This document shows, one piece after another, positions 1 through 64,000 of a stretch of 64,000 nucleotides of DNA; position 1 is the stretch's first letter, and the number at the start of each line of letters is the position of its first letter. Under the pieces are notes generated by a model. The model had not been told where the DNA came from. It saw only the letters and a list, made by a program, of their open reading frames with translations, and searched no databases. Source of the DNA: Bdellovibrionales bacterium. Lineage in GTDB: Bacteria > Bdellovibrionota > Bdellovibrionia > Bdellovibrionales > JAUICD01. The stretch spans positions 960,001-1,024,000 of the forward strand of contig OZ253553.1 of the NCBI GenBank assembly GCA_965262715.1, read 5' to 3'. The translations under genes and the position numbers were made by a program.

Positions 1-6
1 CTTATA

Positions 7-201
7 GTGGGAGCAATAGTGTTTTTTGGATCAGGTGAAAGTGAAGCAGCAACATCTGAAGTAGAAACTGAAAATATTTTTTCTCTTGTCGTCAGCTTAA
101 CAGAAGATGAGATGATATCTTATAGAGAGTATATCCAATCTGAAAGGCAACCCTTGTTGGACTTGCAAAATGCAATAAATACCAACACACCTAGTTTTTA
201 G
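7..201 (+). CDS. 3' part of a hypothetical protein, probably starting before the window
   Basis: Open frame from the window edge, same strand as the next gene; no recognisable motif. Confidence 0.4.
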   Translation: MGAIVFFGSGESEAATSEVETENIFSLVVSLTEDEMISYREYIQSERQPLLDLQNAINTNTPSF

Positions 202-290
202 CAAACTATATTTTTAATAGTATTCATTTAAGAGAAAAGTATTCTATATGCTTTTCTCTTTTTTCAATATTCAAATGAAAGAAAAAAAGA

Positions 291-1721
291 ATGAACAAAT
301 CATCATTTATTCTAAAATTAGGATTGATTTTGCAGTTGATCTGTGTGCTTTTTCCAAAGACGATAGAAGCTCAAGATCACCTCAATGTTGAAAGCCATTT
401 AAAGGCTTATATAGAAGCTATTGCTTACGAAAAAGGCCAAACTCTTTGTTACAGTGTGGCCTATACTATAACAAATTCTCTTAATCGACATCCTATAGCC
501 TCTTCAAATCATCCATTTTATAATGATTTAAGGTATAGAAACTCTATATTGGAATGGGCCTTCTTTTTAAAACAGGATGCTTTTAAGAGTGCATTATCCA
601 GTGAAGATCAAAAATCCCTAACAAGCTTGTATGTGAAATATGCAAGTTATTTGGTCAATTCAGAAGAATTTAACACAGCTATTAAACATTGTGCTTTAGA
701 AAACAATTTAGAGCTAAAGGCTTTAGAAAGAGATATCAAAGAAAGGATTTTACATCAACAAAGAGCATCAGCAATTATAGGAGCTATTGGATCACTAGTT
801 TCCATTGAAATAGCAATAGAGCTTATAGGAGGGCCCATTTTAAGAGGAATAGGTCAAATATTTAAATGGATAAAAAATAGAATCAAAATAGGTTATGCAG
901 TTAGAGGTGATAGGTTATTTTCTTTTTATGATGGTCAAACTCAAAGACAAGCTGTGCAAGAACAAGTATCCTCAAAGGTTGAAAATAAAAACAAAGTTTT
1001 TAATGGTTACAACCAATGGATGAAAAGAGGAGTTCAGGGTTTAATTGCTATATCTTTTATGCCCACTTTCTTTGACATCTTCAATGCTATTGAAGATGTT
1101 TACACAGAACAACCTGAAGATGAACAATCGAATTTGATGTCATTTCAATCTCCATGGGGTGCCGAAAGTATGAGATGGTGGACGGTAAGATATGCTCAAT
1201 ATGAAGATAATATCATAGAAAAAAGTCTAAGTTTAAAACACCTATCAGAAAATCAATCAGATACTTTGGAGTGGGGGGCAGCATACATAGAATACATAAC
1301 CTGGTTAGATTTTTACATGGTAGATTACTGGATTATAAAACATCAGGTAGAACAAGCTAGAGTTGCTCCTGAAACCAGGAACCTTAAGAAGGTTCGTGTT
1401 TTGAGTATGGCATTACAGCTTTTTGATTTAAGGAAAAAAGAATTAGAAATGGAACTTGCTGACCTACAAAGTAGAAATACAATCAATGCAAACCACCGCA
1501 GAGAGTATCTTACAGTTTTATTTAAGCTCTTAGAAATATCTCAAGGTCTGCCATACGGTGTCTGTAATCAAGTTAGGTCTCCTTTACTTTGTAGATTTCA
1601 TCTGTTGTACACAAAAAAATATTTAGGAGAGCATTTAACTGACATGGAATATCAAGAACTACAACAACTCACTGCAAATCTAGAACAATTATTACAGCGG
1701 CCTTTTGAAAATAGTATTTAA
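291..1721 (+). CDS. Hypothetical exported protein, 476 aa
   Basis: Long ORF with signal-peptide-like N-terminus (MNKSSFILKLGLILQLICVLFPKTIEA) and an internal hydrophobic segment. Confidence 0.7.
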   Translation: MNKSSFILKLGLILQLICVLFPKTIEAQDHLNVESHLKAYIEAIAYEKGQTLCYSVAYTITNSLNRHPIASSNHPFYNDLRYRNSILEWAFFLKQDAFKSALSSEDQKSLTSLYVKYASYLVNSEEFNTAIKHCALENNLELKALERDIKERILHQQRASAIIGAIGSLVSIEIAIELIGGPILRGIGQIFKWIKNRIKIGYAVRGDRLFSFYDGQTQRQAVQEQVSSKVENKNKVFNGYNQWMKRGVQGLIAISFMPTFFDIFNAIEDVYTEQPEDEQSNLMSFQSPWGAESMRWWTVRYAQYEDNIIEKSLSLKHLSENQSDTLEWGAAYIEYITWLDFYMVDYWIIKHQVEQARVAPETRNLKKVRVLSMALQLFDLRKKELEMELADLQSRNTINANHRREYLTVLFKLLEISQGLPYGVCNQVRSPLLCRFHLLYTKKYLGEHLTDMEYQELQQLTANLEQLLQRPFENSI

Positions 1722-1844
1722 GTTTTATGAAGAAAATCTAAAGTTTATCCAACAAAATCTTTTTAGTAGAGAATATAATATATTGGCAAGATAAGAGCGC
1801 ATCCTGTGGTAAGTAGTTATACTACTGTCTTTTAGAAACTTATT

Positions 1845-2339
1845 ATGGTGATGAGTAGAAAAAACCAGGGGAATGGTAGTTTAGGAGATTTCATTATAGA
1901 GCTTTTTCACTTTTTTACTCGCATTTGCTATTTTGGAGTAAAAAATATCAACTTTAAAAGTTTTGAAACATGGTGCATTTCATTAATAACAGCAAGCTTC
2001 TTAGGAGCAATTCCATTAGGACCAATAAACTATTTGAAAAGCTCTGTGAGTGCTGTATCTCCCTCACTTCCTTTCTATTGGAAGATTTTTTTCAATATGT
2101 CACCTTTTATTCAATATACTGTGCTGCTAAGCTTGTTGGGAATAATTACTCTGTTCTTTTTTGGCTTTCGAGATTTTAGAAGGCATGTTGTATTTCAAAC
2201 AGCTATAGATTGTACCAGTCTAAAAAATTCTAAAGGAAAGGTCCCAAAGGAGAATATCGCTCTAAAGTGTTGGAGTAGGAGCTGCTACAGGTACAATAGC
2301 AGGTTCAGCTATAAAGCTAAAATAAGGGAGCGGGAATAA
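1845..2339 (+). pseudogene. Truncated membrane protein; its 3' end runs into an unrelated fragment
   Basis: Two TM-like segments; after ~2250 another frame reads as a glycine-zipper protein. Confidence 0.4.
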
Positions 2340-2606
2340 CAGGTGGCTTATTAGGAGCAGTAATAGGTGGAGCCGGTCTCTATGTCTATGCTATCCATAG
2401 TCTTCTTGAAAAAAGAGATACAAAAACAAGAAGACAAACTTTACTTAATCTTGATAAGTTTTCAGTTTCAACTCCTTCAAAAAGAAGTGAGGTTCAAGAC
2501 TTTAAATTATCTGCTCCTGATGTAAATAAAGAATGTTTTGAATGGAAGGTTAAAGGAAATAAGCTCGTTCAACAACATTGTGTGTGGAGTATTCAAGGAA
2601 ATTCCT
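2268..2606 (+). pseudogene. Frameshifted glycine-zipper protein fragment
   Basis: Manual reading across frame breaks: VGVGAATGTIAGSAIK...GAGITGGLLGAVIGGAGLYVYAIHSLLEKRD...WKVKGNKLVQQHCVWSIQGNS. Confidence 0.4.
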
Positions 2607-3030
2607 TAAAGAAACTGAAAAAATATTGAATCAGTTCATGGAATGCTCGAAAGAACTTCAATCTAGTATAGTTGACTATATGAGTCAAAGAGATAATGCA
2701 GTTAATATCCTCACAGAAAAAATCAATGTGATAGATACCCAGCTTAAAGAAGTAGATTTAGAAAGAAAACAATTTGATAAACGGCTAGATTTTTTGATTG
2801 ACGGTGAGCATACTGAAACAGATCAACTCCTCAAAGATGATTATAAAAGGCAATATTTAAGTAAAAAAATTAAAGAGCAAAAGTTGATGAAGAAAAGAGA
2901 TCAACTTCAGTTATTTCAAAAACAACTCTCTAATACACAAGATTTTGATTCTGATAAGAAAAGCTTTAAAAATATAACCAAAGCTTTTGATTATATTCAA
3001 AGAAATGATTTGGTTTCTCTTGCTCTATAA
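2578..3030 (+). pseudogene. Coiled-coil fragment, possibly the C-terminus of a large serine recombinase
   Basis: Heptad-rich (INVIDTQLKEVDLERKQFDKRLDFLIDG...YKRQY); no catalytic domain visible, so the family call is tentative. Confidence 0.3.
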
Positions 3031-3274
3031 GCAAGTTTTTATTTAAGACAAAGCAGTATATTGACGTAATAAGAGTGATTACGTGTATATACTTATTTTA
3101 GCAGTGAGTTTATAAAGCCAAGGAAAAAACGACCTTGTGTTTGGGATACTTTGTCTTAGTAAATTTAAGCAAATTATGGAAGAAAAAACCTTAAGAATCA
3201 GCCTATAGAGACCTTAAACCTAAATAAAAACTTGCTTATGTCGGGAAGCGGCGCAAGCAACGCTCGCATGGGAA

Positions 3275-3419
3275 TTAACATTGTGTCAAAAAACAAAAGG
3301 TATCTTTCCTCCTAAAAATGATCAAGCTTTCTAGGCAGTCAGCATTTTATTGACGGTGCCAACCGTCAAGCTGGCTGCCAAAAAGTAGCCAGGGGCTAGA
3401 TCATTTTTAGGGAAACTAG
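3275..3419 (-). repeat. Structured repeat family A, full copy
   Basis: Reverse complement has the same stem order as the 44.4-kb copies: aaaaatgatc/gatcattttt, tagcc/ggcta, ggcagccagc/gctgactgcc, ttgacggt/accgtcaa. Confidence 0.8.
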
Positions 3420-3490
3420 CATCCCCTATTCCTTTAGATACAAAAAATATTCTCAATCCACAATTTTCAATGAAACCAATTATTTCTACT

Positions 3491-3599
3491 AATTCCTTAA
3501 ATTTCTACCATAAAATGAGAATGTAGTGGTACAAAATCACATATCCACTGTAACTAACTAAAATAACTCAACTTTATTTTCGCAACTGTCAAACTCAAG
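3491..3599 (+). mobile_element. Solo right end of the IS1634-family element
   Basis: Near-identical to 33017-33125 including the terminal ctgtcaaactca(a/g)g. Confidence 0.85.
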
Positions 3600-3600
3600 A

Positions 3601-3972
3601 ATTTGGATAATGGTAAAGAGTTTTTATGTCATGAGAAGATCAGTGAATATACCGGATGTAAAGTTTATTTTGCACATCCTTACACTTCCTATGAGAGAGG
3701 TTTAAATGAGAACACGAATGGTTTAATCCGTCAGTATTTTCCAAAAAAGACAGATTTTAGAGAAATCACCTCTAAGGATCTAAAAAGGGTTGAGTTTCTT
3801 TTAAACCATTGCCCTTGAAAGAGTTTAGGTTTTCTAAGTCCTCATGAATTTCATAGACAGAAAATGGTTTGTTGAAATCATTATTAACTCAACTCCTACT
3901 CTCAACATCCTGGTAACAATTTATTATGAGGCAACACCCACGACACCTTAAGTTGCACTTGCGATTTGAAGT
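3601..3972 (+). pseudogene. IS30-family transposase 3' remnant with right end
   Basis: DNGKEF...YFAHPYTSYERGLNENTNGLIRQYFPK motif; premature TGA at 3816 followed by KSLGFLSPHEF; IS30-like end gttgcacttgcgatttgaa at 3952-3970. Confidence 0.85.
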
Positions 3973-4078
3973 TATATTTTGCTATTTTTACAGTATTTTA
4001 AATATAATTTCTCCTTGTGTTTTTAGATAGTTACATAAATTATTGTCGCAAAAATGTCGTAAACATGTCGTAAACTTA

Positions 4079-5185
4079 TTACAAATTGAAACCTTCTTTT
4101 AGAGTGTAAAACACCTTATGTGTTGCATCTCTAGCTATAATAACTTTTTTATCAATCATATCTTTTAAATCTCTTTGTAATGTTCTCTTGGTGATTTTGG
4201 AAGCCAATCTTCCTTTTGAAGTTTTTTTCTTAACAAGTTCCATTTTTGTACAAAGATCGTCAAAGTCTTTTGGAAAAAGTTTTTCATTTTCTAAAATATG
4301 CTCTACAATCACTTCTTGCCTCTGAGATAGATTATGATTTTGTACCAAGACATCCTTTAGAATGACTTTTTTTCCTATCTCCATAACTTCATTCATTTGA
4401 AGCAAAAAGCCTTTTACAAAATAATCCAACCAATCTGTCATATCCATATCTTTATTTTGTTCCACAGATCTGATGGCTTTGTAAAAATTTTGTCTATCCT
4501 TATCATAGTATTCACTGATAGAAAAAAGTCTTTTAAAATCATAACCTGACTTATAAAGATAAAAAGCACAGAGTAAGCGAGAGGTTCGCCCGTTACCATC
4601 TACAAAAGGGTGGATATGAACAAATTGAAATTGGATGATACCACTTTTTAAAACTGGATGAATTTTTGAATCTTGATTGATCCATTCTACAAGTTCTCTC
4701 ATAAGAGCAGGTACTTCTGTTGGTTTAGGAGGTATATAAACAATCTCCTTTGTGACCGCATTACCTATATAATTTTGTATATTTCGATACTTTCCTGGCT
4801 TAGCACTTCCTCCACGTACTCCTTTAACTAGCTCTTTGTGAATCTCTTTAATCATAAATTCTTGAATACTAACTTCTTTTTTTAAATAATCTGAGACCAA
4901 ATTAAAAGCATCTCTATAATTTTTAACTTCTTTGATGTCCTGTCTGTCAGCATTCAGAACTTGTTTTCCAGCTAAAATCTTTTTAGATTGTTCAAGAGTC
5001 AACTGTGTTCCTTCTATGTGAGTTGTATGATGTGTTTCTAAAAGTAGGGCATTTCTACTCATTTTTTTGACCCATTGATTTGAAAGATGAGCTGCTTTTA
5101 AGAAGCCTCTGGATTGCTCAATTTGCATTAAATTATTCAATATAGATTGAGTAATTTGAAATTTTGGAGAGAATTTTCTTTTCAT
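4079..5185 (-). CDS. Fic-family protein with C-terminal HTH
   Basis: Canonical HPFVDGNGRTSR motif; TKRTLQRDLKDM DeoR-like helix; start moved to ATG 5185 with SD AGGAAGG. Confidence 0.9.
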   Translation of the reverse strand: MKRKFSPKFQITQSILNNLMQIEQSRGFLKAAHLSNQWVKKMSRNALLLETHHTTHIEGTQLTLEQSKKILAGKQVLNADRQDIKEVKNYRDAFNLVSDYLKKEVSIQEFMIKEIHKELVKGVRGGSAKPGKYRNIQNYIGNAVTKEIVYIPPKPTEVPALMRELVEWINQDSKIHPVLKSGIIQFQFVHIHPFVDGNGRTSRLLCAFYLYKSGYDFKRLFSISEYYDKDRQNFYKAIRSVEQNKDMDMTDWLDYFVKGFLLQMNEVMEIGKKVILKDVLVQNHNLSQRQEVIVEHILENEKLFPKDFDDLCTKMELVKKKTSKGRLASKITKRTLQRDLKDMIDKKVIIARDATHKVFYTLKEGFNL

Positions 5186-5267
5186 TTGAGCCTTCCTAAA
5201 GTTTTTAGACCATATTTTTGGGAAACAAGCCAAAAATAGTCAGAGACCAGTTTATTTTGAGTGAAAC

Positions 5268-5344
5268 TGGCGTACCCGGCACGATTCGAACGTGCAACCA
5301 CCAGATTCGTAGTCTGGTACTCTATCCAGTTGAGCTACGGGTAC
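5268..5344 (-). tRNA. tRNA-Arg(ACG)
   Basis: GTACCCG acceptor stem, CCAGA-CTACGAA-TCTGG anticodon arm, GTTCGAATC T-loop, encoded CCA. Confidence 0.97.
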
Positions 5345-5663
5345 ATGGTCTTATATCTATTTTAGAATTTTACTTTGAAACTATCATATAAATATCAACA
5401 AGTTAACGGTTGCCAGTCTGCCCGACTGCCGGAATATTGAAATACTGGCTCAAACATACAAGAAATCTGTTTATATCTGTAAAACAAAACCTCTTCATCA
5501 TAATTTACAATACTCTAAAAGGTAAATTTTTAACAAGGCCTAACAAGAATCTATAGTAAAATAATCCTCATTATTTTTAAGATATTAAATAGGAAGTAAT
5601 ATGACGAATGGGATATTTGCAAGGAGTGAGTGGTACACAATAAGCAAGTGGTATTAAAAAATA

Positions 5664-5704
5664 AAAGGCTATGGTTAGTGTTTATCCACTCAACATAGCC
5701 TTTT
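5664..5704 (-). terminator. Intrinsic terminator after the outer-membrane protein gene
   Basis: aaaaggctatg...catagcctttt hairpin with A/T tails. Confidence 0.65.
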
Positions 5705-5742
5705 AAAAGGTATTTAAAAATTATTACTCTGCAGTTATTTCA

Positions 5743-6429
5743 TTAAAAGTGGTAACCCACTCCTATTGTGGCATAGACACCGTTAAACTTGCTATTACAA
5801 TCAAATTCTCCACTTGCATCTAGGGTATCATCTTCGGTACTACTTCCTGAACCTGATAATGAGCATTTTTTAAAAGAAAGTAAATCATAACCACCTTCTA
5901 GTTTCATTAGAAAATTAGGAGTTATTTTATACCCAACTTCTACACCTATTTGAGCAGTGAAGTTATTCCATAAAAATTCACTACTACTTATATCTAGATT
6001 AACATTAGCATTTTCACCAGTGCGAAGTGCAGAAAGATTACGATTATCACTATAATGCTTCCAAATATCCAAACCAAGAATAGGTCCCAGAAAGAGAGCA
6101 TCCATTTCAAATCTATAATTTGCTAAAAGAGCCACTCGATGCTTATTTCGCTTTCCCGATGTACTTATAGATGCATCGCCTACACTAGCTGACCCTGATG
6201 CTGATTTAGAATAAAATCGATATCTTGGCCCAATACCAAAACTAGAATTTTCATTTATAGATATACGGTAAAGAGCATCTGCACCAAAATGCCATGCACC
6301 ATCTGTTTGGAATTTTTTACCAAAATGAGCTGAAATTTCACCACTTCCATAAGCAAAAGAAGAAATTCCTAGTAAAACTGCTGAACAAATAAATAAGTTT
6401 TTAAGTAAATTTTTTTTAAATTGATTCAT
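5743..6429 (-). CDS. Outer-membrane beta-barrel protein, paralog of 20418-21065
   Basis: Signal peptide, alternating beta-strand pattern, C-terminal GVYATIGVGYHF. Confidence 0.8.
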   Translation of the reverse strand: MNQFKKNLLKNLFICSAVLLGISSFAYGSGEISAHFGKKFQTDGAWHFGADALYRISINENSSFGIGPRYRFYSKSASGSASVGDASISTSGKRNKHRVALLANYRFEMDALFLGPILGLDIWKHYSDNRNLSALRTGENANVNLDISSSEFLWNNFTAQIGVEVGYKITPNFLMKLEGGYDLLSFKKCSLSGSGSSTEDDTLDASGEFDCNSKFNGVYATIGVGYHF

Positions 6430-6766
6430 AACAATACCTCCACAAAGATTAAATAGAATTTACTTTTTGTAAAATAAAGTAAATTCTCTGTCAAAGTGAG
6501 GATATTTACAGAACCTTACAAGATTGTCTACCAAAAACTTTTACCTACAAGCTATTTTTGAAATATATGAAATATATACAATATCCAGATGCCATTTTAG
6601 CTTTTTTTGTGTAATTTTTACAAAAAACAAGGTTTTTATCGGTTTTCATTAGTCTTCATTAGAACAGAGCCTAAGAGAAAATATCTTGACCTATACAAAG
6701 TGAATTTATATTTTGAACATCTTTCTGATACACAAAAATAAATAAATGCATCAAAAGTGATACAAA

Positions 6767-7582
6767 ATGGTAACAAAAGATATTTTAAATGCTAAAATTG
6801 TTTTTCAGCAGCACATTCATGAATCATTGATGATTTTAAGAGTTTGCTTTTTACAAAATAACACTCCGCCATTTAAACCAGGTCAATTTGGCACTTTAGG
6901 CATTTTAGAAACTTACACCAAAGACAATCAGGAAAAACTTCGTTTGATCAGGCGATCCTACTCTGTAGCCTCAGCAAAAAATAAAGCCAATTATTTAGAA
7001 TACTTTATCACTAAAGTGCAAAATGGCGTATTAACAGATCAACTGTTTTCTCTAAAAACAGGAGGCTTAATTTGGATGAGTCAAAAAATCACAGGATTTT
7101 TCACCTTGGACCCTGTACCTAAAAACACTCATTTAATTTGGATTGCAACAGGCACTGGTGTGGCTCCCTTTGTGAGTATGCTCAGGTCCTCTATTTTAGA
7201 AGAAAGGCCAAACTATAAAATCATCCTTTTGCACGGAGTGCGTTATAAAAATGATTTAGGTTATGAAAAAGAATTAGAATACATCTCTCAAACAAAAAAA
7301 GATTTTTTTTATTGCCCAATTGTAAGTCGACCTGACACAACATGGAAGGAACAAAAAAAATCAATAGGAAGAGTGCAATCCTTATGGCAAAATCAACTTA
7401 TGAAAGGGTATTTTGAATTTATACCATCTCCTCAAAATGCTCACGTGATGCTATGCGGCAACCCTTATATGATTGAAGATATGTTGGTGATTTTAGAAAA
7501 ACTTAATTTTTCTATTCATACTAGAAGGCAACCTGGTAATATTCATTTTGAGAAGTATTGGACAAAAAAAAATGACTCATAA
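6767..7582 (+). CDS. fpr: Ferredoxin/flavodoxin-NADP+ reductase
   Basis: FKPGQF, RRSYSVAS, IATGTGVAPFVSM, MLCGNPYMI, EKYW motifs. Confidence 0.9.
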   Translation: MVTKDILNAKIVFQQHIHESLMILRVCFLQNNTPPFKPGQFGTLGILETYTKDNQEKLRLIRRSYSVASAKNKANYLEYFITKVQNGVLTDQLFSLKTGGLIWMSQKITGFFTLDPVPKNTHLIWIATGTGVAPFVSMLRSSILEERPNYKIILLHGVRYKNDLGYEKELEYISQTKKDFFYCPIVSRPDTTWKEQKKSIGRVQSLWQNQLMKGYFEFIPSPQNAHVMLCGNPYMIEDMLVILEKLNFSIHTRRQPGNIHFEKYWTKKNDS

Positions 7583-8336
7583 ATCCTTCTCTCCAGATTT
7601 TATAAATCATATCACTTCTACTGTGCATCAAATAAGTAACCAAGGAAAAACTTCATTAATTGCTGCTTTTGATGCAGATGGGACTTTATGGGATGCAGAT
7701 GTAGGGAATTTATTTTTTCACTATCACATGACCAATCCTCATGTAAAAATACCACAAAAGCTATGGAAAGACTATGAGGCTTTCTATTTTCATAACCCAA
7801 AGGATGCACTCACAGAGCTTGCCCTTTTAAATGCAGGACATAGCCTTCCTCAAGTGAGGAAATGGGCTAAAGATTGCTATAATCAAAATAAAAAAAAGAT
7901 CCCTATTTTCACTCCACAAATAAATCTTATCAAAACTTTACAAGATTTAAATGTTCATGTTTATATTGTAACAGCTAGCTTTAAGTGCGCTGTTGAACCT
8001 TTTGCAGAACTCTTCAATATAGATAAAGATCATGTAATTGGAACAGAATTAGAAGTTCAAGATGACCTTACACATCGAAAACTTAAAAGACTAACTTATG
8101 GTAAAGGTAAAGTTGAAGGCTTATTGCAAGAAACAAAAGGCATAAACCCTTTTTTTTCTATAGGAAATGCAATGCCTGATCAGCCGCTATTGCACATAGC
8201 CTCTCATATCAGACTAGCTATCCAATCTACAAAAAAAGATATTCATCTTTATAAAAGTGAACAAGATCTCAAGGCAGTTGCTATCAATGAAGGAACTCAA
8301 AATGGTTGGTTTCACCATCAATTTTACAATGATTAA
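7572..8336 (+). CDS. HAD-superfamily hydrolase
   Basis: AFDADGTLW, IVTAS and GKGK motifs; ATG 7572 overlaps the end of fpr. Confidence 0.85.
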   Translation: MTHKSFSPDFINHITSTVHQISNQGKTSLIAAFDADGTLWDADVGNLFFHYHMTNPHVKIPQKLWKDYEAFYFHNPKDALTELALLNAGHSLPQVRKWAKDCYNQNKKKIPIFTPQINLIKTLQDLNVHVYIVTASFKCAVEPFAELFNIDKDHVIGTELEVQDDLTHRKLKRLTYGKGKVEGLLQETKGINPFFSIGNAMPDQPLLHIASHIRLAIQSTKKDIHLYKSEQDLKAVAINEGTQNGWFHHQFYND

Positions 8337-8353
8337 ATCAGTATAAATCATTA

Positions 8354-9217
8354 CTATATGACATCTTCAACTCTTGTTATAAAATGAAGTTGAGCTTCCT
8401 TACCTATAAGGTGATTAGGAATATGATTTACCTTAATAGATATTTCTGTATTTTTAATTACAGTTGATAGTGAAGAATATTGATGATTATTTTCTAAAAT
8501 CAATTTTGCTTGAAAAGTTCCCTTTATAAGAACCTCTCTTTGACTTTGAAAAGTATATCCTTTTTGATTGTCATTTTTTTTCAGAGTTCCTCTAAGATAA
8601 AATGGCCTTCCAAGAAGCTTTGCAGCTGTAACCATATCATTATTCAAAAGCCTTTCTCTAATATATGTACTAGAGATAACCTGTTTATCTAAAACTGCAG
8701 GTGCAATTATTTGTAGTTTGATATCTTGATGAGATGTCATTTTTTTTAGCTCTGCTAGGGTTCCATGCCTTTTAAAACCAAATGCAAAATCATGGCCTAC
8801 AACAAGCACTTTTGGGCAAAAAGGTTTACAGATTGAATCTTGAAAAAATGTGTGAGCGCTTTTTTGAGCAAGTTGCTTTGAAAAAGGTTCTATAATAAGA
8901 TAATCAATACCAATTTCTCTTAAAGTATCTTTTTGATCTTGCTCGTCAAATAAAGGACAAAAAGGAGGGATAGGAGAAGATGGTGATAAAATAAACCTAG
9001 GATGAGGAAAAAATGTCATCGCTACAGAAGGAACTTGAAGTTTTTTTGAAAACTGTACAAGTTCAAATAGAAGTTTTCTATGGCCTAAATGAACTCCATC
9101 AAACTTACCTATCGTCATAACAGACCCAGAAAGTGGGGCTGATAGCTTATCAATGCCATTTAATATTTTCATAGAAGACTCGTCATAATTATCTTTTGTA
9201 AAGGCTATTAAATACAA
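8354..9217 (-). CDS. FAD synthetase (RibF-like) with degenerate riboflavin-kinase domain
   Basis: IGKFDGVHLGH, TFFPHP, VVGHDFAFG, ISSTYIR, LLGRPF; no GFPTAN motif after that. True start may be MKILNG near 9172. Confidence 0.85.
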   Translation of the reverse strand: MYLIAFTKDNYDESSMKILNGIDKLSAPLSGSVMTIGKFDGVHLGHRKLLFELVQFSKKLQVPSVAMTFFPHPRFILSPSSPIPPFCPLFDEQDQKDTLREIGIDYLIIEPFSKQLAQKSAHTFFQDSICKPFCPKVLVVGHDFAFGFKRHGTLAELKKMTSHQDIKLQIIAPAVLDKQVISSTYIRERLLNNDMVTAAKLLGRPFYLRGTLKKNDNQKGYTFQSQREVLIKGTFQAKLILENNHQYSSLSTVIKNTEISIKVNHIPNHLIGKEAQLHFITRVEDVI

Positions 9218-9360
9218 CCTATTGCCAAATTTATAATAAAAAAGCTCTATCGTTCAAAGCAAGTTATCTAAAATAAAAATTTACAGCAACTACAAATAGT
9301 GATAACAAGTGAGAAATAGTGATAACAAATATTGTGGCTATTTAATTAGGGGAGGTATTT

Positions 9361-10338
9361 GTGAAATTAGGCACACTTAAATCAAATACACCAGATGGAC
9401 AGCTTGTAGTTGTATCAAAAGATAATAAGAAGGCCTTACCCGTTAAACATATCGCGCATCATCTACAGCAGGCATTTGATGACTGGCGCAACACCTACCC
9501 ACAACTTGAAAAAGTCTATCAAAATTTGAATAATGGCACTATAAAAGGAGAAGTGAAAGTAGATGAAAATCAATTTCACTCACCACTTCCTCGTGCCTAT
9601 CAATGGGTGGATGGCTCTGCCTTTATTGAGCACATTAAGCTTGTTAGAAAAGCTCGAGGAGCAGCTCTGCCAGAGACACTAAAGACTATTCCTCTTTTAT
9701 ATCAAGGTGGAAGTGATACATTTTTAGCTCCAAGAGAAGACATCTCTTTGTTAGATACGTCTTATGGTTTAGATTTTGAAGGTGAAGTAGCTATTATCAC
9801 AGACTTTGTTCCAAGGGGAATAAGTCCTGATGCTGCTTTGAGTCATATAAAGCTACTAATGCTTTGCAATGATGTGTCTTTAAGAGCACTTATTCCTCAA
9901 GAGCTATCTATGGGGTTTGGTTTTTTTGTGAGTAAGCCATCATCTGCTTTTTCTCCATTTACTATCACCCCTGATGAACTAGGAGATCATTGGAAGAATG
10001 GCCGAGTTCATCTACCATTAGAAAGCAAATATAATGGTCAAAACTTTGGGCATCCATCAGGTAGTGAAATGTTTTTTCATTTTGGTCAATTGATTTCCAG
10101 AGCTGCAACTACACGCAATTTAGGAGCTGGAACTATAATCGGAAGTGGGACTTTTTCTAATGAGGACTCTAAAAAAGGTAGTAGCTGCTTAGCAGAACAG
10201 AGAATGCGGGAGAAAATCCAAACAGGCCAGATAAAAACACCTTTTATGAAGGATGGAGATATTCTACAAATAGAGATGCATACACCAGATGGCCACAATC
10301 TTTTTGGAACAATCCTCCAAAGAGTAAAACAAATTTAG
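9361..10338 (+). CDS. Fumarylacetoacetate hydrolase family protein
   Basis: PLPRAYQWVDGSAF, LDFEGEVA, NDVSLR, GTIIGSGT motifs; SD GGGAGG before GTG. Confidence 0.9.
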   Translation: MKLGTLKSNTPDGQLVVVSKDNKKALPVKHIAHHLQQAFDDWRNTYPQLEKVYQNLNNGTIKGEVKVDENQFHSPLPRAYQWVDGSAFIEHIKLVRKARGAALPETLKTIPLLYQGGSDTFLAPREDISLLDTSYGLDFEGEVAIITDFVPRGISPDAALSHIKLLMLCNDVSLRALIPQELSMGFGFFVSKPSSAFSPFTITPDELGDHWKNGRVHLPLESKYNGQNFGHPSGSEMFFHFGQLISRAATTRNLGAGTIIGSGTFSNEDSKKGSSCLAEQRMREKIQTGQIKTPFMKDGDILQIEMHTPDGHNLFGTILQRVKQI

Positions 10339-10346
10339 GTATTTAT

Positions 10347-10555
10347 TAGGCTGTTGACATTTTAACATAACATATTGAAATTGTTGTAAATAAAACTAAT
10401 ACTTTTTTCTTAATTTATGAAGTTTATAATTATGTCAAAAGCGAGTAGTCCTCGATCAATCGCTTATGCGATTACTTTTGCTGAAGAACTCGCCTCTTAA
10501 GCATAATTATTAAGTTTTGTAGAGCTTTTCTGCTAGTGAAATGTCAACATTCCTA
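10347..10555. mobile_element. MITE with terminal inverted repeats and a palindromic core (family C)
   Basis: taggctgttgacattt ... aaatgtcaacattccta; core 10430-10506 is homologous, reversed, to 18721-18799. Confidence 0.7.
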
Positions 10556-10585
10556 ACAATAATAAAAAAAATTAGAGGAGACACA

Positions 10586-11560
10586 ATGATCAATCATCAA
10601 TCAAATTTAGAGTTAAAAAAAGTGGATAAAGAAAAGGCTCTTTTGATAGATACAAATGTCATAGACCTTTTTAAGAAAGATCCATCAAAAATAAATGGTT
10701 TTTGTACAAAAGTGAACAGAATAGAAGCAGAGGTTTTTATATCTAGACGTCTTTTAGATGAAATAGCAGGAGAAAAATCATTTAAAAATGCACCCAAATC
10801 ATCTGTTTATGAAAATAATAGTTTCCAGAGACTGTCGATAATAAAAGAGATAAAAAAGAGTTCTCCTCTATACTTTTTAAGAGATCCTCAAAAACTTATC
10901 CTTTATGAAATAGAAGGAGACGGAGTGTCCAAAAAAGTTCCTATTTTTTCAGAAGACTGGATTGAGGTTTTTTTTAATAACTCAATAAATGCGCGTGAAT
11001 ATATACTTAAGACAAGTAAAGCTTATAATCAACGTAAGCCACAAATGGAAATTGAAAGAGATATTTCAAAAGATGGGATAAATAAAATAAAACAAACGCA
11101 TGAGCTACCTTATACTATTGATGATAAAATATATAACGACTTCATAAAAAACGGTTTCAAAAAAGAATCTCAATATTTTGATGTTCATGTAAGATCTCTT
11201 GTTTTTTATTTGTATAGAACTTTTACTTATTGCTTTGAGGAAAAGGTTACTGAAGAGGAATTTGTTAGGTATTCGGCTTTTTCAGAGGTAATAAAAAAGT
11301 CAATTTTAGAAAACAAAGAGAAATATCCTCGTATAAGAGCCTCTTTTATCATATCCTATTGTAGACAATTGAAATGGACCCGTCTTCTTTATAAACAATC
11401 TTTAATGGACAACGAGCTAACCGATCATCTTTTTTTAGGTTTTGCACTCTTTGTGAACTTTTTTATTACAAATGATGGAAAACTACAAAATAAATGCAAT
11501 GAACTTAGGAGTATTTTACCAATTTCAGTAATATCCTTTAATGATTGGGTGAATATTTAA
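10586..11560 (+). CDS. PIN-domain-like protein
   Basis: LLIDTNV near the N-terminus, LLDEI, TDHLFL...FITNDGKL near the C-terminus; SD AGAGGAG before ATG 10586 (ATG 10541 lies inside the MITE repeat). Confidence 0.6.
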   Translation: MINHQSNLELKKVDKEKALLIDTNVIDLFKKDPSKINGFCTKVNRIEAEVFISRRLLDEIAGEKSFKNAPKSSVYENNSFQRLSIIKEIKKSSPLYFLRDPQKLILYEIEGDGVSKKVPIFSEDWIEVFFNNSINAREYILKTSKAYNQRKPQMEIERDISKDGINKIKQTHELPYTIDDKIYNDFIKNGFKKESQYFDVHVRSLVFYLYRTFTYCFEEKVTEEEFVRYSAFSEVIKKSILENKEKYPRIRASFIISYCRQLKWTRLLYKQSLMDNELTDHLFLGFALFVNFFITNDGKLQNKCNELRSILPISVISFNDWVNI

Positions 11561-11667
11561 AAATAGAGTAATGTATTTTTTCATAATTATAACAATAAGT
11601 TAACATCTATAAAAGTCAACTTAAGGTGTGGTGAACCTAGATTTAAATCTCCAGAGTCATTTCTAAG

Positions 11668-12003
11668 TTAGTGGGTTTGTGTCTTAGATGAAAGGAATTT
11701 TAAGATTTTATCTACAAATTCATATTTAGGAGGAGGATGAGGCATAAGCATTTTCTCAAGACTTTTTTTAGAAAGGCCTGTCTTTTCTAGAATTTCTTTA
11801 TACTCACATTTATCTAATAAGATAGCTATGGCTCCTTGAAGTGTGTCATGGTCACCTTCAGAAAATGCTTCCATTATACATTCTTTTAATCCGGTCAGTG
11901 TAACATCGTCACCAGGGTTATAAGGATGCGCAAAAATTCTTTTTTTAGAATAAGTATCTTTTGAGGATCCTTTTTGCTTTTTGAATGTCTTTTTTTTGTT
12001 CAT
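11668..12003 (-). CDS. Addiction-module antitoxin (HTH)
   Basis: ILEKTGLSKKSLEKML...PKYEFVDKIL HTH; lies downstream of a RelE-like gene. Confidence 0.75.
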   Translation of the reverse strand: MNKKKTFKKQKGSSKDTYSKKRIFAHPYNPGDDVTLTGLKECIMEAFSEGDHDTLQGAIAILLDKCEYKEILEKTGLSKKSLEKMLMPHPPPKYEFVDKILKFLSSKTQTH

Positions 12004-12252
12004 TTTTTAACCCTCCTAGTAAAATCAATACAAATTCGTTACTTTTAAGGCTTATCTTTTCAATTATAGAATAGTAAACACGTCGACCATTTTTCCATCG
12101 CAATTCCAGCAGTCCTTCAGCAAGCATCTTATGATCTCCAAAATAGCCATTACTTGTTATATGTTTTAGACGAGCATCTCTATTTGAGCTTTGGCTTTCT
12201 TTGTTTGGTTATTAAACCACTTTTCAAATTCAGGTGTTCGCTCGATTCTCAA
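11945..12252 (-). pseudogene. RelE/HigB-family toxin, frameshifted
   Basis: SD AAGGAG, TTG start, LRIERTPEFEKWF...AKAQI, then an extra GA near 12179 breaks the frame before DARLKHI...GDHK...LLELRWKNGRRVYY...LLGGLK. Confidence 0.8.
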
Positions 12253-12436
12253 GCTTTATGGCTCCTTATATAATAACTTTACCTGTAAGTTATCGATTAA
12301 TCAAGATTAAAGCCCAGGTCTCTTCGAAGTAAAAAAGTTATAGTTTAGAAAGATTTGTTGCATAAAGATTTAAGGTAAGAGCACTTAATCATTTATAGTT
12401 ATCTAAATTTTTAATGCCTACAAAGAAAGATTTTTA

Positions 12437-12513
12437 TGGCACGCCGAGGAGGACTTGAACCCCCAACCCTCAGATCCGAAGTCTGATGCTCTATCCAATT
12501 GAGCTATCGGCGC
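12437..12513 (-). tRNA. tRNA-Arg(TCG)
   Basis: GCGCCGA acceptor stem, TCAGA-CTTCGGA-TCTGA anticodon arm, GTTCAAGTC T-loop, encoded CCA. Confidence 0.95.
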
Positions 12514-12592
12514 TCACTTACGTTTATCATTAAGGAATTTTCATTGATGTAGCATTGTTATTGCAAAGCTTCAAATCCAAATAAAAGTCTCT

Positions 12593-13120
12593 TTAGTCCT
12601 TAATTACGTAATCCTTTGTGATTGGAAAATAGAAATCAGCAGCTGTTTTTAGATCATCAGATGTAGTTTCAGGCCATGACCAAATTTCTACACGACAACC
12701 TCTTGTTTTTAAATACCAAATCAGAGGAAGAAAATCCTTATCCCCACCAAGAATCACAGCCACGTCTATTTTGTCAGCAAGGGTGACAGCATCTATAATT
12801 AAAAAGCTGTCGGCATTTTTTTGAGGCTGACGCACTTCTGCTCCAATAGAGCTTAAAAAGTTTCTAAAAGTTTCACTGACATCTTTATAAATAGGTTTAT
12901 AGTAGAGAATACGCAGAATCTCTCTATCGCCCATTTGATCTAAGATTTTTCTATAATCTGTACGCCCTTCATGATGTTTTAAGCCAGACATTTCAATGTT
13001 TTCTGCATCGATAAACACTCCAACCCTTTGAAAAAGCAGAAAATTTTGTAAATCTGAATTGTAACTTCCTTTATTTTGGGTAATTTTTTTTGTTGTTGAT
13101 TTTTTTGAAATTGATAACAA
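12593..13120 (-). CDS. NYN-domain (LabA/DUF88) protein
   Basis: RVGVFIDAENI, KNADSFLIIDA, GGDKDFLPL, LKTAADFYF. Confidence 0.88.
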   Translation of the reverse strand: MLSISKKSTTKKITQNKGSYNSDLQNFLLFQRVGVFIDAENIEMSGLKHHEGRTDYRKILDQMGDREILRILYYKPIYKDVSETFRNFLSSIGAEVRQPQKNADSFLIIDAVTLADKIDVAVILGGDKDFLPLIWYLKTRGCRVEIWSWPETTSDDLKTAADFYFPITKDYVIKD

Positions 13121-13484
13121 GAGAAACCTCCTCCTATATGGTTTAGTGATATTTTGAAGCTACTATTTATAGGCTGAGTGAAATAAGTATTGTAGAGATA
13201 GCTTTTTATGGTCTTATGATAGTCCTCTACTAAGGGCCTATATATTGTTAGTAGTATATATTTAGATACCTTCATGTTTTATTTACCTTATATGTATTAT
13301 TATATTATTTTAACCATCTAAAAAAGCAACTTTTTTATTATATTAATAAATATTTAGTGGATAAATATCATAAGTTTCTTGAAATACTTTAAAACAACGA
13401 CCTACTTTCCCTTAAATAGCGAACTTTTTATAAAAGAGCATCAAAACAGCTCATTAAAGAGGTTTTAATAACAAAAAATAATAG

Positions 13485-13856
13485 CTATTTTGAATATTTT
13501 GCCGTGATAATAGCCTTAATATTGCCCCGAACATTAAAATCTCCTATCACTTCAATAGACCAGGGGTCCAAAGCCTTGACCAGGTCGTCTAAGATGATAT
13601 TTGTGACATCTTCATGAAAAATATGCTGATCCCTAAATCTATTGATATAAAATTTTAATGATTTTAGTTCTATACAAAATTTATCTGGAATATATTTAAT
13701 TTTTATTGTGGCAAAATCAGGAAAACCACTTCTAGGGCATAAACAAGTGAATTCAGGGCATTCAAAATCAATTGTGTATTTTCGATGCATATTTCGATTT
13801 TCAAACACTTCTAATTTTGAGGCCTCAATAAGTTTTTGGCCATATAATTCGTTCAT
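13485..13856 (-). CDS. queF: preQ1 synthase (7-cyano-7-deazaguanine reductase)
   Basis: PEFTCLCPRSGFPDFA, ELKSLKFY, FHE, FNVRGNI. Confidence 0.95.
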   Translation of the reverse strand: MNELYGQKLIEASKLEVFENRNMHRKYTIDFECPEFTCLCPRSGFPDFATIKIKYIPDKFCIELKSLKFYINRFRDQHIFHEDVTNIILDDLVKALDPWSIEVIGDFNVRGNIKAIITAKYSK

Positions 13857-13962
13857 AAGCTTAGGACCTCATAGTTGGGGTATAGACTTTTTGATTTTTT
13901 TTATTTATACTGAGAGTATATACATTGTTTCTTGTTTTTGTTGAATTAAAAACTGGAGATTT

Positions 13963-14712
13963 TTGATGAAACCAAAACACACAAGATCAGGTCCAATTCA
14001 TATTATAATTCACAATATCATAGCAGCCAGTTTTTTTGTGCTAGGCGCGATAGGTATTGTATTCTCATCTCTACCTTCTGCATATATTAAAATGGCAAGG
14101 CAGAGCACTTATATCATTCCTCCTAAGGAAATGGTGCATTTTTCCTTTGGTTTCGAAGAGGCATTTGCATCTTTGATGTGGGTGCGTCTGCTTCAAGATA
14201 TCGATATTTGTGAGCAAAGCCAGAACCCAGCATCTTATAACTCAGCCACAACTATAGAAGAAATCTTAGATGCTGAAATAGCAGAGTCCAGATGCAATGA
14301 GGGTTGGGTTTATCACATGCTGGACCGAATTACAGATTTTTCTCCTAAATTCTTATATGCTTATGTCCATGGAGGATTATTGCTGAGTGTTGTTGTAGAT
14401 GATAGGGAAGGAGCTCGTCAAATTTTTGAAAAAGGGCTAAAAATGTTTCCAGACCATTATAATTTAAATTATCACGCAGCATATCATTATTTAGCTGAAA
14501 TTAGAGAACCTGGAAGAGCTGCTCAGCTGATGAAGAAAACACATGAATTAGGTGGTCCTGCATGGCTTTCTCTATCAGCTGCCCGTCTTTTTGCAGAAGA
14601 TGGTATGAAAGAAGCTGGCATTATGTTGCTCAATGAACTCATAGAAACAAATACTGATCCTGAGTTTGTAGAGGCTGCTCGAGAAAGACTTAATAAAATG
14701 ATCAGAGAGTAA
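13963..14712 (+). CDS. Membrane-anchored TPR-like protein
   Basis: N-terminal TM helix; helical repeats (GARQIFEKGLKMFPDHYNLNYHAAYHYL); reminiscent of pilin-locus TPR proteins of deltaproteobacteria-like organisms (tentative). Confidence 0.65.
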   Translation: MMKPKHTRSGPIHIIIHNIIAASFFVLGAIGIVFSSLPSAYIKMARQSTYIIPPKEMVHFSFGFEEAFASLMWVRLLQDIDICEQSQNPASYNSATTIEEILDAEIAESRCNEGWVYHMLDRITDFSPKFLYAYVHGGLLLSVVVDDREGARQIFEKGLKMFPDHYNLNYHAAYHYLAEIREPGRAAQLMKKTHELGGPAWLSLSAARLFAEDGMKEAGIMLLNELIETNTDPEFVEAARERLNKMIRE

Positions 14713-14841
14713 TGAACTTTAAGAAACCAAAATAAATTGAACCTATTTACAGCTAACTATTTGCTATACTCAATCAAACAATCCAAATAATATAATAATT
14801 TATGGTTACTGATAGCAGATACAGATTGTCTGCTTCCTGGT

Positions 14842-14986
14842 TTACCGAAGTCCCTTGTAGCACAAAGGACTTAATAAGATATAACTTGTAACTTCAATAT
14901 GTTATCTCGAAATGGCAACAGCCCTTTGTGTTACCAAATACTTTTTCAAACAATCAGGAAACCTGCGCTGCAAAGGACTTCGGTAA
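14842..14986. repeat. MITE-like element with 20-bp terminal inverted repeats
   Basis: ttaccgaagtcccttgtagc ... gctgcaaaggacttcggtaa (2 mismatches), between convergent genes. Confidence 0.6.
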
Positions 14987-15066
14987 CACTTTATATTAAA
15001 CATACCTCTATTTCTATTAATTTTTCTAATGAAAGAAGAGTTAATTATTAGAAAAATTATTTGTTA

Positions 15067-15384
15067 TTACCCTAACTGTTTGATTTTAACTATATTATCG
15101 ACATCTTGTTTTTGAGTATCTTCTATACATTTAATTTTTGAATTATATGTTTCAAAGATTTTTTGCTCTAAATAGCTTCTAATATCTTGATTGAGAGGGT
15201 GAATAATGTCACGAAATGAACCATTTTTGCATTTCTTACTAGGCATTGCTACAAATAAACGTTCGCTATTACCTTTAATAATTTTAATATCACGAATAAC
15301 CAAAGAATCCTCAATCACGATAGTGACATAAGCCTTAAGCCTTTCTTCCTCTATAGGGAAAATTTTTACAGATGTAATATTCAT
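15067..15384 (-). CDS. spoVG: SpoVG family regulator
   Basis: MNITSVKI, LKAYVTIVIED, LFVAMPSKK, FRDIIHPLN. Confidence 0.93.
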   Translation of the reverse strand: MNITSVKIFPIEEERLKAYVTIVIEDSLVIRDIKIIKGNSERLFVAMPSKKCKNGSFRDIIHPLNQDIRSYLEQKIFETYNSKIKCIEDTQKQDVDNIVKIKQLG

Positions 15385-15749
15385 AGAGCTATCTCCTTAT
15401 TGATTGTTAATTACCTTCTAGTCATTCACTAATAATCCTATAAAGTTTTTCTGCCTTTCATAAACTTACAAATGAAAAAATTTACGACTTCACTATTTAA
15501 GAGAATTTTTATCCCCTATTGTTTCTTAACGGCAACCTGGACTGAAGATTTAATAGCTAGACCATTTATTTTTACATTTTTTTTAAAAAAATATTTTCAT
15601 GCCATCTTTTTTGAATATTTTGTTTTATATTGAAACGATAGCTATCAGAAGTGGATTTTTTACAAATCAAAAATTCTATGTTTATTATGATCTACAGATT
15701 GCCTTAACGAAAGTTTTAGGACATGATACATTTATAGTGGGATTTAATT

Positions 15750-15824
15750 TGGGGTATAGCCAAGCGGTAAGGCAATGGGTTTTGATCCCATCATGCGCAG
15801 GTTCAAATCCTGCTACCCCATCCA
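15750..15824 (+). tRNA. tRNA-Gln(TTG)
   Basis: TGGGGTATAGCCAAGCGGTAAGGCA, ATGGG-TTTTGAT-CCCAT arm, GTTCAAATC, CCA end. Confidence 0.97.
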
Positions 15825-15871
15825 ATTGATTTTCTCTTAAAATCCAAAAACTTAACAAAAAAGGAAATCAA

Positions 15872-16732
15872 ATGACAGAAAAGAAACATCCAGATTTATA
15901 TGTAGAAGAAAGATATAAAGACTGGATCACCTTACGTTATGATATTAAAAAAGTTCTTTTCTCTCAAAAAAGTGGATTCCAACACATTCAGGTTGTTGAA
16001 ACAAATGGGTTTGGAAAAATGCTTTTAAATGATAATATTGTGATGGTTTCTGAGATGGATGAGTTTGTTTACCATGACATGATTGCACATGTTCCTTTGT
16101 TTGTTCATCCTTGTCCAAAAGATGTTTTAATTATTGGTGGTGGAGATGGAGGAACAGTGAGAGAAGTCTTACGGCACCCAACAGTACAAAATTGCACTCT
16201 TGTAGAGATTGATGGCCTCGTGATAGAAACTTGTAAAAAATTCCTTCCACAACTTTCTTCAAAGCTTGATGATGATCGCGTAACCGTTCATGTTGCAGAT
16301 GGTGCAAAATATGTGAAAGAAACCTCTAAACATTTTGATGTTGTAATTGTAGATTCTACAGACCCATTAGGCCCATCTCTATCTTTATTCAATAATGAAT
16401 TTTATCAAAATGTATATCGCATATTAAATGACGATGGTATAGTCGTATCTCAATGCGAGTCTCCTTTTTTAGAAGCAGAAATGCAAAGATCAATTATACA
16501 AATACTTCATACATATTTTCCAATCGTGAGTATTTATAATTATACAAACTTAACTTATAACGGAATGTGGTCCTTTGCATGGGGTTCTAAAAAACACCAT
16601 CCTACAAGAGATTATAATTCAAACAGAACAGAGGGATGGAGTTTTTCCTATTATAATGCTGATATACACACTGCAGCTTTTGTACTTCCAACGTTTATGC
16701 AAAAAGATCTCAAAGATTATTTAAAAAATTAA
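15872..16732 (+). CDS. speE: Spermidine synthase
   Basis: DEFVYHDMIAH, VLIIGGGDGGTVRE, VEID, IVDSTDP. Confidence 0.95.
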   Translation: MTEKKHPDLYVEERYKDWITLRYDIKKVLFSQKSGFQHIQVVETNGFGKMLLNDNIVMVSEMDEFVYHDMIAHVPLFVHPCPKDVLIIGGGDGGTVREVLRHPTVQNCTLVEIDGLVIETCKKFLPQLSSKLDDDRVTVHVADGAKYVKETSKHFDVVIVDSTDPLGPSLSLFNNEFYQNVYRILNDDGIVVSQCESPFLEAEMQRSIIQILHTYFPIVSIYNYTNLTYNGMWSFAWGSKKHHPTRDYNSNRTEGWSFSYYNADIHTAAFVLPTFMQKDLKDYLKN

Positions 16733-16792
16733 ATGCTTAAAAAGGTATCTTACTTTAAAATAGACCCAGAATAAAAAATAGAGAGAGATGCT

Positions 16793-17899
16793 ATGATTGA
16801 TCAGATCACTATTAAAGGATTCAAAAGTATCAATAGTATTGAAAGTTTGAAACTCAATCCGATAAATATACTCATTGGTCCTAATGGCTCTGGTAAATCC
16901 AACTTTATCGGTGCTTTTTCATTCCTTAATTTCATAGGGAGAAAAAAACTTCAAGAGTATGTATCTAGACAAGGAGGAGCTAATCGTATATTGCATTTTG
17001 GCACAAAGAAAACAGAACGTATGGATTTTCATATTTGGTTTAAGATTAAAGAAGAAGAAGTATCCTATAGAAGTGAATTTCACTCAACTCAAGATGACAA
17101 TATTGTCCTTTTAGGACAAGTCATCCCAGGTCTACCTCTTTCTGAAGGTTATAGATATCTAGTAGACACTACTACGGAAGAATCAATCAAAATAAAAAAA
17201 AGAGTTGATAAGGTCCATAACTATCTTAAACAATTTTGTGTTTATCAATTTCATGATACAAGTTCTACTTCACCTATAAAAACAACAACAGATTTGCATG
17301 ACAATCACCAATTACGTCTTGATGGTTCTAATCTTGCGGCATTTTTATACCTTTTAAGAGAAAAATATAAATCTTCTTATGATCTTATACGAAAAACAGT
17401 GCAAAAAATTGCTCCATTTTTTGATGATTTTCAGCTTGCCCCGCAAAAATTAAATCCAAATAAAATCCGTCTAGAATGGCAACATATTGGAACAGAAGCC
17501 TATTTTGATGCATCCTCCCTTTCAGATGGCTCATTAAGGTTTATGGCTCTTGCTACTTTATTGCTGCAACCTGAAGAGCTGCAACCCTCTACCATCCTTT
17601 TAGACGAGCCTGAGCTGGGTTTACATCCACGTGCTATGACAATGTTAGCCTCACTTATCAAACAAGCTTCAGTTAATAAGCAAATCATACTAGCCACTCA
17701 ATCATCCCTTCTTTTAGATAACTTCGAACCAAAGGATGTATTGGTCGCAAATCGTGTTAATGGAGGAACTACATTAACAAGGTTAAATAGTGAAGATCTA
17801 AAGAATTGGTTAGAAGATTACAGTCTCGGCCAGCTTTGGGAAAAAAATGAACTAGGCGGCTGCCCTATTTCTGAAAAACCAAAAACAGAGCCTAATTAG
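16793..17899 (+). CDS. ABC-type (AAA_15/AAA_21-like) ATPase
   Basis: Walker A GPNGSGKSN, signature LSDGSLRF, Walker B LLDEPELGLHP, ATQS. Confidence 0.9.
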   Translation: MIDQITIKGFKSINSIESLKLNPINILIGPNGSGKSNFIGAFSFLNFIGRKKLQEYVSRQGGANRILHFGTKKTERMDFHIWFKIKEEEVSYRSEFHSTQDDNIVLLGQVIPGLPLSEGYRYLVDTTTEESIKIKKRVDKVHNYLKQFCVYQFHDTSSTSPIKTTTDLHDNHQLRLDGSNLAAFLYLLREKYKSSYDLIRKTVQKIAPFFDDFQLAPQKLNPNKIRLEWQHIGTEAYFDASSLSDGSLRFMALATLLLQPEELQPSTILLDEPELGLHPRAMTMLASLIKQASVNKQIILATQSSLLLDNFEPKDVLVANRVNGGTTLTRLNSEDLKNWLEDYSLGQLWEKNELGGCPISEKPKTEPN

Positions 17900-17900
17900 A

Positions 17901-18573
17901 ATGAGAAGGTTACTCATCCATGTAGAAGGAGAAAGTGAAGAAAACTTTGTTAATAATCTGCTAGCTCCTAAACTTTATTCTGTTGATTCTTCTGATATCT
18001 CTGCTCGCCTGATAGGTAATGCGCGTTTGCGCGTGGAGGCATCACATCATGGAAAATCGCTCAAAAAGAGATTATAAATCATTTAAAAGAAGATAGAAAT
18101 TGCATAGTTACACAATGATTGATTATTATGGATTACCAAATGATTGGCCTATGAGAAAAGAGTCTACTAACTTAGCTCTTTCTCATAAAGCGTCTACAAT
18201 TGAACAAGCACTTTTAGAAGATATTAGCCAGTTAATGGGTGATAATTTTGATAAAAATCGATTTATTCCATACATAATGATGCATGAGTTTGAAGCCTTG
18301 CTTTTTAGCAATTGCCAAAAATTTGCAGAAGGAATTCAAAAGCCAGAGCTAGCATCAACATTTCAAAAAATAAGAGATAAATTTGCAACTCCAGAGGAAA
18401 TTGACGATTCTCCTGAAGGCGCACCTTCAAAGCGTATAAAGTCAATTCTTCCTAATTACGAGAAACTATCAATGGGAGGACTTGCAATAGAAGAAATCGG
18501 GCTTTTGCAGATGCGAAAAGGTTGTTCACATTTTGATGATTGGCTGAAAAGTTTGAAGAAATGTACAAGTTAA
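17901..18573 (+). pseudogene. DUF4276-like protein with two frameshifts
   Basis: ATG 17901 MRRLLIHVEGESEENFV; frame breaks near 18030 and 18112; continues MIDYYGLP...HEFEALLFS...PEEIDDSPEGAPSKRI...CSHFDDWL. Confidence 0.8.
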
Positions 18574-18720
18574 TTGGACGACCATCAGATTGAAGTTGAG
18601 AGACTCAAATAAAAGGGTTAATTGGAAATTGACTGAAAATTGTTAGCCTTTTCAAAACTCAACATATACCTGTGAAGTTTTAACAAACTAGTTAAATTAA
18701 GCAATTTAAAGGTTTAACCC

Positions 18721-18799
18721 TTATGTCAAAAAGACGAGTTCTTCCGCAGAGCAATCGCTTACAAGCGATTGCTCGAGGACTACGAGGCTTTGGCATAAG
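18721..18799. repeat. Palindromic repeat family C core
   Basis: ttatgtcaaaaagacgagttcttccgcagagcaatcgcttacaagcgattgctcgaggactacg matches the reverse complement of 10430-10506. Confidence 0.7.
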
Positions 18800-18964
18800 G
18801 ATTAAACCTTGCGCTTGCTCAAAAATTGAGAATCACCTAGAGGTAAGGGGCCCATCCCTCAAAAAAACATTAAGTTATCAAATATGATTTTGATAATATC
18901 CACTTAAGTTTGCTAAATAGCAAAGAAGGTGCAAGTAACATTGCGTAATAGGAATAAGAAAAGG

Positions 18965-20278
18965 CTAAATATCTGTAAAATTAAGAGGCTGACCACAGGG
19001 TGTGCCTATGATTTCTTCTTCCCATAGGGCTATTTTACCTCCAATGACTGAAGATATAGGCCAGCCACAAACCTTCATACCATCATAGGGGGTCCATTTG
19101 CAAATGCTCTCTATCCAATCATTGGTAATAGTTTTTTGTTTTTTAAGGTCCACAATGGTTAAATTAGCCAACTGACCAGGTCCTATATGCCCCATACCTT
19201 GAAGGTTGTAAATTTTTGCAGGATTGATACATAAAAACTCAACGAGCCGGTGCAAACTTAATTTATCTTTTGAATGCATGTTCAACAGTAGAGGCAATAG
19301 AGTTTGTACACCTGGCATACCTGATGGAGATTGAGGATAGGGCTTTTGTTTTTCGCTTAAAAGATGAGGGGCATGATCTGATCCTATCACATCTACGGTA
19401 CCATCATTGACAGCCTTCCATAGACGTTCTTGGTGCTGCTTAGAGCGAATAGGAGGATTCATTTGAATCAAGCTTCCAAGACGATCATAGTCCTCTGGAA
19501 AAGCAAATACCAAGTGTTGTGGAAGGATTTCAACAGTGACTAAAGAGCCTTTATTTTTTTGAAGATAATCCATCTCCTGAGCTGTAGTGATATGTAAAAC
19601 ATGAATCTTTCTTTTAAAAGATTTAGCAAGCTCAACAATACGCTTGGTGGCTATAAAAGCTGTCTGCTCATTCCTCCACTCAGGATGAAAATGGCTTGTG
19701 GCATTTGGAGGGATAAGTTTTTGTCTCTCATTTAATAATTCCTCATCTTCACAATGAAAAGCCATACGCCTTTGTGTGACTTGCAATATTTTTTCAAGGT
19801 CTTTTTTTTGATGAACACAAAGACCACCAGTGGATTTTCCAAGGAATACTTTAACTCCACAACAACCTGGCAATTTTTCTAAATCACCTAATTGTTCTAT
19901 ATTAATTGGGAGACAACCCATAAAAAGAGCAAAATCTACCCAAGAAGTGATTTGCTTTTTCTTCATTTCATAAGCTTCTTTACTGATAATAGGAGGTAGC
20001 GTGTTTGGCATGTCAAAAACAGCTGTCACCCCACCTTTTAAAGCTGCTCTTGAACCTGCTTCAAAGGTTTCCTTATGAGTAAGTCCTGGCTGTCTAAAGT
20101 GGACTTGACTGTCTATAACACCAGGTAAAACAGTTAATCCTCTTAAGTCTCTCTCCTCTTTTGCATGAAGGTTACTGGGATGAATAGCAGATATCTTACC
20201 ATTTGATATACCAAGACAACCTTTTTCAATTTTGCCTTGAACATAAATATCTGCATTTTTAAGAAGTAAATCAAACAT
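18965..20278 (-). CDS. pyrC: Dihydroorotase (amidohydrolase family)
   Basis: PGVIDSQVHFRQPG, DMPNT, HCED, HVLHITT, MNPPIR, GSDHAPH, SPSGMPG. Confidence 0.88.
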   Translation of the reverse strand: MFDLLLKNADIYVQGKIEKGCLGISNGKISAIHPSNLHAKEERDLRGLTVLPGVIDSQVHFRQPGLTHKETFEAGSRAALKGGVTAVFDMPNTLPPIISKEAYEMKKKQITSWVDFALFMGCLPINIEQLGDLEKLPGCCGVKVFLGKSTGGLCVHQKKDLEKILQVTQRRMAFHCEDEELLNERQKLIPPNATSHFHPEWRNEQTAFIATKRIVELAKSFKRKIHVLHITTAQEMDYLQKNKGSLVTVEILPQHLVFAFPEDYDRLGSLIQMNPPIRSKQHQERLWKAVNDGTVDVIGSDHAPHLLSEKQKPYPQSPSGMPGVQTLLPLLLNMHSKDKLSLHRLVEFLCINPAKIYNLQGMGHIGPGQLANLTIVDLKKQKTITNDWIESICKWTPYDGMKVCGWPISSVIGGKIALWEEEIIGTPCGQPLNFTDI

Positions 20279-20417
20279 AATTTGTTGGCTCTTAAATTTT
20301 AATTATTAAATTGAACTAACTAAGTAAACTATATATAACTATAAATAAATAAATACAATAACAAAAAAATAGATAAATATATTAAAAGCTGTTTAATTTT
20401 CTTTAAAAAAGGAGTAG

Positions 20418-21065
20418 ATGATGTTCACTTTCAATCAATTAAAAAAAATATTATTACTTGGCAGTTTAGTTTTAATAAGCAATTCTCAATTTGCTTACAG
20501 TAATATTGAGCTTTCGTTTAACTTTGGTAAAAAGTTTCAAGAAGATGGTGCTTTTAAGGGAGGATATGATCTTTTATATAGAATCCCTATAAATGAAATT
20601 TCTAGTGCGGCCTTAGGTTTAAGATTTGACACTCTTCAAAAATACAATAAATCACTACCAGATCGTACACATATTTTATTCACCTTTTTAACAAACTATA
20701 GATTACATATAACAGAATCCTTCTTCGCAGGAGCAATTGCCGGTATAGATATTATGAAAACATATACATTGTCCGATTCTATAAAAGTGAATGATGATGT
20801 AATTCTACTTGGAGCTTTATCGACCAATGAATACTTATGGAATAGATTCACTGCTGAAATGGGCATAGAACTTGGTTATCAAGCAGACTCTGGATTTTTA
20901 ATGAAATTAGAACTTGGCTATGATTTATTGTCCTTTAGGTGTATAGGAGATATAAAAGTTAGTACAGATGCTATTATTATAGATCCTTCTGAGGACAATG
21001 GTGAGGATTGCACCAAAAAATTTAATGGGGTTTATGCAACGCTGGGAATAGGCTATCACTTTTAA
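20418..21065 (+). CDS. Outer-membrane beta-barrel protein, paralog of 5743-6429
   Basis: Shared FGKKFQxDGA, LWNxFTA, FLMKLExGYDLLSF, KFNGVYATxGxGYHF. Confidence 0.8.
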   Translation: MMFTFNQLKKILLLGSLVLISNSQFAYSNIELSFNFGKKFQEDGAFKGGYDLLYRIPINEISSAALGLRFDTLQKYNKSLPDRTHILFTFLTNYRLHITESFFAGAIAGIDIMKTYTLSDSIKVNDDVILLGALSTNEYLWNRFTAEMGIELGYQADSGFLMKLELGYDLLSFRCIGDIKVSTDAIIIDPSEDNGEDCTKKFNGVYATLGIGYHF

Positions 21066-21122
21066 ATGCCTTCTAATTTAAGTTAAAATTTTAAAATTAA
21101 GAGGTTTAAAAAGTTTTTACAT

Positions 21123-22016
21123 CTAAGTTACAGATGTGAGTTTAAGTACGTGATCTTTTACATCAATCACTAAGACTGTCATATCTCTTTGAACACTATT
21201 TTTTTGAGCTTGATACATGATTTCGTTTCTAAGATCATGAGAATCTTTCTTTCTCATTCTCATAAGTAAACTTTCGATAGAATGCCCTTGGTTTTTTATG
21301 GCAGTCGTTAAACCTGGAGTTAAAATCACAAGGCGGTCTTTAGCATTGAGGGAAACCTTAGCTTCTTTAATTCCTTGTTGATTTGCAGGGCCTAATGGAG
21401 GTGATGTGGGTATAAGAGCTTTTGGGGCTTCATTTTTGTTGTCATAAGGTTGAAACCAAATCTTGATTTCTCCGGCATTACAATAGGTCATCTCTAAATT
21501 TCGACGATTGACAATAAGTAGAAAAACATCAGATGCTTGTCCACTTTGTGCTACATCTGACAATTTTTTATTAAGAGATTGAATAATTTTTAAAGGAGAA
21601 GAGCCTCTTTTAGCTTCAATTTGGGAAGACATCTGAATGAGTACAGATAAAAACAAAGCTGCCATAGCATGCCCACAAGAGGATGCTGCAATCACAGCAA
21701 ACCGATATTTATCTTTGAGTTTGAAGATATCAAAGTAATCTCCTCCCTGAAGAGACCCAGCAACATATTTTGTGGAAAAGTCAAATCCAGGAATTTGCAA
21801 AACCTCTGTAGGAATAAGGTATTTTTGCATTTGAGTGGCCATAGAAAGTTGAGATTCAATATTTTTAATTAACACTTTTAATTGTGTATTTAAGCGTTGC
21901 ACTTCATTTTTATATGATTGTAAATCTGTTTGTTTCTGATCTAAGTCTTGTTGAAGTTTTTGAATCTTATATTGCAGTTGAGATATGATATTATCAGATG
22001 GTGTTTTTAAAGACAT
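21123..22016 (-). CDS. PP2C/SpoIIE (RsbU-like) phosphatase-domain protein with N-terminal coiled coil
   Basis: QMQKYLIP, GGDYFDIF, YCNAG; several metal-binding Asp positions look replaced. Confidence 0.82.
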   Translation of the reverse strand: MSLKTPSDNIISQLQYKIQKLQQDLDQKQTDLQSYKNEVQRLNTQLKVLIKNIESQLSMATQMQKYLIPTEVLQIPGFDFSTKYVAGSLQGGDYFDIFKLKDKYRFAVIAASSCGHAMAALFLSVLIQMSSQIEAKRGSSPLKIIQSLNKKLSDVAQSGQASDVFLLIVNRRNLEMTYCNAGEIKIWFQPYDNKNEAPKALIPTSPPLGPANQQGIKEAKVSLNAKDRLVILTPGLTTAIKNQGHSIESLLMRMRKKDSHDLRNEIMYQAQKNSVQRDMTVLVIDVKDHVLKLTSVT

Positions 22017-22161
22017 AAGAATATTCTAAAAGCTCTTATATGAAACCGTCAAGAAATCCATTATTTCTGATAGAGTCAGGTTTAACAAAGTAGGGGTATT
22101 TTTTTTAATCAAAAAGTGATAAAATGCTCTTAAGCTTACTTTTGCTTTTGGAGATTCACTC

Positions 22162-23433
22162 ATGAATGCTCATTCTACACTTACAATTGAGGAAAAAGTC
22201 AGTTTTATCAATAAAGATGAGAAAACTTATGGAAGTTTTGCTGAGATTGGAGCAGGGCAGGAAGTAGCAAGATGCTTTTTTCAAGCTGGACTTTCCTCTA
22301 ATACAGTAGCTAAGACTATTTCAGCCTATGATATGACATTCAGCGATGCTATTTATGGCAGGGAAAAATCAGGACGTTATGTCTGTGAAGATCGTTTGAT
22401 CAAAATGCTAAATCATGAATACAAATTGATAGAAGAACGTTTAGGGCAAAAAAGGGGTCACAACACCCAGTTCTTTGCTTTTGCAAATACAGTAGCTGCA
22501 AAAAGCTATAGTGTGGCTAATGGACATGGTTGGCTAGGACTTCGATTTCAAAGACAATTTTTAGAACCTCCAAGCGATATCATTATTCATGTGAATCTAT
22601 TAGATCCAAGAAATCTTTGGCAAAAAGAAGCTATAGGCATTGTGAGTGTTAATCTGATCTACGCAGCTTTATACCTTAGGAGTGATCCAAGTCAGTTATT
22701 AAAATCTTTATTTGATAATCTTAGACAAGACCGTATTGAAATTGATATGGTGAGATGTTGCGGGCCTGCCTTTTCATTTGTAGATCACAGGTTAATGAAT
22801 CTACATCTTGTGGAATTCCTGTTAGGGCGATGGGCAGTTTTTGGTCCTCATAAAAAAGTTCATCAACCTTCTGAGATTTTTTATGGAAAAAATGTACTGA
22901 TTCACAAAAAAGAACCTCATGTTAAATATACTGCATCTGTCACAAAGCAATTTCTTAATGATTATGATGTCAAATCAACAGATATAATGAACCTTGTAGA
23001 GATCAATTTAGAAGATTTTTCAAAAAATACAAATCTCGATAATTTTTTATCCCGTATAGATAAACTCAATGCTCAAGGTTACTATGTTTTGTTTAATAAT
23101 TATCCAAATATCGCTCATCTTAGCCAAAGATTAAAAACACAAAACATTAAGTCATCTGCATTTGTTTTAAAAATGCAAGACTTAGAAAACTTATTTAAAA
23201 ATCATGATCAATATCAAAAATTTAGTGGAGGTGTCTTAGAAGCTATGGGACAGTTATTTAGTGGAAACACCTCATTATATGTCTACCCTTATCAAGAAGA
23301 GGAGAAAAAGAAAGAACAACTTTCATCAATTAGATCTTTTATTCCTAAAGCACCATATCATAATATTTATGATTGTCTTGTTAAAGAAAACAAAATCAAA
23401 GATATTCAAATAAACTCTGATATTTTTTCTTAG
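22162..23433 (+). CDS. Conserved protein of the YGxFAEIGAGQEV family (function uncertain)
   Basis: YGSFAEIGAGQEVARCFFQAG, ISAYDMTFSDAIYG, FFAFANTVAA, GHGWLGLRFQ, RIEIDM, LYVYP. Confidence 0.75.
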   Translation: MNAHSTLTIEEKVSFINKDEKTYGSFAEIGAGQEVARCFFQAGLSSNTVAKTISAYDMTFSDAIYGREKSGRYVCEDRLIKMLNHEYKLIEERLGQKRGHNTQFFAFANTVAAKSYSVANGHGWLGLRFQRQFLEPPSDIIIHVNLLDPRNLWQKEAIGIVSVNLIYAALYLRSDPSQLLKSLFDNLRQDRIEIDMVRCCGPAFSFVDHRLMNLHLVEFLLGRWAVFGPHKKVHQPSEIFYGKNVLIHKKEPHVKYTASVTKQFLNDYDVKSTDIMNLVEINLEDFSKNTNLDNFLSRIDKLNAQGYYVLFNNYPNIAHLSQRLKTQNIKSSAFVLKMQDLENLFKNHDQYQKFSGGVLEAMGQLFSGNTSLYVYPYQEEEKKKEQLSSIRSFIPKAPYHNIYDCLVKENKIKDIQINSDIFS

Positions 23434-23483
23434 AAGCCATCTCAAAAATAAAATTTTATATCACCCGTTGAGAAATAAAAATA

Positions 23484-23794
23484 TTTTCCTTAACATTATG
23501 TTAAGAACAAGCAGTATCTCCCTCCTAAAAATAAACGGATTTTTGAGGCAGCCAGCATTTTACTGAAGGGGATACATCCTGCAAGCTTAAGTCTTCATGC
23601 TAACTGTAATAGATAATAACCATTTCCCTAACATAGTGTTAAAAAATGAGAATATCCTACCTACTAAAATGCATCAATTTTCTAGGTGATGACCATACTG
23701 ACAGCGTAAGCATGTCAAGGTCATCACCAGAAAGTGGCCAGAGGCTCGCCTCTGGAGGCTCGCCTCGAGAGGCCAGATGCATTTTAGTGAAATG
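23484..23794 (-). repeat. Structured repeat family A: one partial (23484-23587) and one full copy (23621-23794)
   Basis: Stems aaaatgcatc/gatgcatttt, tggcc/ggcca, ggtgatgacc/ggtcatcacc; two gaggcgagcctc mini-hairpins in the second loop. Confidence 0.8.
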
Positions 23795-23981
23795 GATTAG
23801 GGAAATGAAATAGGTGCAAAAATTTAAAACAGATCCCTGTTACCTGATACTGATGCCAGAGTGCCGGTTTGCCAGATCCCGGAAGAAAAGAATGCTTAAC
23901 TAGTTATGAACCTAGTTTTTTTCTATCTATTTACTTATAAAAATGTTACCTATATAGCTTAAAAATATAAAGGAGCTATAT

Positions 23982-25460
23982 ATGCCAACAATCTCCTATC
24001 AGATCACAGATATAGCTGCATTGATTCCATTAACAGTTGTTTTTTTCAGTATGCTAATTTTTAGAAAACCTGCTGTGTTCAGCAATATATTAGGAATTTG
24101 TACTGCATTCTTAATAAGTATTTATATAGGTTTTCAATGGCAACCTTTTCATATTTTGAATATTATTTTTGCTAGTGTGCTTCTCACATTAACTGTTGCC
24201 TTGGTCATTATACCTGGCTTTAGTTTCAACTCTCTTTTTCGAAGCCATGGGTTCGCTCATGGTCTTACAAAATGGATTGAAGAACTTCCAATTAATCGAG
24301 AAGCTAAAACTTTGCTTATTTTACTTGGACTTGCTCCAGCTATAGAATCTCTTACAGGCTTTGGTGTTTCCTTATTTTTAACTATTTCTATTCTCTATCC
24401 TCTTTACTCATTAAAAAAAACTGCTCAACTTGGAAGCTTATCAATGAATATTATGCCATGGGGCACTTTAGCAATGGCAACAGTGATTGGTGGAATGTTA
24501 ATTAATCATGATCCTCAAGAGCTTGGTTTTCTCACAAGCTTAACTAGTTCATTGATTTACCCATATATTGGCATTATATCAGCCTTAGTGATTTCTGATA
24601 AAAATCAAACTAAGAACATAATTTTAGGTTTTTTTATTGGAAGCCTACTTTCATTAACTCTCATTATTAGTAATTGGCTTCTAAGCACTGAAGTGGCTGG
24701 AGTCATCTCTGGATTTATTGTATGTATTGCCGGGGTTTATTTTTTAAAAAATAGACCTATTGAGTTTAAGCAAGGACTTATTTTACTCTTACCTTATTTA
24801 GCTCTGCTAGGACTTGTACTTTTTCAGCGTATGATTCCTGGATTTTATGAAAAATTATCTCAAGCATGGATATTAACAGCAAGTGGAGTCACTGTATCTC
24901 CATTTACTAGTCCAGGGCTTCTATTAGCACTTGTGACATTTGCATTATTTATTTACAAGCCTTCTCATTCTATAAATATAAAAGAAGTACTTAAAAAATC
25001 AAAAAAACCTCTTTTAGGAATGGGGCTCTTTTTTGTTTTGTCTCAAGTCCTTGTTCAAACAGGAATGCTTAAAGCACTCGTCAGTCAAATTGGACGTATT
25101 TTCTCTGACACTCAAATAGTACTTATATCGCCAATACTTGGAGCACTCTCTGGCCTTGCTACTGGTTCTAATGTAGGTGGAAACGCTTTATTAATTAGAG
25201 CACAATATGAAATGGGAATAGAAAGCAGTGGAAATGAACAATTAGCTATTTTACTTACAGCTTTGCAAAACAGCGGGGCTGGTCATGCTGTGTTTTCATC
25301 TATACCAATGATTATTTTACTTTTAGGAATTCTTCACGATGAAAGTGATGGAAAAGCACCAACAGAGAACGAAGTATTACGATTCACTCTTTGTACAACT
25401 TTTGGTATTTTAATTTTGCTATCTATATCAGGTTATATCTTAATGCGCATAATGATTTAA
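23982..25460 (+). CDS. L-lactate permease family transporter
   Basis: Many TM helices; IESLTGFG, PWGTLA, LATGSNVGGNAL motifs. Confidence 0.8.
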   Translation: MPTISYQITDIAALIPLTVVFFSMLIFRKPAVFSNILGICTAFLISIYIGFQWQPFHILNIIFASVLLTLTVALVIIPGFSFNSLFRSHGFAHGLTKWIEELPINREAKTLLILLGLAPAIESLTGFGVSLFLTISILYPLYSLKKTAQLGSLSMNIMPWGTLAMATVIGGMLINHDPQELGFLTSLTSSLIYPYIGIISALVISDKNQTKNIILGFFIGSLLSLTLIISNWLLSTEVAGVISGFIVCIAGVYFLKNRPIEFKQGLILLLPYLALLGLVLFQRMIPGFYEKLSQAWILTASGVTVSPFTSPGLLLALVTFALFIYKPSHSINIKEVLKKSKKPLLGMGLFFVLSQVLVQTGMLKALVSQIGRIFSDTQIVLISPILGALSGLATGSNVGGNALLIRAQYEMGIESSGNEQLAILLTALQNSGAGHAVFSSIPMIILLLGILHDESDGKAPTENEVLRFTLCTTFGILILLSISGYILMRIMI

Positions 25461-25571
25461 AAATGAATGATGCTTATCTCAAAATTTCTGAAATGGTTTT
25501 AATATTTTTTTAATTACTTTAGTAGACACATTCAATTTGACATAAAGTACTTCTAGTAGTATTATTGTTAA

Positions 25572-25769
25572 ATGGGTAAAAAGAAAAGAGGAGGTTATAT
25601 TTTTATCTACTATATTGGAGATCATTACCCTAAGCATGTACATGTCTATAATAAAAAAGGACTAGTCTGTAAGTGGGATATTGAAAGTTGGAGACCAATG
25701 AAAAAAGAGTAACTTATATCTTCCAGTCTTAAGAGATACTTAAAAGAATTATTTGGAGAAGGTAAATGA
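25572..25769 (+). pseudogene. DUF4160-like toxin with a premature stop
   Basis: MGKKKRGGYIFIYYIGDHYPKHVHVY...WRPMKKE*LISSSLKRYLKELFGEGK*; in-frame TAA at 25710; final TGA overlaps the next ATG. Confidence 0.7.
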
Positions 25770-26233
25770 AAACACCTAAAGTAAAATTTGCTAAGGCTAA
25801 TAACAGAAAAAAAGCTATTGTTATTAAAACATCTAAGATAGAAATGTTCTTGCCTTATTCAAAATTAGTATCTAAACCAAATGCAAATAATAAAATTGTA
25901 AAAGTATTTCCTGATAAAGAAATGAACAATGAAGGGATTATATATTACTTAAAGGATGGAACAAAAGACTCTATCCATATAGATATCTTTTTACATTTTA
26001 ATAAAAACCCTGAATATATGAAAGAAATCACTCTTTATGAATTAACAGTTCAACTTCAGAAGCAAAAGGAAAAACTAAAAACTTCTATTTCAAAGCTAGC
26101 TTATCGGTTAAATACATCCAAAAAACAAATCAAATTGCTCTTAGATCAAACCAACTATAAAAAAACAGTGGATTCTATGTTGGATTTAGCATATGCGCTA
26201 GGTGTCGAACCTGAGATTAACTGCGCAGCTTAA
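25766..26233 (+). CDS. Probable antitoxin with C-terminal HTH
   Basis: SISKLAYRLNTSKKQIKLLLDQTNYKKTVDSMLDLAYALG; translationally coupled to the upstream gene. Confidence 0.7.
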   Translation: MKTPKVKFAKANNRKKAIVIKTSKIEMFLPYSKLVSKPNANNKIVKVFPDKEMNNEGIIYYLKDGTKDSIHIDIFLHFNKNPEYMKEITLYELTVQLQKQKEKLKTSISKLAYRLNTSKKQIKLLLDQTNYKKTVDSMLDLAYALGVEPEINCAA

Positions 26234-26283
26234 TTTTAAAAGGATCATATAAGTTTTTATTTTGTATGAATTCAAAAATACAA

Positions 26284-27816
26284 TTATGTATTCAAAACAG
26301 CTTTAACGGCTTTTTGCAATTCTTTTTTATCTGAAAAAATAAGCTTTTGTTTTTGGTAGACTTGATATTGCTCATGCCCCTTCCCAGCAATTAATAAAAT
26401 ATCATTTTTCTGAGCTAAGCTCACTCCTTTTAAAATAGCTTCTCTTCTATTAACAATCATAAAAATTGGTTTTATCTTCTTAAGACCAAGTGCAATTTCA
26501 TCTAAAATAGATTTAGGATCTTCATCTCTAGGATTATCCGAAGTGATAATAACAATATCGCTGTATTTTTCAGCTATTTCAGCCATAATAGGACGCTTTG
26601 ACCTATCTCTAGATCCTCCACATCCAAAAATAGTAATGATGCGAGAATGGGGGTGAGATTTTAACTGATACAAGCTTTTAAGTGTTTGCTTAAGAGCATC
26701 ACTTGTATGTGCATAGTCAACAAATCCATAAAAAGGTTTTTTTATGACTAGTTCTATGCGACCAGGTACCTTTTTGACATGACTGCTTGCTTTAATAATA
26801 TCTTCAATAGAATAACCCATTCCATTTAAAAGAGCGACACACCCTGCAAAATTCATAATATTATGCTCTCCTATAAGATTTAGTGAACATTTATAAGACT
26901 TTTTTTTCAATATTAATTCTAACTGTAGGCCTTCTAAAGTTGAAGTGCTCTTTAAAACTTGTAGATCAGCTTTATCTTGAGAATATGTCATAGTATTTCC
27001 ATAAGACTCTTTTAAAATTTCTCGACCCCAAGGGTCATCTTTATTGATCACCATAACTTCATTTGGCTTCATTAAATAATCAGAAAAAAGACGTTTCTTA
27101 GCATCAAAGTAAGACTGCATGGAGATATGGTAATCTAAATGATCTTGTGTGAGGTTTGTCCATAAGGCTGCTGAAAATCTTAAGTCATGAACACGGTACT
27201 GAGAAAGTGATTGGCTAGAAACTTCCATCAGTAAAATCGTTATTTGCTCCTCACACATTTGAAAAATTCTTTGATGAAGTATGATAGGGTTTGGAGTGGT
27301 AAGATTTGATGGCCATGTCTGCCTATCAACATGATGATCTATAGTACTTAAAACACCAACTTTTTCTCCTAAACTTTTAAGTAGAGCCTCTAAAATATAC
27401 ACACTTGTGGTTTTTCCATTTGTGCCTGTCACACCAATATATTTGATATTTTTTGCATGAGGATGAGCAAAAAACTGAGAAGCTATTTGACTTAAAGCAA
27501 TTTGGGTGTTCTTAACCCAAATCACAAAGCCATTAAATGTTTTAGATATACAAACTGTATTTAAGAATTGTGACTCTAATACAAGGATAGATGCTTTTTG
27601 AGAAGCTTGTTCTACAAAATCATGCCCATTAATAGTCTGACCTGATATAGCCACAAATAGACTATTAGTTTTAACTTCTCTAGAATCACAAGTAATATGA
27701 GAAATAAAGAGAGTTGCTTTTTTTTGAAAAGTCTCTAAATCTAAAGTTTCTTTTTTAAAAGTGATATGATCTATAGATACATTTTTTAAGATGTCTACTA
27801 GTTTTTTTTTTAACAT
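26284..27816 (-). CDS. murE: UDP-MurNAc-tripeptide synthetase
   Basis: GVTGTNGKTT, LTTP, MEVSS, TNLTQDHLDYH, DYAHT, GCGG, SDNPR (meso-DAP type), AGKGHE. Confidence 0.95.
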   Translation of the reverse strand: MLKKKLVDILKNVSIDHITFKKETLDLETFQKKATLFISHITCDSREVKTNSLFVAISGQTINGHDFVEQASQKASILVLESQFLNTVCISKTFNGFVIWVKNTQIALSQIASQFFAHPHAKNIKYIGVTGTNGKTTSVYILEALLKSLGEKVGVLSTIDHHVDRQTWPSNLTTPNPIILHQRIFQMCEEQITILLMEVSSQSLSQYRVHDLRFSAALWTNLTQDHLDYHISMQSYFDAKKRLFSDYLMKPNEVMVINKDDPWGREILKESYGNTMTYSQDKADLQVLKSTSTLEGLQLELILKKKSYKCSLNLIGEHNIMNFAGCVALLNGMGYSIEDIIKASSHVKKVPGRIELVIKKPFYGFVDYAHTSDALKQTLKSLYQLKSHPHSRIITIFGCGGSRDRSKRPIMAEIAEKYSDIVIITSDNPRDEDPKSILDEIALGLKKIKPIFMIVNRREAILKGVSLAQKNDILLIAGKGHEQYQVYQKQKLIFSDKKELQKAVKAVLNT

Positions 27817-28077
27817 AATGTAGTTCTTATATATTCCCAGACATAAACAAAGTCAATGAATCATTGTAAACATCACATGTTACTAGGTAATATTTACATG
27901 CTTTAATTAAAAGATTTAATTTTAATTGACAAAAATATTTTTATTAACTACACTTCTCATAATAATTAATCTCTTGTAAAACTGTTAAATAAAAAAGGTG
28001 CTTAGATTATATTAAAGAAATCAATATTAATATACTTATTTTCTATTTCCTCTCATGATGCTGATGCTGCTAACAAT

Positions 28078-28476
28078 ATGGCTGACGAAGATTCAAGTTG
28101 CCCAACAGCTATAATCATGGCTATCGTCAATAACGATAAATCAAGTCTACAAACTTACTTAAATTACCATGCAGATCCCAGTGCTGACTTAACTGGCTGT
28201 GAAGGTGATGAAGTTTATGATGGTTTCCCTAAGGGTTCTACCTTGCTTCATATAGCTGCTTATTCTGCACCAGTTACTTTAGAGTCCTTTGTTGCAAAAA
28301 ACAGCTCTTATCATTTACTTATAGATTATGGAGCAAATCCAAATGTTGCCAATGAAGATGGTTATACACCATCAGACGTAAGATCTTGTGTATATCGGTG
28401 GGGACGTACTCCTTGTAAGCTTTCAATAGAAAACCCTCATCATTACCTATACCGCTTCCGCATGCCTGTTATTTAA
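28078..28476 (+). CDS. Small ankyrin-repeat protein
   Basis: GSTLLHIAAY, LLIDYGANPNVANEDGYTP; the open frame extends upstream to 28006 as a signal-peptide-like stretch lacking ATG. Confidence 0.7.
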   Translation: MADEDSSCPTAIIMAIVNNDKSSLQTYLNYHADPSADLTGCEGDEVYDGFPKGSTLLHIAAYSAPVTLESFVAKNSSYHLLIDYGANPNVANEDGYTPSDVRSCVYRWGRTPCKLSIENPHHYLYRFRMPVI

Positions 28477-28789
28477 GACAATCGGGGCAAACTGGCGCAA
28501 ACCAGCAACAGCTCCCAAAAACTGTTTGCTGAATTGCCTGACTACCAGACCTCGTGGATAACGGTGACTTGCTATTTTAACTTTTATTCGCAATAGCAAA
28601 ATACAACCCTTTATTTTTGAGATGGCTTCTATATATGTTTGTATGCATGACATTATTTATGAATACTTTAGGGTAAATCATTATTTTCCATCAATGAATC
28701 TCTTGAATTCATAGAATTTCTATTGACTGATCTCTAGTTAAGATAAATAAAATAATATATAATTATGAATTACAATAAGGGACATCATA

Positions 28790-30856
28790 ATGCGATGGTC
28801 TAAAACTCATATTTACACACTTAAAGATATTTCTGCAAAAGCTGAAATTCCAAGTTATAGATTGATGATCAGAGCAGGATGTATTAAAAAGGTAGCCCCA
28901 GGTATCTACACCTACCAAAACTTAGCACTTAAAGCCCTTCAAAAAGTTCAAACTATCATAAGAGAAGAATTAGACAAAAGAGACTGTATAGAAATTCTAA
29001 TGCCTATGGTACACCCTAAATCCTTATGGGAAGAATCAGGACGCTGGGAAAGTATGGGAGATGCGCTTCTAAAATTTAAAAACAGAAATAACCATGAATT
29101 TTGCCTATCTCCTACACATGAAGAAGTGGTCACAGATCTTATAAGATATGATCTTAAAAGCTATAAAGACTTTCCAAAAAATCTCTATCAAATTCAAACT
29201 AAGTTTCGTGATGAAATCAGACCTCGCTTTGGCCTCCTAAGAGGACGAGAATTTATTATGAAAGATGCTTACAGCTTTGACCTAAATAGTGATACAGCAC
29301 TTGAAAGCTATAATAAAATGCATGAGGCTTACCGCGCTATCTTTGATCGACTTGATATAAACTATAAAATTGTTCAAGCTGACTCAGGAAGTATTGGTGG
29401 CAATCAATCAGAAGAGTTTCATGCTTTAGCAGAAAATGGAGAAGATGCGCTTATGGTCTGCAAATGTCCATCTGCTTATAATCTAGAGATAGCTCCTATA
29501 AAAAAACAAGATATTCAAAATACAACAACTAAGCTTCTACCTATAGAAAAATTTAAGACACCTAACATCAAAACTATTAAAGAGCTTTCAAAATTGACAG
29601 GAATCGATGAAGAGTATCTCATTAAAACAAGACTCTATAAAGGAAAAACAAAAGACAACCAATCATTTGCCTTCTGTGTTCTTGTCCCAGGGTCACATAA
29701 GGTTGATGAAGAAAAACTAAAAAAAGCACTTAAGCTTATTCATCTTGAAGACTTATCAGAAAAAGAAGTTTTTACTCTAACAGGGGCCTCTCCTGGAAGT
29801 TGTGGTCCTATAGGATTAAGATGTCCTATTTATATGGACAAACAGTTACAAGATAGATGTAATTATATAGTAGGAGCAAATAAAACCAACTATCATCTTA
29901 AAAATGTCAACCATTTAGAAAATAGAGACTTTAAAGTTACAGGTTTTATAGATGTGGCAGAAGATGTTCAACCTCTTTATTTTAAAATTCAAGGACATCG
30001 TTATCAGTTTGTTGAAGTTTATCTAAGAAAAAAACACGAAATAGCTCCCCTAAAGCTCAAAAAACACCTTAAACTAGAGGCCACACCAGAAGAAGTAAGT
30101 CTTAATGATCCAGAATTGGAAGAAGCATATCGTACTCTCTCATACTATCATTATAAAGATAATGACTTTACAAAAAGATACCATCCAACACATCCTGTGT
30201 TTATTGAGTCTGAAAATACAAGGAAAACACTTAAAGAAAAAATGCCAGATGTAGAAGAATATGGAGATATACGTTTAGCTAACGAAGGTGACCAATGTCC
30301 AAAGTGTTTAGAAAGGTATAAAAAACTACGCGGTATTGAGTTGGGGCATATTTTCTATCTGGGAAATAAATATTCAAAAGCTATGAAGGCAACATATCTA
30401 GACGATAAAGGCATAGAACATCCTATAGAGATGGGATGTTATGGCATAGGTGTTTCAAGAACCTTGCAGACTCTTATCGAACAAAACCATGATAAAGATG
30501 GTATTATATGGCCTCTTGTAACCACACCCTATCATGTGCATATTTGCCCTTTAGATATGGATGATTCAAGAGTTAAGGCCCTTATAAGGTATTTAGAAGA
30601 AAAGCTTGAAAACTCTGGAATAACAGTATTTATAGATGATAGAAACGAAAGACCAGGTGTTAAATTTAAAGATGCAGATCTTTTAGGGTTTCCTTTCCGC
30701 ATCACTATTGGAAAGAGAAATCTTATTGATACAGATGATATAGAAAATCAACAAATAGAACTTGTTGAAAGAAAAGATACATCCAATACTCAGAAATTAA
30801 AAGTAATAGAAGCTATTAATTATATTAATCAGAAAATCCTACCAAATTTAAAATAA
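28790..30856 (+). CDS. proS: Proline--tRNA ligase with an extra internal segment
   Basis: LSPTHEE, KFRDEIRPRFGLLRGREFIMKDAYSF, GIELGHIFYLG, MGCYGIG, PGVKFKDADLLG. Confidence 0.96.
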   Translation: MRWSKTHIYTLKDISAKAEIPSYRLMIRAGCIKKVAPGIYTYQNLALKALQKVQTIIREELDKRDCIEILMPMVHPKSLWEESGRWESMGDALLKFKNRNNHEFCLSPTHEEVVTDLIRYDLKSYKDFPKNLYQIQTKFRDEIRPRFGLLRGREFIMKDAYSFDLNSDTALESYNKMHEAYRAIFDRLDINYKIVQADSGSIGGNQSEEFHALAENGEDALMVCKCPSAYNLEIAPIKKQDIQNTTTKLLPIEKFKTPNIKTIKELSKLTGIDEEYLIKTRLYKGKTKDNQSFAFCVLVPGSHKVDEEKLKKALKLIHLEDLSEKEVFTLTGASPGSCGPIGLRCPIYMDKQLQDRCNYIVGANKTNYHLKNVNHLENRDFKVTGFIDVAEDVQPLYFKIQGHRYQFVEVYLRKKHEIAPLKLKKHLKLEATPEEVSLNDPELEEAYRTLSYYHYKDNDFTKRYHPTHPVFIESENTRKTLKEKMPDVEEYGDIRLANEGDQCPKCLERYKKLRGIELGHIFYLGNKYSKAMKATYLDDKGIEHPIEMGCYGIGVSRTLQTLIEQNHDKDGIIWPLVTTPYHVHICPLDMDDSRVKALIRYLEEKLENSGITVFIDDRNERPGVKFKDADLLGFPFRITIGKRNLIDTDDIENQQIELVERKDTSNTQKLKVIEAINYINQKILPNLK

Positions 30857-31172
30857 ACCATTTACCCTATTATCTTATCATAAAAAATCTTCTAAACTAT
30901 CTTTATATAACCAAAGAAATCTAAGGAGTATAACTTATTCTAAAACTTTTTAAATTGGTATTTATAAATTCGATAGTTTTAATTTTAACTTTAAACTCTT
31001 CTATTCTTTTAGGTTTTGGGATGAGTGATCAAGAATTAGATCAAGCTATTCGCAAATACTTATCAATTTACAATAACTACCAGATAGATGAAAACATAGA
31101 TGAAAATATTGTTAATAATTTTACCAGATTAATTAGAGATCATTCTAATATGTTTAACTACCTTGCAGAACT

Positions 31173-33125
31173 CCTGAGTTTGACACTTAATTTGAATTTT
31201 CGTGATATTTTTTTCAAGGAATGTTGTATTTATAGTCATTAGCGGTTATTGTGTTTGTATTTTGGTCAAAAAGTGTAGTGTACTTATTTATCATACACTA
31301 CGCGTCATATACCTTATTTTCTTTTATTTTTTATATTTTTCTTGTAATGTATTTTTATGTTCATAAGGTCTACAAGAAATCCGAGAGGAGACATATATTA
31401 TCATCTTGTTGAGAGCTACAGATTAGGTTCTCAAGTGAAGCAAAGGATTCTAATGTCTTTAGGTAAAGCCGCGGATAAGGAAGTTAACTTGAAGAAGCTT
31501 CTAGAAGTATTATCTAAAGAGTTAGAGATAATTCCTGCTAGTAAGTTATTAAAAGAGATTGATGTAAAAGACACTTTTATTTTAGGTCCTTTGCTTATAA
31601 TAGATACTATTTTTAAACAATTAAATCTCTATAGATTATTAACAGATTTAAAACAGAAGCATCGTAAAGTGCAATTTGATTTTGTTAAGATTATTTTTAC
31701 ATTGGTTATAAGTCGTTTTGTAGAGCCTTGTTCTAAGCTTAAAGTATTTTCACACTGGCAGAAGTTATTTTATCCTGATTTTTTAGAAGGGGAGCTTCAT
31801 CTTCAAGACATTTATCGTTCTTTAGATATTCTAAGTAAGCATAAAGAAGATATAGAGAAGACTCTTTATATGCGAGGTAAGTCTCAATTAAGTTTTTTCA
31901 ATGAGTGTGATGTTATTTTGTATGATTTAACGACATTGAGATTTGAGAGTACCCGTGAGGATTTAGATAATCTTCGAAGGTTTGGTTATAGCAAAGAGAA
32001 GAGGAGTGATTGCACACAAGTGGTATTTGGACTTTTAGTAGATACAGAAGGTATGCCCTTAGGCTTTGATGTTTATCCTGGGAATACATTTGAAGGTAAA
32101 ACAATACCTTCAGTTATGACGAAGCTAAAAAAGAAGTTTAAGATCAGAAGATTTATATTAGTAGGAGATAGAGGTTTATTTTCTAATGAGAATCTCCAAT
32201 CATTAAAAGCAAAGGGAGATGAATTTATAGTAGGATTAAAGCTAGGTTTATTAAAGGATCGTCATGCAGAGATATACAATTTAAAGAATTTTAAATTTAT
32301 AAATGAAGATTTAGCTATATACGAGACAAGCTATAATAATGATCGTTGTATAATTACCTGGTCGAGAAAGAGAGCAGAACGAGATAAGAAAGTAAGAGAA
32401 GATATTCTATCTAAGATAGAAGCTCAATTATCAAAGAAGTCCATAAGCACAAGATCTTTTTTATCTAATAGTAATTATAAGAAGTATATTGTTCATCCTA
32501 AGAGTAAAGGCAAGCCTACTTTAAATAAGTCAGCTATAGAACAATCAGAGAGGACAGATGGTTTTTTTGGAATAATTACAAACACAGATTTAAGCTCTGA
32601 AGAGATTATAATGAACTATAAGCAATTATGGAAGGTAGAGAATTCATTTAGAGAGTTGAAGGGTACATTAAAGACACGTCCTATGTTCCACTGGACAGAT
32701 AAGAGGATATTAGGTCATTTAGTTGTGTGTTTTTTATCTTACTTATGTGAGGCTTATTTTGCAAAGAAGTTACATCAAAGAAACATCACATTAAAAGATA
32801 AAGCGATCACAGACAAGAGAATAAAGTCAAGGCCATTGAGTGTAGCGGAAGCTATGTCAAAGCTGAAAGAAGTACGAGCTATACCTGTCAGATATAAAAA
32901 CAAAACTATTTGGATAAGAACAGATATTTATGGCAATAACGCTGATGTATTTAAAGCTATAGGAGTTAAGATCCCATCAAAACAACTTAAAATTGAATCT
33001 ACTTAAACCTACAAACAATCTCTTAAATCTCTACCACAAAATCAAAATGTAGTGGTACAAAATCACACATCCACTGTAACTAACTAAAATAACTCAACTT
33101 TATTTTCGCAACTGTCAAACTCAGG
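31173..33125 (+). mobile_element. IS1634-family insertion sequence
   Basis: Terminal IRs cctgagtttgaca / tgtcaaactcagg; flanking 107-bp direct repeats 31066-31172 and 33126-33232. Confidence 0.93.
31357..33006 (+). CDS. IS1634-family DDE transposase
   Basis: YYHLVESYR, LYDLTTLRFES, FGYSKEKRSD, VGDRG, YKQLWKVENSFRELK, RPMFHWT. Confidence 0.93.
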   Translation: MFIRSTRNPRGDIYYHLVESYRLGSQVKQRILMSLGKAADKEVNLKKLLEVLSKELEIIPASKLLKEIDVKDTFILGPLLIIDTIFKQLNLYRLLTDLKQKHRKVQFDFVKIIFTLVISRFVEPCSKLKVFSHWQKLFYPDFLEGELHLQDIYRSLDILSKHKEDIEKTLYMRGKSQLSFFNECDVILYDLTTLRFESTREDLDNLRRFGYSKEKRSDCTQVVFGLLVDTEGMPLGFDVYPGNTFEGKTIPSVMTKLKKKFKIRRFILVGDRGLFSNENLQSLKAKGDEFIVGLKLGLLKDRHAEIYNLKNFKFINEDLAIYETSYNNDRCIITWSRKRAERDKKVREDILSKIEAQLSKKSISTRSFLSNSNYKKYIVHPKSKGKPTLNKSAIEQSERTDGFFGIITNTDLSSEEIIMNYKQLWKVENSFRELKGTLKTRPMFHWTDKRILGHLVVCFLSYLCEAYFAKKLHQRNITLKDKAITDKRIKSRPLSVAEAMSKLKEVRAIPVRYKNKTIWIRTDIYGNNADVFKAIGVKIPSKQLKIEST

Positions 33126-34055
33126 ATTTACAATAACTACCAGATAGATGAAAACATAGATGAAAATATTGTTAATAATTTTACCAGATTAATTAGAGAT
33201 CATTCTAATATGTTTAACTACCTTGCAGAACTTGAAACAGACGATGAGTTTTTATCTTATTTAGAAAAATATTCAGACTTAAAACTTAAGTTTACCGGTC
33301 ATCCTATAGATCCAGATGTTAAGGTGACATTTATTACGAATTCTTCCTCTTACTATAATAAAATTATTCAAGGAAAACCTGCTGTTTGTGATCCATTCAC
33401 TCGCATTATTTTTTTTGACCCTCATTTTTGGAGATCACAGGAAGGTTATGAGAGAACAAGGGAAAGAGTTTTATTCCATGAACTAGGACACTGTGACCTC
33501 TATAGAAATCACAGTTCATTAGAAGACTCTTCTTTTATGCGTGTTAGAGGTCTTGAGACATTGCTAGCTTCTCATCCTACAAATTTAGATGATATTTTTA
33601 ACAATTTATATGAAGAGCTTTTTGCTGAGCGAAATACTATACATATTAAATGCTATACTATAGAGATAGATGAAGATGGTTTAGAAAGAAGAATTACTCC
33701 AAATCATTGTATGCCAAACCAAAACAGAGCTTTCCAAGATTTTAAAGATATAAGTGTTCCAATTTTTCAGCAATTAATTGGGCTATTCTTTCTAAGAAAC
33801 TATAACAGTCGTTCTCTATAGAAATAGAAAAAATTTAGATGCCAAAATGGAAAGATGGCAGATTTATTCCATTAATTCCCAACACTATAAAATTATATAT
33901 ATCGATTACATAAAAAATAAGAAGTCTTGCAAGTAGCTCTTAAAAACCCTTCTGCTCCTAATTCTCCTATAAGATAATCAGCAATATCTATATGACTTTG
34001 ACTACTTGCATTTAAATATTTACATGCTGTGTTAAAAAAGAGGAATTTACCCTAC

Positions 34056-34835
34056 TTATTTTTGATCTTCAATAGAATCAGAAAGGCTATTTTTGAGAGA
34101 AGAAATACTGCAAATGAGCTCTTTCAACTGATCAATAGCTTTTTGCTGCTGGCAAGATTGAACAAAGGTTTTATGTTCTTTTTTAACTTCTACTTGAAGT
34201 TGTTTTAGAGCTTTCTTAGCACCTTCAATAGAATATTTATCTTCATATAAAAGTTTTTTAATTAATAAGATAGTTGTGACATCTTTTTGAGTGTACATTC
34301 TGCGGTTATTAATAGCTTTTTTGGGCTTTAACTGTTCAAATTCAGATTCCCAATACCTTAAAACATAAGATTTAATTCCTGTTAAATCAGAGACCTCACT
34401 GATTTTAAAAGCCATTCTATCAGGAATTTTCTCTAGGTCTTTAAGGAACTGTACATGATTTTGATCAACCTTTTTAGAAGAAGTCACAGAATATGACCCT
34501 TGGAAAGTAGATAGATCATTTGTTTGAAAGTCATCTTTAGACTTCAAAGCAGTTTCTGTAATAGGGATATTTTCATCAAAAGATATGCTATTCAATGTTG
34601 GAGAAGCTTTGAGAGTATCTGTATCTAAAGCACTTTGAGCATCTCTTATAGGAGCTATTAAAGTGTCTAAAGAGGTAACATCGCTGCTTATAGGGCTTTC
34701 ACTTGGCAAAGAGCTCATATCCAAGTTTGGAGTGATGGCAGATTGAATAGAATCCTTAAAAATCACATCATTGATGTGAAGTAAATCTTTATTTTTTATG
34801 TCATAAATATGATCTTGTGTACTGTCTTTGTCCAA
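34056..34835 (-). CDS. MerR-family HTH regulator with a long low-complexity N-terminal extension
   Basis: FKISEVSDLTGIKSYVLRYWESEF...RRMY...LLYEDKYSIEGAK; usual position after ihfA. Confidence 0.88.
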   Translation of the reverse strand: MDKDSTQDHIYDIKNKDLLHINDVIFKDSIQSAITPNLDMSSLPSESPISSDVTSLDTLIAPIRDAQSALDTDTLKASPTLNSISFDENIPITETALKSKDDFQTNDLSTFQGSYSVTSSKKVDQNHVQFLKDLEKIPDRMAFKISEVSDLTGIKSYVLRYWESEFEQLKPKKAINNRRMYTQKDVTTILLIKKLLYEDKYSIEGAKKALKQLQVEVKKEHKTFVQSCQQQKAIDQLKELICSISSLKNSLSDSIEDQK

Positions 34836-34902
34836 GTTACTTAAACCACCTCTCTATGATTTTTCGTGCCAGGATTTCATTAAGTGTATTTATTAAAATC
34901 AA

Positions 34903-35214
34903 TCATTTACTATTTAATGTATTTTTAATGACTTGACTTGGCTTAAATGTAAGGACCTTTCTCTGACTGATCTTCATGCGGTTACCTGTTTGAGGGTTAC
35001 GGCCCATTCTTTCCTTCTTTCTTTGTACACTGAATTTACCAAAACCTGAAATTTTGATATTTTCTCCTCTTGTGATAGTTTCTTTTAGAACATCAAAAAT
35101 AACTTCCACATGATCATAGCATTCCTTTTTGGAAAACCCTAGCCTTGAATAGACTTTATCCACAAGATCAGCTTTTGTAATACTGTTCTGAGATGATTTG
35201 TTGTCCGAAGTCAT
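34903..35214 (-). CDS. ihfA: Integration host factor alpha
   Basis: ITKADLV, IKISGFGKF, RMGRNPQTG, VLTFKPSQ; directly after pheT. Confidence 0.92.
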   Translation of the reverse strand: MTSDNKSSQNSITKADLVDKVYSRLGFSKKECYDHVEVIFDVLKETITRGENIKISGFGKFSVQRKKERMGRNPQTGNRMKISQRKVLTFKPSQVIKNTLNSK

Positions 35215-35309
35215 AACAGCCTCCTATTTTTATCCTCAAACCCCTAATATTCTTTACTAATATATAGGTATAAGCAAGAACATTCAATAAAAATTTATAA
35301 AAATAACAC

Positions 35310-37832
35310 CTATGTTCTCAATTGAGCATCAAATTTTTGCTCTAAAGATTTTATAATGTTTGTTTGAATTTGATTAACTTCTTCCTCTTCGAGTGTTGTT
35401 TTCTTTTTCTGGTAGAGTAGACGGAATGTCAATGATTTCTTATTAGGAATTTTAGCATCCTTATAGACGTCAAAGAGATTTGTCGATAATAAACATTTAT
35501 TTGCTGTTTTAGAAATTAATTCCAAAATAACTCCTACCTCAATGTTTTCATCAACTAGAATAGAGATATCCCTTTCTACAGAAGGAAATCGAGAGAATTC
35601 CTTAGATTTTAATTTTCTGGGGAAATTAGCTAGCAAACGGTCAAGATTTAATTCTACAGCGACAGCTTCTAGGGTGACTTTGTATTGCTTTAAAATCTTA
35701 GGATGCATGGTACCTATATAACCCACATTTTTCCCCTCGCAAAAAAGAAGGGCTGCTTGACCAGGATGTAAGAAATCAGGCGCAATATCTACTGTTTTCC
35801 ATTGATAAGAAGTGATATTTAAGGCTTTTAAAATATGGGTTATATGTTGCTTGACTTCTAATACAAGTGGGGCGTGGTTTTTTTGCCAAACGGATAAAGG
35901 ATGACCCCAAGCCATAAAGCCTAAGTGCCATTTTTCATCATAATTTTCTTTCTTTTCAGTTTCTTCCCTATTGAAATTTTGAAAAGTGGAACCTATCTCA
36001 TAAATACGGCCGTAATTTATTTTATGGTGGCAATTATGGGCAAGCACATTCACAAGCCCAGGAAGTAGGCTCTGCCTCATAATATTTAACTCTTGACTGA
36101 GTGGGTTGGATAATGATACGGGGCTATCAGAAATATCAAGGCCAGCTTTTATCAATGATTGATATTGCCCTAGGAGCCTTTTTTGTATCTCTGAATGACA
36201 AAAAGCTAAGGAAACAGTCTGTTGATATCCTTGCCGTCTGACTAAATCATTAACGCGCTTTTGAAGTAGGTAGATTTTTGTATGAGGTTGAACATGAGAA
36301 TTTGTCAATATCCTACCATTTGGTATTTTGTGATAACCCTCAAGCCTTGCAATCTCTTCTATCAAGTCTTCTTTAATAAAAATATCTTGTCGATAAGTGG
36401 GGGGAGTGACTGTTAATAGGTTTGTGTTTTCTTCTTTTAATTGAGATTGACAACCTAAGCTTTTCAGTAAGCCAACATTCATAGGATCTAAGTTGCTATC
36501 CTCTCTGCCAAAGTGAACTTTGCACCCTAAGCTTTTTAACAGAGAATAACAACGATGAGTATCAATTGAATAACCTAAACGGGCAGATACATCCTCTATA
36601 TCCAAAAGGATTTGGGGTCTTGTGATAGGCTGAGGATAAAAATCATAGAAGGTTTCTTGCACCTGACCACCTGCCACCTCTTTTATTAAATGGCAAGCAC
36701 GGTTCATCGCTAGCAAGGTTGTGTCAGGGTCAACGCCCCGAGTAAATCTGTAAGAGGATTCTGTTTCAATGCCAAGTTTTTTAGAAGTACGTCTTATCTG
36801 ATCAGCTCTAAAAACAGCTGATTCAATGAAAACATCCACTGTATCTTGATAAACGCCTGAGTTTTTCCCTCCAACAATACCAGCTAATGCCAAAGGTTTT
36901 TGAGTGTCTCTGATCATTGTCTCTGTTCCGTCTAACTTTACCTCTGTACCATCTAAGGTTATGAATGACTCTTGAGGTTTGGCTAGATCTACATGTATCT
37001 GTTTGCCTTCAATAGAGCGTATATCAAAAGCATGTAAGGGCTGTCCTAGCTCTAACATCACAAAGTTTGTGACATCCACTATGTTGTTGATAGAAGATGA
37101 ACCTACAGACTCAAGGCATCTTACTAACCAAGACGGACTTTGCTTAACTTGAACTCCTGTAATGACTCTTCCCGCATAACGGGTCTCCTTTTGTGAGATA
37201 GTCACTGATATAGTAGGTGTTTTGATAGGTTTTGTTTGAAAAGAAACAGTAGGTGGTTTGTAGTTTGTATTTAGTAGAGTGGCAAGCTCCCTTGCTAAAC
37301 CCAGATGGCTTAAACAATCAGCGCGGTTAGAAGTTACATTGATGTCCAATACCACATCATCTAAACCCATATATTTAGCAAAACTAGAACCTAAAGGGGC
37401 ATCCTTTGGTAAAATCATAATGCCTTCTGACTTGTCTTTAAGCCCAAGTTCCTCTTCAGAACAGAGCATTCCATTAGATTGTTGACCTTTGATGAAAGCA
37501 GGCTTGATCTCAAGTCCATTTGGTAAAATAGCACCTGGCATAGCCAAAACTACCTTATCTCCTTGGCGGTGATTTGTAGCTCCACAAACAATGTGATGGA
37601 TGTTATTTTTTATATCAGTAGATGTGACCACATGACAAAGTGTGAGCCGGTCTGCCATGGGATGCTTTGTGAGTTGATCAATTTGTCCAATTACAGTGTC
37701 TTTGTAACTTTTTGCTTTATCATCAGCCTGTTCAACCTCTAAACCTGCAGAGGTAAGCACTTTGATGAGGTCTTCTGTCTTGTGTTTTTCTAGATTAATA
37801 TATTTGAATAACCAATTAAGTGATATTTTCAA
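35310..37832 (-). CDS. pheT: Phenylalanine--tRNA ligase beta subunit
   Basis: MKISLNWL, IVCGATN, SNGMLCS, NRADCLS, GQPLHAFD, RFTRGVD, DLIEEIAR, FPSVERDIS. Confidence 0.97.
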   Translation of the reverse strand: MKISLNWLFKYINLEKHKTEDLIKVLTSAGLEVEQADDKAKSYKDTVIGQIDQLTKHPMADRLTLCHVVTSTDIKNNIHHIVCGATNHRQGDKVVLAMPGAILPNGLEIKPAFIKGQQSNGMLCSEEELGLKDKSEGIMILPKDAPLGSSFAKYMGLDDVVLDINVTSNRADCLSHLGLARELATLLNTNYKPPTVSFQTKPIKTPTISVTISQKETRYAGRVITGVQVKQSPSWLVRCLESVGSSSINNIVDVTNFVMLELGQPLHAFDIRSIEGKQIHVDLAKPQESFITLDGTEVKLDGTETMIRDTQKPLALAGIVGGKNSGVYQDTVDVFIESAVFRADQIRRTSKKLGIETESSYRFTRGVDPDTTLLAMNRACHLIKEVAGGQVQETFYDFYPQPITRPQILLDIEDVSARLGYSIDTHRCYSLLKSLGCKVHFGREDSNLDPMNVGLLKSLGCQSQLKEENTNLLTVTPPTYRQDIFIKEDLIEEIARLEGYHKIPNGRILTNSHVQPHTKIYLLQKRVNDLVRRQGYQQTVSLAFCHSEIQKRLLGQYQSLIKAGLDISDSPVSLSNPLSQELNIMRQSLLPGLVNVLAHNCHHKINYGRIYEIGSTFQNFNREETEKKENYDEKWHLGFMAWGHPLSVWQKNHAPLVLEVKQHITHILKALNITSYQWKTVDIAPDFLHPGQAALLFCEGKNVGYIGTMHPKILKQYKVTLEAVAVELNLDRLLANFPRKLKSKEFSRFPSVERDISILVDENIEVGVILELISKTANKCLLSTNLFDVYKDAKIPNKKSLTFRLLYQKKKTTLEEEEVNQIQTNIIKSLEQKFDAQLRT

Positions 37833-37844
37833 AATAGCTCCTGT

Positions 37845-38780
37845 TTAACTCAATGCATCTTCTGATTTCCAAACAAAATCACTTGCTTCATAAGATTGAA
37901 GAATTTGATAACATCTTGTTTTAATAAATTCAAATAATTCTCCTTCTATTGAAAAATCCAATTGGGTGATAATATTTGCCCTTTTGTCTAAACTCAAATC
38001 TGTCCAATGATTTTTATTTTTTATTTGATCATCATATACAATGACACCATATCCTCCTCGATCCCTAAGTAGAGATAAAGCTGGAATATCTGTAGGGCCA
38101 TCACCTATGTAAAGCATATCAAAATACTGTGACCAAAGCTTGGAAGATTGTATTCGTTTATTAACTCTGATACTTGGGTCTTTAAAAGTTCCTTTTGATA
38201 TTTCAAAAATAGATCTGGTTTTCATAGTCTCATCCATACAAAAAATAGGAATGCTCACATGCCGATCATTTGAGTCTAATGTAACTTGATACCTGCATCC
38301 AAATATAAAAGTAATTAGGTTTTCAGGAAATATTTCCGTGATTAAATCCTTTAGGCCTGCAGATATGACAAAGTGATGAATCTTTATTCCAGCTTCTTTA
38401 AATCTAGAACATCTTTCTATACCTTTTATTGCTTGTAAACAAGGAATGACGTTAGGGTAAAGTTTGATTTCAGGTTTAACAAATTTTACAAAAAACTCTC
38501 GATTCAAAGGAATATTTTGAGTATATGCTAATTGAGATAATGAATACATCCAAATTGGAGCATCAGATGCTAATACACGCTCTATCTCTACATCTTGATT
38601 ATTACCTTTAATTTTTTGAACATTTAACCAAAAATTTTTAATATATTCTTTTTTTCTCTTTCCTTTTGAAAGAACTTTTATTGTTTGACTGGTTGAGTCA
38701 ACATAATTGCCACTAGAGTCTTTATTGGGAGCAAGAGTTCCATCAAAATCCCATAAAATAGAGATATTGCGTTCTATCAT
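37845..38780 (-). CDS. HAD-superfamily hydrolase between pheS and pheT
   Basis: LWDFDGTL, VISAGL, KTRSIFEISKG, YIGDGPTDIP. Confidence 0.85.
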   Translation of the reverse strand: MIERNISILWDFDGTLAPNKDSSGNYVDSTSQTIKVLSKGKRKKEYIKNFWLNVQKIKGNNQDVEIERVLASDAPIWMYSLSQLAYTQNIPLNREFFVKFVKPEIKLYPNVIPCLQAIKGIERCSRFKEAGIKIHHFVISAGLKDLITEIFPENLITFIFGCRYQVTLDSNDRHVSIPIFCMDETMKTRSIFEISKGTFKDPSIRVNKRIQSSKLWSQYFDMLYIGDGPTDIPALSLLRDRGGYGVIVYDDQIKNKNHWTDLSLDKRANIITQLDFSIEGELFEFIKTRCYQILQSYEASDFVWKSEDALS

Positions 38781-38942
38781 TTATTTAAGCTTTCTTGCAG
38801 CAGAACGAAGACCATCTTCTTTATAGTTAGAAAGTTTTATATGACCCTTTTTACTAAATTCATAAGTATCAAAATCCAGAGATTTTTTGGATGATCTCCT
38901 ACCTTTGACTTGAGACTTTTTAGTTTTTTTGACATTTCCCAT
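38781..38942 (-). CDS. Small basic hypothetical protein
   Basis: SD GAGGAG before ATG 38942 (MGNVKKTKK...); stop abuts the HAD start. Confidence 0.5.
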   Translation of the reverse strand: MGNVKKTKKSQVKGRRSSKKSLDFDTYEFSKKGHIKLSNYKEDGLRSAARKLK

Positions 38943-38986
38943 GTAATTTCTCCTCATAAATACAATTAAATATATCAATTTTTAAT

Positions 38987-39227
38987 TAGAACTCATCTCA
39001 AAATTAATTCTAATGTCCACGTTTTCAAAACGACCTCTTAACTTAAGTACCACATAAAAGGACTGTTTCACTCAAAATGGACCCTTCCGGCTTTCCGTAG
39101 AGCCACTATCGTGGCTCTCGTCAAGTCTGTCCATTTTGAGTAAGAAGCCATCTTTAGTTACGTTATGTTTTATATTTTGCAATTTCGTATTATTTACTGC
39201 TATCATGTATTTTTGAGATGGCTTCTA
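38987..39227. mobile_element. MITE-like element (IS1182-like ends) holding a short family-A-like structured core
   Basis: tagaactcatctcaaaa ... ttttgagatggcttcta; internal ctgtttcactcaaaatggac...gtccattttgagt at 39063-39141. Confidence 0.6.
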
Positions 39228-39315
39228 AATAATAATGCAAAAAAAATCTACACTTTGATGATTATGAATCATACTGTAATATTTGATAAAACTCAATAAT
39301 TTTAAATCACAATCC

Positions 39316-40380
39316 TTAGTAAAATGGCTCTAAAAAGCGTAGGTCATTTTCGAAGAAAAGGCGAATATCTTGAACTCTATATTTTAGGATGGCCATTCTT
39401 TCTATCCCCATTCCAAAGGCAAATCCTTGCCATCCCTGAGGATCAATAGAGCACTGCTTTAAAACATTAGGATGTACAAGTCCACAACCTGCGATTTCAA
39501 CCCAGCCTGTTTGGCCACACATACGACAACCTTTACCAGCGCAAAGTTGACAAGAGCAATCTACTTCTGCTGATGGTTCTGTAAAAGGGAAAAAGCTAGG
39601 CCGAAATTGTATCTTAGCGTCTCTTCCAAAAAATTCTTTTGCAAAAAAATCTAAAGTACCCTTTAAATGCGCCATTGAGACATCTTTATCTACAACTAAA
39701 CCTTCTAATTGATGAAACATAGGGCTATGAGAGATGTCACTATCTCTACGAAATACACTTCCAGGCCCTAAAATATAGAAAGGAGGCTTTAAAGATTTAT
39801 CTCTCATAGTACGTATTTGGATAGAGCTGGTATGTGGTCTTAGTACATACTGTTTATGCCCTGAGTCTTCGATATAAAACGTATCTTGCATATCTCGTGC
39901 AGGATGCTGTGGAGGAATATTTAATGCTGTAAAGCAGTTTTCATCAGTATCTATCATAGGGCCATATTGGACACAGTAACCTAAGCGGTTAAAAATATCG
40001 ATAATTTCGTTCATAGCTTTTTCAATAGGATGCTGCCCACCAATTTCTTGTGGAGGTCCGGGAGTTGTCATGTCTATTCGAGATGATTTGAGTTTTTGAT
40101 TGAGCTCTTTCTCTTGTAGTTTTTCATTACATTGCTCATAGAATAGTTCCATGTCTTTTTTAGCTTGATTGATAGAGCGACCTAAAAGTGGGCGGTCTTC
40201 TTGAGAGCAACCTTTTAAGTGCTTCATAATGTCAGAGATAAGACCCTGACGGCCCAAAAACTTAACCTTTACTTCATACAAATTTAAAGAAGATATAGCT
40301 TTTTTAAACTCTTTGAGAGCTTGTTTTTTTAGGTTATCGACTTTATCTTGCAATTGTTGTGAGTGCTTATCTTGGATCAC
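39316..40380 (-). CDS. pheS: Phenylalanine--tRNA ligase alpha subunit
   Basis: HPARDMQDTFY, LRPHTS, HSPMFHQLEG, FRPSFFPFTEPSAEVD, GFAFGMGIER. Confidence 0.97.
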   Translation of the reverse strand: MIQDKHSQQLQDKVDNLKKQALKEFKKAISSLNLYEVKVKFLGRQGLISDIMKHLKGCSQEDRPLLGRSINQAKKDMELFYEQCNEKLQEKELNQKLKSSRIDMTTPGPPQEIGGQHPIEKAMNEIIDIFNRLGYCVQYGPMIDTDENCFTALNIPPQHPARDMQDTFYIEDSGHKQYVLRPHTSSIQIRTMRDKSLKPPFYILGPGSVFRRDSDISHSPMFHQLEGLVVDKDVSMAHLKGTLDFFAKEFFGRDAKIQFRPSFFPFTEPSAEVDCSCQLCAGKGCRMCGQTGWVEIAGCGLVHPNVLKQCSIDPQGWQGFAFGMGIERMAILKYRVQDIRLFFENDLRFLEPFY

Positions 40381-40471
40381 GAAGCTTTTCCTTATAATTG
40401 ATTTTTCTCGTAATTACCTTTGTTCTTTTAACTACCATATATAATGAAAAAAGCAATGACTAATATATAGA

Positions 40472-40548
40472 TGGAGCTGGCAATAGGAATCGAACCTACA
40501 ACCTGCTGATTACAAATCAGCTGCTCTGCCAGATTGAGCTATGCCAGC
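40472..40548 (-). tRNA. tRNA-Thr(TGT)
   Basis: GCTGGCA acceptor stem, GCTGA-TTTGTAA-TCAGC arm, GTTCGATTC, CCA. Confidence 0.97.
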
Positions 40549-40704
40549 TTTTGATGTGATGTATATCCAAACTTTATTATCTGTTAAAACCTCTCATCAG
40601 TCAATGGCACTTTCATCTTACAAATAAGAATTTTTGCTTAAGACTTGGAAGTTGAATACAACTTACAAGAGTATTCCTTATAAAATATTTTTTTAAATGC
40701 ACAT

Positions 40705-40801
40705 AAAATCCGGATTCGAGTGATTAAAATCCGGACATGACCTCAATTTTATAATTTAAAACCCACTTTTATCATCATTTTAACATGGCATGTATCTTGC
40801 T
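40705..40801 (+). promoter_or_regulatory. Sigma-54 promoter with tandem upstream aaatccgga boxes
   Basis: TGGCATGTATCTTGCT at 40786-40801 (GG-N10-GC); boxes at 40706 and 40727. Confidence 0.75.
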
Positions 40802-40909
40802 ATATCTTTATCGAGAAGTTTCATAGAAATACTCTAGTTCTACTTGAACTTTGATATTGAGGATTGGAGTTTTTTTGAAATACATGAATTCTGTAAGGGG
40901 TGCATACCA

Positions 40910-41866
40910 ATGACGAAACATCCTCATGATATATTTTTCAGGAGTTTTTTTTCTTCTGTTGAAAGAATAGAGAGATTGCTAAAGACAATATTACCTAAAG
41001 ATATTTTGAGTCTTTTTGATTTGTCTACATTAAAGATGGAGCCTAGCGTTATTGTTAAAAAATCAGAGATTAGGGTAGATATGGTATTAAGTATAATGCT
41101 TAAGAACTCTAAGAACAAAGTTAAGGTTATTTTAATTTTAGATCACAAAAGTTGGCCAGATAAGAATGTGATACAGCAATTACAAAAATATCAATTAATG
41201 ATAGTTAATGAATATTGTAAGAGTGAAGTTCTACATCCAGTACTTTGCATAATTTTTTATCATGGTGGTAAGAGATGGAAGAATCCCTCTTCTTTGCATG
41301 AAGATTGGGTATCTAGAGGTCTTTTTTCAAAAGAAGATTTTAAGAAACTTTCACCGTATCTTATGAATTTTAGACCTTATGTGTTTGACTTGTCCAAGTT
41401 TGATATACCAAAACGAGCTATGGATAGTATGAAGTCAATTCTATATGCATTTGAAGATATTTGGTCTTTAAGGAAGTGTAAGAATAGAAAAGAGAGAAAA
41501 GCAGTATTACGTAAAACTTTATTATCAGTAAAAAAAGACTTAAAATATGAGTCAAAACAGTATAGAATGGATGTGTTATTAGCTATAAAGCAATATTTTA
41601 TGAGTTACGACTCACAGATAGATGAAGATTTATTTAAGGAGGCTTCAAAAGAGGTCACAGAAGAATTAGGAGGAGACAATATGGTAGACGAGCTTGATTT
41701 TACTATGGCAGGTGTAATACAAAAAAAGGTGAAAGAGCAGGTACAGGAAAGCCAAAAAAAGATCACATTGAAGTTACTTAAGGCTGATATGAGTGTAGAA
41801 AAGGTATCTGAGATCACCGGTCTTTCAAAGCAGGAAATTCGAAAGTTTCAAGAAGATGATAGTTAG
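40910..41866 (+). CDS. Rpn-family (YhgA-like) PD-(D/E)xK nuclease, copy 1
   Basis: HPHDIFFR, DLSTLK, RVDMV, ILDHKS, IIFYHG...W, C-terminal VSEITGLS helix; start moved to ATG 40910. Confidence 0.88.
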   Translation: MTKHPHDIFFRSFFSSVERIERLLKTILPKDILSLFDLSTLKMEPSVIVKKSEIRVDMVLSIMLKNSKNKVKVILILDHKSWPDKNVIQQLQKYQLMIVNEYCKSEVLHPVLCIIFYHGGKRWKNPSSLHEDWVSRGLFSKEDFKKLSPYLMNFRPYVFDLSKFDIPKRAMDSMKSILYAFEDIWSLRKCKNRKERKAVLRKTLLSVKKDLKYESKQYRMDVLLAIKQYFMSYDSQIDEDLFKEASKEVTEELGGDNMVDELDFTMAGVIQKKVKEQVQESQKKITLKLLKADMSVEKVSEITGLSKQEIRKFQEDDS

Positions 41867-41874
41867 AGGATATT

Positions 41875-42528
41875 ATGGATAAACCTGATTTTACTAAGAG
41901 TATAAAAAAGGAAGAGAAGATATTAGTTTTAGAAGAAATACTTTTATCTGTAAAAAAGGAGTTAGAGTTAAAAGATCATACTAAAGATTGTATACTGGAG
42001 GTGACAGATGAGATACTGACATTTCTTTATAATTACGATCAAGATTTAGATAAAGGGCTTGTAGAAGAAGCATCCAAAAGAGTAGCAAAAAAGTTAGGTG
42101 GAAAAAGTATTATGAAAGAGCTTGCTTCTTTTAAGGACACAGAAAAAAAACGTCAGTTATCAGTTTTAGAAAAAACATTCTCATCACTAAAAAAAGACTT
42201 AAAAAATGAGTCAAAAGAATATGTAATGGAAACAACAGGAATGATACTAACATATTTTTACGATTACAATCCAAGCTTAGATAAGAAGCTTGTAGAACAA
42301 GCTTCCAAGAAAGTAACAAAAAAGTTAGGAGGAGAGGATATTATGGAAGAGCTTGATTTTACTATAGCAGGCGCGTTGCAAAGAGGAATACAGAAAGGTC
42401 GAAAGGAAGAGAGGCAAAATATTATTTTAAAGATGCTTAAAAATAAGGTGAATGTTCAAACAATTATTAAATACACTGGAACTTTAAAAAAAGAAGTGCT
42501 AGAGATTCAAAAACAAGCTAATCTTTAA
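41875..42528 (+). CDS. Rpn-derived protein with no nuclease domain and a duplicated helical module
   Basis: Two copies of the LSVKK(E/D)L...YD..LDK.LVE.ASK.V.KKLGG..IM module, then an Rpn-type tail. Confidence 0.75.
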   Translation: MDKPDFTKSIKKEEKILVLEEILLSVKKELELKDHTKDCILEVTDEILTFLYNYDQDLDKGLVEEASKRVAKKLGGKSIMKELASFKDTEKKRQLSVLEKTFSSLKKDLKNESKEYVMETTGMILTYFYDYNPSLDKKLVEQASKKVTKKLGGEDIMEELDFTIAGALQRGIQKGRKEERQNIILKMLKNKVNVQTIIKYTGTLKKEVLEIQKQANL

Positions 42529-42720
42529 GAAATCTTAAAAAATATCTATTTATCTCAATCCCAAAAAGCATATATGCTATTTATAAACATAAAAACTATC
42601 AAGACATAGCTAACAGATACAGTTTGCTGACCTTGCCAACCTACCAGATTCCTGGGAACTTAAGTTTATTTGTTGTGTGAAAAATAATAACGATTCTTAT
42701 TAAAAAATTAAAAATGTATG

Positions 42721-42816
42721 AAATCCGGATTCGATGTTTGAAATCCGGACAATATCTTGGGTTTTATAATCTAAAACCCACTTTTACCTGCATTTTAACA
42801 TGGCATATATCTTGCT
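42721..42816 (+). promoter_or_regulatory. Sigma-54 promoter module, copy 2
   Basis: aaatccgga at 42721 and 42741; TGGCATATATCTTGCT at 42801-42816. Confidence 0.75.
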
Positions 42817-42876
42817 TATACTTTATCTATAAATACTTTAAGAAGAGCATATAAATAACATGAGGAGTCAGAAATA

Positions 42877-43830
42877 ATGATAAAGAGCAAAGAAAGTTTT
42901 CAAGTTGAGCATGATCAAACTGCTAAACTAGGTCTTAAGCATAAGGATAGGTTTAAAGATTTTTTAAAATTTGGATTGAGTTTTGAAAAATTTCAAGCTC
43001 TTGATTTGGATTGTCTTGAGTTTATTGATACAGAATTTTTACAAAAAGGTTTAAATGAAAAATTTCGATCTTACAGAGCTGATGTGATCGCTAAAGTTGG
43101 CTTAAAAACAGAAGACACAAAAGTTTTTGTAGGTATTATCGTAGAACATAAAAGTCATCATGAATCTGAAAAAAGGCTTTTTCTTCAAGCTTTAAGATAC
43201 AACTTAGCTCTTCTAGAAATAGATCTTTACCCTATTATAACTGTTTTGTTATTTCATGGAAAAGCTCCTTTAAATATATCTCCTAATTTACAAACAGTTT
43301 TTCATTTGAAATCAGAAACTAAGCGTATTTTTGGGACTTCTTCTTTAAGTTTTGGGCTAGATATGATAGATTTAAGAAAGATACCTAAGGAGGATATAAA
43401 AGGTAAGGCAGGTACGGCATCTGCTCTTTGTTATGCTTTAAAAACTTCTTTAGATATGACAGAAAATGATATTAAATCAGTATTTGAATTGTGTAAAAGA
43501 GATAGTAAAGATTCTGCAAGATATCGTGAATATGCTGGTTTTTTAAGTAGATATATGCTACAGAGTACAGAGTACACAAGGTTAGCACTTCATGCAATTG
43601 AACAAAAAATTATTACAAATAAGGAGGATCGGGTTATGCCAAGTACAGCTTCTAAAATATTTAATGAAGGAATAGAGCAGGGAATTGAAAAAGGAGTCGA
43701 ACAAGGGGCTGAGAAAGAGCGTAGAAAGATTGCTTTAAATATGTTAAAAACTGGTGTTGATATTCAAGTGATTCTTGATGCTACAAAGTTAAGCAGGGAA
43801 GAGTTAGAACAGCTTAAAAACAGTTTTTAA
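42877..43830 (+). CDS. Rpn-family nuclease, divergent copy
   Basis: EHDQTAK, YRADVI, IVEHKS, LLFHG, EGIEQGIEKG...IALNML...ATKLSREELEQL. Confidence 0.88.
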   Translation: MIKSKESFQVEHDQTAKLGLKHKDRFKDFLKFGLSFEKFQALDLDCLEFIDTEFLQKGLNEKFRSYRADVIAKVGLKTEDTKVFVGIIVEHKSHHESEKRLFLQALRYNLALLEIDLYPIITVLLFHGKAPLNISPNLQTVFHLKSETKRIFGTSSLSFGLDMIDLRKIPKEDIKGKAGTASALCYALKTSLDMTENDIKSVFELCKRDSKDSARYREYAGFLSRYMLQSTEYTRLALHAIEQKIITNKEDRVMPSTASKIFNEGIEQGIEKGVEQGAEKERRKIALNMLKTGVDIQVILDATKLSREELEQLKNSF

Positions 43831-43942
43831 TTTACTAAACTGTGTAGATAGTCACCAGATAAACAACCTCTAATATTATTTCTTATTTTTTAATGGTTTT
43901 ATTTCTATATGTTACCCATGTCCCTTGTAGTACAAAACTTAA

Positions 43943-44814
43943 GTTTGAGCTATTTTGTAACCTAATCTGTTTCACTAAAAATGCATCTAATTCTGTTTCA
44001 CTAAAAATGAATCCGCCTCTGGCGGTTTTCTGGCAATAAGCCCGACAGTCTTTTGCTGTCGGCAAATAGCTTATTGCCTAGAAAACATATTCATTTTGAG
44101 TAAAGGAGATACTCTTCTTTATTTAACAAAATGTTAAGGAAACTATTTATCATTTTTTATCGCTATGTTTGAGCTATTTTGTAACCTAATCTGTTTCACT
44201 AAAAATGCATCTAATTCTGTTTCACTAAAAATGAATCCGCCTCTGGCGGTTTTCTGGCAATAAGCCCGACAGTCTTTTGCTGTCGGCAAATAGCTTATTG
44301 CCTAGAAAACATATTCATTTTGAGTAAAGGAGATACTCTTCTTTATTTAACAAAATGTTAAGGAAACTATTTATCATTTTTTATCGCTATGTTTGAGCTA
44401 TTTTGTAACCTAATCTGTTTCACTAAAAATGCATCTGACCTCTGGTCACTTTCTGACAGTAAGCCTGAAGATTCACATCTTCAGCAAATAGCTTACTGCC
44501 TAGAAAGCTTGATGCATTTTTACTAGAAGAATATCCTCGTTAATTAACAAAATGTTAAGGAAATCGTTTATTATTTTTTTTATTCACTATGTTTGAGCTA
44601 TTTTGTATCCTAGTTTGTTTCACTAAAAATGCATCTAGCCTCTAGCTACTTTTTGGCAGTAAACCTGAAGATTCACATCTTCAGCAAATAGCTTACTGCC
44701 TAGAAAGCTTGATGCATTTTTACTAGAAGAATATCCTCGTTAATTAACAAAATGTTAAGGAAACTGTTTATCATTTTTTATCGCTATGTTTGAGCTATTT
44801 TGTACCCTAGTTTG
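43943..44814 (+). repeat. Tandem array of four family-A structured elements separated by five ~25-bp direct repeats
   Basis: gtttgagctattttgta(a/t/c)ccta starts at 43943, 44167, 44391, 44591, 44788 (periods 224, 224, 200, 197). Confidence 0.92.
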
Positions 44815-45269
44815 CAGGATATTCTAAAGTCACCAAAAGTCAATGGCTGACATTTTAAACGGTTTGTAAATTCTAAATTCGGCTTAGTCCAGCAGTGATA
44901 GACTCTGAAATCATTAAATGTATTGGTAGATATGATATCTCTGCAAGCTCTTACGGCGTAATTGCTTCTTAGTAACTTACAGTCTTCCTCTCTTTTGCAA
45001 ATACCTAAAAAAGACTCGATAACTCCACCTGTCCTTAAAATTTCCTCATGATTTATATCGTAGTTTTTGTAAATAATCATTTGAAAAGCTTCTGTATCTT
45101 CCTTTAAGCGCATGGATAGGCGAAAGTATTCTATCTGTCTAAACTGCTCTAAGTTAAAATGATCGATAAAGGTGTAGATAACTCCAACACCTACAATCAA
45201 AACCCAGCAATAAACCCAATATTTATATTTTCTAAGTATCCTTAAATACTTTATAAATGGCTTCATCAT
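44784..45269 (-). CDS. Pilin-associated membrane-anchored protein, copy 1
   Basis: One N-terminal TM helix, Cys-rich; nearly identical to 53718-54206; directly downstream of the pilin. Confidence 0.8.
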   Translation of the reverse strand: MMKPFIKYLRILRKYKYWVYCWVLIVGVGVIYTFIDHFNLEQFRQIEYFRLSMRLKEDTEAFQMIIYKNYDINHEEILRTGGVIESFLGICKREEDCKLLRSNYAVRACRDIISTNTFNDFRVYHCWTKPNLEFTNRLKCQPLTFGDFRISCKLGYKIAQT

Positions 45270-45285
45270 AAAACCTCATAAAATA

Positions 45286-45317
45286 AAAGCCATCTAGGTA
45301 GATACTTAGATGGCTTT
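45286..45317 (-). terminator. Hairpin terminator/attenuator after pilin 1
   Basis: aaagccatcta-N10-tagatggcttt followed by a T-rich tail on the - strand. Confidence 0.7.
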
Positions 45318-45364
45318 ATAAAGTGAATTTTTTAAACAAGATTACAAAGTTTTTTAAGATAAAA

Positions 45365-46138
45365 TTATTGAGTTCCATCTTCTTGGTTAAGCATTGTTTT
45401 ATTTTGATCCATAAGCCATACATCAATACCGTCACCGCCTATGTTCCCTATCATCCCTATACTAAAACTCACACTGTTTCTAGCTATATTCCTAAGAAGA
45501 ACCCCTCCATTAACAAGGGTACAAGTTGTAACAGGAGAAGTAGTACTAGCATTACAACTTGCACCCCCACTAGCTAAAGTACATGTACCGCTTCCTGAAG
45601 CAACAAGACAAGAGTTTAAACTACCAAAAGTAAGTGGTGTTGAGCCATTTACTTCATAATCTGCCCCTGCGGCTACTATACAACTACCTATATTACTTCC
45701 ATCTTGAAAAGATGAATGATGGGCTCCAGCACATAAGCTAAAAGTATCTATATCTTGCTCATCTGCTGCTAAAGGACCATTATAACCAGTTAATCTAGTT
45801 GTTTCACTATTAACAATATTACCTACTTCTATTGCAGAAAACCCTGCTAAATAATTTATGACTCCATCAGGAGAAAAGCCAATTTGACGTATATTAGTGG
45901 ACCCAAAGCCCCACTCAGATATAAAGGCTTTTTCAGCAGTAAAGATCCCTGACGCTATTATTTTTGCTTCTGACTGCCTTGCTTTTCTTTGGAAACGTTG
46001 ATAGTTCGGGATGGCAATGGCTGCTAAAATACCAATAATTGCAACAACCACCATTAATTCAACTAATGAAAAACCGCCTTGTCTACCAAAACGACTTCTC
46101 TTATACATCTTATATATTTTAAATCTTGATAATCCCAT
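45365..46138 (-). CDS. Type IV pilin, copy 1
   Basis: Prepilin site [34 protein letters not shown], several Cys; SD AAGGAG. Confidence 0.92.
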
Positions 46139-47118
46139 TTTTTATCTCCTTTATTATTATTCTTAATAACAATCATGCTTTGTTTTTTTCATCATTCATT
46201 AAGGTTGAAAAGCTTAAGATGGATGTTCAAAAAGTAATGAAATGCTGAGGTACTAAACATGTAAGCACTTATAACTTTAAGTCCAGTTAAAACTAGCCTT
46301 TACACTACTAATGGCTGAATTTTGACTGTGACTTATATATAAAAGTTACAGTATCAAATAGTTAAAATCACTCAACTATTTAACCTTCATTTCGCAAGCA
46401 AAAAAACTAGTCCTTTGTACCTTCCTAGTTTCGTCTTGGTTTAATGAAGATTTATCTTTCTACATATACGCACCCCCTGCTTTCTCTTTATGATTTTGTA
46501 AGAAGCATATTGTCATCTTACCTACTTATTACATGCATATATTTTAAATTGTTACTTATATATTATGCTATGCAGTTATGACTATACCTTCTGACACTAG
46601 TATATCGTAATTTACAAACAATAACTTAATATTTTTACTATAAAAATTAAATAATATAACACATTGAAATTACTTAATTAATTTAAAATTAATTTTACAA
46701 TATTTTATTATTATACACGGTATAATAGTGAAGATGTTCTAAATTGATAAATAACTTGTTTTCAACTGACACATTTTTATTTTTTCTAATACAAGAAAGG
46801 TTTCAGAAAAAAGAAGAGCTTAAAAATTGTTCTATTCTACTACATATATATACTGCATTTGACGCCAGCTAAGTATAAGGATTCATTACTATAATAGAAG
46901 TATAATTAATAAGTTCTTAATTAAGGATATCAAGCTTATTTAGAATTATCTGGAGCTTCACTGATAGAAGTTTATATTTATTTCATTTTCTAATAAAAAA
47001 TTAAAAAGAATTAAAGATAACAAATTCTTATTCTTTTTTTATTTTACTCTATTGACTTATTTAGAGAGAGCATATAGAGGAGTAAAGACAAATAATAAAC
47101 AAATATTGGAGTCTATTA

Positions 47119-47652
47119 ATGAAAATTATTACAGAGTATATCTTTTCATGTGGTAATTGCATTCTTCAAATTTGCTTGTGTGTTCTTATTTACTTACAAT
47201 TAAATCCTATAAGAAACCAAAACACTCTTATAAACGAGCAAATTAACAATGAAAAATGCCACAGAATACAGGACAGATATTATCAAATTTACAGATATTA
47301 TCGAGATGACATAAACAATTTGGGAAGCTCATTTTATGCAAGCATGCTAGAGGGAAAATTAAAAACAGAAATGAAGCGAATAGCAAGCAATACAATAAGG
47401 CATTTTTCTTTTGAAAATGATAACCCATTTCTTATTATTAGAGCACTAGAAAGCGCATTAGCTCACACTTATTCTGATCAGCAAAAAGTGAGTCATTTAA
47501 AAAATCAAAACAAAAGATTTTTAGCTAGTATTGATGTACAAGATAGAGAAAGGATTTTAAAAGAGGTTCTGGGATCACTTAGAGAAGATAATTCTAGATG
47601 GCCCACAGAGGAACAATACACATCATGGATATCTTATCAATCCTGCTTCTAA
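47119..47652 (+). CDS. Hypothetical protein with N-terminal TM segment
   Basis: 177-aa ORF, SD GGAG, hydrophobic N-terminus. Confidence 0.6.
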   Translation: MKIITEYIFSCGNCILQICLCVLIYLQLNPIRNQNTLINEQINNEKCHRIQDRYYQIYRYYRDDINNLGSSFYASMLEGKLKTEMKRIASNTIRHFSFENDNPFLIIRALESALAHTYSDQQKVSHLKNQNKRFLASIDVQDRERILKEVLGSLREDNSRWPTEEQYTSWISYQSCF

Positions 47653-47771
47653 AAAATACATCTTTTTAAAAAACACAATAAATAGAAATTTTATTTATTT
47701 TGTCCTTGACTTTTTGAGAAAAGTCACTGATACTATATTTAGCTCATTTGTCACGTGTAGAAAGAGTTACT

Positions 47772-47804
47772 GGGGACGCTTTAAAAGGTGTCCCTTGTTT
47801 TTTT
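47772..47804 (+). terminator. Intrinsic terminator
   Basis: ggggacgc-tttaaaag-gtgtccct followed by tgttttttt. Confidence 0.7.
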
Positions 47805-48127
47805 GTGAAAGCTTTCCTATTTTTCTTTTTCTTCTCTCTTTGATGTTTTCCAAACACATTCTGCAGGATCGTTCTTTCCATCTTCTGTAACAACAAAAAT
47901 TTCTTTAAAAATATTTTTACTTTGAGAGATATTGTCTACTTTTTGTTGAAACTTCTTTAAACATTCTTTTTTGAGAGCTGAAGAGCGGTCTTGTGGGAGG
48001 ATAAGAAAAGAGTAGTCAAATTTTATGTAAGAGGCAGATAATAAGAATGTTAGTTTTAAATAAATTGAGAAAAAATTCAACCTGCTCACACCTGCTCTCA
48101 TTTATGAAATTAAAATATTTATAAAGC

Positions 48128-48440
48128 TTAAGCAACTTTAGTGCCAGTGGGTTCAACAGTAATCTTGATTTTTAAGTTAAATGCCTTATGTAAATATTTG
48201 TCTATGGTATCTGTGGTAAACTTTCTTCTTTTATTAACAAAATCTGATATATGTTGAATTGAGACCCCTGCTCGATTTGCAAATTCTTGAAGACCCATCG
48301 ATATGATTGTTTCACGCAGAGCCTCTTCTAAACTCATTTTTTCATCATTTATAAGATTCATTATATAAGATTGAGCAAACTCTGTATTTTCAAACTTAGA
48401 AGCTAACAGTTCATTAAAATCTTTATGCTTATTTCCCATA
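48128..48440 (-). CDS. HigA-like HTH antitoxin (start approximate, MGNKHK)
   Basis: MGLQEFANRAGVSIQHISDFV HTH; SD GGAGG before MGNKHK; overlaps the toxin stop. Confidence 0.8.
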
Positions 48441-48749
48441 ATTCCTCCAAATTTCTTTTGCTTTCTCAATATCACGGTTCTGTGTTTTTTTATCTCCGCC
48501 AATAAGTAAGATAATCAAATCTTTTCCATCTTCAGCAAAATAGATCCTATAACCTGGGCCATAAGGTATCTTTATTTCAAAAATTCCATCTTTCAATGTT
48601 CTTATTGATTCTTTAGCTCCACTTTTTGCAATTCTTTGAATAAGTCGTACAACGATAGCTTGAACCGAGTTATCTAATCTATTAAGCCAATCTTCAAAAG
48701 GTGATTTTCCATTTTCTGTTACAAAATACCTAACTTTTTTAATACTCAC
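48429..48749 (-). CDS. RelE/HigB-family toxin, intact
   Basis: GKSPFEDWL, GIFEIKIPYGPGYRIYF, LLIGGDKKTQNRDI. Confidence 0.92.
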   Translation of the reverse strand: MSIKKVRYFVTENGKSPFEDWLNRLDNSVQAIVVRLIQRIAKSGAKESIRTLKDGIFEIKIPYGPGYRIYFAEDGKDLIILLIGGDKKTQNRDIEKAKEIWRNYGK

Positions 48750-48765
48750 TTCATACCTTTTTAGT

Positions 48766-48794
48766 AAACTACCCTACAAAGGGTAGTTTGTCAA
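48766..48794 (-). promoter_or_regulatory. Palindromic operator overlapping the toxin-antitoxin promoter
   Basis: aaactaccct-acaa-agggtagttt perfect 10-bp dyad next to TTGACA on the - strand. Confidence 0.65.
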
Positions 48795-49074
48795 GATTTA
48801 AACAAATATATCATTCTAAATGTTACATGTTACCCCAATTATAAAAAACTTAATATAATAAGCAAGATACATGCCATGTTAAAGTATAAATAAAGAGGGT
48901 TTCATGTACGGAAATTGAGTATTTAATTTTAAATTCATGCACATTACTTAAATTGAATAAACTTATTAAAAATACATATATGAATATCATAAAGCAATAA
49001 TAAATATAAATATAAATTTAAATTTAATGATATTATTTCGTCCTAAAGTCTCCGAAAAGAATATTGAGGTTTAG

Positions 49075-50487
49075 ATGTGTTTCCGATTATTTATAGTTAT
49101 TTTTGCTTTAATTTATAGTGGTTCAATTTATGCAGAAGAACTTCATAAAGCCGTAAGAGAAGGTGATATAAAAGAAGTCCGCAGGCTTATTTCTTCAGGT
49201 ACAAATGTTAATCTAAGAAGTAAAAAAGGACAAACACCTCTTTATTCTACTCTTTCAGGTTCAGAAAAATCATATAACAAAGAAATGATTTTGCTCTTAA
49301 TTGAACTGGGAGCAGATGTAAATGCAAAAAATACAGAAGATAAAACTATCACCATTCCTCCAAATGATGATTTAGGTTTAATAAAAGTGCTGATAGAAAG
49401 TATGGCTGGTTATACTCCTCTACATGCTGCAGCTTCTGCTGCAATTTGGAAAAATCCACCAACTTTTTATGATAAAAAAATTCCATATAAAGAAGGAGAA
49501 ATTATCTCACTTTTGATTAAGCATAAGGCAAATGTGAATGCTAAAAGCAAAAAAGGAGATACCCCTCTCCATAATGCTTCTACAGCAAAAGTTACAGAAA
49601 TATTGATCAAACATGGAGCAAAATTAAATGCTAAAAATCATCGAGGAGAAACACCACTTCATACTGTTATATCAAGTTTCTCTGCAGGGCTAGAAGTTGC
49701 TTTTCTTTTAATTAAAAAAGGGGCAAATGTGAATGCTAAAGACAAAAAAGAAAATACCCCCCTTTATGCTCTTATCGATAAAATATCTCAAGATAAGTCT
49801 GTTTTACGAGATATAAAATATATCGTTACTGAAAAGCCTTATAAGTCTTATTTTGCTGAGCAGTTATCATTAATAACCTCTTTGGTAAAACATGGTGCAG
49901 ATATAAATATTCAAGACAAGTCTGGAGATACCTTTCTTCATAAAGTATCTGTAGTAAAAGTTGCAAATACTTTAATTGAAAATGGAGCAAAGTTAAACAT
50001 CCAAAATCATCATGGAAATACCCCTCTTCACAACAGCATATTAGAAAGATATGGTAACTTAGAAATTGCATTTCTATTGGTTGAAAAAGGAGCTGATGTA
50101 AATACTAAAAATAAAAAGGAGAATACTCCTCTTCATGAACTTGCTCGTATGATGTATATGGAAAACGTATATTCTCATTATACAGATAGTATTTTTTATA
50201 AACAATTTTATAGATCCCATATCATAAAGCAACTTGCTTTAGGGAAATTATTGATGAAAAAAGGAGTAAATGTGAATGCTAAGAATGTAAATGGTAACTC
50301 TCCACTCCATCTTACAAATAATGTAGAACTTGCCTCTTTACTAATAAAACATGGAGCAAAGATAACTGCTAAAAATAAAAAAAAACAAACTCCTTTCGAT
50401 TTAGCCGACATAAGCGAAGATAAAGAAATGACATCTCTTTTAATAAAACATGAAACTAAGTCCTATAATCAAAAGAAAAATCCCTAA
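49075..50487 (+). CDS. Secreted ankyrin-repeat protein
   Basis: Signal peptide and about ten G.TPLH...LI..GA.VNAK repeats. Confidence 0.93.
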   Translation: MCFRLFIVIFALIYSGSIYAEELHKAVREGDIKEVRRLISSGTNVNLRSKKGQTPLYSTLSGSEKSYNKEMILLLIELGADVNAKNTEDKTITIPPNDDLGLIKVLIESMAGYTPLHAAASAAIWKNPPTFYDKKIPYKEGEIISLLIKHKANVNAKSKKGDTPLHNASTAKVTEILIKHGAKLNAKNHRGETPLHTVISSFSAGLEVAFLLIKKGANVNAKDKKENTPLYALIDKISQDKSVLRDIKYIVTEKPYKSYFAEQLSLITSLVKHGADINIQDKSGDTFLHKVSVVKVANTLIENGAKLNIQNHHGNTPLHNSILERYGNLEIAFLLVEKGADVNTKNKKENTPLHELARMMYMENVYSHYTDSIFYKQFYRSHIIKQLALGKLLMKKGVNVNAKNVNGNSPLHLTNNVELASLLIKHGAKITAKNKKKQTPFDLADISEDKEMTSLLIKHETKSYNQKKNP

Positions 50488-51038
50488 CCAAAAATACAAA
50501 CTACTAATAAACTTAGCTTTGTTTTAAAAAATGATTCCTCTTTACTAAAGTAACACTGATTTAAAATAATATACTTTGTGTTTTTTAGAAGCTTATTTCG
50601 AAATGCCCTTGACAAATTTTAAGATTTCTACAAAGTAGGCTTCCTAAAAATATTTATGAATTCAACTAGTTAAGGGTCTAATAAAAGAGGCTTCTTTTGT
50701 TAATAAATACACCATATACAAAACCTCTCGTTGGTTCTCAACGATGAACTCTGGAAATTAAAGCTTATAATACCCAGTTTGACTATAGTATTTTACTTTG
50801 CTTTTTTAAAGCCATCTTGACTTTGCTTTTCATTTGTATTTATAAAGGGGGTAGGTTCATCAATTAGAGGAGGACAATCTTTATAGCATATGACTAAAGA
50901 TTTCTAAGATAATCTCTTGAAGGCTTTATAAATTAAAGTTAAATCTCCAACATTGTAAATTCATTGTAAAAAAAGAAAGGTCAAAAATTGTTAGAATTTG
51001 TAAGATATAATTTTATTAAAATATGAGGTTGTAAACAA

Positions 51039-52232
51039 ATGAATAAATCGTACAAAGTTGTTGCTGTATTAATTATAATAGTTATTTTTTTACCTCTACA
51101 AATATTGGGTTTTTCATTAAACGATCATGAAAGGTTCAGCAAAATTGCAATTAAAGAGTTCTTCAAGTGTGTACAACCCGAAATGTTACACAATTCAAAT
51201 AGGTTAGCTTTAAATAGGTTTACTAATATTATTGTTGATGGGAACTTGCAAGAAGACATACACTATTTGATCAAAATGATGCAATATTCTCATTTTTACA
51301 ATCCATATTTTTATATAAATTTCAGATGGTCATATATTATTGATAGATGCCCTTCTAATTATCGTATTTACCATCTTGAACAAATTTTAGACGCTTATTT
51401 GAAAAGAGACAGACTTGAGATATCTGATTTGTTTTGGGATGACCAATGTCAACCTTCTTCAATATTAACAATGGCAGGATTTACAGAGTCACTTCAAGTA
51501 CCTCTTCTAGACAACCTTCATGTTTTAGATTTTAGATTGTTTTATACAAATAATCGAACTCAAATACCTGAAACATACAGAACTTATTTTAATCAATTAG
51601 GGCATGCCATTCATCATTTACAAGATATGTCTTCACCCACACATGTTGTACCTATATCACATCCTCTTCCTTTTGACTCTCCTACTTCTCATTGGGAGAC
51701 CACCTTTAAGGATGGATTCGAACATAATGATAATAGAATATCTATACTTAATAGGATAGATGCAGAATTTGATGATCAACCTTTAAACGAAATGTGTGCT
51801 TTTAAAGAGTCCACTCCAGAAACATTATTTCATATATTAGATCAATCTGCTAGAAATACATTAAATGCATTGGATCAAGAGTTATCTATTCATGTTTCAA
51901 AATCAGATAACAGATCAGGAAATAGAAGAACTGTTGTGCCAATGACAGTCACTTGGGGAAATTGGTATGACAAGCTTTCAGCATCTAGTACCAATCATAT
52001 TGGGCAATATGGCATCTATCAGGATGCCTTCGAATTGACTGAGTTTCAAATAAGTGACGACCCTCGCACACCTCAAAATGAAGAAGGTTGGATCGTTTAC
52101 GTCAACAAAAGATTTTATGATGACTTTAGATATCAGCAATATAGACAAGTTATTGAAGATACCAAAAAAGCACTGTACTATGCCTACTTGAAAATATTCA
52201 GATTACAACAAGATTCAAATGAAAATAATTAA
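51039..52232 (+). CDS. Secreted zinc-dependent phospholipase C / S1-P1-like protein
   Basis: Signal peptide then FSLNDHE; SHFYNP; LGHAIHHLQDMSSPTHV; DGFE. Confidence 0.65.
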   Translation: MNKSYKVVAVLIIIVIFLPLQILGFSLNDHERFSKIAIKEFFKCVQPEMLHNSNRLALNRFTNIIVDGNLQEDIHYLIKMMQYSHFYNPYFYINFRWSYIIDRCPSNYRIYHLEQILDAYLKRDRLEISDLFWDDQCQPSSILTMAGFTESLQVPLLDNLHVLDFRLFYTNNRTQIPETYRTYFNQLGHAIHHLQDMSSPTHVVPISHPLPFDSPTSHWETTFKDGFEHNDNRISILNRIDAEFDDQPLNEMCAFKESTPETLFHILDQSARNTLNALDQELSIHVSKSDNRSGNRRTVVPMTVTWGNWYDKLSASSTNHIGQYGIYQDAFELTEFQISDDPRTPQNEEGWIVYVNKRFYDDFRYQQYRQVIEDTKKALYYAYLKIFRLQQDSNENN

Positions 52233-52671
52233 GTTATTTTTTCTTCTATAAGTTCAATAAAAAATATCTTTCTGTAGATGCCTTTAAAATACCATTTTTA
52301 CATCTTATTCACTTTACAAATTCAACTTTAGTTTAGCAAAAACTACATAAGTCTTAAGCAATTAAGACCAGGTCAGGTAGTATAAAAATCTAGTTTTTTC
52401 CAGAAAGGGTGACAGCAAAATAGTTAAGTAATTTTAGCTACTTGATACTGTAACTTTTATATATAAGTCACAGTCAAAACTCAGCCATTGGTAGTGTAAG
52501 TGACTGAATCTAACTAAAAGACTTGAAGTTATAAGTGTCTACATGTTTAGTACCTCAGCATTTCATTACTTTTTGAACATCCATCTTAAGCTTTTCAACC
52601 TTAATGAATGATGAAAAAAACAAAGCATGATTGTTATTAAGAATAATAATAAAGGAGATAAAAAATGAGAT

Positions 52672-52839
52672 CTAGTTTCCCTCAAAATAAACCAGCCTCT
52701 AGAGGCGAGCCTCTAGCTGTTTTTGGGCAGTCAGCCTGAAGATTCACATCTTCAAGAAAATGCTGACTACCTCAAAAATCCGTTTATTTTAAGGAAGGAG
52801 ATACTCCTCATTTTTTAACACCATGTTAAGGAAATTATT
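52672..52839 (+). repeat. Family-A element inserted at the pilin 2 start, flanked by a ~25-bp duplication
   Basis: taataaaggagataaaaaatgagat (52647-52671) and taataaaaggagatagaaaatgagat (52840-52865); absent at the paralogous pilin 1 start. Confidence 0.88.
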
Positions 52840-52858
52840 TAATAAAAGGAGATAGAAA

Positions 52859-53620
52859 ATGAGATTATCAAGACTTAAAATATATAAGATGTATAGGAGA
52901 AGTCGTTTTGGTAGACAAGGCGGTTTTTCATTAGTTGAATTAATGGTGGTTGTTGCGATCATTGGTATCTTAGCAGCCATTGCCATTCCGAACTATCAAC
53001 GTTTCCAAAGAAAAGCAAGACAGAGTGAATCAAAGATACTAGCATCAGGCCTTTACAATGCTGAAAAGATGTTTATATCAGAGCATGGATTTGGTTCTAC
53101 AAATTTGCACCAAATTGGCTTTACTCCAGATGGTACTGTTAACTATATGGTTGGTTTTGCAGCAGTTGAAGGAGGTACAAAAATCAATCAATCCACTAGG
53201 CAAGTTGGTTTTCATGGCCCTTTACCTGAAAAGGCTGGTGGTGATCTTACTACATTTCATGTATGTGGAGGAGGTATTACTGGCACTCTTTCTTCTGACG
53301 CACCCGATTGTACAGTTGCAACGGGAGCAGATAAAGACACGAGTGGTGTTCCTTTAACTAACTTCCCAACTGGTATAGCTGATTTTCAAGCTTGTGCAAA
53401 TGCTAGCAACACAGGAAATTGTAGTCCTGCACCTGCATGTAATAATGTTGGATCTGGAGCTAACTGTAGTGTAGTAAGTGCTGCTGCTATGGATAATACA
53501 GGTAGAAACAATGTAAGTTTTTCAATTGGAGCTATAGCAGCAATAGGCGGCAACAAAGATGATGTCTGGGTTATGAGCCAGGATAAAACTTTAAAAAATG
53601 TTCAAGATGGAACTCAATAA
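52859..53620 (+). CDS. Type IV pilin, copy 2
   Basis: Same prepilin leader and N-terminal helix as copy 1, divergent middle, same QDGTQ end. Confidence 0.92.
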   Translation: MRLSRLKIYKMYRRSRFGRQGGFSLVELMVVVAIIGILAAIAIPNYQRFQRKARQSESKILASGLYNAEKMFISEHGFGSTNLHQIGFTPDGTVNYMVGFAAVEGGTKINQSTRQVGFHGPLPEKAGGDLTTFHVCGGGITGTLSSDAPDCTVATGADKDTSGVPLTNFPTGIADFQACANASNTGNCSPAPACNNVGSGANCSVVSAAAMDNTGRNNVSFSIGAIAAIGGNKDDVWVMSQDKTLKNVQDGTQ

Positions 53621-53669
53621 TTTTATCTTAAGAACTTTGTAATCTTGTTTTCAAAGAATTCATTTTTAT

Positions 53670-53701
53670 AAAGCCATCTAGGTAGATACTTAGATGGCTT
53701 T
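53670..53701 (+). terminator. Hairpin terminator/attenuator after pilin 2
   Basis: aaagccatcta-N10-tagatggcttt then tatttt. Confidence 0.7.
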
Positions 53702-53717
53702 TATTTTATGAGGTTTT

Positions 53718-54206
53718 ATGATGAAGCCATTTATAAAGTATTTAAGGATACTTAGAAAATATAAATATTGGGTTTATTGCTGGGTTTTGATTGTAGGTGT
53801 TGGAGTTGTCTACACTTTTATTGATCATTTTAATTTAGAACAACTTAGGCAAAAGGAATACTTTCGCCTATCCATGCACTTAAAGAAAGATACAGAAGCT
53901 TTTCAAATGATTATTTATAAAAACTACGATATAAATCATGAGGAAATTTTAAGGACAGGTGGAGCTATTGAGTCTTTTTTAGGTATTTGCAAAGGAGAGG
54001 AAGACTGTAAGTTACTAAGGAGCAATTACGCTGTAAGAGCTTGCAGAGATATCATATCTAGCAACACATTTGATACATTCAGAGTCTATCACTGTTGGAC
54101 AAAGCCAAATTTAGAGTTTACTAACCGTTTGAAATGCCAGCCATTAACTTTTGGTGATTTTAAAAGCTCTTGCAAACTAGGATACAAAATAGCTATGCAT
54201 ACATAA
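53718..54206 (+). CDS. Pilin-associated membrane-anchored protein, copy 2
   Basis: Near-identical to 44784-45269; ends CKLGYKIAMHT. Confidence 0.8.
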   Translation: MMKPFIKYLRILRKYKYWVYCWVLIVGVGVVYTFIDHFNLEQLRQKEYFRLSMHLKKDTEAFQMIIYKNYDINHEEILRTGGAIESFLGICKGEEDCKLLRSNYAVRACRDIISSNTFDTFRVYHCWTKPNLEFTNRLKCQPLTFGDFKSSCKLGYKIAMHT

Positions 54207-54607
54207 AGGATGGTTTAAGAAGAAGGCTCGGGTAATAAATACAGTACTGAAAATTAAGTAACAATAAAAATAACATAAATATATTAGCAACCAGAGTTAA
54301 AGCACCTAAGAAGTGAGACATTATGAAAGCACATACTGATAACATTTTAACAAGTTTTTTTTTAGGGCTGCTTGGCGGTACAATTGTAAGGATTATTTTC
54401 TTATACGTTAATCAATCTACTTTAGATATAAATATCTATAAGACCTTTCTGATAGGTTTGATGATAGATAGCTTGGTGCTTTCTGTACTATTTTTGCCTA
54501 CTTTATTCTTTTTAGTCGCTCGTATACATCTTTTACATCTTTCTAAATGCCTTTGGTTTATATTAAAGCTTCAAAGGTTTTACCTTTTTACAGTTATCTC
54601 TTTATTT

Positions 54608-56014
54608 GAGGTTGTCCCATAGATCGGTGAAATTTTCTTATAGAAATTAGAAGAAAGTAGAGCTCCCGGCTATCCTAAGTGGTCTAGCCGTTGTTTACTG
54701 TTTTTATTTTATCAGGAAATAGATAACAGAAAGGAGCTATTATGAAGAGTAGTAAGAATGGTTATTCAATTCAAGTTTTATCATCTGAGTCAAATGAGAT
54801 TCGAGAGATCCTAGAGCATCGCATGAGATCAATGGTTATTAATATGATCCATGATTTCTTTGAGGATGAGTTATTATCACTGTGTGGTAAGCGTCATGGT
54901 CGTGGTCGTGATACAAGATATTACAGAGCGGGTAGTGATTCTGGGAGTGTTCTTGCACAAGGTCAAAGGCTTCAGGTGAGGAAGCCTAGGGTGAAGGAGA
55001 AGGGAGGTTCTGATATTAAGCTGCGGTCTTATTCAGTGCTTCAAAAGTATGACATACTTTGTGATAAAGTTTTGAGTCATGCTATGAGAGGGGTATCTTG
55101 TCGTAATTACAATGAACTTCTTGATGATATTGTAGGAGGAACGGGTCTTTCTAAGAGTACAGTGAGCAGAGTCTTTAATAAGTCATCTAGGAAGTTTCTT
55201 GAATCTTTAAATGGTCGTGATCTGAGTAAGGATAAGTTTTCATCAATTATGATTGATGGTGTTGTTTTTGGATCAAGGACAGTGGTTGTAGCTCTTGGCA
55301 TCACAGTTGAAGGTAAGAAGTTAGTTCTGGGTCTTAGAGAGGGTCATACAGAGAACTGGGAAGTTTGCAAGGACTTATTAGAGAGTTTAATAGCAAGAGG
55401 TCTTTGTTCAGATAAGCCTTACCTTTTTGTAATTGATGGTAGCAGATCTTTAAGGACAGCTATTAATAGAGTTTTTGGTAAGAGAGCAGTAGTTCAACGC
55501 TGTATTCACCACAAGGAGAGGAATGTTTTAAGTTATTTACCTCAGGAACGTCATTTAGAGTTTAAGCGTCGCTGGAAGATGGTGCATGGTTTTAATGATT
55601 ATGATTCTTCTCAGAGAGAATACAATAAGTTACTGAGTTGGTTAAGCAGGATTAATTATGCAGCATTGGCTTCACTTAAGGAAGCAAAGGAGGAGACACT
55701 GACAGTTATCAAGTTGAAGGTATCTCCACTGCTAAGGAGAACCTTATCTTCTACAAATCCTATTGAGTCTGCCTTTTCTATTGTAAGAGATAAAGTCAGC
55801 AGGGTTAAGAACTGGAGAAGTTCTTCAGATCAGGTCATGAGATGGGCTGCTGTTTCTTTAGTTGAAGCTGAAAAAAAGTTTAGAGCTATTAAAGGGTATA
55901 AAGATTTAAATACAATGGAAGAAAATTTAAACCTATTGACTAACAATAGAAACAGGCGTAGCAAAACATCAAGCTCTGCTTAACTTCAATTTCACCGAAA
56001 CGTGGGACATCCTC
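54608..56014 (+). mobile_element. IS256-family insertion sequence
   Basis: IRs gaggttgtcccatagatcggtgaaatt / aatttcaccgaaacgtgggacatcctc; 8-bp target duplication ctttattt (54600-54607, 56015-56022). Confidence 0.93.
54742..55983 (+). CDS. IS256-family transposase
   Basis: GVSCRNY, LSKSTVSR, IMIDG, VALGI...GKKLVLG, FVIDG, QRCIHHKERNV, STNPIES. Confidence 0.93.
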   Translation: MKSSKNGYSIQVLSSESNEIREILEHRMRSMVINMIHDFFEDELLSLCGKRHGRGRDTRYYRAGSDSGSVLAQGQRLQVRKPRVKEKGGSDIKLRSYSVLQKYDILCDKVLSHAMRGVSCRNYNELLDDIVGGTGLSKSTVSRVFNKSSRKFLESLNGRDLSKDKFSSIMIDGVVFGSRTVVVALGITVEGKKLVLGLREGHTENWEVCKDLLESLIARGLCSDKPYLFVIDGSRSLRTAINRVFGKRAVVQRCIHHKERNVLSYLPQERHLEFKRRWKMVHGFNDYDSSQREYNKLLSWLSRINYAALASLKEAKEETLTVIKLKVSPLLRRTLSSTNPIESAFSIVRDKVSRVKNWRSSSDQVMRWAAVSLVEAEKKFRAIKGYKDLNTMEENLNLLTNNRNRRSKTSSSA

Positions 56015-58051
56015 CTTTATTTTTGTTAAGCTCTTTTGTTGATATCTTTATCTTTCAGGTTTACCACCATAGGCTTAATGGATCTCTGATCACACAAGTT
56101 TTAAATATGCCTTTCGCGATGTTGTTTAATATGATCCAGTCACATTTTAGCTATGAAATATTGATGGTTCCTCTTTTAGTTATTATCGCTTATAGCTGTA
56201 CATGTTGGCATATCTCTATTAAGAAAACTCATCGATTCTTCTCAAAGAGAATTGGCAGTAAAGCTTATAAAGAACTGCCTTTAAAACAGCAATTACAAAC
56301 ACTTCTAATTCCTTATTTATTGATATTTATTTTTACAAGTTTTATTTATGTCCCTACCTTTTCTTCAAAATCATTTGATCAAATTATTTATGTACAGCAA
56401 AAAGAGTATACTTTGCAGGCTGCATCTAAAAACTCTTTTTTATACCTCTTTCAAGAAGTATTCGCATATGAATCTCATTATGATGGTTTTAGAAAAGATT
56501 GGATGGAACATAGATATGATTTCTTAAAAAAAGATTTTCAAAGATTAGTCAGTGAAGATAGCGTTGAGTTTGTAGAGAATTATAAAAATTTTTTGAAAAG
56601 ATCGAAGAATCCAAAAAAAGAATTCCAGACTAAACCTCATATTGTCTTACTCAATGTTGACTCTTTATCTCAGAGATTTCTGGAAGATGAAAATCACCTT
56701 CCTTACTTAAAAGAGATGGTCAGTGATGGAGCTTATTTCACTGATTTTTACTTTCATTATGGAAGTAGTATGAATGCTTTTATATCTTTATTATTTGGCC
56801 TGCCTATGATCCATCGACAGGATTTTTTTATGGATAGTATTTTTAAAAAAACAAATAAGATATCTTTAATGAATATTCTGAAAAATGAAGGATATAAGTC
56901 AATATATCTAGAAGGATGCACTTATGATCACTATCAAGTGAGTGAAACTTTTAAAAAATATGGAGGGTATAAAGCCATCATAAAAACACATTTTAAATCT
57001 TCTTTAAATAAGGATAAATATATGTGTACAGCTAATGATTATCAACTAGCTAATAGATCTTTATCAGAAATAGAAAAAATTTACAAAGAAGCGCCTCTTT
57101 TTGTTAAAATACATCTTATGACAATACATTTTGCTGGAAATATTCCACATGTTGAAGCTCATGGATATCCAAAATCTTTTGATATAAAAAAACACTGTAA
57201 AATATCTAAAGACTCTATATATAAAGAAAGGTTACAAAACGGACTATGTTATACAAACTTTGTAGTTAAAGATTTTATTAAAAAAGTCAGTGACTTAATA
57301 GGTGATAATCTGATAATAGTTCTTACAGGTGACCATCGCATATGGCAACCACATCCTTATAAAGAAGAAAGTTTAGAACCCATGCAAGTCCCTTTGATTA
57401 TTTTAGATAAAAGGGGGCTGACACCAAAAGGTGTGATTGATAAAGTCGCTTCACATCAAGATGTTGCGCCAACACTGCTTTATATGATTGGTTATGAGGG
57501 AGCTTACCCCTTTTTAGGTAGAAATCTATTAGACAAAAATGAAAAAGAAGGGCTTACTGCTTTTCAAGATAGAGATTTTTATAGTTTTAGAACAGGGAAA
57601 TATCTTTTATCATATTATAATAAAGAATCTCATCTTTTTGAAATAACTAAAGATAAAATAAAAGTTCCTTTAGATAATAATGACTTAAGGTTAAGGCTTG
57701 AAAAAGATTTTAAGCAGTATATGGCAGGGCTTGCTATGTGGAACTCTGTCGACCACGTCATAGAGCAAAAAAAACAATAACCTTACTTAAATCTCCGGGA
57801 ATCTGGCATTCAGGCAAACTGGCAATCTGTATCAGGCATTATCATTCACGTTCAACCTTTGTATTTGAAAGCACTTTATATTGAATGCTAACAATATAAG
57901 AATTGTAAAAGCCAATGATAAGAATGAGAAAGAGGCTCGCCTCGAGAGTCTGGCCTTAAAGTAATGAATTTCAAAGTTCAAGAAATAAATTGAAGGTTCA
58001 GCTCAACAGAACTTGTTTCCAGATTGCCAGAGGAATACCTTTTTAGTGAAA

Positions 58052-58217
58052 CGATTTCCTTAACATTTTATTAAATAATGAGGATAACCTTCTACTAAAA
58101 ATGCATCAGGCTTTCTAGGCAGTAAGCTACTTGCTGAAGATGTGAATCTTCAGGCTTACTGCCAGAAAGTAGCCAGAGGCTTACCTCGAGAGGCTAGATG
58201 CATTTTTAGTGAAACAG
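58052..58217 (-). repeat. Family-A element directly after the Rpn copy 2 stop
   Basis: Reverse complement ctgtttcactaaaaatgcatctagcc...ggcagtaagcctgaagattcacatcttcag...gcttactgcctagaaag...gatgcatttttagtag; begins 3-4 bp after TAA. Confidence 0.88.
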
Positions 58218-58220
58218 CTT

Positions 58221-59243
58221 TTACTTAGAATCCTTTTGAAAATTACGAATTTCTTGCTTTGAAAGACCTGTAATCTCAGATACCTTTTCTACACTCATAT
58301 CAGCTTTAAGTAACTTCAATGTGATCTCTTTTCGACCCTCTTGCACACCTTTCTGCATACCTTTCTGCATACCTTCCTGTATACCTTCCTTTATGCCTTC
58401 CTTTATGCCTTCCTGTACTTTCTTTCGTATTACACCAGCCATAGTATAATCAAGTTCGTCCATAATACTCTCTCCTCCTAATTCTTCTGTGACTTCTTTA
58501 GAAGCCTCCTTAAATAAGTCTTCATCTATCTGTGAGTCATAATCCATAAAATATTGCCTTATTGCTAATAACACATCTATTTTATACTGTTTTGACTCAT
58601 TTTTTAAGTCTTTTTTTACTGATAATAAAATTTTACGCAATACTGCTTTTCGCTCTTTTCTGTTCTTACACTCTTTTAAAGACCAAATATCTTCAAATGC
58701 GTATAAAATCGATTTCATACTATCCATCGCTTGTTTTGCTATATCAAACTTGGATAAGTCGAACACATAAGGTTTAAAATTCATAAGGTATGGTGAAAGT
58801 TTCTTAAAATCTTCTTCTGAAAAAAGACCTCTAGATATCCAATCCTCATGCAAAGAAGATGGACTCTTCCATTTCTTATCACCATGATAAAAAATTATGC
58901 AAAACACTGGAAGTGGAAGTTCATGCTTACTCTTACAATACTCATTGACTATCATTAATTGGTATTTTTGTAATTGCTGTATCACATTCTTATCTGGCCA
59001 GCTTTTGTGATCTAAAACTAAAATAATCTTAGCTCTCTTCTTAGAATTCTTGAGCATTATACTTAATACTAAATCTGCTCTAATCTCAGATTTTTTAACA
59101 ACAACATTAGGCTCTATTTTTAATGTAGATAAATCAAAAAGATCTGAAATATCCTTAGATAAAATTGTCTTTAATAATCTCTTTATTTTCTCAACTGTAG
59201 AAAAAATACTCCTAAAAAATATATCATGAGGATGTTTCGTCAT
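58221..59243 (-). CDS. Rpn-family nuclease, inverted close paralog of copy 1
   Basis: Near-identical protein to 40910-41866 with an expanded EGIK/EGMQ/KGMQ repeat tract. Confidence 0.88.
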   Translation of the reverse strand: MTKHPHDIFFRSIFSTVEKIKRLLKTILSKDISDLFDLSTLKIEPNVVVKKSEIRADLVLSIMLKNSKKRAKIILVLDHKSWPDKNVIQQLQKYQLMIVNEYCKSKHELPLPVFCIIFYHGDKKWKSPSSLHEDWISRGLFSEEDFKKLSPYLMNFKPYVFDLSKFDIAKQAMDSMKSILYAFEDIWSLKECKNRKERKAVLRKILLSVKKDLKNESKQYKIDVLLAIRQYFMDYDSQIDEDLFKEASKEVTEELGGESIMDELDYTMAGVIRKKVQEGIKEGIKEGIQEGMQKGMQKGVQEGRKEITLKLLKADMSVEKVSEITGLSKQEIRNFQKDSK

Positions 59244-59351
59244 TGGTATGCACCTCTTACAAAATTCGTGTATTTCAAAAAAACTCCAATCCTCAATATC
59301 AAAGTTCAAGTAGAATTAGAGTACTTCTATGAAACCTCTCGATAAAGATAT

Positions 59352-59446
59352 AGCAAGATACATGCCATGTTAAAATGATGATAAAAGTGGGTTTTAAATT
59401 ATAAAATTGAGATCATGTCCGGATTTTAATCATCCGAATCCGGATT
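59352..59446 (-). promoter_or_regulatory. Sigma-54 promoter module, copy 3
   Basis: agcaagatacatgcca at 59352-59367 (TGGCATGTATCTTGCT on -) and two tccggattt boxes. Confidence 0.75.
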
Positions 59447-59847
59447 TCCTATATCCTCTAAATAATTTTAAACATAAATAATGAATCTCACTTAAAATAA
59501 AAGTTTAAAAATAAAATCAAAACTGCTTCATTAAAGAAAGTTTAAAATGATGAATATACAGTAAATATTCTCTATCTATACTTTTCTCCTTTATCCTTTA
59601 GTAGGGAGAAAAAAATAAGGAAAACTCAAAACAGATAGACTGCTAAATTCCCCGCTTTTCTAGTACTGCCAGCATTAGGAAATACCAATTAGGTAAGTTG
59701 AACTCAGGGAAATCAGTAAACAACAAAATTCTTAAAATTATAAGGGTTGCATAAATCCAATAAATCATCAAAAATTGATTTAAACAATGATAGAGCAATA
59801 TAAATCTATTGGCAGCAAAAACTAAAGCATCTAAAAAATAAACCATT

Positions 59848-60562
59848 ATGAAATCACAAAACACTGATAACATCTTAACAAGTTTTTTCTTAACACTGCT
59901 TGGCGGCAGTATTGTCAGAACTATCTTTTTATGTGTAAATCACTCTGCTTTAGATATAAGTATCTATAAGACATTCCTGATAGGTGTGATGATAGATAGC
60001 TTAGTGCTTTCTATATTATTTCTACCTACTTTATTTTTTCTAATTTTACGCATGCGTCTTTTTAAATATCTTAAGTTTATATCGATGCTTCAAAGATTTT
60101 ATCTTTTTATAGTTATCTCTTTATTTTTATTAAGCTCTTTCGTAGATATCTTTATCTTTAAAATTTATCATCATAGGTTAACCCTACTTCTGATTGAACA
60201 AGCTTTACATATCTTTTCAATATTATTCAATGCACTTCAATCACAGTTTAGCTATGAAATATTAATTCTTCCACTTTTGTTAATTATTTCATATATTTGC
60301 ACCTGTTGGCATGTCCCTATTGAGAAAATTCATCGATTCTTCTTAAAGAAAATTTACAGTAAAGCTTATAAAAAACTGCCTTTAAAGCAGCAATTACAAA
60401 CACTTCTAATTCCTTATTTGTTGGTATTTATTTTTACAAGTTTTATTTATGTTCCTATTTTTTCTTCAAAATCATTTGATCAAATCATTACCTCACAGCA
60501 AAAAAAATATGTCCTGCAATCAGCCTCTAAAAATTCCTTTTTTTATCTCTATCAAGAAACAT
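59848..60562 (+). pseudogene. Second LTA-synthase-family gene, truncated by IS3
   Basis: Paralogous to 54323-57780 up to ASKNSFFYLYQE; the catalytic domain does not resume after the IS. Confidence 0.85.
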
Positions 60563-61879
60563 TGAGGTGTACCCTTTATTTGGAGGATCCGTTCCATATT
60601 TTACTCACTGCTGAGATTCCCATTGTTGTTAATTCTCCTGTTTTCCATTTAGCTTCAAATTCATTAGGTGATAAGTAACCTAATGAAGAATGTCGCCTTT
60701 TTTTATTATACATACCTTCGATAAACTTTGGAATACTTCTTAATACATCTTCAAAAGTTTTATATTCACACAGATGAACCTCTTCTCGTTTTAAAGAGCT
60801 AAAGAAAGATTCAACAAATGCATTATCCCAACAATTGGCTTTTCTCGACATACTGATCTTAAAGCCTTTTTCTTTAAGCTTGTAGGTATAATCTTTACTG
60901 GTGTATTGCACACCTTGATCACTATGATGAATACATCCTTTAGTATCTGATCTCTGCTCTAAACTCATCTCTAAAGCTCCTAAACAAAGCTCTGTGTTGA
61001 TCTCTCTAGAAATAGCCCACCCTACAATCTTCCTTGAAAAAATATCTAAAATCACTGCTAAAAAAACAAAACCATCTTGAATCCTAATGTATGTGATATC
61101 TGTTACCCAAAGCTGGTTGGGTCTATTCACTTCAATGCCAAAAGTTAAATTCGGATAAACTCGATTTGAATGTTTAGAATCCGTGGTTGAAACTCTAAAA
61201 CCCTTGTAAATCAAGGCCTTTAAACCGTATTTCCGCATAATGCGAGCAATCCTCTTGCGGTTGGCTTTAATACTCTTCTCTTGCTCAAGTTCCAATTGAA
61301 TACGACGTATTCCATACATCGGGTATTTACACTGTATCCTCTCAATCTGCTCTTTCAAATCAAAATCCCTTTGCTCTCGCTCTTGCTGTGAAATCTTTCT
61401 CTTGTAATAGTAGCTACTTAAAGGTAACCCTAACGCTTTACACGTTTTTGAAATTGATCCAAATTCTTTCCAGTGATTACCGATGATCTCACGCTTCTCC
61501 TCTGCTGAAGCTCCTTTTTGGCCTTTTTTAAAAACTCGTTCTCTAGGCTCAGCTGTCCTACCTTTGCCTGAAGAGCATATACTTGTCTCTCTAGAGATCT
61601 CTCCCTTGATGAAGGGTTTCCCAAAGGTGTCCCTTGTTGATACTTCTTAAACCACTCTAAGACTGTTTGGCGATGAAGTTGATGCTCCCGGCAAATCTCT
61701 AACAAAGATCTGCCTTCATGCATCGATTTACAAATAGCTTCCTTAAATTCAACATTAAATCGTCTTCTTACTTTGCCCATGATCTTCCTCCTGATCTTAT
61801 AGCTTTTTATAGCTAAAATTCAGGAATCTCAAGTGAGTTACTTTATCACTTAACTCTCCAGTTTATGGGGTACAGACCA
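60563..61879 (-). mobile_element. IS3-family insertion sequence
   Basis: TG...CA ends: TGGTCTGTACCCCATAAACTGGAGA / TCCTCCAAATAAAGGGTACACCTCA on -; no flanking duplication. Confidence 0.92.
60576..61780 (-). CDS. IS3 transposase OrfA (61430-61780) plus OrfB, joined by a -1 frameshift
   Basis: OrfA HTH; AAAAAAG slippery site near 61523-61529; the -1 frame is open (KKGQKGASAEEK...SISKTCKALGLPLSSYYY) into WVTDITY, HHSDQGVQY, WDNAFVESFF. Confidence 0.9.
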
Positions 61880-62246
61880 CTCATCACTTGAAATTACAAA
61901 ATAATACAAGATTGAAGCTTAAAAAACACATTCAAATACATAATTAAGATTTAATGTAGAATTTTTGTAGATTATGTGATATAAAGAGCCATAATTTATT
62001 GATTAAAAGTTATTTTAAAAAATATCTATAAATTTTAAAAAAGTTGCGCTTGTAATTTGAATTCACCAATTACAATGATGACTATGTAAAATTTTCAAAA
62101 AAATATATTTTTTTCATACTTTTAATTAATAAAGACTAGAAAGAATTATTTTTACGTAAGTAATATTCTCAATTCCTGTGCCCCTAAAACCTATTTTATC
62201 CAATTGCTGGTAATAATTTACTAAGCTTTTACACTTTTGAAATATA

Positions 62247-62262
62247 TGGAATGCTTTTTGCT
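62247..62262 (+). promoter_or_regulatory. Probable sigma-54 promoter
   Basis: TGGAATGCTTTTTGCT (GG-N10-GC) ~60 bp upstream of ATG 62324. Confidence 0.55.
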
Positions 62263-62323
62263 ACTTCGATGAATATTAAAGTAAATCTATTTATTTTTAT
62301 TAATTCTAATGGAGTAAAAAGAT

Positions 62324-62944
62324 ATGAAAAAATTAAGTATGTTTATAATGACACTTTTTTGTTGTTACGTTCAAATAGAAGCCCTGCAAGCAAATGACCT
62401 TATTGATCTTCTACTTGCTAGTGACGTAGAAAGTAAAATTAAAACTGTTGAAAGTATTCCTGTAGCTGGTTTTGGCCTAAGTAACTATGATATGTCTAGT
62501 CAGATTCAAAGATTACAAAGAGCCATAAGTAGTGAAGAAGTCGTTTTAAATGATAGCAGTGTTGATGCCCTAGCAATAGCTTTGAAGCGTGGTAGATATA
62601 GAGTGGCAAATGCCTTTATAGATTTATTTTTACAAGAAAATATAGATATGGCGAGTTATCAAACAGATGACAAGTTACACGCTATATATCCACAAGGTAC
62701 AAGTTTATCAGAGATTATTGATTGTCGTCTAAAATTTCATAGGAACTACTTAGAGAATAATGAACCTATATATATATATCCACGGCAAAAAGAATTATTA
62801 GAGTCAGCTATTGAATCTTTAATAACAATGCAAACAGAAATATACCTTACAAATATCCCTGCTCCTTCATTAGATCGCTGTGATGAAATATTAAGTACTC
62901 GCACTGCCATTGATAGCTTCTTCGAGTGGATAAATTACAAATGA
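62324..62944 (+). CDS. Hypothetical secreted protein
   Basis: Signal peptide, SD GGAG; one ankyrin-like stretch (DALAIALKRGRYRVANAFI). Confidence 0.7.
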   Translation: MKKLSMFIMTLFCCYVQIEALQANDLIDLLLASDVESKIKTVESIPVAGFGLSNYDMSSQIQRLQRAISSEEVVLNDSSVDALAIALKRGRYRVANAFIDLFLQENIDMASYQTDDKLHAIYPQGTSLSEIIDCRLKFHRNYLENNEPIYIYPRQKELLESAIESLITMQTEIYLTNIPAPSLDRCDEILSTRTAIDSFFEWINYK

Positions 62945-62988
62945 CCAATAATGTTTAATTGGTATAAACAAGTACTTAACGATAAAAT

Positions 62989-64000
62989 TTAGGAAATAGC
63001 TTTATTCATAGTTTCTTCTATTTCCTTGACTTCCTTTGGTGCTTTTTTAGAAAGCACCTCACAACCATTCTCACAAATTAAAATATCATCCTCAATACGT
63101 ATGCCCAACCCTCTAAGTCCTTCAGGAGCTGACTCATCATTTTCTGTGATATAAAGTCCAGGCTCTATAGTTAAACAGACACCAGGTTCTAAAGATCTTG
63201 GTTGACCATCTTTTTTATAAAGTCCCACATCATGTATATCCATACCTAAAAAATGCCCTACTGAATGTGGATAATATTTTTTGTAAAGCTTTTTTGAAAT
63301 CACTTCATCCAATGAGCCTCCTAGAATATTCCAATCTAATAAGATTTGTGAAAGCCCTTTAATAGCTTCGTTTTGAAGAAGCTCTAAATTCACTCCAGGT
63401 TTGGTTTTTTCGATAAGACCTTTTTGAATACTTAAAATACCTTGGTAAAAATCTCTTTGAACCTCTGTGAAGTGTCCATTGACAGGAAAAGTCCTTGTGA
63501 TATCAGCTGTATAGTAATTCCATTCTGTTCCAGCATCAATAAGCAATAAATCCCCATCTCTACAAATTTGATCATTAGATTGATAATGTAAAGTACAGGC
63601 GGCATTGTTGCCAGAAGCTACTATAGGATAATAACCCCACCTAGGAGATTCTGCTTTTTTAACCGTGTACTCTAAAACAGCTTCAACTTGTCTTTCAGAA
63701 ACACCTGGTTTTGTAAACTTCATAGCGTTGATATGAGCGTCTGCTGAAATCTCACAGGCTTTTCTAAGATAGAATATCTCTTCACCTGTTTTAATAAGCC
63801 TTTGTTCTCCCAATATCTCACAAGGATCAAAAATAGGGGGGAACCCTCTTCCCGATCGACCCTGTTTTTTATTGAGTTTTAAAAGAACGTCTTTTAAAAT
63901 ACAGTCAAAGTTATGCTCTCCTAGTCTGTAATAAATGCGAGAAGCTCCCTCTAAAAAATTAGGTAACTTGCTGTTCATCTGCAAAAGATCATAAGCTTTA
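62989..64000 (-). CDS. pepP: Xaa-Pro aminopeptidase, 5' end outside the window
   Basis: IVASGNN, TLHY, LLIDAG, ADITRTFP, HSVGHFLGMDIHDVG, TIEPGLY, GIRIEDD. Confidence 0.93.
   Translation of the reverse strand, partial: KAYDLLQMNSKLPNFLEGASRIYYRLGEHNFDCILKDVLLKLNKKQGRSGRGFPPIFDPCEILGEQRLIKTGEEIFYLRKACEISADAHINAMKFTKPGVSERQVEAVLEYTVKKAESPRWGYYPIVASGNNAACTLHYQSNDQICRDGDLLLIDAGTEWNYYTADITRTFPVNGHFTEVQRDFYQGILSIQKGLIEKTKPGVNLELLQNEAIKGLSQILLDWNILGGSLDEVISKKLYKKYYPHSVGHFLGMDIHDVGLYKKDGQPRSLEPGVCLTIEPGLYITENDESAPEGLRGLGIRIEDDILICENGCEVLSKKAPKEVKEIEETMNKAIS

Follow-up and report, generated by a model that had tools for sequence, protein, structure and literature searches.

A mobile non-coding repeat with a covarying three-way-junction fold in a Bdellovibrionales genome

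Copies of the element in the window

The window, a stretch of 64,000 nucleotides from a Bdellovibrionales bacterium (contig OZ253553.1), contains a tRNA-Arg gene, a pilin-like gene, three Rpn genes, a heptamer-repeat arm, and full, truncated, and tandem copies of a non-coding dispersed repeat. This element is 150-160 nt long and has a covarying three-way-junction fold. Its copies and the features tied to them are as follows:

3272..3421 (HMM 3275-3417), minus strand: full copy; the tail stops at GTTAA, the final GGAAA being lost, and the copy abuts another short palindrome
5222..5266 (HMM to 5269), minus strand: 5′ stub, joined one base past the CCA end of tRNA-Arg (5268-5344, minus strand)
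23481..23606, minus strand: 3′ remainder (P3-P4-P1′-tail) of an older copy, interrupted by the copy at 23623
23623..23792 (HMM 23619-23796), minus strand: full copy whose P2 bears two additional 14-nt hairpins
23815..23885, minus strand: heptamer-repeat arm and leader start, as in IVP (four-helix-bundle) cassettes, into which the 23.5-kb insertions went
39063..39145, plus strand: short variant with the same P1 ends, a different interior, and no tail
43964..43989, plus strand: 5′ stub before the first array copy, recurring at 44188-44213
43996..44142, plus strand: array copy 1, identical to array copy 2 (HMM span of the four copies, 43991-44768)
44220..44366, plus strand: array copy 2, identical to array copy 1
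44418..44563, plus strand: array copy 3, of a subfamily that differs from array copies 1-2
44618..44763, plus strand: array copy 4, the fourth and last
52651..52671, plus strand: left 21-nt target duplication, with the translation-start signals (ribosome-binding site, start codon) of the pilin-like gene 52859-53620
52672..52844 (core 52676-52834; HMM 52673-52838), plus strand: full copy whose junctions carry extra bases, 4 on the 5′ side and 10 on the 3′ side
52845..52865, plus strand: right 21-nt target duplication, with one mismatch
58055..58214 (HMM 58051-58218), minus strand: full copy starting 6 nt past the stop of the Rpn/YhgA-like gene 58221-59309, then another 5′ stub

Copies were called with an HMM at E ≤ 1e-3, which recovers those that the original prediction had placed in the window; the short variant at 39063 is also present, though it escapes the HMM, and occurs nine times in the genome. 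This variant is followed by a distinct small element, whose inverted ends read AGAAGCCATCT. The older copy in which the copy at 23623 is nested has its 5′ stub at about 23797-23805. Each array copy is followed by the same flank of about 50 nt (the end of ORF 44784-45269), which is partly found before copy 1 as well.

Fold, sequence variation, and distribution

Genome-wide, the HMM search (E ≤ 1e-3) yields 465 loci that occupy 63,858 bp, or 2.2% of the genome, with no match at this threshold in the reversed genome. All 13 stem pairs first quoted from individual copies are present in them, and the proposed conservation of structure by covariation is borne out: among 147 non-redundant copies, 11 column pairs exceed the tree-based null and all 11 fall within P1-P4, the statistic being our own G-test with APC against a tree-aware null and not R-scape. 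The four predicted stems are real, but they form a three-way junction that is closed by P1 and made of P2 and P3/P4, and long-range P1 pairs covary across it. An asymmetric 2x6-8 internal loop, a bulge, and the junction are kept, with no decay to a perfect palindrome. Folding of array copy 3 (44418..44563) gives z = -6.9 for DNA and -6.0 for RNA, and the core folding energy is about equal for the two strands.

The ttaaca..atgttaa tail, thought to end all full copies, does form a hairpin, but the copy at 3275 lacks the final GGAAA; compensatory change is seen in none of the six hairpin pairs (0/6). Past GGAAA, the tail continues for about 10-15 nt more, pyrimidine-rich and variable. It is hypervariable, with 120 haplotypes among 205 copies and a 16% tail difference in pairs with at most 2% core divergence, and core and tail divergence are not correlated. 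Tail mismatches are mostly G-T on the top strand; this wobble fits RNA as well as ssDNA. The 5′ end is sharp (YTG-TTTC) and the 3′ tail loose. The statement that the element lacks terminal inverted repeats needs only slight correction: its 5′ TTTCMCTMA and the 3′ TTARGGAAA, once reverse-complemented, form an imperfect 9-nt match. Copies have mixed orientation relative to neighboring genes and no replichore bias (123 versus 108 copies), and 24 of 279 begin no more than 30 nt from a stop codon on the same strand. Of about 307 full copies, 15 overlap an ORF call, none of them as a whole in-frame insertion inside a host gene, and 17 overlaps are element-derived frames or gene ends; some copies disrupt genes and promoter regions.

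The element is found in one genus only. Two patterns gave no match in JGI metagenomes, plasmid and phage collections held no element match, and none of 34 tail-motif matches on viral contigs reaches into the element. A pattern scan of GTDB returned at least 73 loci, 72 from one record among the matches listed, and sets no bound on distribution. An occurrence in a second genus (genome G004) was rejected as mis-binned contigs: the element matches are all on C1, C4, and C11, three contigs that share synteny and about 90% identity with G000, and the large contigs, where the IVP genes lie, have protein identities of mostly 47-67%. As first reported, no named family could be matched to the element; the Rfam 15 matches in the window are tRNAs only (the best other match scores 22.6 bits against a threshold of 43). 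The literature searched, without most subscription journals, held no paper on the element or on IVP cassettes as mobile units.

Mobility and insertion footprint

The element is mobile, as seen in filled/empty polymorphism between related strains. Record 18 of run X6 lacks window positions 52651-52844, which comprise the element, one 21-nt repeat, and 14 extra bases, and run X6 also lacks the composite at 23413-23970; each of these two empty joints is found on one contig at a depth below 3. Two sites that are empty in G000 carry copies in sister-strain contigs. The exact empty-site search within G000 gave 11 rows, mainly self-matches or flanking repeats, and the set of at least 90 filled/empty candidates is noisy, with many repeat composites, so only single clear cases are used. 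Because copies are absent at the same sites in close relatives, this is likely a selfish mobile element. The original reading as a folded RNA or ssDNA under structural selection holds for the fold, which is real and covarying; strain polymorphism, detection in a single genus only, and insertion into its own copies and other repeats point to a mobile, recombining DNA repeat and not a conserved RNA gene.

The junctions do not look like those of ordinary transposition. They consist of 21-86-nt duplications or of deletions, with a few extra bases and fuzzy ends. Of 173 blocks, 12 are bordered on both sides by direct repeats of at least 15 nt, as against 0/172, 0/171, and 0/173 in mismatched controls, 0/126 in shifted ones, and 2/300 at random positions; the 12 blocks amount to about 8 independent events, as three lie in one composite, two CRISPR loci are perhaps one event, and one is an element stub. 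A long duplication is absent from the remaining 161 of 173 blocks, and no fixed target duplication of 2-10 nt rises above shuffled pairs among 227 copies. An empty allele between direct repeats could also come from later deletion. Copies nested in known repeats display target deletions and extra bases, some of which, on the 3′ side, may be decayed target.

The 5′ junctions cluster at stem bases and loops, including tRNA ends, a CRISPR hairpin, and the loops of older copies. An element 5′ end lies within 4 nt of the CCA at 5 of 39 tRNA/tmRNA genes versus within 12 nt at 21 of 2184 stop codons, and 2 of the 39 have an antisense element at the tRNA 5′ end. These junctions at both tRNA ends, on opposite strands, lean toward DNA over RNA. 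The P2 loop of an older copy holds the 5′ end of 21 of 244 copies in G000 and 40 of 208 in G001. In 47 arrays, the 3′ flank alone is repeated in 11, the 5′ flank alone in 2, and both in 10. Orthologous copies downstream of rpsQ keep P1 and the site and differ in P3/P4. The youngest copies are in G001, where 31 of 213 share at least 97% identity with another copy whose flanks are unrelated, versus 2 of 254 in G000.

The best explanation, to which we give about an even chance, is a selfish, non-autonomous DNA element whose folded single strand would be copied, by a putative nuclease acting in trans, into staggered nicks where other DNA forms hairpins. A nick at a folded target would provide a 3′-OH that is joined to the sharp 5′ end of the element; synthesis would then traverse the element and end somewhere in the loose 3′ tail or past it, at times taking the 3′ flank along to yield element-plus-flank arrays. 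The position of the second nick would set duplication versus deletion. Copies would swap whole helices and tails, with only fold-preserving swaps continuing to spread. We infer the nick-joining, synthesis, and second-nick steps from footprints, as the mobilizing enzyme was not found.

Candidate machinery, rival explanations, and known systems

The suggested check turned up no HUH, RT, or nuclease gene with a copy attached, and no ORF family flanked by split element ends occurs among the matches listed. Ku and AEP primase/polymerase were not detected in five genomes, nor was the IS110 DEDD recombinase (PF01548) in G000 or G001. The TnpB (PF07282) match lies in a frame of more than 1300 aa, the Y2 search gave no match with a control that was equally silent, and tyrosine recombinases number just two per genome across the genus. 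Small HNH genes near copies were rejected as the mobilizer for their inconsistent flanking, and a dif-like or attC-like identity of the TTAACA..TGTTAA tail for a spacing that does not fit the consensus. Copies lie directly behind two of the three Rpn genes in the window. As a cognate enzyme, Rpn/YhgA was nevertheless rejected, since genome-wide only 3 of 38 Rpn-like clusters have a downstream copy versus 200 of 2184 ORFs; G003 has 16 Rpn genes and no element. Rpn is possibly an unspecific helper.

The best lead for machinery shared with the element is the heptamer-armed IVP cassette. Its protein (23S_rRNA_IVP, PF05635) matches PDB 2GSC; this family is not known to have a catalytic role, and its members are Avd relatives. 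Like the element, the cassettes are multi-copy, lack a transposase, and are interleaved with it in both directions; unlike it, they are protein-coding, have heptamer arms, and occur in large numbers in genomes that gave no element match. A copy lies within 500 nt of 14/14 IVP cassettes in G001 versus 39/76 ORFs of copy-rich loci, and a bias of the 3′ side toward heptamer arms is strong in G001 (55 versus 8 of 208) but absent in G000 (5 versus 4 of 244). A family-wide co-occurrence of element and IVP seemed perfect but was undone by the mis-binning in G004, whose element matches are on G000-like contigs and IVP genes on the large ones, and the argument was dropped. It is conceivable, though unlikely, that the element is a non-coding parasite of a transposase-free, RT-free route shared with IVP cassettes, in which the IVP protein would bind the three-way junction and recruit host nucleases and polymerase, and these would copy the element into nicked hairpins of tRNA genes, CRISPR loci, and repeats. 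If true, this route would be a new way of DNA movement and the first function for the IVP family.

Several other explanations were weighed. Non-LTR insertions leave variable duplications or deletions and extra junction bases, much like those seen here, and this likeness, together with the hypervariable tail and its top-strand G-T mismatches, would suit a bacterial SINE-like retroelement whose folded RNA is recognized by a trans-acting RT for target-primed reverse transcription. G000 encodes two RTs, one of them full-length and of the group II-intron type, and the presumed kinship of IVP with Avd could supply a further tie. Avd works together with the DGR RT (PMC6182149). Yet G001, with the youngest copies, has no RT by profile or protein query (the genome is 90% complete), the sharp end is the 5′ end, and tRNA genes carry junctions at either end, on opposite strands; retroposition is an improbable origin. 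Long repeats are also left by IS1549 and IS1634, with direct repeats of 8-514 bp formed by an unexplained route (PMC2266710). IS1634-like elements occur in G000 and G001, and one in G000 has 50-312-nt direct repeats at 9/16 full copies; a MITE moved by an IS1634-family DDE transposase was considered, with the weak 9-nt match between the element ends in its favor. However, the IS ends, CCTGAGTTTGAC and CCTGACTTCGTC, match neither end of the element and are precise, while the element ends are fuzzy and deletions frequent, and a DDE enzyme would have no need of P2-P4; we regard such a MITE as very unlikely. More broadly, none of the IS256-, IS3-, IS30-, and two IS1634-like ends of G000 or the IS1634 ends of G001 match the element, IS5- and IS1595-like ends being only partly resolved in this comparison, and IS3/IS30-type and IS1595 transposases were not found in G001.

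Extragenic hairpins, tandem clusters with flanking DNA, and insertion into existing copies are features of REPINs and REPs (PMC3116915; PMC3733652), and the element begins at its 5′ end with TGT(T/C/A), similar to the TGTC form of the CGTC tag. A true REPIN/Ssn-type repeat, with its cognate HUH (RAYT) or GIY-YIG gene lost or on an unassembled replicon, is still quite unlikely: neither G000 nor G001 has a RAYT (NF047646), the sole Y1 gene (PF01797) is an IS200-like gene of G000 that has ends of its own and no counterpart in G001, and GIY-YIG is represented by one UvrC-sized frame (612-653 aa) in each of 5/5 genomes, with no small repeat-flanked GIY-YIG nuclease in them. Furthermore, the element has a single asymmetric unit in place of an inverted doublet, and its recent spread in G001 requires an active enzyme. 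We see only a slight chance that the covariation reflects hairpin-templated correction and gene conversion in place of selection, or that the element has been domesticated as a regulatory RNA or terminator. Exchange of modules between copies, the strand-equal core folding energy, and the copies that start close behind same-strand stops would agree with this, but the internal loop, bulge, and junction are kept, long-range P1 pairs covary, orientation is mixed without replichore bias, and genes and promoter regions are disrupted.

Many bacterial palindromic repeats lack a known mobilizer, and this one offers unusually good handles: hundreds of covarying copies, filled/empty alleles, a recent burst in a genome where standard enzymes were not found, and a short candidate list of IVP, Rpn, and the IS1634 transposase. 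If the mobilizer is a lost or unassembled RAYT-like gene, the element is one more dense repeat family.

Compared with known systems, the element departs from non-autonomous derivatives of IS200/IS605/IS91 in its imprecise junctions and the lack of a Y1 match in G001. It shares long variable target duplications with IS1634/IS1549 (PMC2266710), IS1634-like elements being present in both element-bearing genomes, but its ends are unmatched and imprecise. CGTC repeats/NTS with Ssn likewise have a directional hairpin whose stem is preceded by a TGT-like tag, and the Ssn GIY-YIG ssDNA nuclease is a precedent for cutting beside a folded repeat (PMC11893778); relative to their 8-9-bp stem and 4-5-nt loop, the element is much longer and branched, with a stem that encloses about 80 nt. 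Compared by description, the likeness to Rickettsia palindromic elements noted at the outset stands for size and dispersal, as these are about 150 nt, self-complementary, dispersed, and lineage-restricted (PMC10969869), and fails for genic insertion, no whole in-frame copy being found inside a host gene. REPINs/REPs (RAYT) share the hundreds of extragenic, hairpin-forming non-coding copies, the flank-carrying clusters, and nested insertion (PMC3116915; PMC3733652), and differ from the element, a single asymmetric three-way junction with different ends, no RAYT found, and long variable duplications or deletions at its junctions. Our verdict is a REPIN/RPE-like selfish element that is read by its fold.

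Copy number, distribution and fold of the element

Family A is a non-coding repeat of 150–160 nt, and the copies listed in the original prediction are present in the window, as are 13/13 of the stem pairs quoted there. An HMM built from 100 copies yields 465 matches (63,858 bp, 2.2%) in the 2.94-Mb genome that holds the window (G000) and none in the same genome reversed. Of these matches, 303 are full-length, with both ends anchorable in 279, and 147 non-redundant copies have a median identity of 70% in pairwise comparison. The view that the family corresponds to no named one holds: an Rfam search returns tRNAs alone at gathering level, with no score close to threshold within the window's array of four copies (~43.9–44.8 kb), nothing matches in the plasmid and phage collections, and no description of family A was found in the literature.

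By BLAST of 31 genomes and by covariance model in 141 genomes of the order, family A was found only in G000, in a second genome of the same genus (G001), and in the reference genome G004; the covariance-model survey scored 22 candidates per genome, and weak relatives may escape it. All G004 matches lie on contigs C1, C4, and C11 (loci L058–L060, L178–L180), which are ~90% identical and syntenic to G000; the large contigs of G004 share mostly 47–67% protein identity with G000. The three contigs are mis-binned from a sister strain and contaminate the G004 reference, and family A was therefore found in one genus only.

Anatomy of family A, with the tail taken as the 3′ end
5′ start: YTG-TTTC
P1: 13-bp stem that closes a three-way junction
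P2: 5 bp with a TCT loop; additional 14-nt hairpins often enlarge it
P3: 16 bp with one bulge
Between P3 and P4: asymmetric internal loop
P4: 8 bp, followed by the P1 3′ strand
After the P1 3′ strand: purine-rich, then pyrimidine-rich stretch
Tail: TTWACA-NN-ATGTTARGGAAA
3′ extension beyond the tail: pyrimidine-rich, variable, about 10–15 nt

In 147 copies, a self-implemented G-test with APC (not R-scape), set against a null of 20 tree-based alignments, detects 11 significantly covarying column pairs, 11/11 inside P1–P4, two of them paired in <80% of copies. Among 57 distinct copies from three sources, both-sided changes occur at 32/48 pairs (P1 8/13, P2 5/5, P3 12/16, P4 7/8, tail 0/6), and 93.5% of cells are paired vs 80.9% after shuffling, a fit favoured by a structure drawn from the same sequences. 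The core folds about equally well as top or bottom strand. In the tail hairpin, G-T is tolerated better than A-C on the top strand at most positions.

Mobility, recombination and insertion sites

Family A is very probably a selfish mobile repeat, whatever its mechanism. One contig from X6, a sequencing run of a related strain, passes from window 53159 to 52845 and then to 52650; the 194 nt absent equal the element (159 nt), one 21-nt repeat, and 4 and 10 extra bases. A pilin-like gene has its ribosome-binding site and start codon within the 21-nt repeat. A second X6 contig lacks the composite at 23413–23970, each empty allele being represented by one contig at low depth. Two intergenic sites hold family A on the sister-strain contigs but are empty in G000. 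Copies near-identical to a copy with unrelated flanks number 10 (at least 99%), 31 (at least 97%), and 82 (at least 95%) of 213 sampled full copies in G001 vs 0, 2, and 6 of 254 in G000; by this measure the burst in G001 is recent and that in G000 older.

Family A copies recombine. Behind rpsQ, G000 and the sister strain carry orthologous copies with the same site, flank, and P1 but with different P3/P4. Haplotypes among 205 G001 copies number 120 in the tail vs 16–58 in other modules. In G001, tail distance is uncorrelated with that of the core modules (Spearman −0.04 to 0.17), and in 355 pairs with ≤2% core divergence the tail differs by 16%, mostly C/T. This diversity is accounted for by shuffling between copies together with relaxed pairing; error-prone synthesis may also contribute.

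No short fixed target duplication is seen across 227 copies. Direct repeats of at least 15 nt abut both ends of 12/173 blocks (single copies or arrays), including 6/126 singletons, compared with 0 in three mismatched control sets, 0/126 shifted positions, and 2/300 random positions. About 8 of the 12 blocks are independent, and the repeats measure 21–86 nt, save one 16-nt element stub; among the sites hit are a tRNA fragment and a CRISPR repeat. Insertions within other repeats commonly show target deletions of 1–60 nt and extra bases; the insertion at G000 699414 cost an older copy 42 nt, and that at 2507592 cost an IVP leader 3 nt. Read by eye from a table, 47 arrays have the 3′ flank alone repeated in 11, the 5′ flank alone in 2, both in 10, and neither in the remainder.

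The 5′ end is sharp and joined at folded targets. It falls ≤4 nt from CCA in 5/39 tRNA/tmRNA genes (21/2184 for stop codons within 12 nt), sits at the 5′ end of the tRNA in antisense orientation in 2/39, and meets older copies at their P2 loop (21/244 and 40/208) and, on the opposite strand, at the tail loop. A copy lies ≤100 nt from 11/38 tRNA calls vs 180/2184 ORFs (p = 2 × 10−4), and 116/231 blocks touch another multi-copy repeat vs 862/3000 random non-coding positions.

Insertion sites and other repetitive features noted
G000:C1:482092–483082: CRISPR array (28-nt repeat, 60-nt period) with a family A copy inside, between 24–25-nt duplicates of the repeat
G000:C1:490461–490641: lone CRISPR repeat on the far side of a cas-like operon, likewise with a family A copy between 24–25-nt duplicates of the repeat
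G000:C1:2198524–2198960: four degenerate tRNA-Trp-like tandem copies (89-nt period) ahead of an intact tRNA-Trp gene
Window 39142–39225 and 23431–23455: small separate element bounded by the inverted ends AGAAGCCATCT...AGATGGCTTCT (end motif seen 83 times genome-wide), in many cases inserted where P1 of family A variants ends
L003:1680–1790 and many G000 sites: another palindromic family, TTGATATTTTAAGCCAA...GGCTTAAAACATCAA, frequently adjoining family A

IVP cassettes

IVP cassettes are heptamer-armed four-helix-bundle genes (23S_rRNA_IVP, PF05635). Family A lies ≤500 nt from 12/19 IVP genes in G000 vs 399/2184 ORFs, and from 14/14 in G001 vs 39/76 ORFs at comparison loci chosen for holding copies. 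Junctions vary from cassette to cassette, suggesting that insertion occurred repeatedly and independently. Of 208 G001 copies, 55 have a heptamer arm after the 3′ end and 8 have one before the 5′ end; an arm stands ahead of 49/379 tail motifs, 31 at one offset. G000 has no such side bias (5 vs 4 of 244), and the cassettes are common in genomes where family A was not found. The IVP protein matches PDB 2GSC and is presumably akin to Avd. Avd is described as a charged pentamer that works with the DGR RT (PMC6182149).

PF05635 loci
G000 (19 loci), G001 (14), G021 (18), G025 (11), G026 (7) and G004 large contigs: multi-copy four-helix-bundle genes; heptamer arms read in G000, G001 and G004, some matches in G021, G025 and G026 being back-to-back inverted pairs
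G000:C1:2560600–2561300, 818600–818800 and 923000–923800: IVP cassettes inside or beside GGTTCATGACA ends, which resemble those of the genome's IS1595-like element

Mobiliser candidates and known systems

The proposed look for a copy attached to an HUH, RT or nuclease gene turned up none. RT, Y1, and RAYT were not found in G001 (90% complete), nor were IS110, rve, IS1595, Ku, or AEP. The Y2 search of G001 was blank, its control being equally silent, and GIY-YIG matches are single UvrC-sized frames with no small nuclease gene. G001 contains three IS1634-like, 16 Rpn, and 14 IVP genes. As a partner, the Rpn genes are rejected, neighbouring family A copies not being in excess; the one IS200-like Y1 gene of G000 carries its own ends.

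Other genes noted
Window 31066–33232: IS1634-like element whose 107-nt target duplication is perfect; genome-wide, 50–312-nt duplications at 9/16 full copies
L011:1126–2523: full-length group II-intron-type RT, with an internally deleted copy at L013:1282–3054 (types by eye)
L014:1285–2145: 590-aa protein whose C-terminal part is a retron-like RT; inserted behind tRNA-Asp (type by eye)
Window 40844–43830 and 58221–59309: three of the 19 Rpn/YhgA-like genes found genome-wide, family A just downstream of two
L173:189–506, G001:C1:1885034 and 1030659: three copies in G001 of a 105-aa HNH protein, the L173 copy with a serine-recombinase gene nearby

The preferred reading, to which about an even chance is given, is that family A would be a non-autonomous DNA element that is recognised through its fold and is copied, at staggered nicks, into DNA able to form hairpins, the 5′ junction being made before the 3′ junction. 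SINE-like retrotransposition, for which G000 offers three RT matches and G001 none, is unlikely, and an origin as the repeat of a lost RAYT or Ssn partner is slightly less likely still. Lowest in probability, and level with each other, are an IS1634 MITE, a source present in G001 as genes whose IS ends do not match those of family A, and a repeat under no selection on mobility.

Family A departs from the defining properties of MITEs (IS1634/IS1549 long repeats: PMC2266710). It also fails the nuclease test of Ssn repeats (PMC11893778), no small GIY-YIG gene being found in 5 genomes. It works as REPINs do, but fails the doublet and RAYT tests (PMC3116915, PMC3733652). The proposed likeness to RPEs stands in part: the RPE-defining in-frame insertion is not seen in family A, but the element works like an RPE (PMC10969869).

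Follow-up and report, generated by a model that had tools for sequence, protein, structure and literature searches.

How non-coding, palindromic repeats move in bacteria without a matching transposase is a question raised by YPAL and, as far as the accessible text on them goes, by the direct repeats of IS1549/IS1634 (PMC2266710), and it is posed here by a tandem array at 43943–44814 of the window, i.e. the whole stretch of 64,000 nucleotides that was analysed. The window belongs to a 2.94-Mb genome (G000); bare coordinates are positions in the window and those prefixed "G000:" are positions in the genome. A sister genome in 129 stretches (G001), whose proteins show a median identity of 61% to those of G000, is the second carrier of the element. 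Both genomes are about 90–93% complete by markers, which limits all negative results with enzyme profiles in them. Hundreds of junctions, filled and empty paralogous sites, polymorphic arrays and two nearly complete genomes without a match to the usual enzymes make this lineage one in which comparison can test the question.

The tandem array is confirmed as real, with five copies of about 25 bp of the last codons of a gene and four elements of about 150 bp between them (Table 1), and all five repeats and four elements that a sequence-only reading had described were located. That reading gave 170–200 bp for the elements; their number stands, but the element proper is 149–151 bp, and the rest of each unit is a linker (22–25 nt) and, in units 1 and 2, an extra stub of 26 nt, before the separator. 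The first 22 bp or so of the element had been said to be repeated in units 1 and 2, and the stub is indeed present but matches the start of elements 3 and 4 and not of 1 and 2. The identity with a period of 224 is exact over 270 nt from 43943, up to 44436, in agreement with the identity claimed for units 1 and 2. The outermost copy is still in frame and reads L-G-Y-K-I-A-Q-T-stop (TAA) on the minus strand, as had been noted, and it is likely to be the original end of the gene. Separator T3 and the start of element 4 have TG in common, and the fold z for the unit with element 4 is -4.2 as DNA and -4.9 as minus-strand RNA. A 21-mer from the separator, searched with up to three mismatches, occurs only at the five array sites in G000 and nowhere in the 129 stretches of G001, indicating that the separator does not travel with the element and is the local gene end, as had been proposed.

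Table 1. Features of the array and of its surroundings, with positions in the window.
Feature	Position	Strand	Remarks
Rpn/YhgA-like (Transposase_31) nuclease gene	42877..43830	+	left of the array; candidate nick source
Outermost gene-end copy	43939..43967	-	TAA stop; separator T0 = 43943-43967
Separators T0-T4	43943-43967, 44167-44191, 44391-44415, 44591-44615, 44788-44812		T4 lies inside the gene 44784-45269 (-)
Stub 1	43968..43993	+	26 nt: first 21 nt of an element-3/4-type copy and 5 extra nt
Element 1	43994..44144	+	151 bp; nearest relative G000:207966 (90%)
Linker 1	44145..44166	+	22 nt; looks like a decayed element tail
Separator T1	44167..44191	+	identical to T0
Stub 2, element 2 (44218-44368) and linker	44192..44390	+	exact duplicate of unit 1
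Separator T2	44391..44415	+	identical to T0
Element 3	44416..44565	+	93% to element 4 and 93% to the copy at 58053-58216
Linker 3 and separator T3 (44591-44615)	44566..44615	+	linker 25 nt, a sloppy version of linker 4
Element 4	44616..44765	+	150 bp; long three-way-junction hairpin
Linker 4 (44766-44787) and separator T4 (44788-44812)	44766..44812	+	linker supplies the present TAG stop; T4 forms the working last codons
Gene of a 161-aa hypothetical protein	44784..45269	-	no Pfam or NCBIfam match
Solitary element before a pilin gene	52675..52835	+	imperfect target duplication of 25-28 bp
Solitary copy of the element-3/4 subfamily	58053..58216	-	just behind an Rpn gene

Of the gene that carries the array there are 11 paralogs, of which 5 directly follow a pilin gene, and no relative of its protein was found in metagenomes. 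For the paralog at 53718–54206 the same last codons without an array had been reported; it is free of the element and has KLGYKIA in common, but it ends with MHT-stop. The paralogous site of the insertion at 52675, located around 46132–46160, is empty. The array itself is probably neutral because the gene stays intact in spite of the duplication, and promoter-like sites occur at chance level. The neighbourhood also contains two inverted duplications, one of an Rpn gene (40706–41874 and 58213–59447) and one of a cassette with the pilin and its downstream gene (44793–46381 and 52418–54194), in which the pilin start is conserved and the middle has diverged.

The element was searched for with a profile built from the G000 copies, and with an RNA model across 121 genomes of the order, three of which were matched. 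The profile gave 459 matches in G000 (282 of full length) and 1,172 in G001 (728 of full length). Genome G004 has the element on three contigs only (C1, C4 and C11), which are likely to be mis-binned from a close relative of G000, since C4 and C11 are about 88–95% identical to G000 in syntenic blocks. A pattern scan of genomes gave at least 152 loci, and the 80 of 152 listed are all from one record, so that there may be further carriers. Pattern scans of metagenome and viral contigs and BLAST of the element against phages and plasmids gave no match, and Rfam at the gathering score found only the tRNAs of the window, with weak chance matches over the array. No description of the element family was found in the literature covered, a coverage that mostly leaves out subscription papers.

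The copies are intergenic (one of 229 clusters lies inside an ORF), 12 of the 38 tRNA genes have an element within 150 bp, and no replichore bias is evident. The helices co-vary almost purely by Watson-Crick swaps among 169 non-redundant copies with a mean identity of 71%, and two-sided changes are found at 29 of the 37 predicted pairs in a 28-copy alignment. The minus strand is the better RNA fold, and G-T tolerance favours it in G000 (67 vs 116 cells, which are not independent), significantly so there only; G001 shows no clear lean (114 vs 133 cells), and the pairs split 13 to 6 in both genomes. The tail has GTA(G/A) before a weak hairpin, the fourth base being G in only about 50%, and the ends show a weak terminal complementarity of about 10 bp. 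Other repeat families host the element or have its outer stem, at 38983–39246 and at many other loci, and composites with these families recur at distant loci. Two loci of G001 (L084 and L141) contain five elements head to tail without separators. In G000 the element is also found in or at the end of CRISPR arrays (G000:482120, 476742, 490459, 2607208-2608430 and 2693651), with part of the repeat duplicated.

The units of the array differ in their relatives. Elements 3 and 4 are the closest relatives of one another (93%), followed by the copy at 58053; they form the variant, distinct from elements 1 and 2, that had been recognized, but they are not identical to each other. Element 1 shows 81–84% identity to them and 90% (60/64 in the middle) to G000:207966, about 796 kb away, which suggests that it came from the distant locus and not from elements 3 or 4. 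Units 1 and 2 are a plain local duplication, an alternative that the sequence-only reading had offered, the 224-bp copy being exact. On a profile of the element tail (post hoc) the linker has a score of 9.6, against 100,000 background draws of which 0.026% reach 8 and 0.012% reach 10, and it resembles a decayed element tail; linker 3 scores -0.7 on the same profile. A flank carried along from another locus was rejected as the source for this array, since the linker is found at no other locus.

The likely history of the array is as follows. The end of the gene would have been duplicated by an early insertion, whose tail stayed behind as the linker that also supplies the present TAG, and the subfamily of elements 3 and 4 would have come next. 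Element 1 would have arrived from the distant locus and landed in the start of element 3, the stub being the likely remnant of an older copy, and unit 1 would finally have been copied exactly. With independent arrivals and local duplication mixed, the proposal of repeated insertion with a target duplication at each event holds only in part: the separator is the local target and an arrival from outside is indicated, but units 1 and 2 are a local copy and the separators are preceded by linkers. Growth from the left end agrees with the youngest units, which sit there.

Junctions throughout the genomes show what is fixed and what is variable. The left end of the element is fixed; the preceding base is C in 56% and T in 35% of 198 distinct flanks and is often common to the target, and 0–5 extra bases occur at the left junction. 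The right flanks are poor in G (2–11% at +4 to +18 in 208 flanks), and right-hand linkers are missing at empty paralogous sites. Fold-back pairing of the right flank with the element tail is found in 66 of 157 cases in G000 (42%, against 12% for random and 24% for own-shuffled flanks) and in 34 of 65 cases in G001 (52%, against 11% and 17%), where the linkers are stereotyped and partly inherited, so that part of the signal may be the terminal hairpin of the element itself. After the linker the target resumes either upstream, giving a duplication of about 25–28 bp (52675), about 24 bp (CRISPR repeat) or about 62–70 bp (G000:77432), or downstream, with a loss of a few to about 30 bp in several filled/empty pairs. 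A flanking duplication is present at only 9–10 of 111 solitary copies without a stub (0.6–1.1% in shuffled pairings; 35 stubbed solitary copies excluded), three of these being CRISPR-repeat sites related to each other and one the first unit of an array. The CRISPR-like target duplication suggested earlier is not supported by these junctions, with duplications of varying length that about 90% of the solitary copies lack, and with some deletions.

A test of whether the separators in other arrays equal their local target had also been advised. This applies to 15 of 35 multi-element clusters (separators of at least 15 nt): the right flank begins with the last separator, and the left break of the unit lies within about 5 nt of the left end of the element. 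The other 20 of the 35 do not follow the rule, and in 11 of the 15 the left flank fails to match over the full separator. The separators appear to be composed of an old element tail and target. Exact C|T joins are seen at some array breakpoints (e.g. G000:2127736, 2133072 and 1809244) and extra bases at others. A second array with the last codons of a gene as separator is located at G000:2842752-2843519 (L009) between ribosomal protein genes, presumably rpsQ and rplN from their translations, and the orthologous site on contig C11 of G004 has a different set of units. The stubs are mostly the remains of older copies: 57 of 64 distinct ones are unlike the element behind them, and 30 of 64 break off at one and the same small hairpin loop, in a motif search that includes some chance AT-rich matches. 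An origin of the stubs in abortive re-initiation was rejected, as only 7 of 64 match the following element. Flank sharing between distant copies is roughly symmetric, on the left in 81 and on the right in 69 of 282 in G000 and in 215 and 332 of 689 in G001 (at least 200 nt: 10 and 8 in G000, 69 and 48 in G001), and a long one-sided capture is thus not supported.

Sequencing runs were checked for pieces of the array; X1 may be the source sample, X5 belongs to a second study and X8 to another, and no contig or read in any run covers the full array. In X1 the piece from units 1/2 has a depth of 18.2 and single-copy pieces have 8.6–9.6, supporting two copies. The listed junction pieces are exact in X5, where the unit-1/2 piece has a depth of 2.3 (against 2.0–2.1) and the piece shared by elements 3 and 4 a depth of 4, which at this low depth suggests three units with about one of type 1. 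Run X7 contains the stub with element 1 exactly over 177 nt at a depth of 12.2 (against 2.9), together with separator variants, which suggests that type 1 has about four units there. A single 143-nt contig of X8 follows the left flank to 43964 and continues for 15 letters, 14 of which are those of the gene body at 44810–44824. It probably represents an allele without elements, in which there is one repeat and the outer TAA stop, the junction being a single contig below the 31-letter bridging rule. A joint in X9 links 43827 to 44611, the short side having 21 letters. Read depth suggests 0, 3 and 4 units in different samples, and the search for empty or shorter arrays in related strains that had been advised has thereby given a probable empty allele (X8, one contig) and a depth-suggested three-unit array (X5). 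An assembly artefact, of units 1–2 or of the whole array, would account for the exact 224-bp duplication and for the lack of a spanning read or contig, but is hardly credible with the twofold depth in X1, the exact junction pieces in X5 and the many similar arrays across the genome, also at the orthologous rpsQ-rplN site on the G004 contig.

An enzyme that could move the element was looked for in both carriers. The absence of cas1, integrase and reverse transcriptase noted earlier is true of the window, but outside it the genome encodes five cas1 genes, all in cas operons with none solo or near the array, and three RTs (a group II RT with its broken copy, and a retron St85 RT) that are missing from G001. 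G000 also has one IS200-type Y1, and G001 has three cas1 loci. G001, the richer of the two in copies of the element, lacks homologs of the RTs, Y1, IS30, IS5, IS3 and IS1595 of G000; RVT_1 gave no match in G001 and G004, and tblastn with both intact G000 RTs gave none in G001. RAYT (NF047646) was without match in G000 and G001, and Y1_Tnp in G001, and RAYT-like matches are present in the element-free G002. Of the IS110 profiles PF02371 had no match in G000 and PF01548 none in G000 and G001; PF04986 (Y2, as in IS91/ISCR rolling-circle elements) matched 0 of 5, with a control that was also without match anywhere, and Rep_trans, AEP primase, DinB and LigD primase-polymerase profiles matched nothing in G000 or G001. 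The only match of the TnpB zinc-finger profile is a large CRISPR effector, and there are only two tyrosine recombinases in each genome. Split elements enclosing a gene gave no autonomous partner, and genes flanked by elements in both genomes include no enzyme besides Rpn and four-helix-bundle genes. The ends of IS1634 (two families), IS30, IS256 and IS3 differ from those of the element; of the others, IS5 and IS1595 are without homolog in G001. The mobile-type families common to G000 and G001 are Rpn, IS1634, IS256, cas1 and the four-helix-bundle genes, and from profile and end comparisons there appears to be no RT, RAYT/HUH, IS110 or end-matching transposase common to both.

Some side observations were made in these searches. 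Five CRISPR-Cas loci are present in the 2.9-Mb genome (G000:483421, 1357607, 2349300, 2451744 and 2589828), with genes of 1,644 and 1,334 aa that we take from their translations to be Cas9-like and Cas12a-like, respectively. A 590-aa protein at G000:2650522-2652294 (L002) is a fusion of the St85 RT with an effector domain of the retron St85 type. At 31066–33232 of the window there is an IS1634-type element (549-aa DDE) with an exact direct repeat of 107 bp at both sides; the IS1634 copies here make a good system for the unexplained long repeats of that family.

Two of the common families are found near the element. Rpn is expanded in both carriers and adjoins the element in 34 of 40 cases in G001 vs 4 of 32 in G000 (background 13%), and G003 has 16 Rpn matches and no element. 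Four-helix-bundle genes (TIGR02436) are multi-copy in G000 (G000:923206-923634 and others), G001 (L252, L348) and G004, and are flanked by short repeats of a 7-bp type. All 9 intact ones of G001 have an element just downstream, mostly antisense, and the element interrupts the gene at the same site in G000 and G001, near codon 105–108. The main contigs of G004 contain 19 matches, and none of the five loci examined has an element.

The element is judged to be a non-autonomous palindromic mobile repeat, and the account to which we give an even chance is that the array is a pile-up of this non-coding folded repeat, copied into nicked DNA by template switching of a polymerase. Such a route agrees best with the fixed end that primes by microhomology, the loosely joined far end, the target duplications or deletions of varying size and the old copies that are overwritten. 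The free 3' end of the target would pair over 1–3 bases, C-T or C-T-G in many cases, with a single-stranded copy of the element at its fixed left end, and for this copy the minus strand is weakly favoured and DNA is likelier than RNA because the sister genome lacks an RT. The strand would be extended through the element, and the new 3' end at its right end would be resolved sloppily, by fold-back or by added pyrimidine-rich bases, and would then anneal to the target by microhomology, upstream to give a duplication (25 bp here) or downstream to give a small deletion. Old copies should be preferred landing sites, in or beside them, and where the new end rejoins at the conserved tail of an old copy upstream, the tail remnant plus target would be repeated as the separator; the same route may copy a unit locally, as in units 1 and 2. 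The expanded Rpn/YhgA nucleases would be the most plausible source of nicks, though weakly so. In the accessible part of their paper Kingston et al. report that RpnA leaves 3'-OH ends that prime a polymerase, propose template switching, and find no sequence or cruciform preference (PMC5350276). This lack of preference, the Rpn genes of G003 and the low adjacency in G000 speak against such a role.

Rather unlikely is a REP/BIME-like origin. An HUH enzyme of the RAYT type, which has since been lost or has diverged beyond detection, would cut at C|T, and the element with its right flank would be added as a new unit by rolling-circle-like synthesis. The exact C|T joins at several breakpoints fit it, and the BIME amplification model of Ton-Hoang et al., as far as its accessible text goes, uses C|T cuts with one unit added at a time and predicts the array rule, and also allows RAYT genes to vanish while REPs persist (PMC3333891). 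The identical young units, however, argue for current activity, the junctions with extra bases, linkers and deletions are unlike clean strand transfer, RAYT gives no match in the two carriers yet is matched in a genome free of the element, and besides the IS200-type Y1 missing from G001 there is no Y2 (with a matchless control) or Rep_trans match. Priming at a fixed end, a far end closed sloppily by fold-back, and duplications of variable length are traits of retroelements such as R2 and L1. The element has the same look, its minus strand folds better as RNA and the nine intact four-helix-bundle genes of G001 have an element downstream, so the element might move by reverse transcription of a minus-strand RNA that starts at the 3' end of this RNA where the target is nicked, an Avd-like four-helix-bundle protein possibly serving as RNA chaperone. 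We regard this as improbable, as no RVT_1 match is found in G001 or G004, the RTs of G000 have no G001 homolog, the covariation is almost purely Watson-Crick and the five G004 loci examined, of 19 matches, are element-free.

Slightly less probable still is a MITE moved in trans by an IS1634-family transposase, which makes long variable direct repeats, with arrays formed by slippage or unequal recombination. IS1634-type transposases are present in both carriers, their exact duplications in G000 are 45, 85, 310, 230, 236 and 292 bp besides the 107 bp in the window, and the element has its weak terminal complementarity; direct repeats of IS1549/IS1634 are given as 8–514 bp, by a mechanism without a model in the accessible text (PMC2266710). 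But IS1634 ends are unlike those of the element, its duplications are exact and flush where the element has linkers and deletions, and a DDE enzyme would not require such strong covariation inside the element. Acquisition of the element as a spacer by Cas1(-Cas2), with a fixed repeat duplicated each time, is very improbable and largely refuted by the variable junctions. The cas1 genes of both genomes, the copies inside CRISPR arrays and the youngest units at one end would suit it; against it every cas1 lies in a cas operon, the duplication varies in length and is mostly absent, only about 24 of the 28 bp of the repeat are duplicated in the CRISPR arrays, and units 1 and 2 are identical.

By analogy the element seems to work most like YPAL and BIME arrays. 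According to the summary of De Gregorio 2006 in an accessible source, YPAL/RU-2 repeats are about 150–170 bp, intergenic and highly structured, without TA ends or a known mobiliser, and with variable target duplications of 3–26 bp at targets near dyad symmetry (PMC2229807). By that description the present element is alike in its length, its intergenic position, its high degree of structure, its targets near dyad symmetry and the lack of a known mobiliser, and also in its variable duplication, found at about 1/11 of the solitary copies, its internal inverted repeats and its lack of TA ends; unlike YPAL its duplications reach at least 70 bp or give way to deletions, linkers are added, and it nests in older copies, forms arrays and folds as a co-varying three-way junction. 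With REP/BIME and their RAYT (TnpA-REP), in the text accessible, it shares hundreds of structured intergenic copies, dispersal followed by local amplification, C|T joins at some junctions and a strain-variable unit number (PMC3333891), but it is a single 150-bp three-way junction and not REP pairs, RAYT gives no match in the carriers, and many junctions have extra bases or linkers. The variable-length target duplication resembles IS1634/IS1549 as far as described in the accessible text (PMC2266710), and such IS are present in both genomes, but the element is non-coding, its ends differ and its duplications are not flush. The likeness to CRISPR is superficial: spacer acquisition gives repeat-cargo-repeat with the youngest unit at one end, as in this array, which however has no fixed repeat, cargo of one family, an exact unit duplication and no dedicated cas1. 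By the traits compared, the array and its element fall outside CRISPR, casposons (cas1), RAYT, IS110/IS1111, retroelements and IS-matched MITEs.

The novelty lies in the rules for the junctions, in an allele that is probably empty and in excluding the usual enzymes. A wider reading, which we hold to be rather doubtful, is that of a still-active selfish repeat with more than 1,000 copies and no recognised transposase, integrase or RT, whose folded single-stranded template captures free 3' ends from Rpn nicks or through chaperoning by four-helix-bundle proteins, is written in by the host polymerase, overwrites older copies and builds arrays. If true, it would explain how orphan bacterial repeats such as YPAL move, and two protein families that are poorly understood would gain a function. 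The template-switch route, if correct, would mean mobility without a dedicated enzyme, and a diverged HUH protein, if found, would make this a new RAYT-like system.

Follow-up and report, generated by a model that had tools for sequence, protein, structure and literature searches.

A structured repeat inserted with target duplication at a pilin start in a Bdellovibrionales bacterium, and its probable one-ended mode of spread

The published model that we regard as closest to the element described here is the amplification of BIMEs by TnpA-REP in E. coli, in which, according to part of PMC3333891, synthesis starts from a nick in a rolling-circle-like manner and a further unit is added by a second cleavage. 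In Pseudomonas, clusters of REPINs (RAYT) repeat flanking DNA, as stated in part of PMC3116915, and parts of both sources describe REPs that persist in strains without the enzyme. The element shares several traits with REP/BIME and REPIN as these partial sources give them: it occurs as hundreds of intergenic hairpin repeats, its tandem arrays take in flanking DNA, and it persists in genomes in which no enzyme for it was found. It differs from REP/REPIN, as portrayed in the same parts, in its unit, an asymmetric branched fold of 145-160 nt, whereas a REPIN consists of two inverted REPs in one hairpin. In addition, no RAYT or TnpA-REP gene flanked by element copies was found, the junctions at several targets do not show, by eye, the C^T of the REP/REPIN cleavage rule (although the left-flank consensus is C-T-G), and the junctions comprise duplications of up to ~79 nt as well as losses. 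Long, variable target duplications are made by IS1634 and IS1549 (PMC2266710, in part), and IS1634-like elements reside in the genome analysed here (G000). However, IS1634 and IS1549 are DDE elements that move autonomously, have terminal inverted repeats that match each other and duplicate longer stretches, whereas the element has no ORF, unequal ends, and junctions that are often blunt or deleting. With prokaryotic MITEs and the Rickettsia palindromic elements, as far as part of PMC10969869 describes them, it has in common a length of ~150 nt, non-autonomy, high copy number, palindromic character and an IS-rich host. In contrast to MITEs, it has neither a real terminal inverted repeat nor a fixed duplication, and while the Rickettsia elements sit in-frame, its copies are intergenic: called ORFs contain 12 of 492 matches, mostly in ORFs apparently created by the repeat itself.

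Our main reading, to which we assign a probability of roughly 0.58, is that a non-coding, hairpin-folded mobile repeat entered the start of pilin 2, doubled 25 bases there and spreads by one-ended join-and-copy. Judged by the above comparison, the element is likely to be REP/REPIN-like and one-ended. The window, i.e. the whole stretch of 64,000 nt that was analysed, corresponds to G000:960001-1024000, and G000 is a single contig of 2.94 Mb with 33.6% GC. Its features are as follows.

52647..52671, plus strand: left copy of the duplicated target (SD, ATG and 4 nt), 25 nt
52672..52839, plus strand: inserted structured repeat, 168 nt, fold assessed by z score, missing from the orthologous contig of run X6
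52681..52793, plus strand: branched core with covariation, made up of a basal stem, a small hairpin, a long stem bearing a bulged T, and an apical hairpin
52699..52716, plus strand: terminator-like hairpin followed by a T-run, within the insert, consensus match only
52796..52808, plus strand: second terminator-like hairpin followed by a T-run, within the insert, consensus match only
52665..52739, plus strand: 24-codon uORF from the first SD-ATG (52665), out of frame with the pilin ATG (52859)
52840..52865, plus strand: right copy of the duplicated target, bearing the SD and ATG of pilin 2, 26 nt
52859..53620, plus strand: pilin 2, type IV pilin-like, intact, 253 aa, PF07963 and TIGR02532 above cut-off
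46132..46156, minus strand: pilin 1 start, the paralogous site without an insert
45365..46138, minus strand: pilin 1, type IV pilin-like, 257 aa, 57% identical to pilin 2
58055..58214, minus strand: full-length copy of the family, immediately following an Rpn-family gene
43997..44770, plus strand: tandem array of four family copies at the 3' end of the gene that follows pilin 1, with a host stretch of ~25 nt at its borders and between its units

The insert at pilin 2 consists of the family core (52676-52834) plus 4 junction nucleotides at the left and 5 at the right. The right copy of the target is distinguished from the left by one additional A and one A/G difference. This flank pair aligns at a score of 19.5, and a score of at least 16 was reached by only 9 of 2970 control flank pairs. 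The doubling of a ~25-bp stretch around a 168-bp element, as claimed in the preliminary description, is thus borne out by copies of 25 and 26 nt that go beyond the control pairs. The leader of pilin 1 carries a single copy of the target (at 46138, minus strand) and no insert, in agreement with its earlier reading as the empty site. The leaders of pilin 1 and pilin 2 align over ~270 nt, the final ~130 nt being nearly identical, and by their letters they look gene-converted. Checking of the translation showed that the first SD-ATG indeed opens a peptide of 24 codons, MRSSFPQNKPASRGEPLAVFGQSA*, and that pilin 2 starts in a different frame at the second SD-ATG. As to the supposed lack of terminal repeats, a weak inverted match of ~9 nt does exist at the termini (TTTC(A/C)C at the left, GGAAA at the right), but its pairing shows no covariation and is not above shuffles; the claim has to be amended for the match and stands as regards the pairing.

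Four runs (X1, X5, X6 and X8) were compared over 52200-53800. A contig of 3,225 nt from run X6 spans 52200-52650 with 13 differences in 451 nt and then resumes at 52845; the sequence omitted is exactly 194 nt, which corresponds to the insert plus one target copy. Upstream of the joint, the match takes in DNA peculiar to the pilin-2 locus, without a counterpart at pilin 1. Runs X1 and X5 carry the filled allele; X5 comes from a different study than X1 and showed 0 differences over 52200-52748 and 52750-52906. Run X8, with a skip of 245 nt and a mere 41 letters on the short side, was left out of the evidence. Because the X6 orthologue is empty and a second study (X5) holds the filled allele, the pilin-2 insert is confirmed as a real, strain-polymorphic insertion with target duplication. 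The view that the element inserted with a long duplication and left the gene intact is therefore upheld, and an ancestral presence at both pilins is contradicted by the empty X6 orthologue of pilin 2.

A ribosome-binding site carried in by the donor, rather than a target duplication, was considered as well, and the two differences of the right copy, which recur in another pilin leader holding the element, are a point in its favour. However, 10 letters at the X6 joint fit both sides, and therefore the X6 allele appears to follow the right copy's G. The empty allele would then already have borne this G, and the A of the left copy would have changed later, possibly by conversion from pilin 1. On this ground, a donor-carried site seems improbable. 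The same contig of run X6 has 417 unlike letters in place of the variable part of pilin 2 (window 53160-53582), with both flanks conserved, which suggests a swap of this region by allelic exchange.

Survival of the gene, as predicted from the letters, follows simply from the copying of the SD, by which the start signal is complete. In predicted local folds, the second SD of pilin 2 is unpaired at 0.68, as compared with 0.69 for the SD of pilin 1, and the ATG at 0.45 in pilin 2 versus 0.93 in pilin 1. Terminator-like hairpins in the region number 3, against 0.7 expected from shuffles. It is plausible that the uORF and the two terminator-like hairpins of the insert may dampen pilin-2 expression.

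A family profile built from 44 near-full copies gave 492 matches in G000 (481 after removal of overlaps; 249 full length). The commonest unit lengths are 145 or 159-161 nt, and the copies form 240 clusters, 114 of which are multi-copy. Among 41 genomes searched, the element was held by 3, namely G000, G001 of the same genus, and G004; a pattern scan of the genome collection returned 59 loci in two records, and a pattern scan of metagenomes for the element returned 0 matches. An array in G004 (L101:8972-9653) has, by eye, spacer and flanks in common with the G000 array at 2842754-2843517, and the genera assigned to the two genomes differ. The shared array may reflect transfer or contamination of the bin, and G004 may not be independent. 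Within the window, the array at 43997-44770 replaces the 3' end of the gene at 44784-45269 (ending KIAQT*), and the paralogue behind pilin 2, at 53718-54206 (ending KIAMHT*), is empty, which makes a second filled/empty pair.

The insert folds more stably than shuffled sequences (z of -5.0 as RNA and -6.0 as DNA). In 72 diverged copies, Watson-Crick pairs make up 85-97% of the four core helices (basal stem, small hairpin, long stem and apical hairpin), as against shuffle maxima of 65-79%, compensatory changes occur at 27 of 41 pairs, and the bulged T is retained in 70 copies, although the covariation counts overstate independence because these copies are related. Neither the end-to-end pairing nor either of the two hairpins on the right was above shuffles in the same 72 copies. 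The family unit is an asymmetric branched fold with a three-way junction, and its conserved right tail is unpaired. Since the covariation is strong, the fold appears to be under selection. An Rfam covariance-model search of the insert gave no match at E <= 1, and a literature search, which covered main texts and did not use the organism name, found no account of this element.

In G000, a copy lies within 150 nt of 12 of the 35 tRNA/tmRNA genes, compared with 6% of random windows, and within 10 nt of 7 of them (four unassigned ARAGORN calls were excluded from the set), with the left end facing the tRNA in 6. In these cases the left end stands 1-9 nt from the tRNA end (G000:C1 1205288, 1992160, 2050836, 2649859, 858165 and 2498146), past the CCA on the same strand in 4 and past the complement of the 5' end in 2. 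Four tandem tRNA-like calls with unassigned anticodon are found directly before tRNA-Trp at G000:C1:2198524-2198863. The element also lies within a CRISPR repeat at G000:C1:476744, 482122 and 490461, around one cas operon, with 24-25 nt duplicated; its left end abuts the foot of the repeat hairpin, and the intact repeats of the array provide the empty state. These three sites are probably one insertion copied together with array remnants.

Among the pilin-like genes recognised by motif, 3 of 16 are preceded on the same strand by a copy whose end lies 24-40 nt from the ATG, versus 10 of 2,188 ORFs with crudely called starts. The three look like independent insertions because both copies and junctions differ. 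Besides pilin 2, two G000 pilin leaders have independent copies, at G000:C1:1843424-1843584 and 2058383-2058563, one of which swaps 17 nt for 23 nt. At the pilin loci of G001 (L034, L038), two of the four examined have an opposite-strand copy just upstream, and matches to the pilin number 22 in G000 and 41 in G001. Of the 19 four-helix-bundle genes, 12 have a copy within 400 nt, as have 7 of the 23 Rpn-type genes, compared with 372 of 2,188 ORFs. Matches to the four-helix-bundle family (PF05635) number 19 in G000, 14 in G001 and 19 in G004, with 0 in G002, 0 in G003 and 1 in G005. As partners of the element, these genes were rejected: copies lie inside and disrupt them, and we therefore read them as targets. 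Several of the 19 loci in G000:C1 (e.g. 157307, 818418, 2622812) are disrupted at the same codon region.

It may be asked at this point whether dedicated mobility is needed at all, as host recombination and replication slippage between repeats or paralogous loci might have spread the copies, with the pilin duplication as a one-off repair. The copies are mosaic, the nearest relative of the pilin-2 copy scoring only ~0.85, and many stand in tandem arrays or other repeat families. No enzyme was found, and the gene-converted look of the two pilin leaders fits as well. However, the same left end occurs in targets that are not related to each other, namely a CRISPR repeat, tRNA ends, pilin leaders and four-helix-bundle genes, the copies in the three pilin leaders are unlike one another in both sequence and junction, and the strong covariation implies a fold under selection. 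We consider spread by host processes alone distinctly unlikely.

To return to the mobile repeat, its junctions were compared across the family. Isolated full copies number 70, and 55 of them have distinct flanks. A long flanking direct repeat (score of at least 14) was present at 7 of these 55, against 15 of 2970 mismatched flank pairs (p 6e-8), and was missing at 48; at the loci of the second genome it was found in 0 of 9 isolated copies. Flanking duplications, which the preliminary description proposed to measure at all copies, are thus enriched over the control in these 55, but a long duplication is not the family rule. As a hallmark of the family, it was rejected in view of the 48 copies and of paralogue pairs with blunt or deleting junctions. 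Clean duplications were seen at pilin 2 (25 nt), at the CRISPR repeat (24-25 nt) and at a 3' fragment of tRNA-Pro (30 nt). Two of the 7 flanking repeats stand 15-32 nt away from the element ends, and two others possibly derive from former tandem units.

When empty paralogues were searched for, 43 filled/empty rows were obtained, many of which repeat one event. Net target gains were +76/79, +62/63, +25, +25 and +15; other rows showed a change near zero or a loss (about 0 (+1, -1 to -7), -2, -3 and -7) or larger losses (-14, -17, -19, -23 and -16 to -30), the negative values being possibly overestimated where the tail is similar to the bases lost. From the 43 rows, 13 events were picked by eye, omitting further rows of an event already included, the rows for tRNA-Arg (with another tRNA as the empty partner) and a poor match with 26 and 30 extra bases. 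In these hand-chosen events, the median number of additional junction bases was 2 at the left versus 13 at the right (p 0.006), old copies being liable to have eroded junctions. Arrays could be scored in 26 of the 114 multi-copy clusters: 7 repeat the right flank only, 3 the left only, 4 both and 12 neither. The corresponding numbers in the second genome were 3, 0, 0 and 11 (n=14). The bias of the arrays to the right (10 right-only versus 3 left-only in both genomes) is weak and has the same direction as that of the junctions. In one insertion family in four-helix-bundle genes, the 14 nt of the right tail repeat the left flank in inverted orientation, a product expected of fold-back synthesis. 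The left flanks have a consensus C-T-G (58%, 79% and 63%), and by eye the CT is absent at the junction in several targets (pilin, CRISPR, tRNA ends). A hairpin preference at left flanks is not general (1 of 55 at z < -2).

A fixed staggered cut could not yield the duplications, blunt joins and losses seen with one and the same element. The left junction is tight and the right one loose and tailed, which argues for one-ended joining followed by template-switch synthesis. According to this scheme, whose intermediate may be ssDNA or RNA, some enzyme would recognise the folded single strand, and the fixed left end would be joined to a nick in the target. The right end, with its tail of a few to ~25 nt, would then be resolved by template switching of a polymerase at a short match. 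A match upstream of the nick would lead to duplication of the target (25 nt at pilin 2, up to ~79 nt elsewhere), and a match downstream of the nick to the loss of target bases. At pilin 2 the switch point would have lain just upstream of the SD, so that the complete start was retained and the gene stayed intact. The preliminary description had preferred a staggered-nick or target-primed route to ordinary MITE cut-and-paste. Its dismissal of the latter stands; a fixed staggered nick does not hold in view of junctions from +79 to -30, and a nick-primed route fits one end, with its tight left junction, but not both.

The one-ended logic is common to target-primed reverse transcription, which differs from join-and-copy in naming a reverse transcriptase. 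In such a SINE-like route, a minus-strand transcript would be primed with its 3' end (the left junction) at the nick, and a template jump would take place at the second junction, with variable duplication or loss as the outcome. In favour of this route are the tight left and loose right junction and the junctions at tRNA ends. On the plus strand, A-C mismatches outnumber G-T mismatches (23 versus 10 pair positions, p 0.035), which favours the minus strand, whereas the inverted tail favours the plus strand, so that the strand hints conflict. Reverse transcriptase matches (PF00078) number 3 in G000, but there is none in G001 (90% complete) or G004. One of the three, L017 (G000:C1:2650522-2652294), is a 590-aa protein in which a retron St85-type effector-like domain is fused to a reverse transcriptase; it lies 440 nt from a copy that comes after tRNA-Asp. 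The RNA of a retron is expected directly upstream of its reverse transcriptase, and no family match is present there. Furthermore, one-sided truncation is not in excess (26 left-only versus 21 right-only among 128 isolated hits), and the insert has no Rfam match. Target-primed reverse transcription of an RNA intermediate is, in our judgement, unlikely.

Integration by Cas1-Cas2 or a casposase-like enzyme would involve a fixed staggered cut of ~25 nt. Two clean duplications are of 25 nt, one of them inside a CRISPR repeat beside a cas1 gene, and Cas1 is present in G000 and G001. But the duplication length varies, and at the CRISPR site, which lies at the end of the array distal to cas1, the duplication takes in 24 of the 28 bases of the repeat. 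Moreover, G003 has Cas1 without the element and G004 the element without Cas1. With no fixed duplication, no real terminal inverted repeats and the co-occurrence with Cas1 broken, a casposon or Cas1-integrated element was rejected, and we hold it to be highly improbable.

Domain searches of the element-holding genomes did not find a cognate enzyme for the one-ended route. Y1/HUH (PF01797) has no match in G001 or G004, and in G000 there is one IS200 TnpA, ~2 kb from the nearest copy. A RAYT flanked by repeats was not found, and the IS200 TnpA is absent from the 23 ORFs flanked on both sides (read by eye). IS110 gave no match in G000 or G001, Rep_trans gave none, and Y2_Tnp gave no match in a search whose control was also silent. 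Relaxase occurs only in G002, the TnpB domain is confined to two ORFs of ~1,350 aa, and GIY-YIG occurs once per genome. By these sequence matches, neither Cas1 nor any of the last six families tracks the element. All three holders have the families PF01609 (also in G002), PF04754 (also in G003), PF12784 and PF05635, but co-occurrence across five or six related genomes is no test of partnership. An autonomous parent with a gene between element halves was rejected, as there is no such gene in 5 split cases.

PF01609, found in G000, G001 and G004 and absent from G003 and G005, leads to the possibility that the element is a MITE mobilised in trans by the DDE transposases of resident IS1634-like elements, whose target duplications are long and differ in length. 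In G000, 4 of the 12 copies listed of the largest IS1634-like family carry target duplications of ~95-246 nt, and repeats of 8-514 bp have been reported for IS1549/IS1634 (PMC2266710, in part). However, the IS1634-like ends are CCTGA(G/C)TT on both sides, and the element ends differ from these and from each other. The end-to-end pairing of the element lacks covariation, many insertions are blunt or target-losing, no transposase gene lies between the split halves (5 cases), and the conserved internal fold would be left unexplained. The class of DDE-mobilised MITEs was rejected, with ends unlike those of the resident multi-copy IS families, a long repeat at 7 of 55 copies, and net changes of +79 to -30 in paralogue pairs; such transport in trans seems very unlikely to us.

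Other mobile DNA is present in the window. An IS1634-like element lies at G000:C1:991169-993126 (window 31169-33126). A Mutator-family (PF00872) IS at 54608-56014, with an 8-nt duplication, interrupts a sulfatase-domain gene, and an IS3-type element (rve domain) near 60560 interrupts a paralogue of that gene. What we take to be sigma-54-like promoter motifs in repeated DNA stand at window 40786 and 42801 (plus strand) and 59367 and 48876 (minus strand); three of them precede Rpn-type genes.

The entry of small palindromic repeats (REP, REPIN, RPE) into new sites is still poorly shown. The pilin-2 locus offers a matched filled/empty allele between strains, and the genome adds more than 12 filled/empty pairs with a clear left-right asymmetry. 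Together they make one-ended join-and-copy testable and exclude a simple MITE reading. A bolder and rather doubtful extension is that the family represents a new class of small mobile element without a recognisable transposase, HUH enzyme or reverse transcriptase. Its three-way-junction fold would recruit a host or unannotated nuclease (candidate Rpn/PD-(D/E)XK) that joins one end at a nick, and repair synthesis would finish the process; at the pilin leaders, in which it has landed repeatedly, doubled start signals and a uORF could then tune which of the ~20 pilin paralogues is expressed. Copying of the ribosome-binding site also shows how a repeat can come to occupy the beginning of a gene and leave that gene intact.
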